NCBI GenBank assembly: GCA_965178125.1
Contig: OZ237764.1
Location: 1-64,000 of the forward strand
Length of the DNA stretch: 64,000 nucleotides
Origin: Bilabrum cf. latius
Taxonomy: Eukaryota
Direction: 5' to 3'
Shown here: piece by piece, positions 1 through 64,000 of the stretch
Position numbering within the stretch: the stretch's first letter is position 1
Layout of the letters: every line of letters starts with the position of its first letter
Made by a program: the position numbers and the translations under genes
The notes under the pieces: generated by a model
Seen by the model: only the letters and a program-made list of their open reading frames with translations
Told to the model about the DNA's origin: nothing
Database searches by the model: none

Positions 1-44
1 CCAAGCAAGAGCAGAGTGATTATACTGAATAATCTAAAATTCAT
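1..44 (-). CDS. N-terminus of the next bacterial gene (signal peptide-like), running off the window
   Basis: ATG at 44-42 overlaps the end of the 34..1491 gene and reads MNFRLFSIITLLLL, a hydrophobic signal-like start. Confidence 0.5.
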   Translation of the reverse strand, partial: MNFRLFSIITLLLL

Positions 45-1491
45 TATCGAATATTTCACCGATTAGTTGTTCTACGACTCCAGCATTTCTATCAAATAGA
101 TGAAGTTCCTGACAGAAGAATACTTGTGAGATATTGTTATTGCGACGGCGAACTGCAGCAACTACCTGAGAGCTACCATTCCATCCGCGGAAGCGCGTAA
201 TTTGAGCATAGTAAAAATCCTGAGCATCTGCAGATGCGATCATGGGCACCACGCCAAATTCCACATTGGTTGGATTCAATTTCGGGAAGCGAGCCGTATC
301 GATTAATGGGACCAGGGCCGAATCCGATACAATACGCGCTTGAGATGCAGGTACCGTAGATACTGATATGTCATCAATAGGATATACGGATCTAGATTCA
401 CTCAGGTCTTGGGTAGTTGTAAACTTCGTGGTAAGGAAGTATTTGCCGCCATCATCCGTGAACCGCTGAACAATCGGCGCTAAATAGTCGAGTAGGGGTT
501 TTTCATCCCCGGTAACGGTATTGCGGAAATTTGTAGGAGGTAGATTAAGAAAGGCTTTGGGATATTGCTCAAATATGAGTCTTACTGTAGGGTCAAAGTA
601 CTTAGGCAGGTTAATTCCCTGACCAAAACCGAAGTTTAAAAGGTCATAGTTAAGATTATTGGCATCCAAATAAGTCTTGTATTCCGCAGTAATACTCGCC
701 GTATGACCAGAGATCCAAAGTACATCAACGTTTGAAGATTTCGGTCTGAAGTAGAAGGATTCGCTGGTATCAATATCGCTAATGGCATCTGCAATATCAA
801 TCGAGCGGATATAGACGCGGTTGCTATCATTTGCCCGCATTCCGTTGATACTAATGGGTGCCGCAGCTGTGCTATTGCCATAGTAGATTGCTGAGGCTGC
901 CTGACCACTTTGAATGCTGACTTCAGGTAAGAAAGTAATGAGGTTTTGACCGCGATCGATTTCGACCCAATCGCCGTCGTTAATTCTAATTTCTACTGCT
1001 TTAAGGGTATTATCTCCATCTGGATCAGAGGCCTGCCAGAAGAATGTTGCCGCTATGAAAGCAGTATCGGATGGCCCTCTATCATCGAGAAAGGCGGCAT
1101 CCGGTGGAGTGTTGATTAAGGGAACTCTTAAGAATGCAGGGCTTGGATCGATATTACCATCATTGTCAATGGCTCTAACGAAAAAGCTAATGTCTGCCGA
1201 ATCAGCACCAGGTGGAATATCAAAAAGGAAAACAGAGTCCTGGGTGGTGGTGTATTCCCAGTTTTGCTGGTCGAGGGAAAGTTCATATCCTTCAATGTAG
1301 CCATCTCTATCTGTGCCATACCAACTAAGGCGCACCGACGAGTTCAATCGATTTTGGCCAGTTAGATTAATGGCTTCATAGCTGATGAAAGTATTGGGAA
1401 CTCCATTACGATCAATTTCGCCTTTGCGACAAGCGGAAAAGACTAAGCTTAAAGAGATGAGTCCAAGGATTGACTTTAATTTTCCCGACAT
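34..1491 (-). CDS. Bacteroidota-type lipoprotein, function unknown
   Basis: 485-aa ORF with lipobox-like LVFSA-C after a signal peptide and DNDGNIDPSPA/DPDGD Ig-like motifs; ends in TAG used as a normal stop, with the next gene overlapping it. Confidence 0.75.
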   Translation of the reverse strand: MSGKLKSILGLISLSLVFSACRKGEIDRNGVPNTFISYEAINLTGQNRLNSSVRLSWYGTDRDGYIEGYELSLDQQNWEYTTTQDSVFLFDIPPGADSADISFFVRAIDNDGNIDPSPAFLRVPLINTPPDAAFLDDRGPSDTAFIAATFFWQASDPDGDNTLKAVEIRINDGDWVEIDRGQNLITFLPEVSIQSGQAASAIYYGNSTAAAPISINGMRANDSNRVYIRSIDIADAISDIDTSESFYFRPKSSNVDVLWISGHTASITAEYKTYLDANNLNYDLLNFGFGQGINLPKYFDPTVRLIFEQYPKAFLNLPPTNFRNTVTGDEKPLLDYLAPIVQRFTDDGGKYFLTTKFTTTQDLSESRSVYPIDDISVSTVPASQARIVSDSALVPLIDTARFPKLNPTNVEFGVVPMIASADAQDFYYAQITRFRGWNGSSQVVAAVRRRNNNISQVFFCQELHLFDRNAGVVEQLIGEIFDNEF

Positions 1492-1540
1492 AGCAGAAAG
1501 ATTAAAAAGGAAGCCCCCATTGGAGGCTTCCTTAATTAGA

Positions 1541-3766
1541 TTATTTACCTACAACAACTTTGTGGCTGTTGCTTAATCCAGTTTTAGTTTCTGTGGTGTT
1601 TAGGATGTATACACCAGCAGTAAGGTTGGATACGTTTACTTCGTGCTTTTGAGCGGCTTCAGTGCTGCTCATGATTACACGACCGTTTAGGTCTAATAAA
1701 CGATATTCAAGGGTCGTCGACTTGCTCTCGATGGTGAAAGCTGCGGTAGCCGGGTTAGGGTAAATCGCTACTTCATCAGCTGCAACTTCGTTTAAACCTA
1801 CGTTGGTTGGTACATTACAACCATTGGTATCCAATGGAGTACTTAGGTTAACAATATCGAAGTTGTTACGGGGAAGAAGTTTGTAGTTTCCAAAGCTAAA
1901 CCAAAGGATACCATGCATTGCATCCATATCCATGCTAGAGTTAGTGATTACTGCAGGAACCATAAGGTTTCCGCCGCTAGTAACGTAGCTAGAGTCAGAA
2001 ATTAAGGATACGTACAAGCTTGAGGTGGCGGTAGTTCCACTCTGGCGCCCAGCTAATACACGAGAAGACTGTGAGGATCCAAAACTAGGATCGGTAGCGA
2101 TACGGTACTCACCAAATCCAGCATCTGGATCGCTGATGAAAACTTTACCACCAGCAGGGTTTTGATAGGAAACCAACATGCCTTCATACATTTCTTTATT
2201 CAGGCTTGCGTCGGAAGGATCGATAGGAGTTGGCATAATAGTTTGAGAATTATTCAAACCAACATAGTTATCTACGTTTAAGTAGGTTACACCGAAAGTC
2301 TCTTGTACTGTACCAGTTACTTGAATTTCCTGATCGCGATAAACATTATCTAAATCCTGATTAGGAATAAGGGCAATACCAGCAAAGATGGTATCACGAG
2401 GATCTTGTAAGTAAACATACTCTAAATCACAATCGCGACGGGCAGAGGTGATAAAACCTGTAACTGTAACTGTTTGTCCTTCAAATACGCTTCCTCCGGT
2501 GCCGTTTCCGCTATACTGCACATCGAAAATACGCAGACCGTTATCACGCACTGAGTAGTGGTTGAAGTTAGGATCCGGTTGTCCGGCAGGGCTCGCTGGG
2601 AATACTACGGATGAACCGTCGTTGTCAGTAGCACGAATCCAGTAGCGTACCAGGCTTCCATCTGCTTGAGCGGGGATATTGTACTCGTAAGTAGAACCGC
2701 TGGACAAGGTCATGTTCACTGAGGTAAAGCTACCTGATGCTAGGTTGGGATCAGCACTCCAGAATAGTTCAACGTTGGTAATACTTCCATCAGAGTCGGT
2801 AACATCGGCGCTGATCAATACAGTTGCACTACTAGTTGGTACAACTGGGAAGCTGAATACATTGCTAATGCTCGGGGCACTTGCTCCAACTACATAATGA
2901 GAAGTATCGAATGGGTTAATCTCATATCCACGGCCAGTTCCACCTGTACATCCATTTGCAGAATGGCGAATGATTCCTTTCAAAGAAGAGTAGAAGGTTC
3001 CAACTGAAGGGGCTACAAAAGCGCCGGTTCCTGTGGTGGAAGGAGAGTTGGGGTTTACAACAGTATGAGAGGGTGTACGCTGCGCTAGGAAGCGGTCAGA
3101 CACGTTAACTACATTACCGTTAGCGTCGGCAACATTGAAACTCACACGGTTTCCACTAAATGGAATAACCTGTACTACGGTTACATTGGTCAACTCAACA
3201 AAACTGTTTTGCCAATACTCACCAGTTTGTACATTATTCACACGCTGATTATCATTAAGATCACCAGCAGAAATACTAGCAGGTACAAAAGCTGAAGGCA
3301 TTAAATCACCCGAGCTTAATAGGGTTACCGAGTTCGCATCGATAGTAGTCATTTGAGTGTTTCCGTCAAACTGATCCACTACGGCAGTAACCTCTACCTT
3401 ATCACCTTGAAAAAGGGCGGTGAATCCAGGAATTGGTTGAAGGTTTCCTTGGGCGTCGTTATATACACCCATTACTTCGATACCACTTAAAGTATCACCT
3501 GCTCCACCAGTAGCGGTATCTACCATGTAGATAAAAGGACGGTTTCCGCCTTGTACGGAACCGGAAGCAACTTCTGATAATCCGCCATCGGTAACAACGT
3601 GAGCACGGAAGCGCACAGTATCACCTAGGTAGATTGAAGTGTCATTACAAGCGGCAAGATCTATCGATTGATTGATCTGTTTGATAGTAACCAGGGGGTA
3701 AGAACTCTGGGCACTCAAGAATCCGGTTAATAATAGACCGGCGAAGAGAGGTAGTAGTCTTCTCAT
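1541..3766 (-). CDS. Secreted protein with a T9SS type-A C-terminal sorting domain
   Basis: Signal peptide; C-terminus IYPNPA...LLDLNGRVI...LTAGVYIL...KVVV matches the Por secretion tail pattern. Confidence 0.85.
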   Translation of the reverse strand: MRRLLPLFAGLLLTGFLSAQSSYPLVTIKQINQSIDLAACNDTSIYLGDTVRFRAHVVTDGGLSEVASGSVQGGNRPFIYMVDTATGGAGDTLSGIEVMGVYNDAQGNLQPIPGFTALFQGDKVEVTAVVDQFDGNTQMTTIDANSVTLLSSGDLMPSAFVPASISAGDLNDNQRVNNVQTGEYWQNSFVELTNVTVVQVIPFSGNRVSFNVADANGNVVNVSDRFLAQRTPSHTVVNPNSPSTTGTGAFVAPSVGTFYSSLKGIIRHSANGCTGGTGRGYEINPFDTSHYVVGASAPSISNVFSFPVVPTSSATVLISADVTDSDGSITNVELFWSADPNLASGSFTSVNMTLSSGSTYEYNIPAQADGSLVRYWIRATDNDGSSVVFPASPAGQPDPNFNHYSVRDNGLRIFDVQYSGNGTGGSVFEGQTVTVTGFITSARRDCDLEYVYLQDPRDTIFAGIALIPNQDLDNVYRDQEIQVTGTVQETFGVTYLNVDNYVGLNNSQTIMPTPIDPSDASLNKEMYEGMLVSYQNPAGGKVFISDPDAGFGEYRIATDPSFGSSQSSRVLAGRQSGTTATSSLYVSLISDSSYVTSGGNLMVPAVITNSSMDMDAMHGILWFSFGNYKLLPRNNFDIVNLSTPLDTNGCNVPTNVGLNEVAADEVAIYPNPATAAFTIESKSTTLEYRLLDLNGRVIMSSTEAAQKHEVNVSNLTAGVYILNTTETKTGLSNSHKVVVGK

Positions 3767-3777
3767 TTTTATGGTAT

Positions 3778-5957
3778 TTACTTAATTATCACAAATTTTC
3801 CGGTGAATCGCTCACCACTATTTAAATCTTCAACAGAGAACATGTAAAGGCCACGACTTATAATCTGACTCTCCACAGAGAGTAGATCCCAAGCGTGTTC
3901 TCCGCCACTAAATCGGTTCTCACCCGCATCTTCTGCACCAAAAGTGCGGAACCAGCGAATATCACTACCGTCGTAGTTCTCATCATGTCTAATTTCATCA
4001 ATAAAGTCTCCCCCCGCCGTATAAATGCGGATTACGCAACGCGCTGGAAGGTTCGCAAAAATGATTTTTCGACTTTCTTCTTGGAAGTTTGAGTTGCCCT
4101 CCCATGCGGCACCATAGTAATAGGGATTAGGGTAAACGAAAGGTTGATTTTCGTCCATGTTTTCATTAGGGCCAGTTCCAGCAAAAGCACGATTGTTATT
4201 GGCCAGGAAGGAACTCTCCAAGGATTCCAGATTGCTTTCCGGATTACCTTCATCAAAGGCAGTTACCGCTGTAGCATATTGCCAGCCATTTGGAATATTA
4301 TCAATGGTGTAGCGATAGTGATATGCTACCGTATCATCATTAAAATAAAAAGGTGGATCAAGCTTCACAGAACTAAATCCAGTTTCGTTGAAGAGATTGT
4401 TCCCACGTTTGTCGTACTGGGCAATTAGGCTAAAGTCCCTAGCCAGATCTGGTACCCGGTTACATCAAAACCCAAACGGGAGAGATAAAGCCGGTAACCC
4501 TCAAAGTCTTCGGTACTGGAAATGGGATCGATGCTGCGTTCTGCATTATCAGACCAATAAATATCAATTTGGCCGTCTCCTGGCTCTACCCTTGTGCGTG
4601 GGATATCAGGAGGAGAAGGAAGTATGAAGCGGGTGATTTTCCCATCGCCATCATTGTCTTCTCCCGCGTCAAGGAGGCCATTGAAATTTTGATCTTCCCC
4701 GTTAAACGCCTGTTGCGCCCATCCGGCATTTGTGATGAGATTCTCTCTTTGTAATTCGTTGTTATCCTGATTGGGATTGCCATCCTCATTTTTCTTGGCG
4801 AAAACATAAGCGAAGGAAACTTCTATCTCCTCTCCAGGTCCAAAACTATTAAAGGGACCGGCCGAAACTAAATCCGACCTATTTCCGGCAGCGTTTAGCT
4901 CTGCTTGAAAGTCGCGCCCGTTGCAAGAAGGATCATTGGGGTTATTCCAGCAGGGGTTTTGATTAAGCCCTTGACTTAATTTTTGATATCGATCATTTTC
5001 GGTTGTGGGGAAAGCAAAATCCGCACTAAAGTCATTGAAGACCCAGGCATTATAATTTACGAAGAACTCATCAAGCTCCCAGGTTCCGGTAATGGGATTA
5101 AAATTAGAGTCTAGATCAGGATGATGGAAACCTTCCTTGTCTGAGGCTCCCAGAAATTTTTGACCTGCATAGCTTTCTGTAAATCCGAGGTCACCGGCAG
5201 CATCATAGCAGTAAGCAAGATGCAGAGAATCCATAAAGCCATTACCACCTTTATTGTAGAAGGCTGCTCCACCTGCACCTGCAGCGGTAATATTTATATT
5301 TCGCACAACGGTATTATTCCAAAGTGCGGCATAGACATCTTCATAGGTGTTTTGCCCTTCATTTCGAAAACGAAGGTTTACGATGACCATGAAATCGGTG
5401 AAATTGTAGTTCCAGTTATAGGTCTGCATTTCCACCTTAATATTCATAGGTCGGGTATGATCATTAATTGGGATCTGCGTGCCAGGAACGACGATACTCT
5501 TATCGCTAAATGTGGCCACGAAATCTTGATGAGAAACTGCTGCAGGATCAAAGAATCGACTGTCGAAAAGGCTACTGCGTTCTTGTAATCCTCGCTCTGC
5601 GCCAACAATAGAAGTGTCAACGTGAAATTCAAAGCCACCTCGCCCGGGGGCATAGCCTTGAGGCGCATCGTAGGCAGAGGTAGAAACTACAATCTGCCCC
5701 CCATTCTCTTTACCTCCAATCCAGATTCCTCCTTCGAAAAGGTGCTCAACTCCTGATCCCGCAGGATATTCCGCACTCGGATCTCCTGTTCCGTCGCGAT
5801 AACCCCGAAAGGCGTTTCCGAATGTGCCAATATTGGTGACATTAAGGCGAACATTACTGGCATTGGTGATTTTTTCCTGAAAAGAATTCTGTGCATCCAA
5901 GCCGGATCCAACTAGAAGCATCATTAGTACCAGAACCCAGTGTATTCCTTTCCTCAT
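3778..5957 (-). CDS. Large secreted Bacteroidota protein split by one frameshift (ORFs 4425..5957 and 3778..4368 are one gene)
   Basis: Adding one G to the GGG run at 4455-4457 gives ...GFDVTG VPDLARDFSLIAQYDKRGNNLFNETGFSSVKLDPPF..., joining both ORFs; C-terminal VYPNPY...IIFANLP...IRIYT...WDL...GLY...GKFVIIK tail. Confidence 0.75.
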
Positions 5958-6565
5958 CGCTTTATCACTTTTCGTGTTTCCAAAAAGTCCTTGCCATCAC
6001 TTAGCTGTATCAGATAGACTCCCGCAGGCCAATTTTCACAAGGAATGCTCCATTCTTCCTTACCGGGATTGGTCCACAGCCCGATGGTCTGACCGCTGAG
6101 GTTCATAACCCTAAGGTTAAGTGGAAGTTTTGCGAATGGTCCCCTGAGCATAAGATTTAATCGAGACTTAACAGGATTGCTGAAACTCCAGTAGTTTTCA
6201 TTTGTGGAATAAGTATTTAAACCTATTCCTGATACACTGGCCTCTAATTCAATTTCTACCGGAAGGTGATCACTGAAATTATATAGTGCCGAAGCCACAG
6301 TACTGTTAACCGAGAAATTAGAGCTGGTGTTAAGGTTGCCATTGTAGCTGCTACCATCCTGACCTACAGCTTGATAGTCTACGAAGCTTAAGCCATCATT
6401 ATTGTTCATTATGGCGTCTGAAGCTAAAACGAAATCAAAGCGGTCGTCCATGCCACCTCCGCTGAAACAGCCTGAAGAACTTGCCCGGGTGCTTTGAGTA
6501 TGAACATTGCGATAGGTACTGTTATTATTCCAGCTCCCCATTTGGTTTTCGGGGTCTTTAAAGCT
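5954..6565 (-). CDS. C-terminal part of an endonuclease/exonuclease/phosphatase-family protein with T9SS tail, 5'-truncated at the junction
   Basis: GGMDDRFDF and FSDHLPV EEP-type motifs, then NP...AGVYLIQL...KVIK tail; the frame stays open upstream (SFKDPENQM) up to the telomere repeat. Confidence 0.75.
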   Translation of the reverse strand, partial: SFKDPENQMGSWNNNSTYRNVHTQSTRASSSGCFSGGGMDDRFDFVLASDAIMNNNDGLSFVDYQAVGQDGSSYNGNLNTSSNFSVNSTVASALYNFSDHLPVEIELEASVSGIGLNTYSTNENYWSFSNPVKSRLNLMLRGPFAKLPLNLRVMNLSGQTIGLWTNPGKEEWSIPCENWPAGVYLIQLSDGKDFLETRKVIKR

Positions 6566-7451
6566 ACCCTAACCCTAACCCTAACCCTAACCCTAACCCT
6601 AACCCTAACCCTAACCCTAACCCTAACCCTAACCCTAACCCTAACCCTAACCCTAACCCTAACCCTAACCCTAACCCTAACCCTAACCCTAACCCTAACC
6701 CTAACCCTAACCCTAACCCTAACCCTAACCCTAACCCTAACCCTAACCCTAACCCTAACCCTAACCCTAACCCTAACCCTAACCCTAACCCTAACCCTAA
6801 CCCTAACCCTAACCCTAACCCTAACCCTAACCCTAACCCTAACCCTAACCCTAACCCTAACCCTAACCCTAACCCTAACCCTAACCCTAACCCTAACCCT
6901 AACCCTAACCCTAACCCTAACCCTAACCCTAACCCTAACCCTAACCCTAACCCTAACCCTAACCCTAACCCTAACCCTAACCCTAACCCTAACCCTAACC
7001 CTAACCCTAACCCTAACCCTAACCCTAACCCTAACCCTAACCCTAACCCTAACCCTAACCCTAACCCTAACCCTAACCCTAACCCTAACCCTAACCCTAA
7101 CCCTAACCCTAACCCTAACCCTAACCCTAACCCTAACCCTAACCCTAACCCTAACCCTAACCCTAACCCTAACCCTAACCCTAACCCTAACCCTAACCCT
7201 AACCCTAACCCTAACCCTAACCCTAACCCTAACCCTAACCCTAACCCTAACCCTAACCCTAACCCTAACCCTAACCCTAACCCTAACCCTAACCCTAACC
7301 CTAACCCTAACCCTAACCCTAACCCTAACCCTAACCCTAACCCTAACCCTAACCCTAACCCTAACCCTAACCCTAACCCTAACCCTAACCCTAACCCTAA
7401 CCCTAACCCTAACCCTAACCCTAACCCTAACCCTAACCCTAACCCTAACCC
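6566..7451 (+). repeat. Telomere, (CCCTAA)n, about 147 perfect units; left chromosome end of a eukaryote
   Basis: Uninterrupted CCCTAA array (TTAGGG on the minus strand) followed by subtelomeric repeats and eukaryotic genes. Confidence 0.97.
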
Positions 7452-7453
7452 GC

Positions 7454-7910
7454 GGAGGGGTGCTGTGGGGGCGGTGGATGAGGTAATGCTTGGTGTGTCT
7501 GATCGTGGAGGGGTGCTGTGGGGGCGGTGGATGAGGTAATGCTTGGTGTGTCTGATCGTGGAGGGGTGCTGTGGGGGCGGTGGATGAGGTAATGCTCGGT
7601 GTGTCTGATCGTGGAGGGGTGCTGTGGGGGCGGTGGATGAGGTAATGCTTGGTGTGTCTGATCGTGGAGGGGTGCTGTGGGGGCGGTGGATGAGGTAATG
7701 CTTGGTGTGTCTGATCGTGGAGGGGTGCTGTGGGGGCGGTGGATGAGGTAATGCTTGGTGTGTCTGATCGTGGAGGGGTGCTGTGGGGGCGGTGGATGAG
7801 GTAATGCTTGGTGTGTCTGATCGTGGAGGGGTGCTGTGGGGGCGGTGGATGAGGTAATGCTTGGTGTGTCTGATCGTGGAGGGGTGCTGTGGGGGCGGTG
7901 GATGAGGTAA
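7454..7910 (+). repeat. Subtelomeric 53-bp tandem repeat, 8 full copies plus a partial copy
   Basis: Unit GGAGGGGTGCTGTGGGGGCGGTGGATGAGGTAATGCTTGGTGTGTCTGATCGT at 7454, 7507, 7560 ... 7878; nearly identical copies. Confidence 0.95.
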
Positions 7911-7951
7911 TAGGTTAGGGGGTTAGGGGGTTAGGGTTAGGGTTAGGGTTA
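7911..7951 (+). repeat. Short internal telomeric tract in the opposite orientation (TTAGGG/TTAGGGGG on +)
   Basis: TAGG TTAGGGGG TTAGGGGG TTAGGG TTAGGG TTAGGG TTA. Confidence 0.9.
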
Positions 7952-8134
7952 ACCGCCGCCGTCCGACACGGCCCTCAAGGTTCCGCTCGGGCGGCTATTC
8001 TAGGCCTAGTTTGCGGGACGCATCTGATCCGGATACCGGAATCCGGATAGCCTACAGGACCCAAGCTTTTCGGACCGGATCCATTTGGAGATTGCTTCGT
8101 AGAGTGCTTTGCTACAACTGAAAGCCAAGCAGCA

Positions 8135-8719
8135 ATGGCTGGTGCATCGTCCGACCCAAAAGCTTCTGACACGGAAAGGACAGCCGTCGAATCGAAGCCA
8201 CAGGTATCTTTGCTATTTTCCATCGAGAACGGGATATTTAAGAAAGGAACCACTCCGCACGAGGAAGTTATGAAGAAATACTCAAAGATCAGCATGTGGG
8301 GCGACGCACAACTAGAGGTGTTTACTGGGGAGGGGTTTGATTCGAGGGATGCTTTCCTTGCAGCACTGGAGCCGTACATTAGCTGTCCCGATGAAGATTG
8401 GGCTGAGGACGCGAGGGATATCGATGTAGGAGACGGTGTCGGTTACGTTGCCCTAGAGACATTCTTGGAAAGATACGGTGAGTTCTGGGGTAAGCTTAAG
8501 GATGTTGAAACGGGCGAGAACGGCTCAATCGAAGGAGACCACCCGGGCCTGGCAGGTCTACGAGGCAACGCCTACAACATGTGGCTTCACTAGGACGACT
8601 CCATAGACGACTTGGTTCTCTCAAACACCAGGTAGATGCACGGAGACGGAAATTCGTATGTGCACGTCGCAAGAACCTCGACGGGTAGGTGGTACTGCTT
8701 CGCGTTCGACACGAGCTGA
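8135..8719 (+). CDS. Hypothetical protein of about 194 aa, with two in-frame TAG read as sense
   Basis: The ORF ending at TAG 8591-93 continues DDSIDDLVLSNTR[TAG]MHGDGNSYVHVARTSTGRWYCFAFDTS to TGA 8717-19. Confidence 0.6.
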
Positions 8720-9839
8720 TGCATGAGAACTGCCACTGGTAGTGATCAGGTACCTGATTGATCACTGATCGAATTTTCATTGCTGCAGTTGAGCACTCAA
8801 CTCAAATCAGTATCACGATGCGCACCACCACCAACACCACGCCTGGCACCATGAGCTATGAATGTGCACCACTGGCACCGGCATTGGCAGCAGCACTGCG
8901 ATCCCCTCGATCCCCGCCTCGAAGCCGATCTGCCTCTCTGCCACCGCCCGTGGCCAGCCTGCCGAAGGTGTTGAGCGCGGTGCTGCGACTGGCAGTTGTG
9001 CACGTTGGTCGCAAGCTGACGAAGTCAGCCAAGGCGGAGGACGGTGGGTGGAGCCGGCGGGGATAGCAGGCAGTGAGAAAAGGTCATGGAGGAGGAGGGG
9101 TAGTCACGGGTGGATCTGGAGGGGCGGACGGCTACTCCGGTCGATTTGCTTGCATGCAGCGGCGCAGTATGCCAAGGCAGGGTCAGGGTGACTGTGAGGG
9201 TGTGGATGAGGATGAGGGTGAGGGTGAGAAGCATGAGTGCATGAGTGATAGAAGGGAGTCAAGAGAGGATCCGTGCGTTGGCACAAAGGAGGGCTGGCGC
9301 CGATGCTTGTGCTGGTGCTAGCGGGCTAGACGGGTCACCAACCCTGCGAGCCAGGGCTCTCGTCGTGCGCAGAGCCTCCTGAAGTTGTACAGCAGCTCGT
9401 TGGCCCAGTTGCTAGCGCTCAGCACGCCCATGGGGGTCCTGCCAGCGCCTCTCCACGCAGCAACCGCTACCCATGATCATGAAGGCCTTGCGGTGGGTGC
9501 CGCCGTGGAGGCGGGCCAGGAGCAGCAGCAAATTCCCGGCGCGGCGGAGCTGGTCAACACATTCATGAGATAGCATGTCACAAGCTGGATGGAAGTTGGT
9601 ACACGCGCATACCGTTTCGGCGGCTAGCCACGCTGCGACAATCAGGCGGCAGGCCCGCTCGGGTTGCGTGCTGTTTCATTTCGCGTGTCAACGGTACTAA
9701 CCAAGACGACGTCCCGAGGAGGTGTCCAGGCGCTCACAACTCTCTTTTCTCAACCACCATATAATTATAGCACTGTAGTGATTACTGCAGCGGTGCTCCT
9801 GACATTCATTGCCTCCATAGCGCGCGTGTCTGAGACGCC

Positions 9840-12251
9840 ATGGATCAGTCGATTGCCTCTCTGTCAAAATCAACGCGTGGTGCCGGCTTTGGCTCCCCGA
9901 TTCGTGCTGGAGCCCCACCAGAAGCCAGTTTACGAGCATCCAAGCGGGGCGTGACAGTCGAGGAGCTGTTCACGACGCTGGCAGACCCGGCCGAAGACCC
10001 TAGGGCCCTTCGACAACTCACGCCGCGATCCGCCGAGGCATGCCTGCGGGAGGGCGTGAACCCGAACGATTTGATGCTGCGCGACATTGCCTATTTTGAG
10101 GAGCACGGCCTCGACCCCGCGGCTCAGGGGCTCCGGCACGAGATGTACAGCAAGCTGCGCCACGAGAAGATGAGGGCGGTGCGGGCGGCACGCGAAGAGG
10201 TAGTCCGCGAGCGGCGCGCGGAGAGGCGAAAGCGGCAGCGCGGTGCTGCTGATACGTCTCCGGGGGGCATGAGCCAGCGCAGCGGGTTCGGCGGCAGCGT
10301 TTCGGGCGGCGCCGCCGGTGCCGAGGACTTGATCGCGCAGGAGCAGCAGCGCCTGGAGCGGCTCAAGGCGAAGCAGGTGCAGGAGGTGGAGGTCATGCTG
10401 CAGCAGGAGATGCGCATGGCCGCGATCCGCGCCAGGGGGGAGCGGAAGGCGAAGGAGGACGCGGAGAGGCAGGCCAGGCGGGAGCGGGAGCGGGCTAGGA
10501 CGAAGGCCGCCGCCGCCGAGCAGGCCAAGCTCAAGGACCTCAAGCGGCAGATGCAGCTGGAAAAGGAAGAGAAAATCAAGCAGCGCATGATGCAGGCGGA
10601 GCGCGAGCGGCAGAAGAAGATAGCCCGAGAGGCACTCCGCAAGGAGAAGATCGCGCGCGCCCAGGCGGAGCGCAAGGAGAAGGAGCGCCGCCAGAAGCAG
10701 GCAGAGTTCAGGGCGCACACGGAGGCCATCTAGGCGCAGAAGCAGGCGGAGATACGAGCCAAGCTCACGGTGATGCAGCGCAAGGAGGCAGAGCGGGAGA
10801 GGGCCCGCCAGGACTCGCTCGCCAGGAGGCGCAGGGCCAAGGAGGAGAAGGCCATCGCGCAGCAGCGGAGGCTCCGGTCCCGGCTGCAGGCGGCGGAGGA
10901 GAAGGAGGAGGCCCGGAAGCGGGAGATCTTGATGAAGCAGCGGGAGGTGCGGCGCAGGCAGGAGGAGCGCGCGGCGGAGGAGGAGGCGGAGAGGGAGCGG
11001 CAGGCGAGGGAGCGCGAGCTGGAGGAGAAGAAGAGGCAGATCGTGCTGGAGCAGGCCAAAAAGGAGGAGGAGAAGAAGGCCGCCCTGCTGCGGGCCAAGG
11101 CCGAGGCGGAGGAGGAGATGGTGGCCAAGGCCAGGGCGGACAAGGCCAGGGAGGTGGTGCTGCGAAGGGAGCAGAAGCGGCTGCAGCAGCAGGCCAAGCT
11201 GGACGCGGTGGAGCGGCAGCGGCGCAAGGAGGAGTTCCGGCGGCTCAAGACGCTGCAGGAGATCGAGGCCAGGCAGCGGCGCACCGAGGAGATGGTGCGC
11301 CAGCGGCAGGAACTCTTCGACCTGCGCAAGCGCGTGGCCCGCGAGACGGCCCAGCAGCGGGAGAAGGTCTCGCAGGTCATGGAGGCGGCCCGCAGTGCAA
11401 AGAACTTCTCACAGGCGGCCACGCTGCTCAAGAAGGAGCTGGGCATCGATGTAGCGGCGGGAAAGCTGGCCGAGATGCAGGCCGCGGCCGAGGCACCGGC
11501 TGCGGGCGGCCCCAGCGACCAGCACCACCACTCCTCCCCCGGGTCGAGGCACGACCTGGAGGTCTCACCGCGCTCCGAGGCCGAGGGGGGACGCGGCACC
11601 GGGGCGGGCCGGGCCACCACGCCGTCGCACGCGCTCAGGGCGCTGGACGCCGTGCCCAGCCCGGGGGGAGACGGCGGATCGCACAGCGGCTGGTCCGCGT
11701 CGGGCGGGGTGGGGTTCCGCGGGAGGAAGAGCACGGGCAGGGGCAGGGGCAGGGGCAGGGGCAGGGGCGGCAAGCAGACGGGCCGGCCGGGGCACCGTGG
11801 AGGCGGCGTGGGCGTTCCGACGGTGAGCGTGGACGCGCGCGTGCCGCTGTCCGCCGGCGAGATCTCCTCCCTGGAGCAGCAGGAGAGGGCGGCGCAGAGG
11901 GACGCGGCCAGGTACACGGCGGCTGCCGCGGCGGTGGCGGAGGAGACGCAGAGGATGCACGGGCACAGCGGGGCAGGGGCGGGAGCGGGGGCGGGGGCGG
12001 GGCGCCCTGGGGCCGGGAGGAGCGCGCTGGCTGCTGCGGGTGGGAGCGTGCTCTCGAGCGGTGGGCCGGGGTACGGCGCCATGGTGTCTCCGTACGAAGG
12101 CGGCACGGGCGCAGGAGGGGCGGTGGCGTTGGGTGCCGGGGACGGGCCCCGCGGCCACGCTGGCGGCAGCTTACACGGCGCGGGTGGGGGTCATCATGAT
12201 GGCGGCGGGGTGACCATGCCTGCGTTTGCGACGGTCACCGGAGGCAGGTAA
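9840..12251 (+). CDS. Long coiled-coil protein of about 803 aa, possibly flagellar or cytoskeletal; one in-frame TAG
   Basis: ORFs 9840..10733 and 10770..12251 share a frame, and the E/K/R/Q coiled coil runs straight through TAG 10731-33 (EAI[TAG]AQKQAEIRAK); ends at TAA. Confidence 0.8.
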
Positions 12252-12315
12252 GGGGTATGGGCGCGGTCGGGGATTGTTTGCCAGACACGGCTTGCCGGAC
12301 ATCGTTCGAATCCAA

Positions 12316-12545
12316 CAATGCCCTCACTGAGGCCCACAATGCCCTCACTAGCCAAGAATGCCTCGCTGAGGCCCACAATGGCCTCACTGAGGCCCACAAT
12401 GCCCTCACTGGCCCAGAGATGCGATGCAATTCTGGGCCGGTGAGGCGATTCTGGGGAAGTGAGGCGATTTTGGGCTAGTGAGGCCATTGTAGGGCATTGT
12501 AGGCCATTGTAGGCCAGTGAGGGCATTCTGGGCCAGTGAGGCAAT
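12316..12545. repeat. Degenerate copies of the 19-bp satellite, with an orientation switch near 12425
   Basis: CCTCACTG(A/G)...C-type units at 12316-12418, then TTCTGGGCCAGTGAGGC-type units at 12430-12545. Confidence 0.75.
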
Positions 12546-12567
12546 TAAGAATGAATGTGGAATCCAA

Positions 12568-13538
12568 CAAGGCAAAAATGAAGGACGAGCCTTGAATACG
12601 GCGGCCGGGAATCGTGGCTCGCCCGCGCAGGTGACCCCAGCCCACTCCCGCCCCCCTCGGTGCGGGCAGCGGCAGGCACCTAGCCAGGCAGCCCGACAAG
12701 GCAAAAATGAAGGACGAGCCTTGAATACGGCGGCCGGGAATCGTGGCTCGCCCGCGCAGGTGACCCCAGCCCACTCCCGCCCCCCTCGGTGCGGGCAGCG
12801 GCAGGCACCTAGCCAGGCAGCCCGACAAGGCAAAAATGAAGGACGAGCCTTGAAATCTACGGCGGCCAAGAATCGTGGCTCGCCCGCGCAGGTGACCCCA
12901 GCCCACTCCCGCCCCCCTCGGTGCGGGCAGCGGCAGGCACCTGGCCAGGCAGCCCGACAAGGCAAAAATGAAGGACGAGCCTTGAATACGGCGGCCGGGA
13001 ATCGTGGCTCGCCCGCGCAGGTGACCCCAGCCCACTCCCGCCCCCCTCGGTGCGGGCAGCGGCAGGCACCTGGCCAGGCAGCCCGACAAGGCAAAAATGA
13101 AGGACGAGCCTTGAATACGGCGGCCGGGAATCGTGGCTCGCCCGCGCAGGTGACCCCAGCCCACTCCCGCCCCCCTCGGTGCGGGCAGCGGCAGGCACCT
13201 GGCCAGGCAGCCCGACAAGGCAAAAATGAAGGACGAGCCTTGAAATCTACGGCGGCCAGGAATCGTGGCTCGCCCGCGCAGGTGACCCCAGCCCACTCCC
13301 GCCCCCCTCGGTGCGGGCAGCGGCAGGCACCTGGCCAGGCAGCCCGACAAGGCAAAAATGAAGGACGAGCCTTGAATACGGCGGCCGGGAATCGTGGCTC
13401 GCCCGCGCAGGTGACCCCAGCCCACTCCCGCCCCCCTCGGTGCGGGCAGCGGCAGGCACCTGGCCAGGCAGCCCGACAAGGCAAAAATGAAGGACGAGCC
13501 TTGAATACGGCGGCCGGGAATCGTGGCTCGCCCGCGCA
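12568..13538 (+). repeat. 129/132-bp tandem repeat (7 full units plus a partial) containing the 3' end of the tRNA-Gly gene
   Basis: Units start at 12568, 12697, 12826, 12958, 13087, 13216, 13348 and 13477; each carries TACGGCGGCCGGGAATCG or a close variant; a degenerate extra copy lies at about 13778-13872. Confidence 0.92.
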
Positions 13539-13649
13539 TTGAACCCCGGGACGGGCGGGGGACGGGCCCCGCGGCCGCGCTGGCGGCAGCTTACACGGCG
13601 CGGGTGGGGGTCACGGTCACCGGAGGCAGCTAATGGGTGTGGGTGCAGC

Positions 13650-13770
13650 ATGGCCTCACCAGCCCGGAATGGCCTCACTGGCCCAAAATGCCCTCAAGGG
13701 CCTACAATGGCCTCACTGGCCTACAATGGACTTACTGGTCCAGAATCGCCTCTCTGCCAGTGGCCCAGAA
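13650..13770 (-). repeat. Degenerate 19-bp satellite copies in reverse orientation
   Basis: GGCCTCACTGGCCCAAAAT, GGCCTCACTGGCCTACAAT and CTGGTCCAGAATCGCCTC units. Confidence 0.7.
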
Positions 13771-14808
13771 CCGGCAGTCGTGGCTCACCCGCGCAGGCAT
13801 TCCCAGCCCCCCGGTGTGGGAAACGGCAGGCACCTGGCCAGGCAGCCAACAAGGCTAAATGAAGTTCGAGCCGCATCGCTGGCCCCACAGCTGCCTCACA
13901 ATGGGGGGCCCGCTTACCCTGCCAGCAGTGCCTAGCAGTGTCCTGCACCAGTGAGTGGTTTGCCTAGATCTATTGGCAACGCCACTTTCGCAGTGCCCAT
14001 GCTGTTGCATTCTAAATTTGCGTGCACCCATCCTGAATGAATCGACGACTTATTGACGACTACTAGCATCCTAGCCGGCGGCTTTTCGCGCACCCTGATT
14101 GCAAAGTCGAGCCAGCACTAGCATGCCAGTAGTTGGATGCACAATTTCTTCAAGAGTCCGTGCCAGGTCCGTATCGCATGATCGCCATACATTGGTATTT
14201 GTGTGTTGATTGCAATAAAGTCCTGGCTTTATGCGTGGCGCCAGTCGCTTTATGCATAGCCGAACGCTGAATGTCGGATGCAGCAAAACATTGTCTTGAT
14301 GGTGCGCCTGCGAGCGCCAGTATTCCAGCCAGGCGGCTGGAAAGTATGGTGTGTAAAGATCTACCTAACGCATGTCTATGTAAGTATCCAGAAGTTTCAG
14401 CTCAACCGTCATCGAACCGGCCATCAGCAATGGTTGAAGCACGAGACAAGATAGCTTGCGGTTGACCACGAGTACCGAGCGTCATCAACAGGCTAATATG
14501 GAACGAGGTGCAATGCGTGGAATCAAGAAGCCGTAGCGAGTCCTCCTGAATCCGACGGCCGATGCCTGAGGTAGATCTAGCATCAATCGCTCGCGCGAGA
14601 GGCAGGAAGCCTTGTTAAAAGCTTCCAGCTTCCGTCGGTGGAATCATGTTATCATTGTGATGCACTTCGACGGGCCTACGCCGTCTTTGGGACTAAAGTT
14701 CGAACGTCCCCTTGCGACCATCCGCTGGAGTGAGCATCTGCGCAGCGCTGCTTCGATGCCGCGACAAGCTCACATTTCCAATCCTTCGGCTCAAACAGAA
14801 GCCAAGCG

Positions 14809-17800
14809 ATGGAAAGTAAGGAATATACAGATGTCGCTGTCGGTGCTGCAGCAAGCTATCCAGGGGCGAGAAAGCGTGGCCGAGCAGAGATGAGCAGTTG
14901 CACTTCTGGTGCGAGCATTGCTAAAGTCGATGGAATGGAGGTGAGCGCGATACTACGATGTGCGCATGCAATGATCCATTTTATAACATTTGCGATGCTT
15001 TTGGCTGCACTCGAATTGCGCTCCTACTGTACGATCTGGACCCTGCTGCCGTTGCAGGCCGACGCCGAGCACCGCGACGCGGCGCAGCCATTGCACACGC
15101 CAGCAAGAACAAAGCGAGCGCGAGTCGCCGCATAGACGCGAACACATTTACCCTAGCATGCTGCTTCGCGCGCATCGCCCGGAGTCGTAGCCTAGGGCTA
15201 GCAGCTCTCGGTTGCGAAGCCTCAAGCAGGTGCCAGCGTCGGCGCCGAGCGAGCAGGGAGGCGCGGGGACAGGGGTGGCGAGAGTCCATGGAACCACAGC
15301 GCACCGATCGGTCCCATGGGTAGCCTCGCATCGAGTTTCGCGAATGACGGCCGTCTCCAGCACGCTGCCGAGATGCCGGCGAGATCCGGAGACGTGGAGG
15401 CCGAGCGCGCCGAGCAGATGGCCCTTCGAGAGGCTTCGGGACTGCTGCCGGAGAGCTACGACATGGAGGCGCTCAAGACCGAAGGGGAGGACGAGGACGA
15501 GGACGAGGACGAAGACGAGGAAGAAGGAGGCACGGGGCCGGCGCTCCGCAGCGACTCCATCCGCGGGGGGGTTTGCTTGCGAGCCATGCGAGGGGCGCAC
15601 AACGTGCGGGATATCATGACTTCCACCCTCACCTCGGTCGGGTCAGCTCCAGGAGCGGAAGGCACTCTTCAGTCCAGGCGTGTCGAAGCCGCTGGGAGCC
15701 TGTACGCCACCTCCGCCGGGCTCGAGGCCGGCACGGGCGCACTCGGTGCGAGTAGGCGCGCGTTTACGTGCCTTCACTCGCACGGACCGGACGTCCTGCG
15801 GGCGGCAGGGGTGGAGGATGAAGCTGCCCTCTCGTACAGGAACGAAAATGTGTACCGGGCTTCCAGAGGCACGCAGCGCGAGGCGCACAAGGACTACTGC
15901 GGGATTCTGTCCACCGGCAGCTTGGTGGACGGGATGTCCGGCCTCATTAGCCACGAGGGCGGTGCGAAGGCGGGGCAAGAGTTTTTCGAGGCCTGCCTCC
16001 CGATCGATGATTGCGTTTCCAAGGCGCATCAGTCCCTCCAACTTACCTCGGCGTCCGTTCGGTCGAGGTTCCCTCGCCGCTTCGGGCCAGGACAGGCCCA
16101 GCTGCAGGCAGTCTTCTTTCTTCCGCATGTGTATAAGGAGGAGGACTTACTAGTCATCCGTCGGTCCCTCGAGGGCCAGCCGCAGCCGCATTCATCCCTT
16201 GCGGTACGAGACGTATTTGCGCAAGGTGTGGGGGGAGCTCGAGTCCTGCACCGCGCGGCGACGGATGAGTCCCTGGTCGAAGCCATCCGCTTCCACCGGC
16301 AAGAAGGCCAGGAGCTGCAGGCTAGCGGGGGTGCAGCTGTATCCCACAGCGCTTCGTCATCGTCATTGTCGTCATCATCAGCTTCATCTGCTCCAGGTCC
16401 TGTTTCATCGTCATAGTCTGCTTCGGGGTCTGCTCTAGGGCCTGCCTCAGTGCCCGACGTGTTGGTCATCGATACGTACATTACGCAGCAGACGGTGTCA
16501 ACAGCTTCACAGGTGCGGGCTTCGAATTCCGGAGGTGCTGCTGCGCAGCACGCCAGCAGCACCTCTGCCTCGTCCGCACTGTCGTCGGCTGGTGCCGGTG
16601 CAGGTGCAGGTGCCGGTGCAGGTGCCGGTGCAGGTGCAGGTGCAGATGCTGGTACTGGTGCTTCGACAGCCTCGGATGGTGCAGCTGTGCGTGGCAGCGT
16701 TCGAGCTGGACCCGCATCGTACGGATCAAGCGATCGGCGGGCACCGATCATGTCCACGGCCGCCGCGGTAGCTGCAGGGATGGCTGCTGCTCGTCAGATG
16801 TACTCAGGTATTGGGGGACCTCGCTGCAACCCGCTTGTCACTGTGGTCTACCCTAGAATAGATGACTCGCCGATGTCCCTATCTTCGAGGGTGGTCCTTG
16901 CCCCGGTCGCGGAGGCTCACAAGGAGCCTGGTGCTAACTTGTCGGAACGCAGGGCGTACCGGCCCGACAACTCCCCTGGTGTTGCTGGTAGCTCGGCATC
17001 AGGGGCTGATCCCTGGATCCGGAATTCAGCTGAAGCCAGCACATACCGCTTCACTGAGCTAGAGGCCTTGCTGCGGGCATCAAGTGACGGCGCAGGGAGC
17101 GACGCTCGGCAAGCAGGCAATGGCTGTGCAGCCGAAGACTCCGACGACAAAGCTACATTCACGCACGACGCAGCCGGTGCGAGAAGTGCAGCGATGCATG
17201 CATCGCTTGGGAGCGCCGCTGCTGACAGCAGCATCGACCATGCGAACGAGATACCGACAGGCCCGCCGAGCACAGCTGAGCTGACCCGTGCCCTGCTCTC
17301 GCAACTCGGCCCTGGAAACCCGGAAGCTGGCCGGGTTCACAGCAATGCCGACGGGGCCACCGAAGCCGCGCTCAACGAGGTCTTCGCAAAGAACAGAAAG
17401 CTGAGACGTGCAGCGAGCAAGCTGGTGTCCAAGACCACGCCGGCAGCCGCTGCCTACTTTCTCCTTGTGATGCTGCAGGGGGGAACTGGTGCACGCAAGT
17501 CTATCCGATGGGTGAGGGCGCAGATGCATGCGCAAGAGTCTGGAGCATTCCTCGCTGATGCAATGCTTCCTTACCCACTGCTAGTTCGCCGACCGCTCTC
17601 TCGCTCCCTTCTGTGTCGCAGCTTGTGTATCGAGGGTTCCTGTCGTACTTCAGGCGGCTGATGTAGTACTACTATGCCTAGCAGGCTGTATCACGCAGCG
17701 TTCACGAGACTCGCCTGTTCCAGCGGATTCACAGAAGCGGCGGGCTGCGCGAATCAACAGTCTGCAAGCTCGAAGCCGTTGCCTACTGCCTGGATCAAGA

Positions 17801-20189
17801 CGCCTATACCACAATGACCGGGCTTCCACGAGATCGAAGCAGCAACCGTGGCGCCGTCTGCATGGACTTGGCTGATGACAGCATTGTTGAACTGGGGGGC
17901 GTGTCCGCCATTCTTGAGGCGTGTCTTGCCCGCGTTGCGCTGGAGATGGACCCAACTAGCAGTGGAGCGGATTTGGGCATCCTTTTGGATAGGACTGCGC
18001 AGATGTATGGCTGCATGCGGGCAGCGGAGCAACGAGGTATCTTGCGCAGTCCTCTCAACGTGCTGGCCCACGCCTGCGGTCCTCTGTGGCAGCTCACTCA
18101 AGGCGCCGGGGCGTTGGACGGAACCAGCTGCGGATGCATGGTGTTGCTAGTAGACGTAGCGCTAAGGCTTCTTGGGCGGTACTCTGAGCGAGCCGACCTG
18201 CAGCTCGAACACGATACCGAGATTGTGCGAGATGCCATCGTGGCGGCCGGCATCAGCTTTATGCGAGCTGGACACGCAGTCGGTATCACGCAAAGCAGGT
18301 TAGTTTTCAACAGTCTCAGTGCGATTTGCGGTCGGTCCGACGTGATCAAGGCCCTATTAGCGGTGGTAAGGACTCCGCTTGGTCCTGCGCTCGCTCAGGA
18401 GGCAGCATTCTTGCGAAAAGCTCCAACCACACTACCGTTTTACCGCCACGTGATGAAGCTGTTGGCGTTCTTGGTGCCGCAGCCTGCGATAGCACGGGCC
18501 CTTGCCGCCCTCAGCGATGGCGAATTCTCAGCAGCAAGCATCCGTAATGCACTAGCTCCTGGCCGCGGCGGAGTTGGTGTTTCGAACAAGCACGTCGGCA
18601 CCATGCTAGAGAAAGTCTTTGGTAGGATTCAGGACCCAGCAGTGCAAGCTATTCTCGAGCGTGTTGTAGGTAGGATTCCGGCCGGTCGGAACGATATGGC
18701 ACGCATTACTGGCGCACGTAGCGATGCTGGTTCGGTCCCGCACGAACCAGCTGTTGCACAGATCAGCTCCTAGAGTTCGCGAGCGGCAGAAAGCGAAGAC
18801 TCGTAGGAGATCGATGGCGACATGATATTGATGCAGGACTGGAGAGAGGCAGCGAGGAAGAGGCGGCAGTTCCTCTCGGTGGTGTGGGGCTTTGATCGCT
18901 TTGCAGACGTGGATGAGGGAGTGTTTCCACCCATGTCACCGCCTCGTTAGCGCACCAAGGCCAACTGGGAGGTCGTGGTCAAGCTGGGGCTCGACAAGGG
19001 CTGGACAGACGCAGCGAGCTGGCCTCGCCTCCGCATGGCAGCTGCACCGTCCAGTGGTGCTGGGGCGAGCGTCCAAGCGACTGCGTCTCGTTGCTCGCAT
19101 ACACACCCCGTTTCAGCGACACCTAACACGGCGGTTGAGGCTCACGGTGCGTGTGGAGCGTCTGCCCAGGTTGATCGTGCTGGCAAACTCAGTGCAGCCG
19201 AGGAAATTGAGCAGCAGCCCGAGGGTAGTATAGGCTCGGCCACAAGCGCCCCGGAGCTTCGGGGTCTTGCTCAAGCCATAGGGGGCGAGGTCAGCTTGGA
19301 CTAGCTGATGCCAGCGGGCCCAAGAGTAGCCTTTGGGGGGGGCGTGTAGCTGTCATCCGCAAGTGAGAGCAAGGAATCAGAGGGTCCGGGTGATGGCGAG
19401 AGCAAGGAATAGGACGGATCTGACGAGGACAAAGACGACAACGGTGCCGATGACGATGACGGGTTGGTGGCACGGCGCGCGCCTACAAAGGCACGTGGCG
19501 CATTCCGAGCGTCAGTTCGTCAGCATGCCGCCCAAGCCCGAGAGGTTACGAGGAAACGGAGACATGGCATGCGATATCTCGGTGCAGGTGGTGCTGTGCC
19601 TAGTACCGAGCGTTTTGCAGTTGCGCCGCCGAGACCGAAGCTGGTAGGCCCAGCGGATGCAGCCTGTGTAGCTTTCGCTGTGCGTAATGAGCTCGTGCGC
19701 ATGGGGATTCTATCCAGAAGCGATGCGTACAGCTCGGAGCTGTCCCGACGGCATGCGCTGCTGAACATTGAGCGAAGCCTGGATCTGAACGGCGTCTTCT
19801 TTGAGACTCCCACGGACAGGGCAGATGCGATCATCGCTTGGATGAGGATCGCACAAGCTGCTGCTAGGGTGCACAATTCACGGGGATGGAAGTGTCGCCT
19901 TCTGGCGGCGCTGCGGCGAGGCGAGTCAGCCGCTGGGTGCAGGTTCCTCGCAATGGACTTCAGAAGGCTTGCCCACTGCACGAACCCCATCAGCAGGGCA
20001 ACCTACGCACACGAGATGCTCTAGCGAGCAAGACAACTCGTCACTACGAGAGAAGGCGCGATTCTGGCGCTGGAGCGGGCCCTCTAGATCGCAAGGGAAG
20101 TCTTCCCAGACCCACCACCACCGGGGTTCTGTCACTTCCTGCCGCGGATCAACTTGCCAAATGAGGCTGAACTTCTCGGAGGGCGGTGA
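14809..20189 (+). CDS. Large hypothetical protein of about 1,700 aa; predicted introns 14941-15057 and 17512-17621; many in-frame TAG
   Basis: ORFs 14809, 15316 and 16450 share one frame; ORFs 17814, 18975 and 19464 share another; a GTGAGG...GCAG intron links the two; all internal stops are TAG; TGA at 20187-89. Confidence 0.65.
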
Positions 20190-20679
20190 TGCTCAGTTTG
20201 CGGTGGGCTTGAAGACATACCTTTTTCCTCCTTCATGTGTTGCTGCCAGTCGCCCCACGAGGGTGGGCATCGGTTGGCACGGTCGAATGGACCGGCCCAG
20301 CCAGTGGGGCCAACCTTTTCCTGCATGGAGCCATGGATACCCTCTTCGATAAGGAAACCTCTCATCTCTGCATGGCAGCGTCTGTCCCCCGAGGACCCAT
20401 GGGGTCGTGTGTGAACCCATGCGAACAAAAGGAAACGCATTGTGAATGCTGCGCACTTGCCTTAGAAATGAATTCGAAGAAAGTCCGGCGAGTTTTCCTA
20501 CCCTAACCAACCCCCCCACCGCGCCCATACCCCTCACATTCCTCTGTTTACCCATGCAAAGGCGGGCATGGTCACTCCACTGCCGCAACCGCCGCCATCG
20601 ACCAGCCTACGCATGTCATGTAGGGTTCCACCAGCGTGGCCTCGAAGCCCGCCCCCGGCACCCAGCGTCAAAACCATCC

Positions 20680-22985
20680 TGAGGCGATTCTGGGCCAGTG
20701 AGGCCATTCTGGGCCATTTTGGGGCAGTGAGGCGCTTCTGGGCCAGTGAGGCGATTCTGGGCCAGTGAGGCCATTCTGGGCCATTTTGGGCCAGTGAGGC
20801 GATTCTGGGCCAGAGAGGCGATTCTGGGCCATTTTGGGCCAGTGAGGCGCTTCTGGGCCAGTGAGGCGATTCTGGGCCAGTGAGGCAATTCTGGGCCATT
20901 TTGGGCCAGTGAGGCGATTCTGGGCCAGAGAGGCGATTCTGGGCCAGTGAGGCGATTCTGGGCCAGGGAGGCGATTCTGGGTCAAAGAGTCGATTCTGGG
21001 CCAGTGAGGCGATTCTGGGCCAGTGAGGCAATTCTGGGCCATTTTGGGCCAGTGAGGCGATTCTGGGCCAGAGAGTCGATTCTGGGCCAGTGAGGCGATT
21101 CTGGGCCAGAGAGTCGATTCTGGGTCAAAGAGTCGATTCTGGGGCAGTGAGGTGATTCTGGGCCAGTGAGGTGATTCTGGGCCAGTGACGCGATTCTGGG
21201 CCAGTGAGGCCATTCTGGGCCATTTTGGGCCAGTGAGGCGCTTCTGGGCCAGTGAGGCGATTCTGGGCCAGTGAGGCAATTCTGGGCCATTTTGGGCCAG
21301 AGAGTCGATTCTGGGCCAGTGAGGCGATTCTGGGCCAGTGAGGCGATTCTGGGCCAGGGAGGCGATTCTGGGTCAAAGAGTCGATTCTGGGCCAGTGAGG
21401 CGATTCTGGGCCAGTGAGGCAATTCTGGGCCATTTTGGGCCAGTGAGGCGATTCTGGGCCAGAGAGTCGATTCTGGGCCAGTGAGGCGATTCTGGGCCAG
21501 TGAGGCGATTCTGGGCCAGTGAGGCGATTCTGGGCCAGAGAGTCGATTCTGGGTCAAAGAGTCGATTCTGGGGCAGTGAGGTGATTCTGGGCCAGTGAGG
21601 TGATTCTGGGCCAGTGACGCGATTCTGGGCCAGTGAGGCGATTCTGGGCCAGAGAGTCGATTCTGGGCCAGAGAGTCGATTCTGGGCCAGTGACGCGATT
21701 CTGGGCCAGTGAGGCCATTCTGGGCCATTTTGGGCCAGTGAGGCGCTTCTGGGCCAGTGAGGCGATTCTGGGCCAGTGAGGCAATTCTGGGCCATTTTGG
21801 GCCAGTGAGGCGATTCTGGGGCAGAGAGTCGATTCTGGGCCAGTGAGGCGATTCTGGGCCAGTGAGGCGATTCTGGGCCAGGGAGGCGATTCTGGGTCAA
21901 AGAGTCGATTCTGGGCCAGTGAGGCGATTCTGGGCCAGTGAGGCAATTCTGGGCCATTTTGGGCCAGTGAGGCGATTCTGGGCCAGAGAGTCGATTCTGG
22001 GCCAGAGAGGCGATTCTGGGCCAGAGAGTCGATTCTGGGTCAAAGAGTCGATTCTGGGGCAGTGAGGTGATTCTGGGCCAGTGAGGTGATTCTGGGCCAG
22101 TGAGGCGATTCTGGGCCAGTGAGGCGATTCTGGGCCAGAGAGTCGATTCTGGGTCAAAGAGTCGATTCTGGGGCAGTGAGGTGATTCTGGGCCAGTGAGG
22201 TGATTCTGGGCCAGTGAGGCGATTCTGGGCCAGTGAGGCGATTCTGGGCCAGAGAGTCGATTCTGGGCCAGAGAGTCGATTCTGGGCCAGTGACGCGATT
22301 CTGGGCCAGTGAGGCCATTCTGGGCCATTTTGGGCCAGTGAGGCGCTTCTGGGCCAGTGAGGCGATTCTGGGCCAGTGAGGCAATTCTGGGCCATTTTGG
22401 GCCAGAGAGTCGATTCTGGGCCAGTGAGGCGATTCTGGGCCAGTGAGGCGATTCTGGGCCAGGGAGGCGATTCTGGGTCAAAGAGTCGATTCTGGGCCAG
22501 TGAGGCGATTCTGGGCCAGTGAGGCAATTCTGGGCCATTTTGGGCCAGTGAGGCGATTCTGGGCCAGAGAGTCGATTCTGGGCCAGTGAGGCGATTCTGG
22601 GCCAGAGAGTCGATTCTGGGTCAAAGAGTCGATTCTGGGGCAGTGAGGTGATTCTGGGCCAGTGAGGTGATTCTGGGCCAGTGAGGCGATTCTGGGCCAG
22701 TGAGGCGATTCTGGGCCAGAGAGTCGATTCTGGGCCAGTGAGGCGATTCTGGGCCAGAGAGTCGATTCTGGGTCAAAGAGTCGATTCTGGGGCAGTGAGG
22801 TGATTCTGGGCCAGTGAGGTGATTCTGGGCCAGTGAGGCGATTCTGGGCCAGTGAGTCGATTCTGGGCCAGGGAGGCCATTCTGGGCCAGAGAGGACAAT
22901 CTGGGCTAGTGGGACCATTTTGGGCCAGTGAGGCGATTCTGGGGCAGTGAGTCGATTCTGGGGCAGTGAGTCAATTCTGGGCTAG
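20680..22985 (+). repeat. 2.3-kb satellite array of a 19-bp unit (GATTCTGGGCCAGTGAGGC) with variant units and higher-order blocks
   Basis: Direct reading; recurring variants GATTCTGGGCCAGAGAGTC, GATTCTGGGTCAAAGAGTC, GATTCTGGGGCAGTGAGGT and short CATTTTGGGCC inserts in repeating order. Confidence 0.97.
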
Positions 22986-23582
22986 ATAGTTCAATAGTAC
23001 GATCTATTTCAAAGTGCATGTTGATTCTCAAGAGATGGCCCATTGGCGTAGAAAAACGTTATTAGTTTTGAGAAGCAGTTGTGGCTGGTCGATTAATGGG
23101 TCTCAATTCAAGATTCAGTAAATCAGGAGCACCCTAATCGAAGTCTAAGACTATTTCATGTGTTTGAAAGGTCAGAGAGACAAAATCTTCATGTGCAGGA
23201 CAGCGATCTTGCCGCCCACTGCAGGGCAGGGCCTGCTGACTGGTCCAGAAATACGCTTTCGATCAACACAGCATCAATGTATGTGGCTTGATGAGATCAA
23301 AATTTATTTGATTTCAACAGTCCTGTGGATAGAGGGTTGGTTCGAACCAAACTACGCATGAGCCTCACTGGCCCAGAGCCTGTCTTGAGTGGCAGCGTCA
23401 GGCGGATTTTGCACCGTGCAGTAGGCATGCATGGGTAATGTGCGAGGAGTCTTACACATCTGATGCATTTCCGACAGCCACCGTGCGAAAAAATATTCCC
23501 GGAAGCTATAAATGTGCACTTCGGAAAGGTGCTGGGTAGCACAATAATAACAACACAAAATATCACCACAAAAAATGAAGAC

Positions 23583-23588
23583 AAAAAA
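23583..23588 (-). terminator. Pol III T6 terminator of tRNA-Gly
   Basis: TTTTTT on the minus strand 3 nt after the discriminator base. Confidence 0.75.
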
Positions 23589-23591
23589 TTT

Positions 23592-23662
23592 TACGGCGGC
23601 CGGGAATCGAACCCGGGGTGCTTCGATGGCAACGAAGCATTTTACCACTAAACCACCGCCGT
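23592..23662 (-). tRNA. tRNA-Gly (anticodon GCC), intronless, no encoded CCA
   Basis: Folds as acceptor ACGGCGG/CCGCCGT, D arm GTTT-AGTGGTA-AAAT, anticodon arm CTTCG-TTGCCAT-CGAAG, T arm CCGGG-TTCGATT-CCCGG, discriminator A. Confidence 0.93.
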
Positions 23663-23791
23663 ATGTTAAGATCTGTCCCTTAGGTGCATATACAAATCAA
23701 AGTGTGGTATTGTATATCGCTATTTTCGGGAGGGAGTCTTCCCTTCGGCGGTGCGGGCAGCACGCACACATCTTTGCCTTCGCCGGCTGCC

Positions 23792-25460
23792 ATGAGCGAC
23801 CCGTGCGAGAGCGACATTGCCCTCGGCATCGTGAAGGAAGACTTTGGAGATCTCAGCCACGTGAGGTGCCGCGCGTCTCACCCTGGATTCCTTGTGTGCG
23901 ACCGCTCGCCCCTAGAATGCGCGCTCGATCCGCGCGCCGGCCGCCCGGAAGTGGCACGGTCCGCCCACCGCCGGCGTTTGTGGAATTCGAACTTGGGAAA
24001 GCCACTCGATCAATCGGCGGCGCGCTTGGGACGTAGCGCTGGTGGCCGGGCAGCGCCGGCGTTCGCCCCCCATGAGAGCAGGTGCTGCCGCGGGCCCGGC
24101 TGGTGCAGGCGCTGTGTGCCGCCCTTGCAGCGCGCCCGTCTCGGCCCCCATCTTGACACCCCGATACGGCTGCGAAAGCAAGGTAGCGCGCCTGGACCGC
24201 GCTTCGCCTCTTGTCCCAGTCGCGTCCGCTCGGACCGACCGGCCTCGACCCCGCACACACCATTCTGCGCTCGCCGCATTCCTCCTACTTCTTCCGCGCG
24301 CGCAGAGGCTGTGCAAGCTGCTGCAGGAATCCGGGCCTCTCACGAAGGAGCAGCTGCTGCTGGCGCTGTGCGCGGGGCACCCGCCGCTCGCGCCGCCGCC
24401 GCCCCCGCCCCCGGAGGCGCTGGCGGGGCTCCCCTGGCGGGCCCCGGGCGGCGGCGGCGGCGGCGGCCCGGGGCGGCCCGCGCCCGCGGGTGGTCCCGGC
24501 CACCAGAGCGGCGCGGCGGCCTCCTCGGCGGCGTCGGCCGCGGCCACGGTCTCCATGGGGGGGGCGACGGGGTTCACGGCGTCGGCCGCCGCGGCACGGG
24601 CCGCCAGCCTGGGCTCCCGCACCTCGGCGGACCCCACGCTGCCGAGCCTCCCGCAGACGCCCGCCGAGGTGCAGGGCTGCCTGGCCGCTCTCACCATCCA
24701 CGGCATCGTGCAGCCGCGGGCCGAGGGGGCGGGCGGTGCTCCCTCGTCGTCCGCTTCCTCGTCGTCGTCCTCCTCGTAGGCGTCTGCAGGGACGAAGCGG
24801 AAGCGGGGCGGCGCCGGGGGCGACGCGGGCTCTGCAGGGCCCCAGAGGCCTCGCAAGCCGAGCGCCCGCATCCGGTACGAGTTTGCTCCGCGGGAGGCCC
24901 TCCGCCGGCTGCAGCTGCCGAGGGTGCTGGAGCGCGTGCGCAGGCGGCTGGGCGCGGTGGCGCAGGCCATCGCGGAGGCCCTGAGCATGTACGGGAGCAT
25001 GACGGTGGGGCGGCTGCGGATGGCCACGGACCTTTTGCTGGAGGACGAGATGGAGGACGGCGCAGACGGCGAGGGGGAGGCCGAAAGGATGCGGGACGAC
25101 GATTCGGACGGCTCCGACGAGGACGGGGTGGGCGGCGCGACCGGCGCCCGCCGGGGGGACGGAGCCTCCTCCACGGGCTCCGGGCGGTTCGACCGCGCGT
25201 GGACCGCGCTCCGGCAGCAGCGGCTGGTGCGCCGGTCGCGGGGGCTGGTGCTGCCCCCGGACCTGCTGGCGGGCACGTCGGGCGCGCTGCCGGCGCAGGG
25301 GCTCAGCGGCAGCGTGCGAGACGTGGGCAGGGGGGCGCTGGCGACGCTGGGCGTGGACGCCGGGGGCCCCGACCGCCGGGACGAGGCGCTGCGGGCCGCC
25401 ACCGGCTCGTAGGCGTCGATGCGCGGCGGTGGGGGGCCGGTGGGGGAGGGCGAGGCCGAG

Positions 25461-25494
<34 letters not shown>

Positions 25495-26723
25495 GCCTGG
25501 GCCTGGGCCTGGGCCTGGGCCCGCGGGGCGGCAAGCGCGGCAAGAAGAAGAGAAAACAGCCAAAGAAGTCGAGGTTGTCAAAGGCGCAGGCGAAGCGGAG
25601 CGGCGGTCGGAGCGGCGAGGAGAAAGAAGCCGACGGTCCCGGTGACGGCGAGGAGGCAGAGCAGCTGTGGTGCCTGGACCCGCGGCCGCTCACGTACCTG
25701 GACCGCACCGAGGCCGTGGTGCTGCAGGTGCAGGACGCGGTGAGTCCCACGGGTGCCCGGATCGTCCGGGCCATGCTCGACAAGGGCCCCCCTCCCGAGG
25801 CGCCCTCGCTGCCCACGTCCCTGCAGACCCTCGCAGACCGCGCCCGGGGGGAGGGCCCGGGGGGAGGGTCGGCCGCGCCGGAGGCCGAGTGGTCCGCCGA
25901 GGTGACGGCCCGCGAGATCTTGGAGCAGCTGCAGCGGGACTTCAAGCGGGCGCAAAAGGCGGGCGAGGCTTGGACGCAGGGGGAGCGGGCGGTCTCGTGG
26001 ACGGGGGCCTCGCACTGGAAGACCCTGGGCACGCTGCTGGAGGTGATGCGCAGCGAGCCGCTCGAGGTCGTGGAGAGGGTGGGCCTCGGGGCGGACGGGG
26101 GCAGCTGGCGGGTGCGGGTCGGCCGGTTGGTGTCGCGGATCATGCTCAGCCGCGCCGAGGAGCTGGCTAGGGTGTCTGCCGTGGCGGGGGCAGAGGCGAG
26201 GCCCGCCCACCAGCAGGCGGCCGCCTCGGAGGAGCCGCAGGTGAGGCGCGCGGCGCGCAGCACGGCCATGCAGCACGGGATCGGGTGCCGCCGGGTGCTC
26301 AACTACTTGCGGGCCAAGGGGCAGGTCCAGGACAAGGCCGTGGCGGACGGCACGCTGCTGTCCCTCAAGGACGCCCAGGGGCACCTCTTCACGCTCATGC
26401 GGCTCGGGATAGCCCGCAACTTCCCGCTGCCCCGGCGGGCGGACCACGCGCCCGGGCTGACCGTGTACCTGTGGGACGCGCCCGAGCACCTCGAGCGGGC
26501 GGCGCTGGCCCGCAAGTGCCTGCAGGCGGTGCGGAACGTGGTGCTGCGCAGGAGGCACGAGGAGAAGCGCCTCGAGGAGGTCACCAGGGCGGCCGCTGCC
26601 GCGGGGGAGGTGGCGCAGAGGGCGCGCGCCGGGCTCGTGCAGCGGGTCAGGCACGGGGTGGAGAGGCTTGACGCGGCGGCGGCGCGGCTGGCGGCCGAGT
26701 TCGAGCAGCTCATGGAGTGGTGA
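23792..26723 (+). CDS. POLR3C: RNA polymerase III subunit RPC3/RPC62 (RPC82); predicted intron 23861-24305; in-frame TAG at 24777 and 25410
   Basis: N-terminal IVKEDFGDLSH|RLCKLL, middle YEFAPREALRRLQLPRVL...IAEALSMYGSMT, C-terminal GCRRVLNYL...KDAQGHLFTL...LPRRADHAPGLTVYLW, resembling the RPC3 IPKTPDHAPSRTFYLY motif; ends at TGA. Confidence 0.8.
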
Positions 26724-26800
26724 AGTGGGGGGGGGGGGGGAGCTGGGGGGGATGCGGATCTGGCGCTGCGTTGCAGCTTTTTGGATTGTTTTTCGGTTCG

Positions 26801-26873
26801 ATCCGACTCTATCTCAACCCGCACGGGAACAGGCAGCATCCGACTCTATCTCAACCCGCACGGGAACAGGCAG
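26801..26873 (+). repeat. Two tandem copies of a 37-bp unit between convergent genes
   Basis: ATCCGACTCTATCTCAACCCGCACGGGAACAGGCAG(C) at 26801 and 26838. Confidence 0.85.
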
Positions 26874-26968
26874 AATCCATTCCACGGACCATGGCCCACG
26901 GCTGCTGATCAGGAGTTTCCTGCGTGCTTGCGCTCGTTATCGTTCGCAGGGACGCAGGCACCGCCGCC

Positions 26969-27855
26969 TCACTTGCTGGGTGATCCTGCTCCCGCCGCAG
27001 CGAGGTCGGGCCACCACATGTCCTCGCCCGCCCCCCTGGGCCTGCGCACCAGCCGCTCCCAGAGGTCGTACTGCGCCTCCACCACCTCGATGGCCACCTC
27101 CCGCGACAGGTAGCGACCCTCGAACGCAAACTCATTGGGGGGTTTCCCGTCCGGTATCTTGTAGTCCCTGAACCAGGTCCGGATGGCGTCCAGCCGCTGC
27201 TGCAGCGCCGCGTCCTCCTGCTGCCCCACCACGGCGTCGTACACAGACTCGGCCAGCGGGTCGCCCACGCGCACCGTGACAATCTTCCAATCCATCTCAC
27301 CACCATCCACAAGTGCCAAGGCACCAATGACCTTCACCTCGTACACGTCTCCAGTGCTGCACGGCCTGGACGACAGGTCCAGCACATCCAGCGGATCGTT
27401 GTCTCCGGCCAGGTCCAGGCCGCGCTCGCGGTGCTCTGGATCCTCCCAGGTCTGGGGAAACGCTCCATAGTTGACGGTGGAATCCATTGGATACTCGCGT
27501 AGCTTTCCTTTCTTGGTGTCTTGCTTGATGGGATTGTACGGAGTTTCCTTGTTGATCTCGAACTTGGGCCGCGACCTGCGCGCACAGGCGCGTATCGAGC
27601 GGCAAGGACGGGCAAAGGGTGGACATGCAGGCAATCAGGCTCTTTCTATTCCAGACTGACTGTCTCATCAAGAGCAACGGCACGCAAGCTAACTCACCCC
27701 TTCGGGATCTCGCAGACGAATCGGTACACCCCCGGCTGGTTGCCCGGCGGCCGAAGCGGGATGTTGTGCCAAGGCGAAACCTTCTCCCCTGTTTCACCGT
27801 GCACGTAAAACAGCTGGTATTCGAGCGTCCCCGGGGTTCCCTCTGCCTTGAGTGC
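26969..27855 (-). CDS. PPA: Soluble inorganic pyrophosphatase (family I, eukaryotic type); intron 27576-27697; 5' exon(s) unresolved
   Basis: VSPWHNIPL, VCEIPKG|SRPKFEI, NPIKQDTKKG, NYGAFPQTWEDP, GDNDPLDV, DGGEMDWK and WFRDYKIPDGKPPNEF motifs; ends at TGA. Confidence 0.92.
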
Positions 27856-28363
27856 CTACGAGGAATGCAGCCCATGAAAGCAGCTGCCTGGCATACGCGC
27901 CGCACATCAACGGAGCGGCCCGCAAGGACCAAGCTGCAGTGTGATCGCACATGAAAGCTTCACCACTGCTCTTGCTGAGCACTAAACATCTTACCAGTTG
28001 CGGCATTTCCATTCCCTTTCTGAGCGATGCCCCGTTTGGAACGCTTAGCATTAAAACTAGCAAGGCAACGAGCGCGACAATCGCCAGGATTACATTCTGG
28101 ACATTCGATGGGCTCTAGTCGCGCGCAGCGTGCGGCATCTTGAGGTTGGAATCCTAATTTTGGGCTGCGCAAGGTCCGGCGGATCCATTTCCGGGTTTGC
28201 AAGGCTGCCAGTGCCACCAGTGGGGTTGCATGCTGCAGCACTGGGATTTGCTGTTACGCAAACTGGTGCAGATATAGAAAAAATCGTACCGCTGGGCAAA
28301 CCACGTCGTGTAGCGCGCGGGCTGCCGCCAGCCCGGCCAATCGCAGGAAGCAGGCCCTGCCAT

Positions 28364-29790
28364 TCAGCTGAGCCCCTTGGCGCGCTCGAACAGACCGTCC
28401 ACGACCCCATCCAGGGCCGCAACTGCCTTGAGAGCCGCCTCGTACCCCGGATCCCCCCCTGCCTCCCGGAACACGATAAGGTGCCCCTTGCCCTGGTCCA
28501 GTGTCCCGTTGAGCGCCCCATCCAGGATCATCTGCGAGAGCTTAGCCTCCACCCGGGGGAGCGGAAGCGCGATGCTCTTGGCCACGTGCTCCAGCTCCAC
28601 GCGAGAATACGGCTCCACCACCCGCAGCAAGTTCGCCTCCAGCATCGTGTCCGCCAGCAGCCCCAGGTGGTACCCTACCAGGGGGTCCTCCGTCAGCGCA
28701 GCCTCGTACTCGCGCTGGGCCCGCAAGAAGGCGTGCAGCGACCTGGCCTTGTACGCGGTGGCGACCGCCCGCATGGCCTCGATCTGGTCACCCGCGTGCT
28801 CCACGCCGTGCTTGCCGTTGATGAGCGCCATGGCGTCATCTGTGTTTCCGTTCATGATCTTGGCCAGCAGCATGCGGCGGAGAGCTGCCCTTGCCGCCTG
28901 GGTCTCCCCCATGTGAGACGCGGCCTCGAAGCCCTCGAAGAAGTAAGAATACGCAGTCTTGTAGTCTCGATCCTCTGCCGCGAGCGCCCCGGCCTGCGCA
29001 TCGATGCGGGCCTGCACCTCGGGGCCCAAGTAGACCGAGATGGCGGCCGTCCTGGCCGCGGTCAGCGAGGCCCGGGCCTTGGGGAAGTTCTTCAGGGCGT
29101 AGTGCACCTTGGACTCGGTCAGATGGACTTCCACCAGCAGAGGCTTGTCATCGAGCTTCTTGACCTCCCTGGCCAGCGACTGGGAAAGCGCAAGCGCAGA
29201 CTGAAACTAGCCTTGCTCGAGCAGGAGAGCTGCCAGCTTGGACTGAATGCGCATCCGAAGGAAATTTCTCTTCTCTTGCTTGCACCAAGCCACCGATTCT
29301 TTGCATAGGGACACCTACAGGTCTAATGTTCCTGGAATCTTACCGACGAGGTCGACAAGGGTCCGTACTGCGTGCTTGGCTTGAGCGACGCAGCAATGGG
29401 GTCCGTGTGCAGCCAGCAAGAGGATCACACGCCACGGGCAGACTTCTGTGACACTTCAAAATCAACATACAATGCAGCATGTATGATCGGGAGGGCTCCC
29501 GCATTGCACTCACCTGTCTTGGCCGTCCTTGCCTTAGGAAGTAAACCGAAGAAAGGTCTGCACTCTCGGAGCAAAGCCTCAAGCTTCGCAGCCTGCGCTG
29601 TTTTAGCAAACAACTCGCCCAGGCGATAGACAGCCTGTTCTCGGATCTTTAGAGCTTCCGGCGAGTTGTCGTCAGAGCCAAGCACTCCTTCGCGAAGCGA
29701 CGCTTCAGCGGCATCCTTATCAGAATCTGCGAGAGTTACAGCTTCATCGAGCTGCCTTTGCAATGGATGGGTGTCTTCTACTGCCGCCAT
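28364..29790 (-). CDS. RPN6: 26S proteasome lid subunit RPN6/PSMD11; intron 29368-29513; in-frame TAG at 29315-17 and 29207-09
   Basis: [63 protein letters not shown] and PCI-domain [12 protein letters not shown]...GTLDQG; ends at TGA. Confidence 0.95.
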
Positions 29791-29949
29791 GAGTATTTGG
29801 TGGAGGGGAAAGCGCACTGTGCCGCGAAAAGCTGATTTGCTCGGTTTGAGACATTCCAATCTTCATCTTCAAATGCATCGCCGAGTGGCAAGTTGGAAAA
29901 GCGCATGCACCGAGCCACTGCAAGGCGAACCACGCAAGCAAAAACACGG

Positions 29950-30795
29950 TCACTTCTCCTGTTTGGTCCAAACGCCAGTCGACGTACCACGGCCAGCCCT
30001 GAATATGGATCGTATGGCACGGCTGCCACTGGGAGTGCGCCCCCCACTGGCACCGGCGCTGGCAGCGACCCCCGCCGGTCGCCGTCCCCCTGTCTTTCGA
30101 GCTGGATGCTGCGCCATGGTATTGCGCGCACCCGCCTTCTTGTGCTATTGGGCACGACCCTTTCTGAAGCTTTGCGATCGCTCACTGACGGCAACCCCGC
30201 CGGGCCTGCCAGTGCCACTGTGACGACTGCGCGACGGAGGGGCTGCTGCTGCTGGTGCACCCCCTCCGGTCATTGATCGCGGTGAGGCCGGTGCACCGCC
30301 CGATCCAGCCACCTCGGGATGCTGAGACGCGATGGGAGGATGTGGGTGGGCATCGCGATTCCTGGTGCTTGCCCCGCGCTCTTTCACGTCCGTTGCGACT
30401 GGCTTCGCTGCGCCAGCATCGGCTGATCTTGGTTGTCTTTCAAGGAACTCAGCACGCAATTCGTACGCAAGCCTAGCAATATTATCAGGCGTCACGAGTC
30501 TAGACCTGGAGGTAGGGGCGGATGCGGTGCTTGCGGTCTCCAACGTGATCGTTGGGAGCTGCTCAGCATCCAAAAACTGCACTGCTGCAGCACGAATGGC
30601 ATGAGCGCCATGTCTGCCAATCAGCGCTAGCAATAAGTCACAGGATATCATGTTGATGAGTTGCTCGCCGTCGGCTGCCGCAGAGTTACCGGTCCCAAGA
30701 ATTCGATCTCGCATTCGCAGCAACAGTTTCCTGTCCATCGGACCATCATCGAGATCGATGCTCCACTAGCGCTCTAGCCTGCGAGCTGAGCTCAT
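29950..30795 (-). CDS. Hypothetical protein of about 281 aa, with two in-frame TAG
   Basis: ATG at 30795 is in frame with ORF 30145..30738; TAG at 30766-68 and 30145-47; TGA at 29950-52. Confidence 0.55.
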
Positions 30796-30969
30796 CACAA
30801 GCTCACTGCAGAAGCGGGAGGGGGCGTTTGTGGCTCGCAGTAAATGCTCTGCAGTGGAAATCCACCCACGGACTCAGAACCAGAATCCGGAACAGGAACC
30901 AACGTGACCAGCTATCGCGTGCTAGGCGTTGGACGCGCTTGGAACATGCATAGCTCATAAATACACTCA

Positions 30970-33192
30970 TCAAGCCTTGCCTCTACCCCGTCCTCTCCCT
31001 CTCCCACCTCCTCTCCCCCTGCCACCCCCACGTCCTCGTCCTCGCCCACGGCCACGACCCCTGCCGCCCCCACCACCGAGCCCCAGCGCCGATCTGTCTC
31101 CATACGACGTTAGCGAGCCCAGCATGCGGTTGCGGCGCTTGTCCCTGATCTTGTTGCGCTTCTGCTCCTCTTCAAACTCGGCCAGCTCCTCGGGGGTCAT
31201 CGCGTTCAGCTTGTCCTTGAGCTTCTGGGCCTCCTCCTTCTTCTTGGCCTCCCGTTCGGCATGCAAGCGCTCAAAGAACGTCGCCTCGCGGGCACCTGCA
31301 TCGTCCTGGTCAGCGCCAGGCCTCTTATCACTCTTGCTACCCCCAGCACCAGCTTCTCCTGCTTCGGATTCGGTGGCTGGGTCAGCGCCATCACTCGCCT
31401 GATCTGCGCCACTGGAAGCTGGAGCTGCATCGCTGCCCGCATCACTGGCCTCCCCCTCCTATTCGCCATCTTCAGCCTCGGCCGCTGCATCGCCGCGGCT
31501 GCTCTTCTCTTCTTGCTCAGAGCTCGAGTCATCGCGCCTTCTCCCTGCCACCGCCCCTTCGCCGGCCTCCGCATCGGCATCTTCCGCATCGGCATCTCCT
31601 GCTACCGCGCCGGCATCTCCCGTGACTCCCGCTGCTTCATCGCCGGCAGACTGCCCAGGCTCTCCGTTGGATCCGTCTGCAGGTGCGTCTGCCCCCGCCC
31701 CGCTGGACGGTCCAGCCGCTGTGGCACCATGCATGGCCAGCTGCATGCGCCTCTTGCGCGCCAGGGCCGCAGCCACCTCCCTGTGGTCCACGGCCCCCCC
31801 TCTCCCCCCCTCGTCTGCCTCCTCGTCGATCGAGTCTGCCCGGCTGTGAGCCCGACTAGCAGCCCTCGAGGCGCGGATACGCTCCCGCAGCGCTGCTTCC
31901 TCCTCCTCACGCTGCTTGGCTAGCGCCTCCGCTTGTTCCCTGACCTCCGGGGGCTCCTCCCACGTGCTCTCCCCCGTCTTCTCGTTGAAGTAGTACGGCT
32001 CGCCAGTCTCGTCGTCCACCGCTTCCTGCCAGCCCTCGGGCATCAAACTCACTCCCGACCCGTAGTGCAGAGTAACATCCAGGTGAAGCCACCCCAGCTT
32101 GCCCAGCAGGTCGGCTTTCATGAGTCCCTTGCGAGGCCTCACCCGCCACCACTTGTCCACCCGGATCGAGTGCGCCGAGATCACCGCGTCCTCGTCCCCG
32201 AATAGCTGCGAGAATCGGACGCTCACCACGCCCAGCTCGTCGTCCCTGCCCACCATGTCCTCGTCCTTGAGTACGAAATCGATCCCGTCCGCCAGGCCAG
32301 GGTCCCCTGGCAGCATCTTGACCTCGCCCAGGCCCAGCGCCGCGGTCGAGGCAGAGCCCCCGGGCCCCCCTGACCCCGAGGCCGCATCACCCGTAGATCC
32401 TGCGCCTTCTGGCAGCTCTCCATACTGCAGCACCTCCTACCATACCGGGTCAAGGGTCTGTTTCTTGGTCTTGGTCTGGTGGCTGGACGTGCCCTGCACG
32501 TGAGCCCCCGTCCTGGTGAGCAGCTTGACCTTCACGTACGGGTCGCTCTTGCCAGTGTAGTCCGCTGCAAGCAGACCCTTTCCCTCCGCTACTCGCACCA
32601 CGGCAGACACCGGGTGGGGGTCCATGGGCGGGGTGTGCAGGAGCAGCTGAAGCCGCACGTGCCCGGTAGCCGCTATTGACATGCCTGCTCTTGTCTGGAT
32701 GGGGAACCGTCGGTCCAGCAGGCCTGTTCCGAGAAGCTCACCTTCACGCACCGGCTCTCCACTGACTGGCATCTCCGCGTCCTTTGCTTCGCCGTCCTCA
32801 CCCGACCCAACCTCGGTCCCGTCCAAGTTATCGGCCGTCCAGGCCCTAAGGTCGTCCATGTTGATCCGGACCTCGCCGAGCGGGTCGTCACGTCCAATCA
32901 AATCCCAGTCCTTAATCTTGAATAGAATTTCTTTGTACTCTGCCACGTCCACTTTCTATCCAAGCGAGAAGGTCTGGTCCCACTCGGGGTTTAAGGTATC
33001 CGGGATGGTCCTAGTTACGCGCTTCTCATCAGTTATTTCCTTGCCATCATGTCCTATCGGAACAATACTAACATATGGATCGGATAAACCGTTCCTATCC
33101 ATAGAAAGGACATCCTTAGCGTCCAAGACCCCCACCAGCAAGGTAGCTCCGCCAAAAGCCTCGTCCCGCTACCGATGAGAGAGCCCCAATAC
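30970..33192 (-). CDS. Protein with two C2 domains, a WW domain and an RG-repeat tail; first exon unresolved (upstream of 33192)
   Basis: MDRNGLSDPYV...TLNPEWDQTF...DWDLIGRDDPLG; ADYTGKSDPYV...TLDPVW[TAG]E...DEDMVGRDDELG; WW motif PEGWQEAVDDETGEPYYFNEKTGESTWEEP; four same-frame ORFs separated only by TAG; ends at TGA. Confidence 0.85.
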
Positions 33193-33597
33193 CTAACTAA
33201 AAATAGAGGCACACACATCTCCGTGGATATCTGCGCAATCAACAAAGGTAGGGACAAACTGGGACATGGAGCATGGATCCCTAATGTAACCGGGACGTGG
33301 CGAATTTAGCTGCGGCACGTGTCTTACAACTATTCGACCCATAGTCCCGGCCCGCTCGCTCTTTCCAACCGTCATCAGATTTCCCCCTTGCTTTAGCCCC
33401 CTTCGGCCTCCGGAAAAACTTGGCCATGCTGCCTCGGCGAATGTCAAGATCCATCGCGACGATTCTAGCAGCGAACCTGGGTCAAAATGTTGACTGAACG
33501 TTCCGCTAATGCATTGCATTGCAAAACAAGTGAGGCGAGCGCTGAGTTTGCTCAGCGAGCTTCTTTTCACATTGATGCTGATATCGTTGATTTTCTC

Positions 33598-35041
33598 ATG
33601 CCAAAGAATCGAATATGTTTTCTGAATAGCAACCTATTGCCTGTTTTAATAGCCTGGAACGCCGTATTGGCGAGCGGAAGCTGCAGTGAGACAACCGGAA
33701 GCAACTGGCACCGCCTCTCTTGCGTGGACACCAAATAACCCCCTCTTCCCGCTCCCACATTCTTGCTGGCTTGCAGATAGGGCATGCAGTGGCCACGGGC
33801 TCTGCCAAGGCGAACCGGCTCGCTGCTTGTGCGAGCAAGGGTACTCGGGAAACTCGTGCGAACTCAAGCTGTGTCCAACTGGTCCATCGTGGGCAGATTT
33901 ACCGGGCAGCGTGTATGGCCAGGAGGAAGCGTCCCCATACTTTGCATTATATAGTATTGATCTTCGCCAGTCCTCAAAATTTCCCTCTCGGGATCCGAAC
34001 CGAACGGTCCTAGGCGGACGCACACTGGCGGGCATCTCGTCTGTCGCGGGCTAGGCGCACTACCACAGCACGTGCAGCGGCCGCGGGCAGTGCGATATGA
34101 ACCTTGGGATGTGCAGGTGTTTGGCCGGTTTCACTGGCTCAGCCTGCCAGCACCGTGAGAATCTGAGCACCACAGCCTACCGCGCTGACACACCACTGGC
34201 ACGTGCTCCTCTCTTTCACACGTCATGCTGTCTGCGGTTCCACCGGCTTACATCGCTCGCAGTCAGGTGCCCAAACGATTGCAGCGGATATGGCGTCTGT
34301 GTAGGACTGCAAGAATAGGATCGTGACTTGCAGAGTTATGCAGCCGCTAGCAGCTACCGCCTGTGGGACGGCAAGCACGGAGCTGGCTGCAGGTGCGACC
34401 CCGGGTTTGGAGGCCACGACTGCAGCGAGAGGCGTTGCGAAGGCAGTGTGCGGGGCAGTGAGGGCCTCTCAGAGGGGTGTCCGGGGGCTGCGGGTCAGTC
34501 CACGTGCATGCTGGTGCACACGGTGCAACTGACTGCCAGTCCCTCCACGCCACTTGTGGTCCGTCTGCGAGAGCCACTGGCGGGGGAGGGAGAGAGGGAG
34601 CGGGGAGGGGCGCACCGGTGGCGGACACAGCGCGCCGTGGTTGTGTTGGCGACGGACGCGCTCTCTGGACTGCACCCACAGGACTCGGCGGCTGTGGTAC
34701 GGGCCGCTCTGCTGCGGCAACTCAGGGGCGCAGTGGCCTCGAGGATCGACGTGTAGGGGGCATACACTAGTGACGGAGGGCAGTCCCTGTCCATCATGCT
34801 GCCGGGCGCGTCCAGTCGCACTGAAGTGCGCGTATCTGCGGTGTCTGCCCGCGGGCCCATGCGGGTGCAGACCCAGAGCACGGCTGGAGGCAGCGGGCAC
34901 GAGGTGGTCGAGTGCGGGGACAGGGGGGTGTGCGACAGGGAGCACGGGGTGTGCAGGTGCTTCGGTGGGTACGGGGGCGTGGCATGCGAGCTTCGGCAGC
35001 GGTACAGACCAGGGGCAACATCAGGTTGGCGGCACAGATGA
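33598..35041 (+). CDS. EGF/tenascin-repeat secreted protein of the Sig1/Ocm1 tubular mastigoneme type; predicted introns 33686-33776 and 34155-34262; three in-frame TAG
   Basis: Signal peptide then CSGHGLC...[19 protein letters not shown]...[13 protein letters not shown]...[18 protein letters not shown] and terminal [29 protein letters not shown] at 34052, 34316 and 34754; ends at TGA. Confidence 0.75.
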
Positions 35042-35101
35042 CATTGTATAGAAATGCAGCACATCCACATCCACGTCTACATCCAGATCCACCTCGCTCT
35101 C

Positions 35102-36595
35102 TCACGAGACGAACCCTCGCGCAGCACCAGACACAGCCTAGAGTCGAGCTTGGTTGGCCACGGCAGCTCGCAGAAGGCTGTCCACGACGCGCTCCAGGGA
35201 GTTTCCCAGCCACTGACACACCACACTGCGTGCTCCCACCGCATCTCCCCTCATACCCTCCCCACCTTTACACGCCAGACTGCTCTCGCCAAGGCACCCC
35301 AGCTCCTGCACCAGCCAAGCCGCAACTAGCACGATCGCAATGCAGCCAAACAGCATCAATATAAGCAGCACCGGCATGCCGAGCGAGTACCAAGCGAGCT
35401 GCCCCAGCACCGTGGCTTCGCTCCCGACCTCTGCTGCTGCCATCGAAGCGGCACCCTGGCCTGGCCGCCCGTCCCACCAGCCGAACCCATCCGCGGTGAG
35501 CCTCCCCGCCCTGTCGCCCTCCTGCACGGCGCGGAGGTTGCGCGGCAGCTCATCCACATCCAGTGCATGCTTTGACTGCACCAGCGGCTTGCTTTCGCAG
35601 CCCCTTTTCACCCAGGGGAAGGGTGCGTTCGGGGGGCAGGCCCACAGCTCCGGCCAGGCATCGCGCAAGCCGGGCACAACGGCCTCGAGCTGCTTGAGCA
35701 GAACGTTCGTCGGCAGGACTGCCATGCACTTGCTGGCTCTCGCGATCATTACAGTGATGGGTGGCCCCTTGGGCAGCTTGTCTTGGTGGAAGACTGTGTT
35801 GAGGGCCACCGCAGCTGCGTTCGATGCGGGACAGCCCTCTGCTCGCAGCCGGTCCCATTCTTGCAAGACCTTCGCTTTCGCGTTGCGGACAACTTCGGCC
35901 GCTACATACATGGGAAACAGAGGGTGGTTGCTCGCAAATGCGCGAAAGCACTCTACGACCGGATCCACCGCGCCCTTGCGCCGGTCCATGGCAGCACGAG
36001 AGGGGTCGCCGCGCAGCGGGTGCGCGAACCACGTCCTTGTCCAGCCGATCACCGCGGCAATAGGCGAATCAGCAGTCTCCACGACTGCAGCTAGCTCGGA
36101 GTCTCGCGCTCTCAAGATAAGACGGACGGCTTCGACTGGGAGCATCATGCACTTGGCAACAGGCTCTGTGGCAAACCCTCTCAGATGCCAGCGCGCCAAG
36201 CGGCGCAAGATAGGCAGTGCAAGCTGCGCCTGGTCTCGTTCAATGCATGCCGCAGCGATGTCGTGTGTGCCCTGGGTATACACGACGCGTCTAGCGGGAT
36301 GGGAGTGGTCCACAGTCTCAGCAGACCAGCTGTGAAGAGTTCGATCCAATTCCTTTTCCATCTTGTGAACAAGATCCTTGTTCTACAAGTTGAAGCTTCT
36401 TCGAATATCACAATTGATAGTCCTGTGGTCAGCATGCTTCTTGTTGACTGCGATTCATGCAAGCAAGTTGGGCTTCTCTGAATATGGGGCGAGGTTTGCT
36501 GCGACGGGTAGTCAACCTGAACAACACATCTTACGCCTGCAGCCTCTGATTGCTGGAGCATCAGTCACTCGGAGCAGCTATGCAACGCCTTCCAT
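35102..36595 (-). CDS. TBC1D20/Gyp8-like Rab-GAP with a C-terminal transmembrane segment; start uncertain
   Basis: DHRTINCDIRRS, VYTQGTHDI, WTRTWFAH and SNHPLFPMYVAA motifs; hydrophobic tail; TAG at 36383-85 and 35138-40; TGA at 35102-04. Confidence 0.7.
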
Positions 36596-36738
36596 TATTG
36601 CTACTAGGAGCGAAGCGGTCGGATTGTAGATCTAGGATCTCTGTAGGTTCCGCACGGGTAGGCGGCGCGCAGCGCCCACGCATCAGGAAGCCTGCTGCGC
36701 TGTTACGATTGAAAAAGACTTGTCTAGCTCTTATGATG

Positions 36739-38026
36739 TCAATGATCTCCCGAGTCACCATGCCCGCCACCCTATGGTGGTCCGTCCTCCACAACCAGCG
36801 CAGGCATATCTGCAGGCTCCACCCAGCCCGGGCTGCCCGACTTGGGGACGACCCGCTCAAACAGGAACATAGCACCAACAGTCTTGAAGTCCGGAGCCAT
36901 CCGCCAGGCGTCCTCGTATCGGACAATCCGGAGGCAGATCTGCTCGTCCGAGATCCCCCCGAGTCGGCCTTGCAGTCGGTCTAGATCTGGCCTCGCGATG
37001 CTGCGCTCGCACGAAAAGAGCCTGATAAACTCATCGCAGCCACCTGCCGACGGATAAAGCCCCTGTGGAGTCCATTTATCGTCACTGCCAGCCCCATGGG
37101 GTGACTCGCCACTGCCGGCACCTTCAACTGCGCTTGTGCTTGCGCCGCTTGCACCCGCCACACCAGCCGAAGCAGCCTTCGCGGGCGCCCTGCTACTTGT
37201 ATGGCTTGAGAATGCGGTAGCAGGAGACACGAACGATTCGGACAGCCGCGATTCTGCAACCAGGTCCCTGAGGTCCTTCTGGCCCAAGACAAGGCCAGCC
37301 TCTTCACGCAACTCTGCGGCGGCCACCCCTGCAAAGTTTCCGTCCCCGTCCATCATGCCAGCAGGAATTTCCAGAAATCGAGCGCATCCAACCGGTAGTC
37401 TGGGCTACTCGGTCAACAAAACGTAACGTTCACCCTCGCAATGCAGAACCACTAGAATACCAACAGCCCCGCCGCGGCAAAAGCAAATGCCTGGAACTCG
37501 CTTGCCTCCCCGAGATGCCCCAACCCGAAACTTTATGAAACCGACTCGTTTCCCAAACATGTCTAGACTCTGAAAGTGTACGCTGTCTACCTAAAACTCT
37601 TCGTCAACAGAAGCTTTCCAAGACCTGTGGAGAAAATGAGCGCATCATAGGCAAGACACAAGCAACAAGTGCACAATAAAATTGTCTGGACTCTCAGATT
37701 CGTGCCGGCGGTTGCCATTCCCACACAATCATGCATACAGAGCGTAACGTCAGCAGCACCATGAGCAGCCTCGATGGTTACCGTTGGAAGGCAATCATCC
37801 CGTGGGCACACACACTAATGCAATAAAAAGGCATTTGTGCAGGGGAAATTTGATGCGGGAGCCCTAGTGGCAGCTTGTTGCGCGAGGCAAGGCGGCAATA
37901 CCCGACTCACTAAAACTGGGCTGAACTGAGGCAAGCCCCGACATCGATGCCCGGCTCTCCCGTAATATCAACAGACTTTCCTCGTATCTTGCAATCATGC
38001 GTGCATTTCGTTGATACTCCGGCCAT
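36739..38026 (-). CDS. Nudix hydrolase, NUDX14/ADP-sugar pyrophosphatase-like; intron 37625-37910; four TAG sense codons
   Basis: QSLDMFGKRVGFIKF...VPGICFCRGGAV...YVLLTE[TAG]PRLPVG...LEIPAGMMD...AAAELREEAG (Nudix box), YPSAGGCDEFI, APDFKT; TGA at 36739-41. Confidence 0.9.
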
Positions 38027-38354
38027 GATGAGTTTTGCCAACGTCTTGCGATATTGTTCTCGGCAAGTCAACGGAACTCCCGTGTGACGAACAAGGAAAG
38101 ACGCAGCACTGCATGCAGCATGCGTGCATGCGCTTGGGTCTATTGCAGCGCTCGGATCCTGAAATATCTGCCTAAATGCATGATGATAACGTGCATGAAA
38201 ATTGCAACTTGCCACCCTTGAGGTACTTGCGCCGCCTAGGCCCACGTGCCTTGGCTGGCAGCGGCAGCCTACCTTGACATGTGAGGTGTAGCCATCAGGG
38301 CGACAAATGGATTGTGCAGTTGCATGCACAGCCGCGTGCCCTAGTGGCTCAGGC

Positions 38355-40192
38355 TCAGGAAGACTTCTCGCCCGCGCCCCCCGCCGCGGCTCCGCTGGCG
38401 AAGAGCCCCTCCACCTTGGCGGCGCTGGCCTCGATGGCGGGCACGTCGTGAGTCTTGAACTTCAGCTCGCTGGCCTCAAATCCAGGCATGGGGAATTTCT
38501 GCGCGAATGCGTTCACGTCCGCCCTCAGCTTGTCCACCCCCTCGTCTCCCTCGAGCGCCTTGCCGAAGTCGGCGAGGCGGGGCCCGCTCTTGGTCTGCAA
38601 CTCCAGGCACAGCTGCACAGCGCGGTGCAAGAACTCCGCGATGGCCTCGAAATCCTTCTCCTTCATGCCGCGCGTGGTGAGCGCGGGGGTTCCGATGCGC
38701 ACGCCGCCGGGTGACATGGCAGACCTGTCGCCGTAGATTGCGTTCTTGTTGAGCGTGATGCAGGCCGCGTCGCACAGCTTCTCCATCTTGGACCCGGTCA
38801 GCTTCTGAGGGCGCAGATCCCACAGGACGAGGTGGTTGTCGGTGCCTCCAGTGGCCATGGTGTAGCCCTTGGACACGAGCGCGGCGGCCACTGCCTTGGC
38901 GTTGGCCTTGAGCTGCTGCACGTAAGCCTTGAAGGCAGGGGTCATCGCCTCCTTGAGCTGAGTGGCCACGCCGGCGATCTGGTGCTCGTGGGGTCCTCCC
39001 TGCAGCGCGGGGAACACTGCCATGTTGATGGCCTTCCCGAAGCCCCTGCTGTCCTTGCGGTAGAAGATCATGCCCGCCCTCGGGCCTCGGAGGCTCTTGT
39101 GTGTCGTGGTGGTCACCACGTCGCAGTACTCGAATGGGCTGTCCGCCTCCTCAGTGGCCACCAGACCAGAGATGTGCGCCATGTCGCACAGCAGCAGCGC
39201 CCCGTTGGCATCAGCAATCTCGCGGAACTTCTTGTAGTCCCACTCGCGCGGGTAGGCAGACCCGCCGCACACGATCATGGCGGGCTTGAAGAGAGCAGCC
39301 AGCTCGGCGAGCTTCTCGTAGTCGATGCGCCCGTCCTCGGAGGACACGCGGTAGGGGAGCGACTCGAAGAAGATCGAGGTGGCGCTGATGTTCTTCTTGA
39401 CGCCCTCCTTCTTGCTGTACGTGTAGTATCCGTGCGTGAGGTGGCCTCCTGAGGGCAGGTCCAGGCCCATGATGCGGTCGTGCGGGCGCAGGAGCGCGGT
39501 GTACACTGCAAAGTTTGCGGGCGATCCCGAGTAGGGCTGCACGTTGATGCCCCACTTGCTGGAGTCCAGCCTGTAGGCCTTCAGGGCCCGCGCCTGGCAC
39601 AGCTTCTCGACCTGGTCCACTACTTCGTTTCCACCGTAGTACCGAGCTCCGGGTAGACCTTCGCTATACTTGTTCGTCAGCGCAGATCCCAGGCAGTCCA
39701 TCACAGCACGAGAGGTGAAATTCTGCGACACGGGTGCAGTGATTGCTGGCAGTCAGTCATACGAGTCCTTTGACCAGGAATGAACCAGCCGATTGGCATT
39801 TCAGTGTACTCGATCCAAACTTACCTCAGACGCAATCAATTCCAAGCTGCTCCACTGCCGGGTCTTTTCCCGCTCTGTGATACAAGCGAGTACAACGTTG
39901 GGCGAGGATCCCGCTGGACAATATCGAACCCTAGAGGGTTTCAGCTGCTATAAAGCAGCTCTACAGACACAGGAGGACTCACCAATCAGATCATACATCT
40001 CAGGGTCGTGCTCTTCAAGCGAAACGTTGCCTGGCTGCGAAGGGAGGGGTAAAAGGGACGTTGTAGGCTGGAGCAGGCGTAGGCGACTCTTGGAACATTG
40101 TAAACAAGGAAATTGCGTTGTCTCTAGCTCAATTAGGCTCGACTTACTAGCGACTTTGGCACATCTGATGAGGAGCCAGCTGCTGCTGCCAT
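38355..40192 (-). CDS. SHMT: Serine hydroxymethyltransferase, probably cytosolic; exons 40192-40148, 40034-39983, 39874-39825, 39722-38355
   Basis: Spliced product has [56 protein letters not shown] and GTDNHL; three GT-AG introns keep the frame; ends at TGA. Confidence 0.97.
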
Positions 40193-40774
40193 ATTTACTG
40201 TTTTCAAGCTCAGGATGCGAGGTGACGTCTATACTCTCGTCGCCGCGCAATTCGCGCTGGTGGTTCCGCTATGGACCCTCTCGCGAACAATCGGCTCCTC
40301 TGCAACACGACCGAGCAGTCTTGCCTTGATTTTCTAAAACCACATTATTGATAATGCTTGTATTCAGCTGATTCGGTTGTTGATATTCAATTATGTCGAC
40401 TTTGTTATGGGCAGGCTAGTTTAAGAATGAGTTTGAGGCTTTGGTCGTATATCAGCGGGCAGTGAGGAATTATTGCATCATTAGCTTAACCACTTTTATT
40501 ATTTCTATTGTATTGCATTAAAATTCCCACAGAAAGCTTCGGATAACGCTATGAACACCTCATTCTTAGGGTTTTTGTTTTGCAGGCTGCTATCTGTCTT
40601 GTGGGGCTGCAAGCTGAAATGTTTCTGGGTGGAGCGGGGTACTTGAAACATCTTTTTAGGCAGCAGTGTACCCGGAGTGTCACTCAAAGCACGGGTGAAA
40701 GGCCAGTGGGCTCCTTGAAGCGTACAGCGGCCTGTGCCACCGCCGAAGCTCAGTTGGACTGGGCGATTCCCTGC

Positions 40775-43700
40775 ATGCCTGGCGTAGAATTAAGTGAATT
40801 GCAAGACACTAGTTCGCCACAATCATGGGATCCGCCGGGGACGCAGTACCCTGGCTTCGGCCGGTCCTCGTCTGTGGAAGCTGTTGATGTGCAGACTCCA
40901 ATGTCGGATGCCGCTTGTCTTGCGACTATTCGCGCGAACCCTGCGACAGCGGGGCCTACGTCTGCCACTGCTGTAGCATAGTAGCTCATGCCGGCCCACA
41001 TGGAGGCTCTCAGGGACATGCACCGGGACCCTCTCACAGGTCGCAGGCTGCGCCCTTTCGAGGCCCTTGTGGTGAGCAGGGACGGGTCGGTCACACGGGT
41101 GAGAACCGTGCCCATCGAGCTGGGGAAAGCGGCAGCCCAGCCCGCCGGAGTGGCCTTTGTGCGCTCTCGCGAGCTAGCTCAGGCGCGGGACCAGCCGGTG
41201 ATGCGCTTCGTGCCCTTTTTGGGCGAGGACGAAGACGTGGACAAGATGAGGGATGCGTGCGTGTACGACGCGAGGCCGGACCTGCCGACTGCCTGGAGGA
41301 GGCGCATGGAGGCATAGACCGCGCTCTTTTGTGCGTGCAAAGCGATTCTAGAAGCTGCATCGGGCGGCGAGCAGGCGACGGCCGCTGCACTGCGGGCGTG
41401 TCCAAAGCGAGTGCTGCGTGCCCTGTTGTTGCCGAGGCGCGTGCGGCCAAGCAGCGCTCGGGAACACGGCGCCGGGGCGCATTCAGCGTTACCACTGCAG
41501 CTGCTGCACGAAGAAGAGATGGAGCATGCAGGGCACAGGGGAATTCTTCCCGTGTCTGGCCCCGCGGATGTCGCTGCATCGCTGTCAGGGTCACAACCGT
41601 GGAGGACGAACGGGTCGTTCACAGTGCCACCCAGCGCGCTTGGCGTGACGGCAGGCATCTTTGCGGGGGCGACCGCCGGCGTGCTTCGAGGTGTCACCTA
41701 TCTGGTTGAGGTACCTGCACAGCTAGCTCTACGGCTGCACTCCTCGATGCTGTCGCACCTGCTGACCATGCCCGCCCACGAACTACAGGCTCTCGGCCCA
41801 CCATCGAGCTAGCTGGGCCGGACAACACTTGCATCGCGCGACCAACAGCCCAAGATGGAGACAGGTCTCGATAGAACCGGCTACCTGGCGAACGGTTCTA
41901 CTGCCAGCGTTGCGAAGGCCGCAGGGAGCGATGCTGCTGCTAGCGCGGGTCCCACCAAGCCATCCTGGAGGCGCGCCGTCCAAGCCACTAGAAGGTCCGT
42001 CGGACCCATGCAATCGCAGCTGTGCATATTCTGCTTTAAGTACGCTTGCACGCAGCACAAGGGCTCGGACGCTGCAGCTAGTACGGATCAGGAGTTGATT
42101 CCATTGTCTGCGCCACCGGCTGCCCTCATGAGTGAAGCCACTGTCTCGGAGCGAAAAGGCGATCCCACCGTCCCTCTAGGCATGGTCATGGATGATGAAG
42201 CTGCCTGCGGCTTGCTTGGAGCGGCTGGTATTGACCCATCGGGGCAACCTAGCCAAAGGAGGCTGCCGCGCATGCTGCGGTGCCCCGCGGACGACTATCA
42301 CTTGAAGGGGTTTCGTCGCCTGCGAGGTAGACAACTCTTACGTGGGGTTCAGCGCGTAGTGCAAGACTCTGCTGGGCTACATGAAGCTCAGCTACGATCC
42401 AGTCATGGGGCAGAGCCTGGGCCGATCACTATTGGGACGAAGAGAGACCGCCTTGGTGAGCCAGCTGTCGCACCTGAATCCAAACAGGATGCCGAGGGGT
42501 CAGAGTCGGAGGATAGCACACAGTCGACCGCCGTCGATGAGCGTCTGGACGCGTTTTTTAAGTGGGCGGAGGCAGTTTCAGGATGTGGCCACCAGTGCTA
42601 TGCGAGATGCATCGGGGGCCGACAGAGCAAGTTTGTCGTTTGCCTTGCTGGCATAGGCAAGCTGAACAGCCGCAGCACGCTCCCTGCACCAATTCATCTT
42701 CGGCAAGGTGATATTATCGGAACCCCACACGTGCTGTGTCTTCGGCCCATGCACATCGATGGGATGGCTGCTTAGCTTGATAGAGCATGCGAATGGGATA
42801 ACCACAATCGCACAATGGCTGTTGCGAGCGACACTGAAGAGGTGGTGCGTGTTGCAAGGACTCAAGATGGTGCCGGTGCAAGGCGAGCGGGTTTGGAACG
42901 CCGTCGAGAGCCGAGCCGACGAAAGCATCGCGCCCCAAAGCGGACAGGAACAATCACAGCTGGCATGCTTGGATCAGTCTCACCTGGAGGGTTGTGCGGT
43001 TCTGGCGGCACATCAATCGATGCGCATGAAGCTGAGCTTGCCAAGGCAGCCCCAATACGCTCGACTGTAGGTGAATGGGTCGCATCCGAATCAGACGACT
43101 TGAGCAAGGCGGTTGACCCTCTACTGCCGGCCTTCTCCATTTAGCGTGTGGTACAGGATGGCGCGACACCCAAAGGGTATGCGTCTGCACCTGGCTCCCG
43201 ACTGGGCATGATCCATGGGGAGACGTCACTCGGAATCGGTGTGCACCTGCCTGCTTCATCCTCCCGGTGGGAAGCGGCAGACAGGAGCTCGCCGTCGGAC
43301 TGTCGCGGATTCTCCGGGGTAGTGATGCCCCCGACCGGGTGGTGGCACATGTCGGGTAAGTTGAGGGTCTGGCAGGCCGATGCATGGCTACGCGTGCACG
43401 CCGAGCTCACAGAATGTGAGCACGTCTTCGGTGCCGCGAGCGAGCCAGGCCAGAGTTCCTCTATCGAGCCCCTCGCTGGCTCAATGGGCGACGGTAGTGC
43501 ACGCAACATGTGTGCCGTGGGCATGACGGCAACTGACGGTTCAGGATCGTACAAGTCGCTGCCAGTCTTATCTGAGAGCAGCGCGCTAGCGCTCGAGCAG
43601 TGCGAGGCAATCTTACGAGATGAAGTGGCCACTGGGCTCGTGCTCAAGGCACATGCGGTTTGCAGCGGGTGCGTGTGTACTGCCGCTGAACTCTTGGGAT

Positions 43701-45553
43701 GCTCTTGCCTAGTCACAGGGCTGGTTCTTGAGCGGATTGGTGTCGCGTGCTGGGCTCTAGATCCTGTCGAGGCAACTCATGATGCACGGCAGGAGGTCAA
43801 ATCGCCGGGTGTGGGCCAAGCATCCGGTATGGCTGCAACGTAGGGGGCTGATGCTTCTCCGCTCACCCAGCTGCTTGATCCTGTGGCGGATGCTGATGCG
43901 CTGCAAGGCAACTATCCGGGCACTGGGGATGTGATACTGTCTATGCGGCTTGGTACTTGGGAGGGCCTGGACCGCCTCAAGACCCCTCCTCGCAAGCACT
44001 CGAACCGTAGGCGCGTCATGGTGTGGTGCGACCATGACGGGCCGTGCAATTCGGAAGCATCGCAGTGCAAGTGCGTCATCGCAGGCACTGTGTGCTCAAA
44101 GAACTGCGGTTGCGATGAGACTTGCAAGAATAAGTGGTCTGGGTGCGTCTGCGGGCGCAAGGGACAGGTGTGCTCCACCAGAAACGGATGCCCTTGCGTG
44201 GCCAGTGGCCGTGAGTGCGATCCAGACGTGTGTCAGACCTGCGAATGCCTGATTGCACATCAGATTGGACTAAGGCACTCTGCTGCATAGGCCAGTAGCT
44301 CAACCCTTCAAACAGGAGACTGGTCACTGCAGCTGCGCCAGGCAGCCGTGAAATTAGGTGGAGACCCGACGCTGCTATTACCTCCAATTTTAAGTGACCA
44401 TTTTGATTCCTCCAGTCACGGACGGGGCTCTGCAGATCGTGTTGGTGCGCTTGCTGCAGCCCAGGCTGCTGTAAAAAGGTATAGTGATGTGTGGGCACGT
44501 GAGCTTGCGGGCATGTAGGCTTATGGGAGCACAGCCAACGTCAGTCCCAGTCGCAAGAATGGGCCAGTCATGCCACGGATGCACACTTTGGCTCGACTCG
44601 TGGCAGCTGCCCCTGAAGCAGCGGTACGAGCATGTGTTGCGCGCGACGCAATGCAGTCCCAGATGCGGCATAAGCTAGAGCCATTCAGGGGTATTGCTGG
44701 TTAGACAGGCCCCCTAATCCACCCTGTCGCTGCAGTGCAAGGCGCCTTGGCTTGCTGGGCGTCGATTGCGTTCAGTAGTGGGAAGTAGCTTGTGGCTGAA
44801 CAGCTCGTGTCCCAGTCATGCTCGAATTCCCGAGTACTAAGTAGGCTGCATCACACTGTGCGCCCAGGCGTCAGCGCTGTGCCGCACGCTGGATACGGAC
44901 TATTTGCAACTGCTCCGGTGCGCGGCGGGCGGCTGCTGCTGGAGTACACTGGAGAACGACTGGGCGAACTTGAATCAGAGCGCCGGGGGCAGTTGTACGA
45001 TGCGCGGAATCGAAGCTACCTTTTCGACCTTGACGATCAAGATGGCGGCGTGGATGCGACTCGCCTTGGGAACAAGATGCGATTTGCCAACCACATGGGC
45101 AAGGGTCACGTGCTGTAGAACAGCAGGCAGCGTTAGCTCCTGTCTTTGGCTCGTGAGAGAATCGGTCTCTTCGCGTGCCGTCCGATCCAGGCAAACGAGG
45201 AGCTATTCTTTGACTACGGCTACTCGAACAAGCGAGCAAACAGCGAGCGGGCCAAGCACGTCGGTTGGATCAAGGATGCCCGCATGGCGGGAAGGGTGCA
45301 GACGGGAATGGTATCTTCCGAGGGTGCCAAGCAGCCCAGCAAGCGCCCTGGTACCAGCGCTGCCGTATCTGAGGCTCACACAGACGATCCCCTGTACGAC
45401 GGCTAGCGGCCGAAACCAGGCGGACGCGGCAGGGGTCGAGGTTCGCGCCGCGGAAGAGGCAGGGGGCGAGGGCGCGGCTAGCGGCGGGGCCGGGGTCGCG
45501 GGTCTCGAGGCCGTGGTGCAGCCACGTTCAGCGTAGTTGACTTGGTGGGTTGA
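40775..45553 (+). CDS. E(z): Enhancer of zeste-like CXC-SET histone methyltransferase (PRC2 catalytic subunit); start and one possible intron near 44.5-44.7 kb uncertain
   Basis: FVPFLGED (SAL-like), CIFCFKYACTQH, CGHQCY, CXC domain CDHDGPC...CPCVASGRECDPDVCQTC, SET motifs GYGLF...EYTGE...RRGQLYD...SYLFDL...VDATRLGNKMRFANH...RIGLFA...EELFFDY; nine same-frame ORFs that end in TAG; TGA at 45551-53. Confidence 0.88.
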
Positions 45554-45627
45554 TCTCTGTGGACTTGGATGTTAGCTAACAGAATTGGGTAGAAGAACGT
45601 GATGCATACGCAATCGTTTTTCTCGTC

Positions 45628-47163
45628 TCAGTGCAGCACGAATAGTCGCGGGAACGCAGCAATGGCTGCCTCGACCAGGTCCATGCCATCCACTGCAGCC
45701 CCACCGGGCAGGAGCTCTGATTGCGCTCCCGCAGCGACCTCACGACCTACCTCCGACATTCCCCTAGCTCCTGCTGCGTACGGTGCGACTGCTTGCACTA
45801 TCTAACCCGCTGCGACGGAGCACGTGGGCAGTACTTGGCGCGTTAGATATGCCCCCTGCTTGCCGCACGGCCCTATATGCTTTGCCGAGCTACCTGTTCC
45901 CGAATCGGGATAAGAGCCAAGCCGTGGAGAAGTAGCATAGTCCCGCGTACTCAGTACTGAGTCATCAAGGGGGGGGCACATCAGCGGCTTCGGCTCCCGT
46001 GCAAGCAGCACGCCCATCGCCAGTGCCCACTGCAGGGCATCCACAGCCTCTGTCGCGCTGAGCACATACGGATCTATCCCACTTGCCCCGGGCTAAGCAG
46101 CTGAACCAGACAGCCTCCACGGTGACTTGATCAGGCCACCCAGAGTTTCGCATCCGCTGCCTAGCACGCCTAGCAAAGACGCGAGGCGCACCCCAGCTGG
46201 CAAGTCCTACGCCCACACACTGGAGTCTAGCTGCAGCGGGAGTGCAGCAGACAGTCGCCGCCTAGACGGAACAAATCGTGTGTGGCTACCGACGGGGGCG
46301 CTAAGGAGAGACCCAAAGCCGTGCATGTCCAACCAGCCCGCCGCAGCCAGCACGTGGGCGAGGGGGACTCCAGCCAACGCCGCGGTGCGCTGCAGAGATA
46401 TCGTAGGGTGTGCTCGCGCGAGAACAAGCACTGCTGTGCGGCCAGCCGACCCTGACAGTGCTTGAAGCGCTGGCAATGTGGCGTCAATCACATCTCTGTG
46501 CGTGCCCGAGTGGTTGGGCAACGGAGCCGTCCGTGTGTCGTCCTGTCCCCTTCGAGCCTGAGCGAGCCTGACTCGCAGAGCAAGGGCTTGGTGCGGCTGC
46601 GGGGCAGAGGCACCGAATAACAGCCCCAAGGGTCTTTGCCGCACGCTCCCTGCGTCGGCTGTGGCGAGGGGCATTCTCGAAGAGGGCGCGCATGCCATCC
46701 GAAGCACCGCGAGCAGGGGCTCCAGCCCAAGAGCGACGGCGGCTCGCTGGTCCCTGCGGCTTGCAAACATGCCAAGCGAGCCGGCACGCGCGAGCCGTTC
46801 GTTGTGTACGGAGAAGTTAGTGGTTGCCTCGCGCAAGTGTCCCTCGTGCAAGAAGCCCGCCTCACCGTGACCTGTAGCGAGCTGCATGGCAGGGCTAGGG
46901 TCGCCTCGAGCGGATGCGACCGCTTCCTGGCTCGCCATGCAGGCCGAGCACCGCCAAGTGGCCCATCTGACATGAGACAATGACAAGGTACTCATAGAAA
47001 CGCTGTCGATGTTGGGTGCACCGGCAGTGCGCGCTGCATGACCAGCAGTGTACTTCCCAGAAGCCAAGATGTCCAGAGATGACGTCACAGCCACGGACCG
47101 CACCGCACCAGAGCTGCTCGAAGACGGCCGGTCACTGGCTAGATGACTTAACTAGTTTGGCAT
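45628..47163 (-). CDS. Hypothetical protein with weak resemblance to NPRL3/Npr3 (GATOR1); start uncertain
   Basis: Same-frame ORFs 46207..47103 and 45802..46065 are linked through TAG; TGA at 45628-30; PHQALAL...PTISLQRTAALAGVPLAHVLAAAGWL recalls the Npr3 PYHALLL...LQQLA...VFQLAAHL pattern. Confidence 0.45.
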
Positions 47164-47700
47164 GCCACTACTACCTTCTTCTGGTTTGACCCGTATTCGA
47201 TCGCGGTCACTGCCTCGTCCAGATCCTTGCTCCCATGGGGGGGTGCTTGCTTGATCTGCTCTGGCCACCGGCACGCCTACCCGCGGGCTCTACCCCGGCT
47301 CTAAGAACCCGCGCGACTACACATTTGATGTGCACTGAATGAAAACTTGCGAATCTGCAGTGAATTCAAGAATTCCTCCAGAGAGCCTTGGTCGGGCGGG
47401 AAATAGAGCCTAGAGCGCCCTCATAGATGGAGCCTCCAGCGGAACCAGAATCCATGCCATATCAGACTCATTGAACACAAAGCGTGCTACGATTCTGCGG
47501 TATATCGGGGAGAAATTAGGAGCACTATCTTGCTGAGATTTGAAGTCACACGTTCATGCAGCATTTTGGTCTCTAACAGTCGTCCCTTCAAGGCATGGTC
47601 AAGAGAAACTACTACCCAAATCATTTCACGACCGATATCATGGCTTCAATTGATTGCTGTCTTTTGTGAGGCTGCCCGCTTGACCACGCTGCGGAACCGA

Positions 47701-50700
47701 ATGGCGCGGCGCCATGAAACGGGCAAGACAGGTAATCCATGCTAGACAGCTAGTCTTTTTATCAACCACCACATGATTAGCATACTTATACCATGAAAAG
47801 TGTTACAGGAAGCGACCATGCGATTAAAGCAAAGGGGCTGTGGGCATTGCAGACTCTTTCGAACGTCGCGTCCGCCGCTGAGCAACGCGGATTGCGTTTG
47901 CAGCTATCTGTGGTCGAGACTGCTATGGTGGATGATGGAATGCCATCTACAATACTATCATCACTGGAGGACGGTGGATTCCGTTCTTATGATTTAGCTC
48001 GGTCTGGAGCTGTGCCTGGGGCTGCCGCCACCGGTGCAGCCGAGTTGCAAAGACGAGTGGAACTCGTCATGCACCGCTTTGATGTATTCCTGAAACGAGT
48101 TGGAGCTCCATGTCACGACGATGCTGATGCACCATTCTGTTTTGCGTGGCGCACAAGTGGGGATGTAAAGTCGCTGTCGCGAGCCGAAGCGCAGCGGTTG
48201 TTGCTAGATTCCAGCTGGATGCGAGGTGCCGCCGCGCTGTAGCCAATACCAATTACACGATAGGTATGTTCAGCACTGTATGAACGCCGTCGCACTCTAG
48301 TAGGCACTCGTGTAGCTCCGGGTGCATCGCTGGTTGGAAGCGATCCAGCAATCGACGAGGAGGTAGCGGCAGCGGCTGGGGGCAGCTAGGACGGCGGCAG
48401 AGAAGCCCATGAGGCTGCAGCCAGGCTCGCTAAATTACTTCAAATTGCCCATGCAGAAGGAATGGTTGGGACATCATCTAGGGGAGTGCATCCGTGGCTG
48501 TCCCAGCCCGGAGGCGAGGGGCAGGCAGCATCCAGTTGGATCGTCACTGCGGGACCGGGGGCGCCCCCCCTGGCCGGACTGGACGATAGAACCGCAAAAC
48601 GCGAGGCTGGAGGTACGCGTGTGGGTGCATCAGGCAGGGCGAGTAGGCGGCGGAGCAGTGCTGGTTTGGAAAGGGGCGCGGACAGCACCGAGGGAGACGA
48701 CTCCGGTGATGAGTTGACTGCAGCGGGGTAGGGCAAGCGGTGCACTCGAGTGAGGGTGCTGCGGCTGCTTGCGCGCTTTGCAAGGACCCCTGATGGTGTA
48801 CTGAGGCTCACAGGGGTGGCAGATGCCGCCCTGCAGCACATGCAGATGCCGGCCCCCGTGCGGGTGGTGATGGATCCTGCCTTGGCGCGGGCACAGGCAG
48901 CCGAGGAGGCGGTGCGGGCGGCGGATGAGGCCGAGGTGGCCTTCAGGGAACAGCTGAGGCTCGGTTAGGAGAGGGGAGTGGGCTTGGCGGAATCATTCGC
49001 GCATTTTGATCCGACGGGCCGGGGGTGGGTGGACGACGAGGCGCTTGAGGAGGGGCTGCGGCAGCTCGGGCTGGAGCTGCACCCCATGTCCATGAGGCTG
49101 CTGGGCGAGAGGTTCATCCGAAATGCACGGGGTCGCATCACCCTCAAGTCTTTTCTGACCTTCGCACAGGCCGCTACCACTTCCTAGGACACAGGGGCCG
49201 GTCTAGTGGACTCGTCTGGCGGAGCGGTAGGGCAGCCACCCCCAGTCGCACCCGGCGTGGCTGGCGAGCGGCCGTTACCTCGTGACGGCACTGAAACCCT
49301 ACTTGATGCTCGGAACGATGCGAGTGAGGGAATTGGGGCAAGAGATCCCCGAGAGCTGGCCGCTACTGTGAGGCTGCCAGTGGGCGGCAGCGATGCGGCC
49401 GAAGGAGGGAGCACCGAGGGGGGCGCACAGGCTGGTGGTAGCACTGTGGAAGGCGATGACATCAATGATGCGGCTTCCCAGGCGCGCTCCTCAAGCGTTG
49501 TTCGAGTCCTGCAAGATGCCCGCCGCGAGGCCAGCGCGGGGGTGTTTGCTGGTGACGAGCAGCTGGCGGAGCTGCAGGCTGTGGTCCGCGTGCCATACGC
49601 GAGTGGTGATGCGTGGCAAGGTCAGTCCAAGGCAGCGCGGCAAGCTGCTCTGTCTGCGCACCCTGCGACTGTGCTGCAAGGCGAGTTGGCGGAGGAGCAT
49701 GCCAAGATGACCCGGGAGAGACGGGCGCGGTTGGCCAAGCACAGCAACGCTCGGAGCGGGCTGGGCCCCACCAAGCGTGAGCTCGGGCTGCTGGGTCCCT
49801 CTGAGGACGGCCGCCATCGCGATCTGGAGGGAGTGCTGGTGGATGCGATGCAGAAGCTCGATGCAGAGGATCCCGACGATGCGTTTCACCGGAGCAGCAT
49901 AGGGAGGAGGAACAGGCGCCTTGCGCGGGCAGCTGGACACTAGCGGCTAGACGGGGGTGGCACGTCCAGGGGTGCTGTGACCGAGTCCAAGCATGCATCT
50001 CGCGCTACAAACTCAAAATCAAGGAAAGAACGTAGCACTAAGGGGAGGCGGGGAAGGCACGCGCTGCCACCAGGTATACGTCCGCCCGTGCCCCTGCAGG
50101 AGGCCATGCCGTTGCACCCTATACGACCGAAACCCGATACCACAGTGGTGTCGGTCCGGGCGAAACCAGAGGAACCCCGTGGATTCGGCATTGTGGCACC
50201 AGCTTCCGAGGGAAGCGGGGGCAGCGATCTGTCGGACGAAAAGAACCGCCGAGGCGGAGTTGCAGGGATCCAACGAGCGGGCAGTGTTTCCAACTTGCCA
50301 TCCAGAACACCTACTGAGGCCGCCATGGCAATGATTGCCCGCACGAAGGATTTAACGAAAGGTATCGAGCTCGGTATGCAGACTGCGTGGGGCGAGGGGG
50401 GCGACAGCAGCGATTGGCGGTAGGCTCAGAAGTATGCTGGGCCTGCCAGGGGAAGGCTAAGCAAAGCACGGGGCAACAGGCGTCGCAGGCGCGGCCGAGG
50501 TGCGGCTGCTGATCTCGGGAAGTCGCCGTTTGCCGCATCCCTCCCGGCATGGGCAAGAGGCCCATCGAAGCGCAACGTGAGCGAAACCATGGCCACGCTG
50601 TCGCAGTCAGCTCGGGCGCATGTGGAGGAGGTCGCCGACGAGGCGGAGAAGTCCTTGCAGGCGCGACGGAGACGGCCCGGAGGTGGGAGGCAGCTTGCAA

Positions 50701-53700
50701 GGAACAGGCGCGAAGTGGTGCGAGAATTGCTGGACGGCAAGCATCCAGTTGCAACCAAAGATCGCAGGAGACGGTCTCGCATGGACGATGAGTTGAAGCG
50801 GGTCGGAGCTGAGGTGAGCCAGCAGGTTGAGGCAGCTCAAAGGGCAGAGGCCTCAAGGCAAGGGCTCGGAGACAACGATATGCAGCCCTTCCTGGTGTCG
50901 GGTCGCCTCGGGGATGGAGATCGAGACGATAGCGGTGACACGACGCGCCTCATGCTCACAACAACAAATCCGCTTCCAGTCGATGCACGGGTGCCTGCAG
51001 GAGCTGACGCACTTATTGCATACGGAGCTAGCCCGAGCAATGCCCGAGTATTCATGCGTGGCGTAAGCGTTGATGGCCAGCCACTACCTCGCGGGCGCGC
51101 TCCCCACGCTGCTGATAGGCTCCCGTACTAGCGGTTTCGTTATGATGAGGGAACAGAGCTTCTTTACCACGTCGTTCGAGGACCAGAGTATCGGGTCACT
51201 CTGGACGGAGCCATCGATGCCAAGTATGCCGAGGACGCCCCGAGGAAATCGGGTCTAGGAGCCATGTACCGGTGCGTGACAGGCGCGCCGCGGTATCCAG
51301 GGGGTCGAGGGGCTTCTCCGTATGCGAGTGGTAGGCCGGTTGACCTCATGTACGTGCCTGGCATGCACGAAGACATGCATGGCATCGAATCGCAGCTTCG
51401 GTCGCTTGCATGCAAGCTGCCAGGGTGCCGCGTGCTGGTGATGCACCTGCCTGGAATGGCTGGAACGACGTGGGACGAGTGGCCGGACTATTTGGACGCA
51501 AGCAAAGCGATTGAAGAGGTGGGATCAACTGCCGAGAGGTATGATGCCCTCCTGGAGCGATAGATGGCGGCTCGGGGGTCCGAATCCAAGGCGAGCAGCA
51601 GAGACCGCCAAACCGCCAAACCTGGTCAACAGAAGGGAGTGGGCGACAATCCATCTCGCAAACGGTCGTATCGCCCTCTAACCCCGCGGTTTCATAGTCT
51701 TTGTCTGCACGCACTCGTCCAGCACCTGAGGACCACGGGTGAGTGGGGGCCCAAGTCCGTGTAGGATCCACGCACTGATGCGTTCGAGAAGACTAGGGGT
51801 CGAATTGGCCGAGACGTAGTCATCTGTGCATCTGGAACCAGTACGCCTGTCGCTAATGCTTATGTGGGCGAGCACGTGTGCAAGCGCTCTGTGGACCAGC
51901 AGGACAGAATCATGGCGTCTGCATTGCGGTGCAACGTGCTAATCAACCCATTCGCTCACGTCAACAAGTCCCTGGCGCGGGTCCTGGAGGGCGTGGAAGA
52001 CTCGCATGCGCCTCTCGCAGAGCTTGCAAAGCTACCACAATAGCAACCTAGGCGCTCTTCTGTTGCGAGCATCGATTCGACTAGTCCTGCTGCATTGAAG
52101 GCAGCAGTTGGAAGGCGATCGTCGGCCGGCGGGCGGCGGCCATCGATTGGTGGCGCTTCGGCAGCCACGGGAGCCACCGACATGGGCTCCGTTGCGACTC
52201 GCAGGACAGCTAGACGTGCTAGCGTAGTATCCAAGAAGCGCATCAAACGAGAGGTCGCTATGAGGAAGCGACTTGGGGTTACCTTTGAGCAGCATCCGTA
52301 CTACCGACCGGTGAAGGAGTCTAACCACGACAGTGCAGACGAGTCTGACAGCAGTGATGGGGGCGAGGACGAGGATAGGAATGGGGCGGCAGGTGATGCA
52401 GACTTGGCAGCATACGACTTTGACGCAGCTGTAAGGCGGTTGGAGCAGACCCAGAGCAAGGAGAGCAGTGCTTCTCGTCAAGCTGACAAGGAGGTGGATT
52501 GGGTCCGGTCTGCTCCGGACGCCTCTGGCTTGTTCGGCGGTCCAAATGGCAGCAGCCATTCGAGTAGCAAACGAGGCTAGTCAGCGGAGAAGCTATTGGC
52601 GCTTCGGCCTATCAGGGCGCATGCTATCAGGCAACTGTCTCGCATGCTCCTGGGCCCTTCATTTGTGTCCGTGATGGGCGAGCGCATCGCTCTCAAGGAG
52701 CTCTTCCGAAGGAATCCACCGCTGGGTTACGGTGATCCGTTCTTAGATGATGGTCTCGCTGCCATGGCACGCGGGCTTAGACGAACGCGGGATCAGCGAC
52801 AGACCCTCAAGTAGCTTCCAATTCCAGTCCTTGTGCTGGCGGGCAGTGAGGACGCATTCGTGGTACCACTCCATGCGTACAACATCGCTCGCAATCGCGG
52901 GTTGCAAGGCGGAGGGAGTGGGCGTGTGAACGATGAGGATAGCGGTGGCTTCAATCTAGGTGAGTTCCTTCAGGTGGCTGGCTAGCCCCCCAGGCGGTCG
53001 TGCCTGTCGATGTACCTCTTGGACAACGATGGTGCATCGCAGGGTGCGGTCGAGGGGTCTGTCAGCGGCAGTCCAGACACATCCAAAGTTGACGAACAAG
53101 GAGATGCGCTAGATAGACTTGAGTAGACGCAGAAAAAGCTTGCTAGCGAGTCTGGGGGTGGTGTTGATGGAGGCACGAGGGTTGGCACCGCCGCGATTCG
53201 AGACAGTGACTTTGATCTGTACTCGTCTGAGCATGTTGGAGGTGGTATCACTGGCACGCTCTACCCCACTCACGTTGCCTGGCTGAAGGCTGGACATTGC
53301 TTACTATTGGAGAGACCGGGATTCTGCATGAGGGTGCTCGAGGCAGCGCTGGTTGGACACAACCAAGACAGGCCCAGCACGCCCCCGCCACGCGGTTCAC
53401 TGTTGACTGCAGAAGAACGAACCGCGATTGGAATTCTGGGTCCAGAGGACAGCAGCGTGGGTTATCTTGGCGAGAAGCATGACGGCGCAGAACCAGATGT
53501 TTCCGTGTCTCAGGCACCTAGGCGCGCGTATGGGACTGAAGTTTACGGGCAGACCACGGATCGCTTTCTGTCAGACACTCAAGTAGAGGCTGCTGGTACC
53601 CGTGGAATACTCAAGGGTACCAGAAGGGATACCCCTGCAGGCACACCCTTCAGTCTCGCGGAGGATGACATGACTTGGGAGTCTGGCCAGGCTGGGCAAT

Positions 53701-56700
53701 CGGTGCGTTTCGGCTCCACGGCAGGTGCAGCATAGTACACCTAGTCTTCGGTTGGCTCGGCTCAAAGGCACAACGATTTTGGTATCGCTGGTGCCGATGA
53801 GCAGGTAAAATCTGGAACTGCAGCTGGGAATTCATCTGAAGCACAGAGTAACGAGGACGACCCTGCCGTTGCCCGAGTGCGGGCTGAGCTTCGGGCCCGC
53901 GGACTGTCGGATGAGGGCACGGAGTTCGACTTGCTGGCTCGGCTGGAAGAGGCGCTGGACAGCGAGATGCAGACTGCTGCCACCAGGACCGACAAGGCCA
54001 GGAAGGACAGGGTGTCTCGGCTGCAGAAGACGAAGCGTATTGAACTTGAGGCGCAGGCGCGCTCGAAAGAGTCGACGCGTTAGGAAAAGCAGCTGCTGGG
54101 CACAGAGGCTATGCAGGCGAAACAGGCCATGGACCGACTGCACCGGGGAGTGGAAAACGAGCAAGAGGCCCACGAGCGAAGACTTATGGCTGTCGAAGAC
54201 TCGATAGCTCGGGATGTTGCTGCCTAGCTAGCTGCACGGGAGCGTCGCGAGTAGGAAGACAAGGAGTAGCAGGAGCGTTTCGCGGCTGCACGTGCTAGTG
54301 AATAGGAGTCTGGTGGCTAGCTGGTTGTGTTTGACCCACTCGGGGATGCCGACCAAGCCAAGGCGTTCGAGCGCAGGCGGCAACTGCGGCGCGCAATGGA
54401 GCTCAAGAGCGAGAGGGCCGTTCGTGCGCTGGAGGTCAGGCAGCGAGTGGGTGGGCGCATGCTTCAGCTGCGGGGCGAGGACCTGGGCTACGCAATGACG
54501 GACGCCGAGGAAGAGGTAGAGGTGGAGGCTCGGGCGGAGCGAGACAGAGCTATGGGCAGACTCGAGTCATGGCTTGCTGAAGAAGAGGCGAAAGAAGCAG
54601 GCAGCGGCGATAGCGTCCCCGAGGAAGAGCGCGGAATGGATCGCAAGGGAAGGCGGGCGCTCAAGGTGCTCCGGAGGCAGGCACGGCTGCACGACACGGT
54701 ACTTAAGCTTGCAGCTGGATCTGACCGCCTGATGCAGCACTGCCAGTAGCTGCGCTTCAAACGGCGAGGCGTAGTGCGCCGATGGAAGCTTTTGTTCGCT
54801 CGTCAGAAGGAGCAGCAAGATTAGACGCGACGCAGGCAGCGTGAGGTGTCTGCATGTGACCGCGCACTTGCACTTGCCTAGAAAGAAAAAGATGCAGTCG
54901 AAGCTAGCCTGTAGTAGGGAGGTGGGAACCGGGTATTGTAGCAATAGATGCTGCAAACGTCTTCTGCAGAAATCGAGCAGCTGATCAAGTATAAGGACGA
55001 GCAGCGGGCGTTCGTCGACGCTTTGGTCGACAAAGGTAAGCTCCTGCAGCTCGAGCTGGAGGACTCGACCGCCGCGGCGCAAATGCTCGTCAACTCGAGC
55101 AATGCCAAAGAGGGCGCTCTTACCCGCATGCGGATTGTGATGAGCAAGCTTGTCAGATAGCGGCGGATTGCTCGTCGTGATGCGCAGGAGAAGCAAGACT
55201 CTGCCATGCAAGAAGCTGCGCAGCTCGTTCGCAGCTTGGCTTCCCTGAAAGCCCGGAAGCAGGCGATGCGGTCGGAGCTGAGCAGATGCAAGAAGGAGAA
55301 GCAATCAATGTGGATCGACACGTCCATCTGGCAGCGGACAGGCCAGCGTATCCGTCGCTCTGAACTCAAGGAATACCTTCGCAGAGAGCTCAAGAAGGTT
55401 CGCAATGACATTGGAATGCAGACCCGTGACCTGCGGCACAATCGTGCTGTTGCCCTGGAATGTGATGCGGTGCTCTCTGCCGCTCAGGAAGACGTGTCTA
55501 TGCTAATCAGCCGTTTGCGGCGTGTTGTGGAATGTATCCGTGCCGGCCCCTCTGGTCCACTGCGACTGCCGAGTGCTCTGGAGATGCAGGCCTCTGCCAG
55601 TGGTGCATCGGGCGGTGGGGGGGAGCAGGACCTTCTCGACGAGCTGGAGGCCCAGGTGGCGGGGGGGCCCGGCACCATGGGCAGCACCATTGGCGCTAAA
55701 TAGACTGTTCCTCGCGCTACCCCATACGGCCCGACGCTCTCGGTTGAAGACCAGGAGTAGCAGTGGACGGCCAAGTACAGGTCTAGCTGGGAGGAAGTCG
55801 ACTTGCTGCTGCATGAAGTCCAGAGCAGTGGGGAGAGAATCAGTGAGTTCGGGGCCTGGTATGCTAAAGTGAAGGACGCGCCCCCACCTGTGCCGACCGA
55901 TGAAGCAGCCGGGGGAGGTGCAGGCGGCGAACTGACGGCGGAGGTGCAGTAGAGCTTGCTCAAGGCTTCTGGTGAGGAAGCAGGCGATGCTGGCCCGGAG
56001 CAAAGCGAGGAGGAGGCCGAATAGGACGCCAGCATGTTGAGTAGACCTTCCACTGGGCTGATGAGCTCTACGTCCTAGGCGCTAGTTGACCGGTCGGCAT
56101 CGGCACATGCCGAAACCCTGGTAGGCTTCAGCAGGGGCCCACAGGGTGTCCCGGTTGTCGTGCAAGACCAAACCAAGGTCGCAGCCGCTACACGGTGGAA
56201 GCCGGCTCTCGACCGTACTTTGGAAGAGAAGAGGTGGGTGGCAATCGACAAGCGCATGATGGGTTAGTTCTATGGTAACCTCACCGAGGAAGACCAGCAG
56301 GCATACGCGAGCGATCCTGCTTACCAGTGCCACCTCCCGAGGGATCTGCTGCTTAGGATCGCCGCGTTGCCGTGTTCTCCTGGGATTGCATCGGCATTCA
56401 TTTCGACCGAGGCCCAGATGGAGGCCCATGGGCTCATCACAAAATTCACACTGGGCCAAGGGGAAGACCGAGAGCACTTTCTCGACCAGCTGTCCGGAGC
56501 CAGGGCAATGGCAATGGCAGCAGTGGCCCGGGGATTCGTGGCCCGATCCAAGATGCCACGGTTTAGGAGTGAGGAGGAAAAGGAATGGGTGGCAGCCGAT
56601 CGTGTCCTACGGCCGCACTTATACATTGGCGAAGAAAATGAGCCTGGCGAAGACCGCGAATCCGACGCTGGCGAGCCTGGCACCGATGTGTCTGGGCCTG

Positions 56701-59700
56701 CAGTCAACATGGTGCGGGAAGGCATCCAGGATTTTGTGGAGTCTGGTGGCCCTCTCATTCTCGAGGTCGCAAACAGCGACGATGAGACAGAGGGCGCTAA
56801 GAACCTAGTGGAAGGAGATGGAGATGGTATTAGCGATAGCGGCTCGGAAGAGGATGGTCTACATGCGAGCGGTGCGGCTGCAGCCGATGGAACGAAAGGA
56901 GCTGCTCGAAGGCGAAGCGAGTCCGGACAGCAGGTGCTTTCCGGTGGAACGCGCAGACCCACTGGACGGGCAATGTTCAAGCGCCTGAGTAACTTTAAAG
57001 AGAAGCAGGACTTGTAGGCCGAGGCTGCCAAACGCAAGCTTGCTCGAAGCAAGAAACGGAAAGCTGCATTTGAGTTCTTCGAGGCCACAGATGAGGCCCA
57101 GGGCAGAGGAAATATTGCCGAGCAGACCTTTTCAAGCATAGATGATGTAAGGAGGCGCGAGTTTTTGATGAGGCCCCCTGGTGGAGCACCCCTCGCGTAC
57201 TCGCGAGAACAGCTGCTTGAGCTGCTGCGGACGCCCCCTGGCCAGCTGAAGTCAAAAAGCGAGCAGCGGCTACAGATGCTTCTAATGGCATATGGTAGTG
57301 ATGGCGGGCGGGCCATTTTCGAGATGGCGTCACGGTGCCACTATGCAGTCGTGCGAGGGCTAGCTGAGGTGGCCGAGGCGATGCAGGCTGTGCAGGAACG
57401 GAGGCTGCCGCTGCAGTTGGCAGACTACGCCGAAGAAATGTGCATTGCCGATGCCGATGGGTCGCGCCTTAACGTGGCAGCTGTCGCTATGTAGGCGTGC
57501 CAAGGGCTGGTGCTCGTGCGGTCTAGACACTCGGCAACGCTGCTGTCTGTGCATGGTGCCACCGTGGAGGCCGGTCAGGTCGCAGAGCACTCCTTCGTGG
57601 TACCTGGATCGATCGCAGATTGCGTGGGCCACGGTCCCAGAGGATGGGGCGGGAGCCGGGGCAATGCTACCGCGCGACGTGGGTATGGACACCAGGGCAT
57701 CCGGAGCGTGTTTGGGGTGTCCCTGGACGAGGTACCCGCCGAGCACGCTGCTAGCTTGATCGAAGCTGCAGCTGCTGCTGGGGTCCATGGCACAAACGGC
57801 GCCCGCGCGGAAGGGTCGCAAACGGCCATGCCGGCGTGGTAGGGCAGCATCAATGCTGGTTTAAGCATGGCTTCAGGCACCACACCCTTCGCGGACACGG
57901 ACGAGGTGCCAGGCTTGGGTCGAGTGACGTGGGCCGAGAACTCGGTGAATCGGCAACAGCAGCGAAGTGCCCTGGCTCGCCTGGAGCTGGCCCGCACCAA
58001 AGCGCTGGAGGGCCTGGGCTTGCCAGTGTCCCGCAGCAGAAGGCGGGAAGAGATGCAGCGGAAGGTGGCAGAGCAGGAGGCTGCCATTGAGGAGGCAAAG
58101 CGCGTGAGCCCAGCGGGTTGGGTCCAGTCATCTGTAGCGAGCGCGCGTGGAGAGTCTGCTGATGCAGCGAATGCAGTGGATCGTACAGGCAGCAGCACTT
58201 CCGAGCGCGACAAGTTTGACAGGGACGTTTAGAATGCAAGTCGGGTCAGGGGATTCCTTCGACCTAGTGATATGGATGGGACAGGCTTGGCGGCGCTTCA
58301 GGCAGCCCGTCCAATTGGGAGCACTGGCGATAAGCTGAAGGAAATGGCCAGGTAGGCCGGGTCCAGGCCCGCTGAAGCTGGGGTAGGGGCGACTTCGGGA
58401 GCTGTCAACGCTCTGCACATCACTGGGTCTGCTCCATCGGGATAGGACACCGCTAGAAATAGCTCCATGGACGCTCCCCGTGCCACAACCGCAGAAGAGC
58501 AGCCTCTTGCAATGCCCACGAGTGCCCTGGAGGATGCTCGCTGGGAGAAGCAGCGCTTGGCGGAAGAGGCTCAGCGTAGTGCGCGCGAGCGAGCTGGTAC
58601 CCCTGGAACCCATGATAGTGCCGCACCATCCTAGGGGTTCGGCTAGGGCACGCCCGAAGAAGAGGACGGCGAGGAGGTTGACCCAGCACTCAGGCCCCGC
58701 ACCAGATATGAGCACGAGACGGGTGTACCTGGTGTGTTGCCTCAAGCGCTTGATATATCTGTGACCATCACATTCCATGGGGAGTTCCTGCGGACAGAGT
58801 ATGTCCCAGCCCGGCTGTAGGGAGTGCTGTACAGGGAGCCAATGTGCGGGGAAGTGGCCACTGACCTGAGGGAGCCGGTGGCATATCTGGGCGAAGACCA
58901 CGCCGACGAGCTGGACAAAATGCACGGCGATTCAATACTGATAAGGCAAGGGAATCCCATGGAAGACATGCCAGGGGGACCCGCTGCCGTGTATACCGCG
59001 CGACAACGTGGGCGACCACCCGTGCATCCCAACATGTCCTCGCATCTTGCACCAAGCGCCTAGTCCAGCCAGGCAGAGCGTGGCAGTGCGGTCAAGACCC
59101 CTCGGGAGAGGCATGCTCGGTTAGAAGTGCCGCCGTAGGAGAGATTAGCAGGATAGATGTGGCCAAAGCTTCGAATGGGAGGGCCTGTGAGCGTTGGAGT
59201 TGTGCCTCTATCTGGAGAAGCCACACAGCTATTGCGTGCCGTGGCCGGCCCGTCCAACCACGAGACGAAGGCTTACGACCCATCGAAAGGGGCGCAAGGC
59301 GCCAGCGTGCTCGACGCGAGTAGCCAAGGGCCCGATTGGGGAGGAGCTGCCTCGCGCGCCCAGGCATCTTCGGCATAGCACGGCCTCGCACTTGCAGCCA
59401 GGAAAGCAGGGCCCGCCGAGCTTGGTGTAGCCAACGGACAGCTGGGAGCCTCGAATCAAATCAGTAGCAGTGCTGTCTACACTGGCCCGAGGGTCGATGT
59501 GGCAGGTACCTCGCTACATGACCTCCAGGTGAGCGGGGCCAGGACTGGCAGCATCGCCACAACAATCGTGACCCCCGAGCAGCTGCCTCCACTCGCTCGG
59601 CCCGTGCCGCGACTGCCAGGGGTGCCATCTGACCAAGTAGTGGCGCAAATGCGTTGCCCAGTAGGCTGGTCGTCCTGGTAGGAGTGCAAACCAAACACAA

Positions 59701-62700
59701 CCGGCAGCATCGGGAGGTTGGTGATCCGACACCGCCCTCTGACTCTGCCCGTGATGCCGGGCAAGTACACGGTGGTGCTCAAGGGGGTCACCAAGGCGAA
59801 CTACTCTGTGACTGTCTCGTGCCGGCTGGCCTACGCCGCCCGCGATGTGGTTGAGGGCTGCGTGCTGAGCTCTGACAAGAAGGAGAGACGACTACCTGCA
59901 AGCCGAAAGGAACTGGAAAGCATTGCCAGCAGCTACCGGCTTGGTGCCAGGAAGCGGCATATTGTCCGACAGCTCATCAACCAAGTCAATCGCAGAATGA
60001 CTGCCAATGTACAACAGCAAAGCTCACTGCGAGAGGCGCTTGACAAAGGCCGGGTGCTTGTGCGGGATCTAGGCAGTGATGACGAGGCAGACTCAAGCTC
60101 AGACGAAAGTGACTCGTCCGATGACGGACTGCGTGCACGGGCGGATAGTGATGCCAGCAGTGATACGAGCAGTATTGCCAGTGGGTCATCTGCTGGGACC
60201 AGCGACAGCGGGTCCTCGCGCGGATCGTCTGGCACGGGAAGTGATGCGTCCTCTGCCGCTTCTGGAAGCACAGGCAGCAGCGGCAGCTCGGGCTCAGGCT
60301 CATCGAGCGGTTCCGATGCGACTGGGTCGGGGGCAGGTAGTCAATCGGGCAAGCCGCTCACTGCGGAGGACGTGCGCCGGAAGATCGAGATGAATCGCAT
60401 CAAACAGGAGCGCAGACGCATGCAGTTGGCTGATGTTACGGAGAGTATGCGGGGCCGCATCGTGCGCCGCATCTAGAAGCTGGAGGAGAGGTTTGCCACG
60501 CTGGCGCGCTCCCTTGGCACGCGCTCGGACGAGATGCGGCAGATCGAGGAGGGACTCATGGTGCTGCGAGAGGCGAGACATGACCGATAGGCCGAGGTGG
60601 AGGCGCTCGTCTCTGGCATTCGCGAGTTCCGCAGGTACGTGCCTGCTGCTGCTGCTGCCCTTCGAATCGACGCGAGCGGTTCAGTGGCGATGCGCAAGGA
60701 GAGACGCAGGGCCGCAATGGAGCGACTGGGGTTGACGGAGCTACTAGGGCGCGCCCCTGCCTCTTCTATTGAAGAGCAAGTGCAGGAGACGGTCAGCAGG
60801 TCGCAATCGATAGCAAGCGGGAAACGATCATCGCAGGGAGGCAAGAGTCTAGGGGGACTGGCAGCTGCAGAGCAAGCTACCCTGCAGCAGCAATCCAAGG
60901 GCGATGCCCGCGCGCTCGTTCTCGCCCACACCACGCAAGGGCAGCTGGCAGTGCAGCAGCAGAACAGAGATGATATTCTGGAGCGGTTGCGACCATCGCC
61001 ATCCGACGTGGAGTACGTGCGGCTTGGCCCCTGCGTGATGCAGTACTTGGTGCGGCAGGACGAATCCACCATGTCGAACCCAGCTGTGACTCCGGCGATG
61101 GTGGTCCGTCGGAAGCCCATCAGCGAGCTCACCTATGAGGAGGCGGTCTGGTTGGCAATGGACCGGGTGATGCACCCGGAGGAGCACGAGCTGGATGACC
61201 AGGGACAGGCAGAAGATGACGAGCTGGCAGGCTTGGTGATGCTGGCCCCTCCCAACGGTGAATCGCTCAGCGCCGGACCCGTCCGTAGGCCACAGTCCCG
61301 GCAGCCCACTCAGGCTGGTGGGCTAGACTAGAAACCCCGCGGTATCCTCGCCCGGATTCAGCGGGATAAGGCAGCCAAAGGTAAAGCTAAGATCGCACAA
61401 GATGCAATCTAGCAGCTGGATTCCGTGTATGACGCGGGTGGCGGTCCACCTCCTGTGCCCAAAGACGAGGCGATATCAGAGGGGCAAGGTGGAGATGGTC
61501 CGGCTTCCGGTGCTGGAGCATCTCCGGATGCAGCTCCGCAGGCACGAACCAAGGACGAGCTGAATCCCGTGGAACCAGCCGTAGTAGGGGGAGCCAAGGG
61601 ATAGGGGCTTCGTGGAACGGCCGCTGATTTGTACGGGCAAGCCAATTAGGGTCGCATTTCCAAGGAGGGTCGTCTTGCGGGGGCCACTTCCAGCGCAGAG
61701 GCTGACTCTGGTGGCGCGGCTGGTAGCGCAGCGCCCAGTAGCAGAACGGAGGCCCGCAGAGATATGAAACTCGTGGGCAGAAACCCGAGCGCCAACGCCC
61801 CGGTGCAGGTGCTGGACCCTCATCTTCAGACGAGCACCACGCTCACTGGACATTTGGGTGCAATCCGCCTGCTGGAAGTGACGGGCGGGTAGATGCCGCC
61901 GTGTCCGTTCAGCAGAGTTGAATTACGGCGCATCCTCACGGCGCCCGTCACAACGCTGGCCCCAGTCGAGCGGGAGGCCAGGGACCTCCTCAACAAGTAC
62001 CACGACAGGCCCCCGCCCCGTGCCGAGGACGCGACACTTGGGCTGCAGCAGGGGCCACAGGGAAGAAGACTAGGCAGTGCAGCCTCGAGCCGCGTGAATC
62101 TCCGAACGCCAAAGACAGCTGCCATCACTACGCGACAGCAAGCGGCTGGCGGCACAGCGGGGGCTATTTTGCCGTACGGTCAGCCGCAAGGCGGCGGTGA
62201 GCACCCAGATGGGGTCGTGCTGACACCCGCCCAAGAGGCTATTCGACAACGCAACCTGCAGCTGGAGTCCAGGCAATCTGAGCAGCGATCCGATGGTGGC
62301 GCCGGCATGCAGTACCACCGTGCTGGGCCAGAATTTGCCGTGGTGCGGTCGGCGGTGCCTATCCCCCGGCACGCGCCCGCCAAGCTTAAGCACCTGCTTG
62401 CAGTCCGCGCCGTTGCCCTCACCACCCGCTGGGAGGCTTTTCTCGAGAAACACCGCAGCGAGACATCCAAGACGGACACCAAGGGCCGCAAACTACAAGG
62501 AGGCGCTGCTTGGGGCGGTTCCACGGAGGTGCAGGGGATTAATGTGATGGAGCTGTCGGACGTCGACCAGCGGGCGAGAGACCTTCTGGATGAATTAGAC
62601 AGGGCAAACGGGTGTGCCAAGCCAACGATGGACTCGGCCGTGCTCTATGGTGTGGAGCAGCGGTACCAGACGATCACCCTTCGTGCAGAGCTCGAGAAGG

Positions 62701-64000
62701 AGCTCGACCTAGTGCTGCAACGGCAAGTGTTGGAGAGGGAGTAGGTCGAGACGGCACTGCAGCTGGAAATTGCAGACACAAACGCAGCCAAGATCAAGAA
62801 GCGGGCTGAGCAGCAGGCCAAGCGGCTCGAGGCAGCCCGCGCAGAGGTCCTAAAGCAGATGAAAGACGAGGACGAGGGCAGGGTCAAGGCAGTGGCTGGC
62901 GAGCTGGAGGCCATGAATTCGACGTCTGGTGGACTGCTTTCGGACGACGAGCGCGCCAGGAATGAGGGTATCCAAATTGCCATCGCAAGGGCCAAGGCAG
63001 AACGCGCGAAACTCAGGGGACACGACGCCAGCCTGGCGATGGAGGAGAAGGAGGTGGAGAACAGGGCTAAGGCCGAAGAGCGCGCCATCAAGGAGCAGCT
63101 GGCTCTGGATCTGGCTGGGGTGCGAGGGGGTGCGCAGGAAGACGAGCAGGACCCAATCCAGGAAATCGGGGGGCTGGCCAAGTGGGGTGCCCCCGACAAG
63201 CCGCTTACCCCGCGCCGAGCCAGGGAAATGCGCATTCGCAAGCGGGAGCAGGCAGAGGAGCAGCGGCTGCAGGAGCAGTTGATGGAGGATGGAGACGAGA
63301 TGGACTCCTAGCAGAGAGCCATGGTTAGGGGCAAGTTGAAGACCATCCGAGACCGCAGGCGAGCCCAGGCTTAGACGATGCTGCGCAAACGCAAAGAAGG
63401 AGCGGATGGTGGCGCGGGGGGCAATGGCAGCGAAGGCACGCCGCACGACGACGATGAGGAAGAAGAGTCCAAGCGTGTCGTGCTGCCGCCCTGGCAGTCC
63501 ACTGAGGACGTGGTGGGGCTCAAGGCGCGGCAGGAGGAGCTCGAGCAGGAGCTGCTACGAGTGAGGACGCTGCCCGAGGAGATCGAGGTCGTGGAGACAC
63601 ACGTCCTTCTCTCGGTGCTCCGAGGAGGTCGTGCAAGAGTGACCGTCCAGGATGCAATCATGGAGTTGGCCACCGAGGTGTAGGACGTCCGAAATCGGCT
63701 GCGGCTAGTGGATCTGGACCGGGAGCTTCACGCGGCCTATTCGTCCAAGGAGGCCAGCATCGAGACGACGGCCATGCACGGATACAAACAGACCGCCTGG
63801 AGGCTCGACGCTATCGCTGCACTGGAGCGGGACAGCAACCGCATCGTGGCACGGCAGGTGGCGCTAGGACTGGTGGACGATATTCTCGAGTGGATGCTGG
63901 AGGGCTGGTACTTTGGGGAGAGGGAGTCCGCCGCTGCCGTGTCTGGGTTCGTGCCCTCTCTGCAGAAAGACAGGCCCCTGCGGCCGTACGAGTCTGCCTC
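47701..64000 (+). CDS. Giant protein of more than 5,400 aa, running off the window: EF-hand-like, alpha/beta-hydrolase-like, SAP-like and long coiled-coil regions; possible first intron 47732-47808
   Basis: 28 listed ORFs from 47793 to 63683 are in one frame and all end in TAG; the gaps I translated contain only more TAG, no TAA or TGA; motifs FAHFDPTGRGWVD, PVLVLAGSEDAFV...AGHCLLLERP, VRAELRARGLSDEGTEFDLLARL. Confidence 0.85.

What the first reader, a model, noticed from the sequence alone, without database searches (positions are those of the whole stretch)
8135..64000. Non-standard nuclear genetic code: UAG is a sense codon, most likely glutamine
Seen: most eukaryotic genes here are chains of same-frame ORFs broken by TAG, including inside conserved domains (RPN6, POLR3C, C2, SET, Nudix, EGF repeats). 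Traced gene ends are TGA in 13 cases and TAA in one, never TAG. Known: UAG and UAA are usually reassigned together (ciliate/hexamitid code), and UAG-only reassignment is rare (for example UAG=Gln in the fornicate Iotanema and in a few ciliates). Inferred: the host looks like a stramenopile, and I am not aware of this code in that group, so it may be an undescribed independent reassignment.
Basis: partly seen in the sequence, partly recalled or inferred. Interest (0 to 1): 0.97.

Follow-up and report, generated by a model that had tools for sequence, protein, structure and literature searches.

The report
Protist reads UAG stop as glutamine
The eukaryotic chromosome end in this window uses the stop codon UAG as an ordinary glutamine codon while keeping UGA and UAA as stops, a rare kind of genetic-code change.

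Summary
The window is a chimera: Bacteroidota-like DNA (1-6560) is joined to a (CCCTAA)n telomere, followed by 56 kb of 61% GC eukaryotic DNA.

- **In-frame TAG:** in frame-anchored coding pieces there are 104 TAG, 0 TAA and 0 TGA. One open frame of 5,421 codons carries 65 TAG.
- **Not an artefact:** contigs of three public runs skip 12 GT..AG introns and carry 30 of 33 examined TAG unchanged. So TAG is neither spliced out, edited, nor a read error.
- **The residue is Gln:**
  - One RPN6 TAG falls in a column that is Q in 113 of 120 homologues.
  - Fragments from 88-98% identical relatives show Q at 9 of 10 TAG positions.
  - In a syntenic locus of a more distant relative, which also has in-frame TAG, TAG pairs with CAG/CAA 11 of 15 times in well-conserved genes. 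True Gln codons pair at the same rate (70%).
- **Stops:** all 16 ORF ends are TGA (15) or TAA (1). The relative's RPN6 ends in TAA at the conserved C-terminus.

This is the table-15 code (UAG=Gln only). The host is unsettled. In a single RPN6 tree the only named clade-mate is a bicosoecid stramenopile. Nine full-text searches found no report for such a lineage. The tRNA and eRF1 could not be examined.

The parts
1..6560 (-). Bacterial-like segment (44-45% GC, tightly packed genes). It is not part of the eukaryote, so the contig is a chimera.
   Evidence: Composition. Two of five ORFs carry Por_Secre_tail (type IX secretion sorting domain), E 1.1e-13 and 1.5e-06.
6566..7451 (.). Telomere repeat, (CCCTAA) x147.7, in the orientation of a left chromosome end.
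7454..7911 (.). Subtelomeric 53-bp tandem repeat, 8.6 copies, followed by a short TTAGGG-like run in the opposite orientation (7911-7945).
9834..12251 (+). Coiled-coil, GR-rich ORF with 1 TAG. It is the only ORF in the window that ends in TAA.
   Evidence: No Pfam family.
23591..23663 (-). tRNA-Gly (GCC), the only tRNA in the window. No tRNA with a CUA anticodon is present.
   Evidence: The same tRNA lies in the relative's locus L002.
23865..26723 (+). POLR3C-like gene, 3 in-frame TAG, stop TGA.
   Evidence: POLR3C_WHD E 2.6e-08. Stop codon.
26969..28151 (-). Inorganic pyrophosphatase gene. Introns at 27574-27695 and 27855-27993. The main exon has 0 TAG and the spliced CDS has 1. Stop TGA.
   Evidence: Pfam E 2.4e-32. 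Joints. Spliced frame of 302 aa.
28364..29816 (-). RPN6 (26S proteasome lid subunit). Intron at 29368-29513. TAG at 29315 and 29207. Spliced CDS 426 aa, stop TGA.
30970..33645 (-). C2-C2-WW protein with a GR-rich tail. Intron at 33231-33327. 5 TAG in the CDS, stop TGA.
   Evidence: C2 E 4.4e-32 and WW E 1.5e-12. Also.
33560..35041 (+). Teneurin-type EGF repeat protein. Introns at 33686-33776 and 34155-34262. 3 TAG in the spliced CDS, stop TGA.
35102..36700 (-). RabGAP-TBC protein. Intron at 36448-36534. 3 TAG in the spliced CDS, stop TGA.
36728..38100 (-). Nudix-like gene. Intron at 37623-37908. 4 TAG in the spliced CDS, stop TGA at 36739-36741. A run of T in a contig loose end begins at 36731.
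38181..40300 (-). Serine hydroxymethyltransferase. Three introns (39723-39824, 39875-39982, 40035-40147). 0 TAG in the CDS, GC3 0.86, stop TGA.
   Evidence: SHMT E 4.8e-165. Also.
40300..45599 (+). CXC-SET (EZH-like) protein. Intron at 40462-40585. 16 TAG in the spliced CDS (15 in the large exon), stop TGA at 45551-45553.
   Evidence: SET E 4.4e-14. One contig of run X6 covers 40586-45599 with 0 differences. Also.
45628..47553 (-). ORF of 641 aa with no Pfam family, 7 TAG, stop TGA.
47736..63998 (+). Open frame of at least 5,421 codons that runs off the window, with 65 TAG, 0 TAA and 0 TGA. No Pfam family.

Best explanation
From about position 7950 onward the window is nuclear DNA of a GC-rich eukaryote. 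Its nuclear code reads UAG as glutamine and keeps UGA (mostly) and UAA (rarely) as the only terminators, as in NCBI table 15.

**Shown:**
- UAG sits in frame in the mature mRNA of ordinary housekeeping genes.
- It behaves in evolution exactly like CAG and CAA.
- It makes up about 19% of Gln-type codons (9.1 per 1,000 codons).
- At least two further related lineages share the trait.

**Inferred, not shown:** decoding is by a dedicated tRNA-Gln with a CUA anticodon, together with an eRF1 that no longer recognises UAG. A 5,421-codon frame with 65 UAG could not be translated in useful yield by leaky readthrough. At 90% readthrough per codon about 0.1% of ribosomes would finish.
For: **1. Statistics.** The giant frame has 65 TAG, 0 TAA and 0 TGA, against 14-23 TAA and 80-133 TGA in its other frames. 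There are 104 TAG in 11,484 frame-anchored codons of 12 coding pieces.

**2. Real genes.** Pfam families were found on TAG=X translations. RPN6 matches solved RPN6 structures at E 8e-98 across both TAG.

**3. TAG is in the mRNA.**
- Contigs of runs X6, X7 and X8 (two studies) skip 12 gaps bounded by GT..AG or CT..AC.
- No base differences from the window were listed.
- 30 of 33 in-frame TAG in the laid stretch lie inside the listed pieces.
- Run X5 carries the same DNA unspliced.
- After removing the observed introns, each of 8 genes gives one ATG-to-TGA frame. RPN6 comes to 426 aa.

**4. The residue is Gln.**
- RPN6 TAG #1 falls in a column that is Q in 113 of 120 homologues. TAG #2 is Q in the 91%-identical P0001.
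- Eleven fragments of 88-98% identical relatives cover 9 distinct TAG positions of the giant ORF: 8 Q and 1 E.
- Of 9 fragments aligned to their last residue, 8 stop where the window has TAG and 1 where it has Q.
- In the syntenic relative L002, TAG pairs with a Gln codon 11 of 15 times in the seven pieces at 57% identity or more, against 70% for CAG/CAA. In the five poorly conserved pieces it is 4 of 24, against 22% for CAG/CAA.
- The log-likelihood over all 39 pairs is Q -89.8, next best S -124.8.

**5. UAA and UGA stop.**
- 0 in-frame TAA, against about 36 expected from the CAA/CAG ratio.
- 15 TGA and 1 TAA at 16 ORF ends.
- In L002, 7 of 9 orthologous ORFs end in TGA and 2 in TAA. RPN6 is one of the TAA cases, at the C-terminus ...FERAKGLS shared with the window. 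The window's RPN6 also aligns to the last residue of the Drosophila RPN6 chain.
- The Nudix C-terminus reads DGPP-TAG-GGGHGDSGDH-TGA in the window and DGPPQQDSGDH-TGA in L002.

**6. Specificity.** Of 80 metagenome RPN6 loci, 77 have no in-frame stop. Only L001 and L002 have TAG.
Against: - No tRNA with a CUA anticodon lies in the window or in L001/L002. The only tRNA is tRNA-Gly.
- No eRF1 gene and no whole genome could be reached, so the decoding machinery is unobserved.
- No peptide evidence exists.
- The kind of runs X6-X8 is not on record. The tool guesses 'RNA?' and for X6 'probably DNA'. That they hold RNA is my inference from the GT..AG joints.
- Not every partner of TAG is Gln. There is 1 E in the close relatives. 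In L002 there are 4 of 15 non-Gln partners in conserved genes (2 T, 1 S, 1 D) and 20 of 24 in poorly conserved ones. These rates equal those of true Gln codons.
- Whether UAG ever also terminates cannot be excluded from 16 ORF ends that were defined by TGA and TAA.
Confidence: 0.9

Rival explanations
1. Context-dependent (dual) UAG: it is Gln inside genes but also serves as a terminator at some gene ends, as in ambiguous codes.
For: My ORF ends were defined by TGA and TAA, so a terminal TAG would be read through by construction. 3'UTRs can be very short here: the loose end with a run of T starts 8 nt after the Nudix TGA. Short 3'UTRs accompany ambiguous codes in other lineages (recalled).
Against: Where C-termini can be checked against homologues or the relative, they end at TGA or TAA and not at TAG. 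This holds for RPN6, SHMT, the Nudix-like gene and the C2-WW GR tail. In the Nudix gene the peptide after a TAG that lies 10 codons before the stop is conserved (DSGDH). The base after TAG has the same distribution as after sense codons in general. UGA and UAA never occur in frame.
Confidence: 0.06
2. The ciliate/hexamitid-type code (table 6): both UAA and UAG are Gln, and UAA is merely rare because the genome is GC-rich.
For: UAA is rare everywhere in 61% GC DNA. UAA and UAG usually change together (PMC11687900, passages).
Against: There are 0 in-frame TAA in about 11,500 codons, where about 36 are expected if TAA:TAG followed CAA:CAG (112:327). Reading TAA as sense lengthens no ORF. In the less GC-rich relative (0.54 GC), RPN6 and the EGF gene end in TAA, RPN6 exactly at the conserved C-terminus.
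Confidence: 0.02
3. Artefact or non-translation: TAG arises from base-calling or assembly errors at CAG, is corrected by RNA editing, is spliced out, or the genes are pseudogenes.
For: The contig is demonstrably chimeric at its left end, so the assembly is not flawless. C-to-T errors at CAG would mimic TAG=Gln.
Against: Contigs of four runs from three studies show no base differences. One loose end carries what I recall to be an Illumina adapter sequence. Spliced contigs keep TAG. Two other lineages, assembled elsewhere, have TAG at partly different positions. Pseudogenes would accumulate TGA and TAA as well, and none is seen.
Confidence: 0.01

Closest known systems
UAG-only to Gln nuclear codes (NCBI table 15): the fornicate Iotanema spirale and the ciliates Protocruzia tuzeti, Hartmannula sinica and Trochilia petrani (PMC11687900, passages read)
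   Same: UAG is read as Gln. UAA and UGA are kept as stops. UAG is used like a synonymous Gln codon along gene bodies.
   Different: The host is neither a ciliate nor evidently a metamonad. It has TTAGGG-type telomeres on a long chromosome, 61% GC, and its nearest named RPN6 is a bicosoecid. UGA is the main stop here, whereas those ciliates mostly use UAA (same paper, section 7 passage).
UAR to Gln codes (table 6): many ciliates, Ulvophyceae, Hexamita, Streblomastix, Amoeboaphelidium (listed in PMC11687900, Discussion passage)
   Same: A stop of the UAR pair is captured by glutamine, presumably through a tRNA-Gln anticodon change.
   Different: UAA is not reassigned here.
Other UAG-only nuclear reassignments: UAG=Leu in an uncultured rhizarian and some phyllopharyngean ciliates, UAG=Ser in Scotinosphaera (PMC11687900, Discussion passage)
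   Same: UAG is uncoupled from UAA.
   Different: The residue differs. Leu and Ser fit the pairing data far worse than Gln (S log-likelihood -124.8 against Q -89.8; L is not among the best six).
Code 15 in crAss-like and Lak phages (seen in search listing only)
   Same: TAG is read as Gln.
   Different: That is a viral, late-gene recoding in bacteria. Here the genes are nuclear, have spliceosomal introns and lie next to a telomere.

Membership tests
Table-15-type nuclear code (UAG=Gln; UAA, UGA stop) | In-frame UAG in conserved genes, present in mature mRNA | tested here: met
   104 TAG in 11,484 coding codons. 30 of 33 TAG lie in contigs that skip the introns, with 0 differences.
Table-15-type nuclear code (UAG=Gln; UAA, UGA stop) | UAG positions correspond to glutamine in homologues | tested here: met
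   Q in 113 of 120 homologues at one column. 9 of 10 Q in close relatives. 11 of 15 Gln codons in conserved syntenic genes, equal to the CAG/CAA rate.
Table-15-type nuclear code (UAG=Gln; UAA, UGA stop) | UAA is not a sense codon and terminates genes | tested here: met
   0 in-frame TAA against about 36 expected. One window ORF and two ORFs of the relative end in TAA, RPN6 at the conserved C-terminus.
Table-15-type nuclear code (UAG=Gln; UAA, UGA stop) | UGA terminates and is not sense | tested here: met
   0 in-frame TGA in the giant frame, against 80-133 in the other frames. 15 of 16 ORF ends are TGA.
Table-15-type nuclear code (UAG=Gln; UAA, UGA stop) | UAG never terminates | tested here: inconclusive
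   No checked C-terminus ends at TAG. Only a handful of genes could be checked, and the ORF ends were defined by TGA and TAA.
Table-15-type nuclear code (UAG=Gln; UAA, UGA stop) | Cognate tRNA-Gln(CUA) gene | not testable with these tools
   The only tRNA in the window and in L002 is tRNA-Gly(GCC). No genome is held.
Table-15-type nuclear code (UAG=Gln; UAA, UGA stop) | eRF1 altered so as not to recognise UAG | not testable with these tools
   There is no eRF1 gene in the window or in the fetched loci of the lineage.
Table-6-type code (UAA and UAG = Gln) | UAA used as a sense codon | tested here: not met
Codes with all three stops as sense (Condylostoma, Blastocrithidia, Amoebophrya type) | In-frame UGA and UAA as well as UAG | tested here: not met
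   0 TGA and 0 TAA in frame.
   One gene only. In the RPN6 tree the window lies in a 21-row clade (SH-aLRT 85) whose sole named member is Bicosoecida sp. CB-2014. Oomycete and labyrinthulid RPN6 fall on the other side of the tree. No rRNA is in the window.

The most novel reading that the evidence does not exclude
This would be an independent, so far unreported origin of the UAG-only to Gln nuclear code, in a clade of GC-rich protists allied to bicosoecid-like stramenopiles.

The clade comprises at least three sequence-distinct lineages:
- the window organism;
- a relative at 88-98% protein identity;
- a 0.53-0.54 GC relative at 79% RPN6 identity with conserved synteny.

UAA and UAG would then have been uncoupled in a genome where GC pressure, not AT pressure, shapes stop-codon use and UGA is the dominant terminator. 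This would be a natural test case for how UAG alone can be captured.
Probability: 0.5. Interest if true: 0.8.

Novelty: new member of a known kind. Interest (0 to 1): 0.72.

Why it matters
**Rarity.** Nuclear code changes that separate UAG from UAA are rare. The 2024 paper read here lists only a handful of lineages.

**Why a further case would be useful.**
- It lies outside ciliates and metamonads, in a GC-rich genome with UGA as the main stop.
- It would add an independent data point on how eRF1 and a tRNA-Gln co-evolve, and on whether codon capture needs AT pressure.
- DNA and apparently RNA data already exist in several public runs, so the question is directly testable.

**Practical consequences.**
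- Any annotation of this organism under the standard code shatters its genes. The public protein collection holds only fragments that end at TAG.
- Its contigs can be mis-binned with bacteria, as the chimeric left end of this window shows.

Tried and rejected
- **Whole genome:** none is held for this window.
- **Run search:** no RNA holder is listed. The kinds of the runs are guesses.
- **Uncovered TAG:** three TAG (35138, 37591, 34052) lie outside the listed contig pieces. The table was truncated, so this says nothing either way.
- **PDB search with the Nudix-like exon:** 0 hits at E up to 0.1.
- **PDB alignments of RPN6:** on their own indecisive. TAG #1 aligns to Q, E, E and TAG #2 to E, L, R.
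- **Taxonomy by SHMT:**
  - The atlas returned only generic SHMT clusters.
  - The 50%-identity representative library gave a best hit at 67% with no names.
  - Neither places the host.
- **More DNA of the organism:**
  - A 36-base piece of the subtelomeric repeat found 0 matches in genome contigs.
  - The RPN6 alignment found no relative there.
  - The metagenome scan did not return the window's own locus, only a relative at 79%.
- **tRNA search:** ARAGORN and Rfam found only tRNA-Gly.
- **First pass against L001/L002:** it mixed true frames with off-frame and antisense matches. I discarded those rows and recounted on 13 frame-anchored coding pieces. Twelve of them had a counterpart in L002 and the SET piece had none.
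- **Codon table:** the pyrophosphatase piece was read out of frame, which produced its single 'TGA'. This was corrected.
- **Two calls failed on frame and were re-sent** with corrected coordinates (then 19 and 20).
- **Literature:** searches found no report of UAG=Gln in a stramenopile or similar flagellate.
- **Papers opened and found irrelevant:**
  - PMC12480563: plastid UGA=Trp in Phaeocystis.
  - PMC13768787: general guide to protist culturing.
  - PMC10120064: Streblomastix UAR=Gln.
  - PMC12614181: no mention of the code.
  - PMC6723347: mitochondrial code 4 in Cafileria.
  - In all five, only passages were read. Supplements were not seen.
Full report
**What the window is.**
- Bases 1-6560 have 44-45% GC and tightly packed minus-strand ORFs.
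- Two of five of these ORFs carry the type IX secretion sorting domain Por_Secre_tail, so this part is Bacteroidota-like.
- At 6566-7451 lie 147.7 copies of CCCTAA. Then come 8.6 copies of a 53-bp repeat (7454-7911) and a short TTAGGG-like run in the opposite orientation.
- From about 7950 the DNA is 57-76% GC and encodes eukaryotic proteins.
- A telomere in left-end orientation with bacterial DNA beyond it means the contig is a chimera. The finding concerns only the eukaryotic part.

- Under the standard code the longest ORF in 7951-64000 is 796 aa. Reading TAA as sense leaves it at 796 aa, and TGA as sense gives 883 aa. TAG as sense gives 5,421, 1,668, 1,080, 975 aa and so on (coordinates).
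- The 5,421-codon frame (47736-63998, open at the window's end) has 65 TAG, 0 TAA and 0 TGA. Its other two frames have 46-47 TAG, 14-23 TAA and 80-133 TGA. The chance of no TGA or TAA is about 1e-55.
- Pfam on TAG=X translations gives the following:
  - RPN6: PCI 6.7e-16, RPN6_N 5.7e-12, RPN6_C_helix 4.4e-06.
  - POLR3C_WHD 2.6e-08, C2 4.4e-32 with WW 1.5e-12, SET 4.4e-14, EGF_Teneurin 2.6e-17.
  - RabGAP-TBC 1.4e-05, SHMT 4.8e-165, pyrophosphatase 2.4e-32.
  - preSET_CXC and NUDIX fall just below their curated cut-offs.

**TAG is in the mature mRNA.**
- The stretch is held by 16 public runs from 11 studies, under coded names.
- I laid four of them on 26900-46800.
- Contigs of X6, X7 and X8 (two studies) skip 12 gaps of 87-286 bases bounded by GT..AG or CT..AC. 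A thirteenth joint (TG..GT, 20 bases on one side) looks spurious.
- X5 carries the same DNA unspliced, in pieces of 7,875 and 7,607 bases.
- No base difference and no indel was listed for any run.
- 30 of the 33 in-frame TAG in the laid stretch lie inside listed pieces of the intron-skipping runs. This includes all 15 TAG of the large SET exon, on a single X6 contig.
- With the observed introns removed, each of eight genes gives a single frame from an ATG to a TGA. RPN6 is 426 aa, SHMT 504 aa and the SET protein 1,678 aa.
- The kind of these runs is not on record. That they hold RNA is my inference from the joints.
- Together this excludes splicing-out, editing and read error.

**Which residue.**
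- *Conserved column.* Of the best 120 listed RPN6 homologues (of 1,115 with E up to 1e-20), 113 have Q where the window has its first TAG. At the second, variable column the 91%-identical relative P0001 has Q.
- *Near-identical relatives.*
  - Two searches for short proteins matching the giant ORF returned 11 fragments at 88-99% identity. One of them is chimeric with a bacterial DksA-type zinc finger.
  - They cover nine distinct TAG positions: eight Q and one E.
  - Nine fragments align to their last residue. Eight stop exactly where the window has TAG and one where it has Q. So the relative has the same habit at partly different sites.
- *A more distant relative.*
  - Metagenome loci L001 and L002 (0.52-0.54 GC; RPN6 79% identical) are syntenic with the window. 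Shared genes are SHMT, Nudix, TBC, EGF, C2-WW, RPN6, pyrophosphatase, POLR3C, tRNA-Gly and the 641-aa ORF.
  - They too have in-frame TAG, even in SHMT and pyrophosphatase.
  - I counted only 12 frame-anchored coding pieces and dropped the off-frame rows.
  - In the seven pieces at 57% identity or more, TAG pairs with CAG/CAA 11 of 15 times (others: 2 T, 1 S, 1 D). Ordinary Gln codons pair with Gln 70% of the time.
  - In the five poorly conserved pieces it is 4 of 24, against 22% for ordinary Gln codons.
  - One position is TAG in both.
  - A likelihood built from the observed substitution profiles ranks Q at -89.8, then S at -124.8 and E at -128.8.
- UAG therefore behaves as a glutamine codon.

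**UAA and UGA.**
- In about 11,500 coding codons there are 327 CAG, 112 CAA, 104 TAG and 0 TAA. If TAA were read like TAG, about 36 would be expected.
- The 16 ORF ends examined are 15 TGA and 1 TAA.
- In L002, nine orthologous ORFs end in TGA (7) or TAA (2). RPN6 ends in TAA directly after ...FERAKGLS, the same C-terminus as in the window. The window's RPN6 also aligns to the last residue of the Drosophila RPN6 chain.
- The window's Nudix-like protein ends DGPP-TAG-GGGHGDSGDH-TGA and the relative's ends DGPPQQDSGDH-TGA. So a TAG ten codons before the stop is read through and is again matched by Q.
- UAG makes up 19% of Gln-type codons.
- It is absent from the two GC3-rich, presumably highly expressed genes, SHMT and the main pyrophosphatase exon. 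This is only a hint that it is a less favoured codon.

**Control.** Of 80 RPN6 loci fetched from metagenomes, 77 have no in-frame stop in the RPN6 match. L001 and L002 have two TAG each. One AT-rich locus (L074) has a TAA.

**Host.**
- No rRNA is in the window.
- RPN6 is 58-59% identical to its best non-self hits, and the only named one among them is Bicosoecida sp. CB-2014. It is 51-53% identical to oomycete, labyrinthulid and plant RPN6.
- In a quick maximum-likelihood tree of 63 rows, the window and P0001 lie in a 5-row clade (SH-aLRT 97). That clade sits inside a 21-row clade (SH-aLRT 85) whose only named member is that bicosoecid. Other stramenopiles fall elsewhere.
- TTAGGG-type telomeres and a long intron-bearing chromosome argue against a ciliate. 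That point is from established knowledge and was not tested here.
- I rate 'stramenopile' at a little over one half.

**Mechanism.**
- Shown: sense use of UAG as Gln in mRNA, termination at UGA and UAA, and sharing of the trait by at least three related lineages.
- Inferred: a tRNA-Gln(CUA) and an eRF1 blind to UAG. Sixty-five UAG in one reading frame demand near-complete decoding.
- Neither component could be looked for. No genome is held, and neither the window nor L002 has such a tRNA.

**Comparison with what is known.**
- From passages of PMC11687900 (Introduction, one results section, Discussion), UAG-only to Gln is known in Iotanema spirale, Protocruzia tuzeti, Hartmannula sinica and Trochilia petrani.
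- UAG-only to Leu is known in a rhizarian and some ciliates, and UAG-only to Ser in Scotinosphaera.
- UAR to Gln is known in many lineages. None of those listed is a stramenopile.
- Nine full-text searches found no report for a stramenopile or a comparable flagellate. Supplements were closed, and subscription-only papers are not in the library.
- The code itself is therefore known. The lineage appears to be new.

**Verdict.** A real, well-supported stop-codon reassignment of a known type in an apparently new lineage. The open points are the host's identity, the tRNA and eRF1 basis, and whether UAG ever still terminates.

Noticed in passing
window 1-7950: The contig is a chimera. Bacteroidota-like genes (two with the type IX secretion sorting domain) abut the distal side of a eukaryotic telomere. 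Between the 53-bp subtelomeric repeat and unique DNA there is a short TTAGGG-like run in the opposite orientation (7911-7945).
   Followed up: partly
window 47736-63998: An open frame of at least 5,421 codons with no Pfam family, rich in coiled-coil-like E/R/K/A stretches and Ser/Gly/Asp runs. Close relatives are seen only as fragments in public collections. Its function is unknown.
   Followed up: partly
window 30970-31100, 45400-45550, 11700-11800; L002 about 9350-9424: Several unrelated proteins (C2-WW, CXC-SET, the coiled-coil ORF) end in or contain long Gly-Arg (GRGRGR) tracts. The C2-WW tail is conserved in the relative.
   Followed up: no
window 36728-36741: In one contig the Nudix-like transcript carries a run of T (poly(A) on the minus strand) starting 8 nt after its TGA. 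The neighbouring convergent genes at 45553 and 45628 are only about 75 nt apart. 3'UTRs can therefore be very short.
   Followed up: partly
window 12567-13538 and 20680-22982: Two large tandem arrays: a 129/261/390-bp repeat (97-99% matches) and a degenerate 19-bp repeat of about 128 copies. All frames stay open over both arrays, which gives spurious long ORFs.
   Followed up: no
window 38358-39722 and 26972-27571: SHMT (GC3 0.86) and the main pyrophosphatase exon contain no TAG, although 19% of Gln-type codons elsewhere are TAG. In the relative L002 each of these genes has one TAG.
   Followed up: partly
L002 1-17501 versus window 23577-46983: Gene order and orientation are conserved over at least nine protein genes plus tRNA-Gly, between the window and a metagenome contig of a relative with much lower GC (0.54 against 0.61).
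   Followed up: partly
protein P0123: A public 327-aa protein is a fusion of a fragment of the giant ORF (99% identity) with a bacterial DksA/TraR-type zinc finger region, on a 1,155-base contig. This is another assembly chimera between this eukaryote and a bacterium.
   Followed up: no
L074 (1,350 bases, 0.37 GC): This RPN6 locus from a metagenome has one in-frame TAA inside the RPN6 match. It may come from an organism with a UAA-reading code, such as a ciliate.
   Followed up: no

Follow-up and report, generated by a model that had tools for sequence, protein, structure and literature searches.

How should two in-frame TAG triplets be read when they stand in a gene whose frame is otherwise open? 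The question is raised by RPN6 (PSMD11), a gene on the 64,000-nucleotide stretch of DNA analysed here, which is referred to as the window. The first-pass annotation had reported an RPN6 gene with two in-frame TAG triplets, had placed one of them at a conserved glutamine and had judged pseudogenization unlikely, proposing a multiple alignment of RPN6 and an estimate of dN/dS against relatives as checks. The feature is a genome-wide sense reading of TAG that extends beyond the single gene first noted and is shared with a related species. From the sequences compared, the best explanation would be a variant nuclear code in which UAG is an ordinary glutamine codon, with UGA and UAA as the stops (the pattern of NCBI translation table 15), a reading that can be given a probability of about 0.9. 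On this explanation, RPN6 is a normal, functional gene of the proteasome lid that is expressed and in which both TAGs stand for glutamine.

The RPN6 gene and its transcript

RPN6/PSMD11 is encoded on the minus strand in two exons, which span 29790..28364 and end in TGA (Table 1). Exactly two in-frame stop triplets occur in the gene, both TAG, and they stand at the two ends of the interval 29207..29317 in which they had been reported. From the ATG at 29790 to the TGA at 28364 the frame is otherwise open, with neither a frameshift nor an internal TGA or TAA. The flanking residues read in the minus-strand frame as the first-pass annotation had quoted them (e.g., LLEQG-TAG-FQSAL), and its description of the rest of the gene as intact is borne out, one GT..AG intron being spliced out in RNA contigs.

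The identity of the gene follows from exon 2, in which three Pfam families are met in the order RPN6_N (PF18055; 49.6 bits, cut-off 26.5), PCI (PF01399; 58.9 bits, cut-off 22) and RPN6_C_helix (PF18503; 26.9 bits, cut-off 25.8), the domain order that marks membership of RPN6/PSMD11. The exon 2 protein also aligns end to end with solved RPN6/PSMD11 chains (E=5.8e-100 to 1.8e-84), among them those of spinach (8amz_Q; E=5.8e-100), fly (3txm_A), human (5vfp_X) and yeast (3jck_C). The paralogous PCI protein CSN2 was considered as an alternative identity and rejected, as its chains match at E=3e-15 or weaker. Compared with the known RPN6/PSMD11 of the 26S proteasome lid, the protein has the same domains and shows no structural difference; what sets the gene apart is that two glutamine positions are written TAG.

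Contigs of four public runs from four studies (X1, X5, X6 and X8) were placed on positions 23100-41000, a part of the window free of a 19-nt repeat array. The window itself may derive from one of these runs, so the four do not amount to four independent proofs. Over RPN6, the contigs span 27102-41000 (X1), 28291-29367 (X5), 28465-29367 (X6) and 28917-30374 (X8). Those of X1 and X8 are DNA contigs, and those of X5 and X6 skip exactly 29368-29513 and join 29514 onward. In total, 15 joints were listed, most of them GT..AG, and all are confined to X5 and X6 apart from a single joint in X8 that lacks GT..AG. The many spliced joints suggest that X5 and X6 hold cDNA, their labels being “RNA?” and, for X5, also “probably DNA”. 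At the two RPN6 TAGs, the contigs of all four runs have no other letters, no gaps and no joints, and in the RPN6 transcript the single intron is spliced and both TAGs are retained. An RNA contig of X5 also spans 31059-33230 of the C2-C2-WW protein gene unbroken.

TAG as a sense codon across the window

The window has a G+C content of about 60%, and a (CCCTAA)n telomere-type repeat is present in it. Around 6.5 kb, bacterial DNA adjoins the telomere, a junction that may be an assembly artefact. Its genes and open frames are collected in Table 1.

Table 1. Features of the window, by position (L002, syntenic contig of a relative; X5 and X6, RNA contigs; P0003, protein of a relative)
Feature	Position	Strand	Remarks
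POLR3C-like gene frame	23865..26723	+	in-frame TAGs at 24777 and 25410; ends TGA
Inorganic pyrophosphatase, last exon	26969..27573	-	no TAG; ends TGA; introns from RNA joints
RPN6 exon 2	28364..29367	-	PCI domain and C-terminal helix; stop TGA 28364-28366
RPN6 TAG2	29207..29209	-	in-frame, read as Gln; variable position; Q in P0003, TCG (Ser) in L002
RPN6 TAG1	29315..29317	-	in-frame, read as Gln; Q in 22/23 homologs, CAA in L002
RPN6 intron	29368..29513	-	146 nt, GT..AG (CT..AC on + strand); skipped in X5 (depth 106) and X6 (depth 21), contig depth not taken as an expression ranking
RPN6 exon 1	29514..29790	-	ATG 29790-29788; TAG-free in window copy; end set by RNA joint 29367/29514 (X5, X6)
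C2-C2-WW protein gene	30970..33645	-	891 codons, 6 TAG; ends TGA
EGF-repeat protein gene	33650..35041	+	in-frame TAGs at 34052, 34316 and 34754; TGA at 35039; introns 33686-33776 and 34155-34262 from RNA joints
RabGAP-TBC-like gene	35102..36454	-	2 TAG; ends TGA; ortholog in L002
NUDIX (ADP-sugar diphosphatase-like), last exon	36739..37622	-	TAGs 37591-37593, 37405-37407 and 36775-36777; intron 37623-37908 from RNA joints
SHMT main exon	38355..39722	-	no TAG; ends TGA; Pfam SHMT 549 bits; comparison gene and synteny anchor
EZH-like CXC-SET protein ORF	40547..45553	+	1668 codons, 15 TAG; ends TGA
Giant open frame	47736..63998	+	5421 codons, 65 TAG, 0 TAA, 0 TGA; runs off window end

TAG reads as sense in at least ten ORFs of the window besides RPN6. 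In a count over 10 ORFs (12716 codons), which leaves out a NUDIX frame that had been read out of register, there are 114 TAG, 386 CAG and 131 CAA codons, and TAG accordingly makes up about 18% of glutamine codons (114/631). The giant open frame matched no Pfam family; over the same stretch, the other five frames contain 32-133 TGA and 12-23 TAA each.

The consequence for domain detection was followed in two Pfam scans. Under the standard code, 461 ORFs of at least 70 aa were filtered to 191, of which 150 were scanned; the remaining 41 lie at 53.8-64 kb, a stretch covered by the giant frame. The GC3 filter used here dropped RPN6 exon 1 and is too strict for less G+C-rich exons. The second scan took 15 long frames with TAG read as X. 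Under the standard code, the C2 domain scored 56 and 40 bits in pieces cut at TAGs and ending at profile position 50-55; with TAG as X it scored 110.8 bits over profile positions 2-92. The SET domain, a fragment at profile positions 83-105 in the first scan, rose to 53.2 bits over positions 1-105 across two TAGs, and the TBC domain from 16 to 25.3 bits. Adjacent same-frame ORFs that carry the pieces of such domains are separated by TAG only, and the genes themselves end in TGA. Aligned with synaptotagmin, the C2 domain continues ungapped across a TAG, at a variable column (V) that is uninformative on the residue.

Programmed stop-codon readthrough was rejected as a reading of these triplets, the internal sites being many (114 in the 10 window ORFs, 41 in the relative described below) and without a special 3' context. 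The base after TAG (G in 40 cases, C in 34, A in 22 and T in 12) follows the ordinary make-up of first codon positions, which argues against a readthrough context.

Comparison with a syntenic relative

The SHMT gene led, by way of an 88% identical protein (P0157), to L002, a locus of 17358 nt on a metagenome contig of 22830 nt, with a G+C content of 53%. L002 is collinear with the window over 27.7-45.3 kb at 66-79% nucleotide identity and has in common with it the EZH-like, SHMT, NUDIX, TBC, EGF, C2-WW, RPN6 and pyrophosphatase genes. RPN6 exon 1 is 69% identical to L002 14974-15234, and exon 2 has 89.6% amino acid identity to the L002 ortholog. Between the two copies of exon 2, pN is 0.073 and pS, which is saturated, is 0.78 (pN/pS about 0.09); the dN/dS of SHMT against L002, taken as a comparison, is 0.05. 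The estimate against relatives that had been proposed as a check thus comes out well under 0.1 for exon 2, and RPN6 is under strong purifying selection.

L002 has in-frame TAGs of its own, 41 in the 4115 aligned codons of eight orthologous regions. Three of these lie in RPN6, at positions other than those in the window and facing CAA, CAG and ACG there, and one lies in SHMT, facing the window CAG at 39614. The syntenic ortholog of the EZH-like gene carries 23 TAGs. Interchange of the same kind is seen in the C2-C2-WW gene, where the TAGs at 33193-33195, 33169-33171, 32956-32958, 32437-32439 and 31459-31461 face CAA, TAG, CAG, CAG and GGG, respectively, in L002.

For the codon-by-codon comparison, nine true-frame pairs were used; the “PPase_b” pair, which is out of frame at 27% identity, was left out, and matches to L002 in antisense frames or in telomere repeats were excluded from the counts. 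At 52 sites a TAG in one species faces another codon in the other, and at 21 of these (40%) the partner is a glutamine codon (CAG or CAA); at four further sites TAG stands in both species. The partners at the remaining 31 of the 52 sites are T (7), E (4), H (3), D (3), G (3), L (1), S (1) and others. Ordinary glutamine codons are paired with Q as often as TAG is (40%), and of all residues it is glutamine whose codons face TAG most often (8.5%).

Residue encoded by TAG

Of all residues, glutamine fits the partner profile of TAG best, with a margin of more than 50 log-likelihood units over any other. A site was taken as well conserved if the twelve residues flanking it were at least 80% identical; there are 15 such sites, comprising 11 with Q, two with E, one with S and one with TAG in both species.

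Conserved columns in more distant homologs point to the same residue. The best 24 matches to RPN6 from 5.8 billion proteins were aligned, and in the 23 that cover the column of the first TAG (TAG1) the residue is Q in 22 and A in one; the multiple alignment proposed for the gene therefore upholds the placement of TAG1 at a conserved glutamine. Among solved chains, the spinach protein has Q opposite TAG1, and those of fly and human have V. In the variable column of the second (TAG2), the relative P0003, at 91% identity, has Q and more distant homologs have R, K, H, E, S or Q, while the solved chains have E (spinach) and Y (fly and human). Homologs align through both sites gap-free. In the NUDIX gene, the TAG at 37405-37407 lies in a QPR motif whose Q is present in 25 of the 25 homologs that cover the column, and it faces CAG in L002. 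The other two NUDIX TAGs are at variable places, one of them facing E in a 92% identical relative and Q in L002. A search of the PDB with the NUDIX protein returned no match.

Termination codons

TAA does not behave as TAG does. The frames of the window contain no internal TAA, nor do the 4115 codons of L002 that were aligned; about 39 (window ORFs) and about 31 (L002) would be expected if TAA stood to TAG as CAA stands to CAG (P(0) <1e-13). The change is thus confined to TAG, TAA never being internal in spite of these expectations. Internal TGA is likewise absent from the window ORFs and the L002 regions counted. At the gene ends, all eight of the window genes compared terminate in TGA, and their L002 orthologs have TGA or TAA at matching C-termini; TAA ends three L002 genes, including RPN6 at the same C-terminal position. 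These counts were made on ORFs delimited by TGA and TAA, in which an occasional TAG-terminated gene would be read through. A code in which both UAA and UAG encode glutamine (table 6) was rejected on the same figures, 0 internal TAA against about 39 and 31 expected and the termination of L002 RPN6 by TAA.

Alternative explanations

The glutamine reading would be incomplete if TAG encoded glutamine inside genes and also served as a context-dependent terminator at some gene ends, as in the ambiguous codes of karyorelict ciliates and Condylostoma. The way in which the ORFs were defined would hide such genes, and only about eight gene ends were compared with orthologs. Every one of these eight ends in TGA in the window, however, with TGA or TAA at the matching positions in L002 and no TAG-ending case seen, and TAGs are distributed along whole genes, including their 3' ends (the NUDIX TAG at 36775-36777 is 11 codons before the stop); an ambiguous code is therefore improbable. 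It is less probable still that TAG specifies another residue (Glu, Tyr, Leu, Ser, Lys or pyrrolysine) or a near-cognate mixture. The L002 partners E, T, H, D and S, the E and Y that face TAG2 of RPN6 in spinach and in fly and human, and the E that faces one NUDIX TAG in a 92% relative would be compatible with such a reading. Against it stand the share of Q among the partners, which rises from 21 of 52 sites overall to 11 of the 14 well conserved sites with a non-TAG partner, the margin of the glutamine substitution profile over all others, and the two near-invariant Q columns (22/23 and 25/25) that hold TAG; ordinary glutamine codons are, moreover, just as variable against L002 as TAG is.

Two further explanations are hardly credible. 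The gene could be an expressed pseudogene, in which case this copy would be degenerating under two nonsense mutations and a TAG-free paralog elsewhere would carry the function. Its transcript is spliced, though, its frame contains no frameshifts or other stops, and its pN (0.073, with pS saturated at 0.78), measured against the syntenic ortholog, is that of a constrained gene. That ortholog has its three TAGs elsewhere, almost all long genes of the window contain TAGs, and a search of the 5.8 billion proteins found no TAG-free near-identical copy of RPN6, the best match being the 91% relative. Even a TAG-free paralog would make no difference, given that genes here normally carry TAGs. The judgement that pseudogenization is unlikely thus holds for a gene that is spliced, present in RNA contigs and conserved against L002. 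Alternatively, RNA editing or the excision of tiny introns could eliminate or alter the TAGs ahead of translation, or they could be sequencing errors. The context of TAG1 (CCTGTAG|GTG) does superficially resemble a splice acceptor, but RNA contigs of two studies have the same letters without a gap or joint at either TAG, the DNA contigs, from another two studies, show the same, and no gap opens in the homologs at these positions. The reading of UAG as an ordinary glutamine codon, with UGA and UAA as stops, is accordingly preferred.

Decoding and termination

By analogy with other UAG-only codes, UAG would be decoded by a dedicated tRNA-Gln(CUA), which is one base change away from tRNA-Gln(CUG). 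Its anticodon, CUA, would pair with UAG and not with UAA, and this would explain why only UAG has changed. The same analogy predicts an eRF1 that no longer terminates at UAG and still terminates at UAA and UGA. No tRNA with the anticodon CUA is present in the window, whose sole tRNA is a tRNA-Gly(GCC), and no tRNA is found in L001-L004 or L021. An eRF1 gene is absent from the window and the related loci.

Lineage and relation to known code variants

The best named matches of RPN6 are Bicosoecida sp. CB-2014 (58%) and a EukProt entry labelled “PLAT” (56%). Those of SHMT, at 72-77%, are Ectocarpus, Chrysoparadoxa, Saprolegnia, Undaria, diatoms and other oomycetes. Named matches of the NUDIX protein are fungal, at an identity of 36% or less, and carry no useful lineage signal. 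A quick RPN6 tree joins the window protein and P0003 to unnamed proteins (aLRT 94); its deeper forks are weak and leave the organism unplaced. Judged by these matches, the organism appears to be of stramenopile affinity, and nothing narrower can be said.

Changes of the nuclear code are rare, and the separation of UAG from UAA is rarer, because the two codons share a release factor and a tRNA for UAA reads UAG as well.

The accessible part of PMC11687900 gives the reading of both UAA and UAG by the anticodon UUA as the usual explanation of this coupling, and only a handful of the lineages in it separate the two codons. Reassignment of UAG alone to glutamine (table 15) is listed there for the fornicate Iotanema spirale and the ciliates Protocruzia tuzeti, Hartmannula sinica and Trochilia petrani, reassignment of UAG to leucine for the uncultured rhizarian exLh and the TARA phyllopharyngean ciliates, and reassignment to serine for Scotinosphaera. 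The change of both UAA and UAG to glutamine (table 6) is attributed to many ciliates, ulvophycean green algae, Hexamita, Streblomastix and Amoeboaphelidium. Stramenopiles are absent among the code-variant lineages named in that part of the source (PMC11687900).

The present case resembles the table 15 lineages, so far as the accessible text describes them, in its sense UAG at conserved glutamines, in the retention of UAA as a stop and in the presence of UAG in most long genes. The usage is also similar, UAG making up about 18% of glutamine codons here and 18.5% in H. sinica (PMC11687900). It differs from the table 15 ciliates in its main stop, which is UGA here and UAA there, and from the table 15 lineages as a whole in being G+C-rich (about 60% in the window, 53% in L002) and in having stramenopiles as its best named matches. 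With users of table 6 it shares the capture of a stop by glutamine and the interchange of TAG with CAG, whereas TAA is never internal here. Like the lineages with UAG as leucine or serine, it has UAG uncoupled from UAA; the residue differs, L and S each occurring at 1 of the 52 sites and fitting far worse than Q. The crAss-like and Lak phages that use code 15 have, in the material available on them, the same codon with the same new meaning. They are, however, viruses of bacterial hosts with other release factors, whereas the genome considered here is nuclear, with spliceosomal introns and telomere repeats.

Implications

What is described here appears to be a known kind of code in an apparently new lineage. 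To our knowledge, the group to which the organism shows affinity is not known for code changes, and no report of nuclear UAG reassignment in stramenopiles was found in the literature searched, which included few subscription journals and in which a recent report may have been missed, the sequencing runs dating from 2025. For table 15 itself, the literature searched yielded phage papers and PMC11687900 only. The code is common to at least two diverged species, the window organism at about 60% G+C and the source of L002 at 53%, whose SHMT proteins are 88% identical, and it would on this account be old and fixed. An unreported, independent origin of a UAG-only change to glutamine in a G+C-rich eukaryote of stramenopile affinity, with UGA as the main terminator and as the first variant nuclear code of that group, may be proposed tentatively, at slightly less than an even chance.

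The finding bears on how these genomes are annotated. Under the standard code, most long proteins of this organism and its relatives would be fragmented, and their genes could be mistaken for pseudogenes. The database proteins P0003 (290 aa) and P0243 (207 aa) of relatives, which begin well inside the gene, illustrate such fragmentation. If the case is an independent one, its G+C-rich genome and its use of UGA as the main stop would offer a test of the proposed links of reassignment to A+T pressure or to codon rarity. It would also provide a new natural pair of eRF1 and tRNA for study, and since the lineage seems to occur in several cultures or samples that have been sequenced, it may become a new and possibly culturable system in which the discrimination of eRF1 between UAG and UAA can be examined.

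Codon bias and composition of genes with and without TAG

Codons ending in G or C are strongly favored in two minus-strand genes of the window, those encoding serine hydroxymethyltransferase (SHMT; 38355-39722) and pyrophosphatase (26969-27573), which lack TAG, the in-frame codon read as Gln, and are nearly devoid of CAA, GAA and AAA. Genes with such a strong G/C bias may avoid TAG. The SHMT gene of the syntenic relative, represented by the metagenome contig L002, nonetheless carries one TAG, though its counterpart in the window has none.

Within RPN6, the gene for a proteasome lid subunit (28364-29790, minus strand), both G+C and GC3 increase from 5′ to 3′, with G+C at about 54% in the 5′ part (29501-30000) versus about 66% in the 3′ part (28501-29000), and both of its TAG codons fall within the lower-G+C part of the gene. 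Relative to the window copy, exon 2 of the L002 RPN6 contains a 141-nt in-frame insertion (15849-15989), which is probably an extra intron.

A giant open frame of at least 5421 codons occupies 47736-63998 of the plus strand and continues past the window end. Its predicted product is rich in Glu, Arg and Ala, with coiled-coil-like stretches; neither an intron signal nor a Pfam family was found in this frame.

Repeats and the left end of the window

Short 19-nt arrays related to the long one (see table) were also observed at 12429-12546 and 13650-13756, and this recurrence at other sites in the window suggests a dispersed satellite. The repeat of 129-nt units was additionally scored with periods of 261 and 390.

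Repeats, domain matches and RNA gene of the window
Feature	Position	Strand	Description
T9SS type A C-terminal sorting domain ORF	1544-3781	-	domain match
T9SS type A C-terminal sorting domain ORF	5957-6568	-	domain match
(CCCTAA)-type hexamer array	6566-7451		perfect, 147.7 copies
53-nt repeat array	7454-7911		8.6 copies, next after hexamer array
129-nt tandem repeat	12567-13538		7.5 copies, 97% matches
19-nt tandem array	20680-22982		unit TGAGGCGATTCTGGGCCAG, about 128 copies, 81% matches
tRNA-Gly(GCC)	23591-23663	-	sole RNA gene found within the 64-kb window

The first 6568 nt of the window are Bacteroidota-like bacterial DNA, having a G+C of 42-49% versus about 60% in the remainder, and long unbroken ORFs on the minus strand. 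Because this bacterial-like DNA directly adjoins the telomere repeat, the junction points to a chimeric join or scaffold and not to a true biological arrangement.

The hexamer array itself is oriented in a way consistent with a left-hand eukaryotic chromosome end. The contig of the relative likewise terminates in (TAACCC)n (L002 1-100). There, the repeat is adjoined by the EZH-like gene, which encodes a CXC-SET protein, whereas in the window ~33 kb separates this gene from the telomere repeat, so that the two species differ in their chromosome ends.

Follow-up and report, generated by a model that had tools for sequence, protein, structure and literature searches.

Reassignment of UAG alone was first described, in the account given in PMC5304391, from a rhizarian (exLh), in which the codon specifies leucine, and from Iotanema spirale, in which it specifies glutamine and UAA is the primary stop. 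According to PMC11687900, glutamine is also the meaning of UAG, next to a UAA stop, in Protocruzia tuzeti and, twice, in phyllopharyngean ciliates, and PMC8271138 describes UAG as serine, again with a UAA stop, in the green alga Scotinosphaera. Codes in which UAR specifies glutamine are listed for ciliates, hexamitin diplomonads, some ulvophyte green algae and Streblomastix (PMC5304391, PMC11687900, PMC6299283), and Amoeboaphelidium protococcarum is cited in PMC6299283 and PMC5304391 as reading both TAG and TAA as glutamine.

Here we analyse a window of 64 kb, by which we mean the whole stretch of DNA under study, in which a Nudix gene on the minus strand is crossed by in-frame TAGs. We consider it very probable that TAG is glutamine and that the TAG at 37405-37407 (-) supplies the conserved Gln of Q-x-R-x-P in an intact, expressed Nudix gene. 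On this reading the code is of the kind of NCBI table 15 (UAG = Gln), although most genes stop on TGA. It resembles that of Iotanema, Protocruzia and the phyllopharyngeans in having TAG as a sense codon, best taken as Gln, in not using TAA as sense and in stopping on TGA. It differs from Iotanema spirale in the stop that prevails, UAA being primary there (PMC5304391) whereas 13 of the 14 long frames in the window end on TGA and one on TAA, and from both Iotanema (Fornicata) and the ciliates in its host, which appears stramenopile-like by its SHMT gene and is GC-rich (about 60%). With the UAR = Gln codes of NCBI table 6 it shares TAG = Gln and TGA as stop, but TAA is absent from the 5421 codons of a giant open frame, where about 26 would be expected of a Gln codon, and one frame ends on it.

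A conserved glutamine column in a Nudix gene

The plus-strand letters at the site are CTA, read directly, and give TAG on the minus strand, whose translation runs ..LLTE[stop]PRLPVG.. and then ..LEIPAGMMDGDG.., the LEIPAG stretch with the Nudix box downstream; the string given by the initial annotation, YVLLTE[TAG]PRLPVG...LEIPAG, is thereby recovered. The last coding exon opens at an acceptor-like ...CAG/G at about 37624-37626 (-) and runs from about 37622/37624 to the stop (Table 1). The column check that had been proposed on a spliced translation held, whereas splicing around the site proved needless, one exon spanning the TAG. Nudix homology begins at the W of ..SWKAS.. in tblastn searches with the N-termini of eight homologues, which returned only weak matches, near 38054-38137 (-), for the 5' exon or exons and the start codon.

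Table 1. Features of the 64-kb window, with positions counted from its first letter.
Feature	Position	Strand	Evidence or remarks
Perfect (ACCCTA)x147.7 array	6566-7451		TTAGGG-type telomere, left chromosome end orientation
Subtelomeric repeat	7454-7911		53-base unit, 8.6 copies
Tandem array	12567-13538		129-base unit x7.5, 97% matches
Degenerate tandem array	20680-22982		19-base unit x128, 81% matches
tRNA-Gly(GCC)	23591-23663	-	RNA gene search; sole RNA gene found in the window
Stop-to-stop Nudix frame, TAG as sense	36739..37644	-	301 codons, three in-frame TAGs
TGA, real stop of the Nudix gene	36739..36741	-	..DSGDH just before, common to P0001 and P0002
Last coding exon of the NUDX14-like ADP-sugar diphosphatase gene (by homology)	36742..37624	-	X6/X7 colinearity, homology, Pfam NUDIX
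Third in-frame TAG, aa 291	36772..36774	-	11 codons before TGA
Nudix box region, aa 96-118	37291..37359	-	invariant glutamates of the family; aligned to the NUDT5 Nudix box
In-frame TAG, aa 80, at the conserved Gln of Q-x-R-x-P	37405..37407	-	column Q 111/115 and 147/149; unchanged in X5, X6 and X7
First in-frame TAG, aa 18	37591..37593	-	within the exon, variable column, covered by the X6 contig
SHMT main exon	38355..39752	-	0 TAG, 0 CAA, 13 CAG; TGA stop; spliced joint 39722/39825
E(z)-like CXC+SET gene frame	40547..45553	+	1668 codons, 15 in-frame TAGs, ends on TGA
Giant open frame	47736..63998	+	5421 codons; 65 TAG, 0 TAA, 0 TGA; runs off the window

By homology the gene is a NUDX14/NUDT5-like ADP-sugar diphosphatase, a name taken from the annotation of its homologues, many of which JGI calls 'ADP-sugar diphosphatase'. 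Pfam NUDIX scores 23.2 bits on the frame against a cut-off of 21.1, and of the Nudix-box glutamates in the family alignment, E111 and E115 never vary, with E114 at least 90% conserved. The protein is like NUDX14-type enzymes, human NUDT5 and bacterial ADPRase (NudF) in its Q-x-R-x-P, its (L/I)E(I/L)PAG(M/L)xD, its Nudix-box glutamates and a C-terminal GGCDE block; its likeness to solved Nudix structures is weak with the single sequence (E 0.055) and reaches 1.6e-10 with the family profile. Unlike the known NUDX14, NUDT5 and NudF proteins, it carries a low-complexity insert of about 70 residues, common only to two relatives (P0001 and P0002), and a conserved acidic C-terminal tail. The best named Nudix matches come from chytrids and zygomycete fungi, at 35-39% identity. 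One homologue of 629 aa (P0242) joins two NUDX14-like domains in tandem, each with Q at the Q-x-R position.

The column of aa 80, which the TAG occupies, was read in two sets of homologues. The first comprises the 115 with E <= 0.001 among 8000 candidates scored in a word-indexed search, aligned with X placed at the TAGs: 111 have Q, three have E (P0046, P0107 and P0111) and one has a gap (P0001, which begins downstream of the site). The second comprises the best 150 of 1444 matches in an exhaustive HMMER search of 1.84 billion cluster representatives, read from pairwise alignments with X in the query; ten of the 150 are also in the first set, and the 149 that cover the site show Q 147 times, E once (P0346) and a gap once (P0376). 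The column is thus predominantly Q in ADP-sugar Nudix homologues, as the initial annotation had claimed, and S, L, Y, K and W occur in it in 0 of 115 and 0 of 149 cases.

Q-x-R stands at the same place in solved ADP-ribose/ADP-sugar pyrophosphatases (human NUDT5, bacterial ADPRases and a Thermus Nudix protein), and the further statement that Q-x-R-x-P precedes LE(L/I)PAG in enzymes of this kind was borne out by the homologues and by the NUDT5 and ADPRase chains. When TAG is read as Q the motif is complete, with R82, E92, P94, A95 and G96 at least 90% conserved and P84 present in 97 of 115 homologues (84%). Among the 37 columns of the family alignment that are invariant or at least 90% conserved, that of aa 80 is the sole Q; were the meaning of TAG unrelated to Gln, the chance of a TAG in a conserved column meeting the Q column would be p about 1/37.

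Other TAGs in the Pfam domains of the window lie at variable or ambiguous positions, which leaves this site, as had been judged from the letters, the best single-site evidence for TAG = Gln. Those in the C2 domain fall at variable positions relative to solved structures, and one in the SET domain aligns with the conserved Pro of the EZH2 NHS..PN motif, with a four-residue insertion adjoining and the register unsure. Within the Nudix gene itself, the aa 18 column holds A 23, V 15, D 11, E 9, K 8 ... Q 3 among 99 residues (115 homologues, 16 gaps), and the aa 291 column is almost entirely gaps in the same alignment. Residues beside TAG are enriched in Q 1.35-fold, against a 1.4-fold self-enrichment of Q, which is too weak to use.

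Glutamate is the one rival residue that the column itself brings up. In that reading TAG encodes Glu and the enzyme carries E at the Q-x-R position; E is the sole alternative residue in the aa 80 column (3/115 and 1/149), UAR is Glu in peritrich ciliates and Blastocrithidia, and UAG is Glu in one oligohymenophorean ciliate. Against it, Q exceeds E in the column by 37:1 to 147:1. The initial claim that TAG is Gln and not Leu, Glu or Tyr therefore stood for Leu and Tyr, which are well separated, and by this site alone stood for Glu as far as that ratio goes; the gap between Gln and Glu is closed because relatives show Q at five of six TAG sites of the window, as set out below.

TAG in contigs of sequencing runs, some of them transcript-like

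A run search found the whole stretch or part of it in 15 runs from nine studies, and four runs were aligned to the window: X5, X6, X7 and X10, the last a diverged relative with 1243 differences. A contig of X5 covers 33600-38247 with 0 differences; a 986-base contig of X6 follows the window colinearly from 36728 to 37622 without a single other letter or gap, and an 823-base contig of X7 covers 36728-37550 with 0 differences, the TAG being kept in both. Joints with GT..AG ends are present in X6/X7 at 33685/33777 and 34154/34263 (plus strand), and a CT..AC joint at 39722/39825, which is GT..AG on the minus strand, is found in both. The RNA nature of X6 and X7 is a program's guess, X6 being labelled 'probably DNA' and none of the listed runs being recorded as RNA; because their contigs are gene-sized and contain GT..AG-bounded joints, we read them as transcript assemblies. 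In the X6 Nudix contig 91 further bases fall outside the exon, and these are presumably the 5' exon of the gene.

These contigs bear on the possibility that TAG is not translated at all, the gene being a pseudogene, the letters a sequencing error, the site intronic or its RNA edited to CAG. The standard code does break the Nudix frame three times, and the predicted protein of a relative (P0001) starts only past the site. Three further runs, each from a different study, however, have contigs with the same letters, and in two of these runs a spliced transcript-like contig is colinear across the site and keeps the TAG. Conservation extends to either side of each Nudix TAG, the tail past the third included, and two other long frames hold 80 more TAGs between them. 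Being identical and colinear in spliced contigs, the TAG is therefore not a sequencing error, not intronic and not edited to CAG; where the initial annotation had looked to cDNA and reads for a CAG, the transcript-like contigs carry TAG. The Nudix gene is intact and expressed, and we regard an untranslated TAG as extremely improbable.

Contig ends lie near stops in three places: 11 bases past the Nudix TGA (36728, in both X6 and X7), 46 bases past the SET TGA (45599) and 6 bases past the TGA of a gene at 45628-47553 (-) (45622). The last two belong to convergent transcripts that end 23 bases apart. The 3' UTRs are very short and the genes tightly packed.

Residues at TAG sites in close relatives

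Six fragments of relatives (P0116-P0121), 83-99% identical, match the giant frame over aa 1233-2655; they were compared as predicted proteins, that is, standard-code calls, not as codons, and are biased towards stretches in which the relative is without TAG. At six sites where the window has TAG they show Q five times (aa 1276, 1343, 1436, 1797 and 2475, the last seen in two fragments and counted once) and E once (aa 1615), with S, L, Y, K and W at none. In the Nudix gene, aa 291 is E in P0001 (92% identical) and Q in P0002 (59-63% identical), and P0002 reads Q at aa 80 too, by ordinary codons. Over the relatives as a whole this makes six Q, two E and no S, L, Y, K or W. The sample of informative positions is small, namely the one conserved Nudix site and six or seven sites compared with relatives. 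The tail past the third Nudix TAG is conserved, P0001, P0002 and the window ending in the same five residues, and because it is kept in the relatives we conclude that this TAG is read through.

The ends of the relatives' frames carry information of another kind. Frames stop exactly before the window TAGs at aa 2000, 2338 and 2656 of the giant frame, and one relative's frame stops before aa 1687, a CAG codon in the window. P0001 begins at the first ATG after aa 80, a start that would fit a standard gene caller if this relative also has TAG at aa 80. A metagenome scan for the relatives' DNA returned at least 24 loci, the best at 37% identity among the matches listed and none a close relative.

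The residues of the relatives fit glutamine with occasional Q-to-E replacement, to judge from these predicted proteins. Replacement of Q by E is common and explains the two cases, at giant aa 1615 and at Nudix aa 291 in P0001, in which the relatives side with glutamate. Glutamate fits less well because it would call for five or six replacements, as against one or two silent changes; it is also met by Q at five of the six giant-frame sites and at Nudix aa 291 in P0002, and by a relative's stop that faces a CAG of the window, not a GAG. Taken with the Nudix column, this makes a glutamate meaning of TAG very unlikely.

A different residue again, whether Ser, Leu, Tyr, Lys, Trp or pyrrolysine, is less probable still. 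Such meanings of UAG exist elsewhere, as described in PMC5304391, PMC11687900 and PMC8271138, and serine in particular is worth weighing because UAG = Ser with a UAA stop has been reported for Scotinosphaera; within the window, the TAG at aa 18 lies in a hydrophobic or variable column and one SET TAG is aligned with Pro. Neither the Nudix column, however, in either set of homologues, nor any of the six giant-frame sites has S, L, Y, K or W, and glutamine is the reading carried forward here.

TAG as a sense codon and TGA as the stop

TAG is a general sense codon in this genome. It occurs in frame three times in the Nudix gene, 15 times in the SET gene and 65 times in the giant frame, transcript-like contigs are colinear through such codons, and a contig of X6 is colinear over the SET gene (40586-45599). 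In the giant frame CAG and CAA stand at 172:69, so that TAG, if Gln, makes up 21% of the Gln codons; the same ratio yields the figure of about 26 TAA expected there if TAA were a Gln codon too, against none observed. The heavily covered SHMT gene avoids TAG and CAA alike, a pattern that fits if TAG is taken as a minor Gln codon. The giant frame, of at least 5421 codons, shows no Pfam domain at E <= 0.001 and contains coiled-coil-like stretches rich in E, R, K and Q; it is 83-99% conserved in relatives, and its function is unassigned by domain.

TAA is not a sense codon, and it probably remains a stop, although the one long frame that ends on it is without RNA support. The frames under transcript-like contigs end on TGA in six of six cases. 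All these frames were defined with TAG as sense, so that a TAG-terminated gene would escape notice.

This last point bears on an ambiguous code, in which TAG would be Gln inside genes and a context-dependent terminator of some, and which would be compatible with glutamine as the sense meaning. Context-dependent ambiguous codes occur in Condylostoma and in karyorelicts, and short 3' UTRs accompany ambiguous codes elsewhere; here transcript contigs end 6-46 bases after three TGA stops, and the window is only 64 kb, with TAG-ended genes hidden by the way in which frames were defined. Yet the transcript contigs extend about 45 bases past the third Nudix TAG, and because the tail after it (aa 291) is conserved in two relatives, TAG is read through even near the 3' end; moreover, the frames under transcript-like contigs all stop at TGA. 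We consider such ambiguity unlikely, and TAG as glutamine with TGA as terminator is the reading that we retain.

Host affinity and composition of the window

From position 6566 on, G+C taken over 2 kb at a time is about 55-76%, for the most part near 60%; the introns are of the GT..AG type and about 90-110 bases long, and the genes are closely packed. The best named matches of SHMT are stramenopiles at 73-77% identity (brown algae, Chrysoparadoxa, oomycetes, diatoms and a raphidophyte), with a single exception among 20-odd, a Brassica record at 63% identity. Closer SHMT relatives are P0122 (97% identity) and P0184 (88%); the latter lies with the Nudix protein P0002 on one contig of 22,830 bases and thus shares the gene neighbourhood of the window. 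A stramenopile-like host is suggested by this one gene, SHMT, and is not proven. Amoeboaphelidium, which the fungal and chytrid Nudix matches had suggested as host, was dropped, since SHMT matches stramenopiles and TAA is not sense.

The eukaryotic part starts at a chromosome end, as the telomere array and subtelomeric repeat of Table 1 imply. The preceding stretch, 1-6565, has about 44% G+C and long, intron-free minus-strand frames with no or few TAGs, and a frame at 1541-3781 carries a type IX secretion C-terminal sorting domain (Por_Secre_tail, E 1.2e-13). It looks like Bacteroidota DNA joined directly to the eukaryote telomere, likely through a chimeric join or concatenation in the assembly. 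Long open frames over the tandem arrays at 12567-13538 and 20680-22982 are spurious, a consequence of the repeats. Two unrelated proteins end in long tails of Arg-Gly (RGRG...) repeats, encoded at 30970-31050 (-) in a C2+WW protein and at 45450-45550 (+) in the E(z)-like SET protein.

Discussion

The observations are best explained if the window comes from the nucleus of a microbial eukaryote, GC-rich, gene-dense and probably stramenopile-like, whose cytoplasmic translation would read UAG as glutamine and use TGA as the working stop, TAA not being used as sense and probably still serving as a stop. By analogy with other UAG-reassigned eukaryotes, UAG would be decoded by a tRNA-Gln with anticodon CUA, and eRF1 would no longer recognise UAG efficiently; for Iotanema a T32G change in eRF1 is reported. 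Neither a tRNA with anticodon CUA nor, among the frames, an eRF1 gene was found within the 64-kb window.

No report of a stramenopile with UAG = Gln was found in the full-text literature searched, which holds few subscription journals. We raise, as plausible though short of probable, a first non-standard nuclear code in a stramenopile-like lineage: Gln would have captured UAG alone, termination would fall almost wholly to TGA, and close relatives would still be exchanging TAG and CAG. The lineage would then comprise at least three related taxa, namely the source of the window, a second that has diverged from it by about 10% and a third, more distant, that shares the Nudix-SHMT neighbourhood.

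Nuclear codes in which UAG and UAA differ in meaning are rare and bear on how eRF1 tells codons apart; those described in PMC5304391 and PMC11687900 are of one rhizarian, Iotanema, Scotinosphaera and some ciliates. If the reading just raised is true, the reassignment could be watched in progress, and UAG would have parted from UAA independently once more outside ciliates and metamonads. A protist that is GC-rich and looks culturable, with relatives sequenced at various distances and with several DNA runs and probable RNA runs, would be a good system, in which one could date the code change and trace the alterations of tRNA and eRF1 that underlie it.

The code matters in practice too, as standard gene callers break the genes of such a genome at every TAG, and the database proteins of the relatives (P0001 and P0116-P0120) are fragments of just this kind. 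Both the annotation of the organism and its protein-based placement need the right code. Should the host lineage be confirmed, the finding would be of real interest for the evolution of the genetic code.

Follow-up and report, generated by a model that had tools for sequence, protein, structure and literature searches.

A giant intron-free gene in which in-frame TAG very likely encodes glutamine

Results

Layout of the locus

This study analysed a stretch of 64,000 nucleotides, referred to as the window, which is a eukaryotic chromosome end joined to bacterial DNA; the join between the telomere and the bacterial DNA, at 6,567/6,568, is probably a misassembly. The chromosome end carries a (CCCTAA)147 telomere and a subtelomeric repeat at 6.6-7.9 kb, and the neighbouring genes are of cellular type, encoding an EZH2-like SET protein with a CXC domain, SHMT, and C2-WW, TBC, and teneurin-like EGF proteins. 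The following features were identified in and around the giant gene.

45622 to 47646, minus strand: neighbour gene with an 83-nt GT..AG intron at 47495-47577
47647 to 47754, no strand: 108-nt spacer separating the giant gene from the divergently oriented neighbour gene
47755 to 64000, plus strand: transcript-like contig of run X5 (17,939 bases)
47773 to 47796, plus strand: putative upstream ORF of 7 codons (ATG...TGA) in another frame
47793 to 63998, plus strand: giant-gene CDS of 5,402 codons with 63 in-frame TAG, 3' end incomplete
48984 to 49166, plus strand: EF-hand-pair-like block (ORF residues 417-477)
51303 to 53390, plus strand: two conserved blocks, residues 1190-1433 and residues 1624-1885, with a low-complexity insert between them
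53871 to 53957, plus strand: SAP-like motif
54912 to 54947, plus strand: four-TAG cluster (TAG-TAG, then TAG-CAA-TAG) in a Q/E/K-rich stretch
56166 to 56627, plus strand: conserved block (residues 2811-2964), 38-52% identity to giant homologues
57144 to 57626, plus strand: conserved block (residues 3137-3297), 38-50% identity to P0002, P0003, P0004, P0005, P0006, P0008, P0009, and P0154
59463 to 60074, plus strand: conserved block (residues 3910-4113), 36-46% identity to P0002, P0003, P0004, P0005, P0006, P0008, P0009, P0011, and P0154
63489 to 63998, plus strand: conserved domain (about 170 residues, 5252-5421) that carries the motif LEWMLEGWYFGERES and is common to many smaller proteins

The intron of the neighbour gene reads GTTAGA...CCGCAG, and the reading frame stays open where the exons join. 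Contigs of runs X5 and X6 contain the joint that skips this intron, whereas the X1 genomic contig does not. The X1 contig also covers the 108-nt spacer, on either side of which the X5 contigs end (47646) and start (47755); the spacer is presumed to be a shared promoter region.

A frame open for 5,421 codons apart from TAG

We counted the stop codons in the three forward frames over 47701-64000. The third frame contained 65 TAG, 1 TGA, and 1 TAA, and the TGA/TAG/TAA counts of the other two frames were 80/46/14 and 133/47/23. The lone TGA (47715) and the lone TAA (47733) lie upstream of the open frame, which extends from 47736 to 63998 over 5,421 codons with 65 TAG and is still open at the end of the window. 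A reading of the sequence alone had described a frame open for more than 5,400 codons apart from TAG, and the count bears this out; the in-frame TGA or TAA that this reading feared to have overlooked was looked for over the whole frame, and none is present. Its estimate of over 50 TAG pointed in the right direction, the exact figure being 65, or 63 when counted from the ATG at 47793. The TAG-TAG at 54912-54917 and the TAG-CAA-TAG at 54939-54947 lie exactly where it had placed them.

Because TGA and TAA together account for approximately 2% of the off-frame codons, a chance origin of the open frame is excluded, and the runner-up TGA/TAA-free frame overlapping the region has 495 codons. The GC content was higher at codon position 1 than at codon position 2 in each of the 18 sub-windows of 900 nt, in a source genome with a GC content of approximately 60%. 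Under the standard code, the frame breaks into 66 stop-to-stop pieces, the longest of 283 aa (35 reach 60 aa, 22 reach 100 aa, and 7 reach 200 aa); fragmentation had been foreseen, with a lower count of 28 or more pieces. The start of the CDS was taken as the first ATG within the transcript contig (47793, context ACCATGA), and the putative upstream ORF would overlap this likely start codon.

Transcript continuity and collinear homologues

To the claim of one giant gene it had been objected in advance that transcripts might reveal several separate genes. The results revealed that one X5 contig spans 47755-64000, its record positions 1-16246 matching the window with 0 other letters and 0 gaps, and that it extends 1,693 bases past the window end. 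Run X5 is labelled 'RNA? (probably DNA)', none of the listed runs with matching contigs is recorded as RNA, and a Logan contig is no proof of a single molecule; from the spliced joint in the neighbour gene, we infer that X5 and X6 are RNA. The mRNA would be approximately 17.9 kb long and would encode a protein of at most approximately 5,970 residues. The window does not reach the 3' end of the gene, whose stop codon and, at most, final 564 codons lie beyond it; the sequence DILEWMLEGWYFGERES, previously taken for the C terminus, is not terminal, and the gene continues past the window end.

Word-index searches returned no homologues of similar length. This blank is attributable to the method, since an exhaustive HMMER search found 254 homologues, most of which cover the domain of about 170 residues. 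The giant protein aligned with P0003 (5,904 residues) in 12 collinear blocks, query 107-5420 falling on subject 78-5317, and comparable collinearity was observed with P0002, P0004, P0006, P0008, P0009, P0011, and P0154. The giant homologues P0002-P0011 comprise 3,617-7,169 aa and share the collinear blocks at 24-62% identity; the standard code does not interrupt the homologues as it does the gene described here.

TAG is very likely read as glutamine

Of 10 ORFs, 9 end in TGA and 1 in TAA, and 105 in-frame TAG are distributed over 8 ORFs. TAG also occurs inside the SET domain of the EZH2-like gene, where one TAG aligns with the Pro of the EZH2 'PN', and inside a C2 domain of the neighbours. TAA was absent from the 5,402 codons of the CDS, in which approximately 25 would be expected if it were used like TAG (63 TAG to 172 CAG; 68 CAA). 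A context-dependent code, in which TAG is sense within genes and a stop at the true gene ends, has precedents in some ciliates and trypanosomatids, as described in PMC5304391, and the SET gene does carry a TAG 22 codons ahead of its TGA. However, no ORF among the 10 requires TAG as its terminator, and the in-frame TAG are spread over 8 ORFs; we consider such a dual role unlikely.

We then examined which residue corresponds to TAG. Relatives at least 82% identical to the giant protein had glutamine at 8 of 9 TAG positions, and 41 of the 65 TAG positions fall within homologue-aligned blocks. In the distant homologues, glutamine was the best fit at these 41 positions, with a position-weighted log-likelihood of -108.3, and the glutamine share of 0.187 was close to the self-conservation of 0.229 at true Gln codons. 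That TAG is sense but specifies lysine, glutamate, or another residue could draw on the second rank of lysine (-118.1), on the glutamate in one close relative at the ninth position (residue 1615), and on fragments 60-77% identical, in which glutamine occupied only 1 of 5 TAG positions and H, A, A, and N the others. Set against the close relatives and the near-normal glutamine share, this alternative is very improbable. TAG that is sense, its correspondence to glutamine, and TAA that is not sense agree with a code of the table 15 type.

The public gene calls of close relatives are fragments of only 62-536 aa, as might be expected if several short genes lay one after another in the frame, or if it were a pseudogene decayed under the standard code. 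Nevertheless, conservation continues across the TAG positions, the 5,421 codons are free of TGA and TAA, a single contig spans the frame, and conserved domains of other genes carry TAG as well; we count this reading as already refuted and give it next to no credence. A giant virus reading TAG as glutamine is just as implausible a source, given the telomere with its subtelomeric repeat, the cellular-type neighbours, the spliceosomal intron, and, as a lead only, the look-alike clusters of homologues recorded as eukaryotic.

These findings strongly suggest that the region that begins at 47793 and extends past 64000 makes up the main part of a single intron-free gene, with in-frame TAG encoding glutamine; we regard this as very likely. 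The proposal of one giant gene to be translated with table 15 accordingly stands on collinear homology, a transcript-like contig, and glutamine at the TAG positions in relatives. The 63 in-frame TAG would be ordinary glutamine codons, with TGA as the usual terminator and TAA not used as sense, because a GC-rich eukaryote would have reassigned UAG. By analogy with other UAG-reassigned eukaryotes, decoding would need a tRNA-Gln with anticodon CUA and an eRF1 without UAG recognition. No tRNA with anticodon CUA was found in the window, where the sole tRNA is Gly-GCC (Rfam likewise returned only that tRNA-Gly). Since TAG is read as glutamine, standard gene finders split the giant gene into dozens of pieces. 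The fragments of relatives end just before a giant-gene TAG at 5 positions, and these matching breaks would fit relatives that share the code.

Conserved parts of the giant protein

A Pfam search over the 5,421 residues returned no family that reaches its cut-off; any functional reading therefore depends on weak motifs and homologues. PDB sequence searches with both halves of the protein likewise returned no match. Three folds or motifs had been predicted from the sequence, and we evaluated each of them.

For the EF-hand-like block near 49.0 kb, Pfam EF-hand_7 (PF13499) matched a 100-residue piece at E 9e-4 with 19.9 bits and a long piece with 14.4 bits, both below the cut-off of 30. However, the block aligned with P0011, P0003, P0006, P0009, and P0004 with E values from 4e-14 to 3e-5, and the counterpart block of relatives found EF-hand proteins when compared with the PDB (E 5.9e-5). 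Judged from these alignments, the block is EF-hand-like, with weak support, and probably degenerate. For the SAP-like motif near 53.9 kb, the match was below threshold: Pfam SAP (PF02037) matched at E 0.011, but its 15.8 bits fall short of the cut-off of 23.9. The stretch is 62.5% identical to P0003 over query 2057-2104.

The alpha/beta-hydrolase-like fold predicted at 51.1-53.3 kb could not be confirmed. The two blocks in this region (residues 1190-1433 and 1624-1885) are conserved in P0003, P0004, P0006, and P0011. The region had no Pfam match up to E 10, and a PDB profile search with alignment A3, which is visibly scrambled in the inserts, contained no hydrolase among the best 60 of 92 matches; EF-hand proteins only were present among the matches listed. 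An AF2 model built from 5 sequences had a mean pLDDT of 41, which makes it too poor for fold searching. The candidate nucleophile elbow reads ASGTST here and GSGMGG, GSGLGG, GCGMGG, and GLGHGA in the relatives, and a G-x-S-x-G elbow with a catalytic Ser was not found at this site. If the predicted fold is right, the protein would therefore not be an active serine hydrolase. As a lead only, the region may resemble NDRG-like inactive alpha/beta-hydrolases in the order of its hydrophobic strands and in a Gly at the place of the nucleophile Ser, as in the GSGMGG of the relatives; this likeness comes without a Pfam or PDB sequence match.

Further downstream, a short W-x-A-x-D-R/K motif occurs twice in the block of residues 2811-2964 and once more at residue 4472. 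As a lead only, part of the block at 59.7-60.2 kb fell in a PPC-like cluster of the Protein Atlas with a score of 0.86 (<0.9).

The domain of about 170 residues yielded an AF2 model with a mean pLDDT of 86.4, consisting of three long helices and two small hairpins. An alignment of 40 sequences (A1) revealed invariant R, E, G, E, L, D, H, M, G, W, F, and G columns, and all 12 are present in the giant protein. A Foldseek search of the PDB with this model returned no match at E<=0.001; the best was Mical bMERB (E 0.29), followed by prefoldin beta (E 0.35, probability 0.89). In the wide VIA search, the best Z scores of 8.5 (bMERB) and 7.7 (prefoldin) were within the noise of helical models.

A family of giant proteins and its possible role

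The collinear blocks and the LEWMLEGW-FGE domain place the predicted protein in a family of giant proteins that has no name. The earlier statement that no named family could be assigned was right; the family exists, and 'hypothetical protein' is its only name. We found no occurrence of the motif WMLEGW in the papers searched. Smaller relatives, such as P0012 (857 aa), have the C-terminal module with the LEWMLEGW-FGE domain in common with the giant protein, whereas the C-x-A-C...P-C motif that precedes this domain in many homologues is absent here. In the Protein Atlas, again as a lead only, P0012 fell in a eukaryotic or Chlorophyta cluster with a score of 0.82 (<0.9).

We further investigated the region that follows the conserved domain in the homologues. 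In 8 of 12 homologues, IQ motifs occur after the domain (E<=0.001), and in P0011 and P0006, they lie 175-310 residues downstream of it. The IQ motif (PF00612) is absent from the 5,421 residues in the window, and the corresponding region of the giant gene would fall beyond the window end. The family profile matched FAP305 of the Chlamydomonas central apparatus (7n6g) at E 5.6e-5, over the IQ repeats only and not over the domain.

The protein comprises conserved blocks along low-complexity, helix-prone spacers, with an EF-hand-like pair near the N-terminus. In the homologues, a hydrophobic stretch and IQ (calmodulin-binding) motifs come after the helical domain, and IQ motifs may likewise be present in the unseen tail of the giant protein. 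The protein might conceivably serve as a very long structural scaffold under the control of calcium and calmodulin-like light chains, and we offer this as a speculation that is rather doubtful.

Discussion

In a wider reading, the source would be an undescribed, GC-rich, non-ciliate lineage in which UAG alone has been reassigned to glutamine and UGA is the main stop; relatives at approximately 60-77% identity would share this code, and the giant gene would found a widespread protist family of EF-hand/IQ scaffolds with a new helical domain. We put this forward tentatively, as a possibility somewhat short of an even chance. If true, the rarest type of stop reassignment would have one more origin, and this one outside the ciliates. 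The standard code truncates or shatters every TAG-carrying gene of the source organism, and its proteome, orthology, and phylogenomic analyses need table 15. A GC-rich, TGA-terminating case would test ideas on UAA/UAG coupling and on AT pressure in code change. Moreover, with its nearly 6,000 residues and a new domain, this conserved protein, encoded without introns, would be tractable for localisation and calmodulin-binding studies.

To our knowledge, reassignment of UAG alone to glutamine is known from very few lineages. The window matches none of the UAG-only glutamine lineages that we found in print, and we found no described GC-rich lineage with UAG as glutamine in the literature, although other papers may exist. 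Telomere repeats of ciliates are of the C4A2/C4A4 type, whereas the chromosome end described here carries CCCTAA.

The aphelid Amoeboaphelidium protococcarum, grown with algae and bacteria, is a non-ciliate reported to have stop-to-glutamine recoding. In this organism, however, UAR (both TAA and TAG) is reported as glutamine, whereas no TAA occurs in the giant-gene CDS. Table 1 of PMC10608142 gives GC contents of 40.5% and 39.9% for Amoeboaphelidium genomes. An aphelid identity was rejected because of this GC content of approximately 40% in the genus, against approximately 60% here, and the reported use of TAA as glutamine.

The closest parallels described are Iotanema spirale, Protocruzia tuzeti, and two phyllopharyngean ciliate lineages, in which, according to PMC5304391 and PMC11687900, UAG alone encodes glutamine. 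As these accounts describe them, they have in common with the window that TAG is glutamine, that TAA is not sense, and that TGA terminates. In Iotanema, UAA is given as the predominant terminator (PMC5304391), whereas TGA ends 9 of the 10 ORFs in the window, and the source genome differs from the UAG-only glutamine lineages in its GC content.

The giant open reading frame

An earlier sequence-only reading had described a frame open for more than 5,400 codons apart from over 50 TAG codons. Over 47701-64000, the third plus-strand frame contained 65 TAG, 1 TGA (47715), and 1 TAA (47733); therefore, apart from TAG, it is open for 5,421 codons from 47736 to 63998, without a single overlooked TGA or TAA, and it is still open at the window end. 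The two other plus-strand frames carried 140 and 203 stops (TGA, TAG, and TAA), and the runner-up TGA- and TAA-free frame in the region comprised 495 codons. The GC content of codon position 1 exceeded that of position 2 in all 18 windows of 900 nt along the giant frame. The standard code splits the frame into 66 pieces (35 of at least 60 aa; maximum, 283 aa), where 28 or more had been claimed, and TAG-TAG at 54912-54917 and TAG-CAA-TAG at 54939-54947 were found as described.

Evidence for one gene

We searched for homologues of the last 1,200 residues by using exhaustive HMMER (cut-off E<=0.001), and 254 proteins were found, including giants of 3,617-7,169 residues. Local BLASTP aligned residues 107-5420 (codons counted from 47736) with residues 78-5317 of one homologue, P0003 (5,904 residues), in 12 collinear blocks, and this block order was kept in the homologues P0002, P0004, P0006, P0008, P0009, P0011, and P0154.

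Public sequencing runs were compared with the region. Run X1 contained it in a single genomic contig, whereas run X5 yielded separate contigs with ends at gene borders (45599; 45622-47646; 47755 onward). X5 and X6 skipped 47495-47577 in the minus-strand neighbour gene, and X1 retained it. This segment, close to the gene's 5' end, is a GT..AG intron of 83 nt, and the frame is open after the joint. On this basis, we take X5 and X6 to be RNA, even though the run classification marks X5 as 'RNA? (probably DNA)'. Across the part of the window compared with the runs, no other intron was seen.

A single X5 contig of 17,939 bases followed the sequence from 47755 to 64000 without difference and continued for 1,693 bases beyond the window; where several separate transcripts might have appeared, one contig spans the frame, although assembled contigs cannot prove one single molecule. 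The collinear homology and this transcript-like contig support the proposal that the giant frame is one gene. Very short spacers separate the transcript-like contigs: 22 nt where 3' ends converge (45599-45622) and 108 nt where 5' ends diverge (47646-47755); the genome is very compact.

Because the X5 contig begins 3' of the ATG at 47739, the likely start codon is the ATG at 47793 (context ACCATGA). From this codon, the gene has 5,402 codons within the window and at most 564 beyond it; seven homologues extend 431-937 residues past the end of their alignment with the giant frame. A seven-codon upstream frame (47773-47796, plus strand) ends in a TGA that overlaps the likely start ATG (CCATGA).

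The residue encoded by TAG

To identify the residue, we aligned the TAG positions of the giant frame with close-relative fragments in a public protein collection.

Residues of close-relative fragments at TAG positions
Fragments at least 82% identical: 9 positions; Gln at 8 (1132, 1276, 1343, 1436, 4247, 4285, 4623, 4638), Glu at 1 (1615)
Fragments 60-77% identical: 5 positions; Q, H, A, A, N

Of the 12 fragments examined, six stop exactly one residue before TAG codons of the giant gene (3094, 4285, 4532, 4719, 5213), so the relatives carry TAG at those break points as well and share the code. Among distant homologues, 41 of the 65 TAG positions could be aligned, and Gln had the best position-weighted likelihood (-108.3), ahead of Lys (-118.1) and Thr (-120.2). 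At these positions, the Gln share was 0.187, similar to the self-conservation of 0.229 for genuine Gln codons. The 5,402 codons included 68 CAA and no TAA, whereas a Gln-encoding TAA should have occurred approximately 25 times (from TAG/CAG = 63/172). The agreement with Gln in the closest relatives and the likelihoods bear out the proposed translation with table 15, the NCBI code with UAG as Gln.

TAG is a sense codon across the genes of the window, beyond the giant gene alone: eight frames contain 105 in-frame TAG in total. Of 10 frames, 9 end in TGA and 1 in TAA. The EZH2-like gene at 40547-45553 (plus strand) is a single 1,668-codon frame with 15 TAG, 2 of which fall between the NH and ELFFDY motifs of the SET domain; it has CXC and SET domains and matches human EZH2 at E 5.5e-32, and its presence suggests a PRC2-type system in Bilabrum cf. 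latius. The C2-WW frame has 6 TAG, 1 of them within a C2 domain. The SHMT gene (38355-39752, minus strand) has neither TAG nor CAA, all 13 Gln codons being CAG; therefore, TAG behaves like a non-preferred Gln codon, seemingly avoided in this gene of strong codon bias.

Domains and family of the giant protein

No Pfam family attained its cut-off on the giant frame, PDB sequence searches with the protein yielded no match, and its homologues are named solely 'hypothetical protein'. The sequence-only reading could not assign the protein to a named family, and this is borne out: the gene adds a member to a family of giant proteins without a name. Function can be inferred only weakly.

The EF-hand-like element proposed near 49.0 kb was weakly supported: the pair at residues 417-477 scored under the Pfam cut-off, but five relatives have homologous blocks, and the relatives' profile matched PDB entries of EF-hand proteins (E 5.9e-5). 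The SAP-like motif gave a Pfam signal that was sub-threshold. The proposed alpha/beta-hydrolase-like fold (residues 1190-1885) was not confirmed. The region is conserved in four relatives; profile searches of Pfam and the PDB gave no match, the sole candidate elbow lacks the nucleophile serine, and the structure model was too poor for use.

The 170 residues encoded at the window end form a domain common to many smaller proteins. Its confident AF2 model (pLDDT 86.4) comprises three long helices and two small hairpins, and a fold search with it revealed nothing above noise for helical models. In the homologues, a conserved hydrophobic stretch (TLKFGLF..LMYFR) follows this domain, and IQ motifs lie beyond it in 8 of 12 (E<=0.001); the likeness of the family profile to FAP305 and Sp17 is confined to the IQ region. 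The motif E-E-K/A-x-W-V/L-A-x-D-R/K occurs at residues 2834, 2951, and 4472 (~56235, 56586, and 61149) and is also present in the homologues' tails (e.g. R-W-V-A-I in P0003); these copies may represent repeated binding sites.

Genomic setting

Features of the left part of the window
1541-3781, minus strand: bacterial-type frame with a type IX secretion sorting domain (Por_Secre_tail, E 1.2e-13)
6566-7451: telomere repeat CCCTAA x 147.7, directly adjoining the low-GC bacterial-type piece
7454-7911: subtelomeric repeat, 53-bp unit, 8.6 copies
~7912-7951: TTAGGG-like repeats in opposite orientation, about 40 nt

Rightward of the subtelomeric repeat lies DNA of ~60% GC bearing eukaryotic genes (a C2-WW protein, a teneurin-like EGF protein, a TBC protein, SHMT, and the EZH2-like SET/CXC protein). 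With the telomere repeat ahead of these genes, the eukaryotic part represents the left-hand end of a chromosome. Positions 1-6567 have low GC (~44-51%) and uninterrupted minus-strand frames of Bacteroidota type; as it is joined straight to the telomere repeat, this piece was probably misjoined during assembly, forming a chimera with DNA of a Bacteroidota bacterium from the same culture.

The window also contains a GC-rich tandem array at 12567-13538 (129-bp unit, 7.5 copies, 97% matches) and a minisatellite at 20680-22982 (19-bp unit TGAGGCGATTCTGGGCCAG, ~128 copies, 81% matches), in which long frames with weak IGFL matches were rejected as repeat artefacts. ARAGORN and Rfam detected a single RNA gene in the window, a tRNA-Gly (GCC) at 23591-23663 (minus strand).

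Comparison with known code variants

Ciliate telomere repeats are not known to be of the CCCTAA type, which forms the chromosome end in Bilabrum cf. latius.

Two papers describe UAG alone as Gln in Iotanema spirale, Protocruzia tuzeti, and two phyllopharyngean ciliate lineages (PMC11687900; PMC5304391). The predominant stop reported there for Iotanema is UAA (PMC5304391), in contrast to TGA in 9 of 10 frames here. Amoeboaphelidium was rejected as a match: both TAA and TAG are reported as Gln in this genus, and its genomes have ~40% GC (Table 1, PMC10608142) compared with ~60% here. In a literature search of incomplete coverage, no GC-rich, TGA-terminating lineage was described as reading UAG as Gln. 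The observation of the sequence-only reading is confirmed, and the analysis supports its main interpretation; the code belongs to a known type (table 15), and the lineage that uses it may be new.
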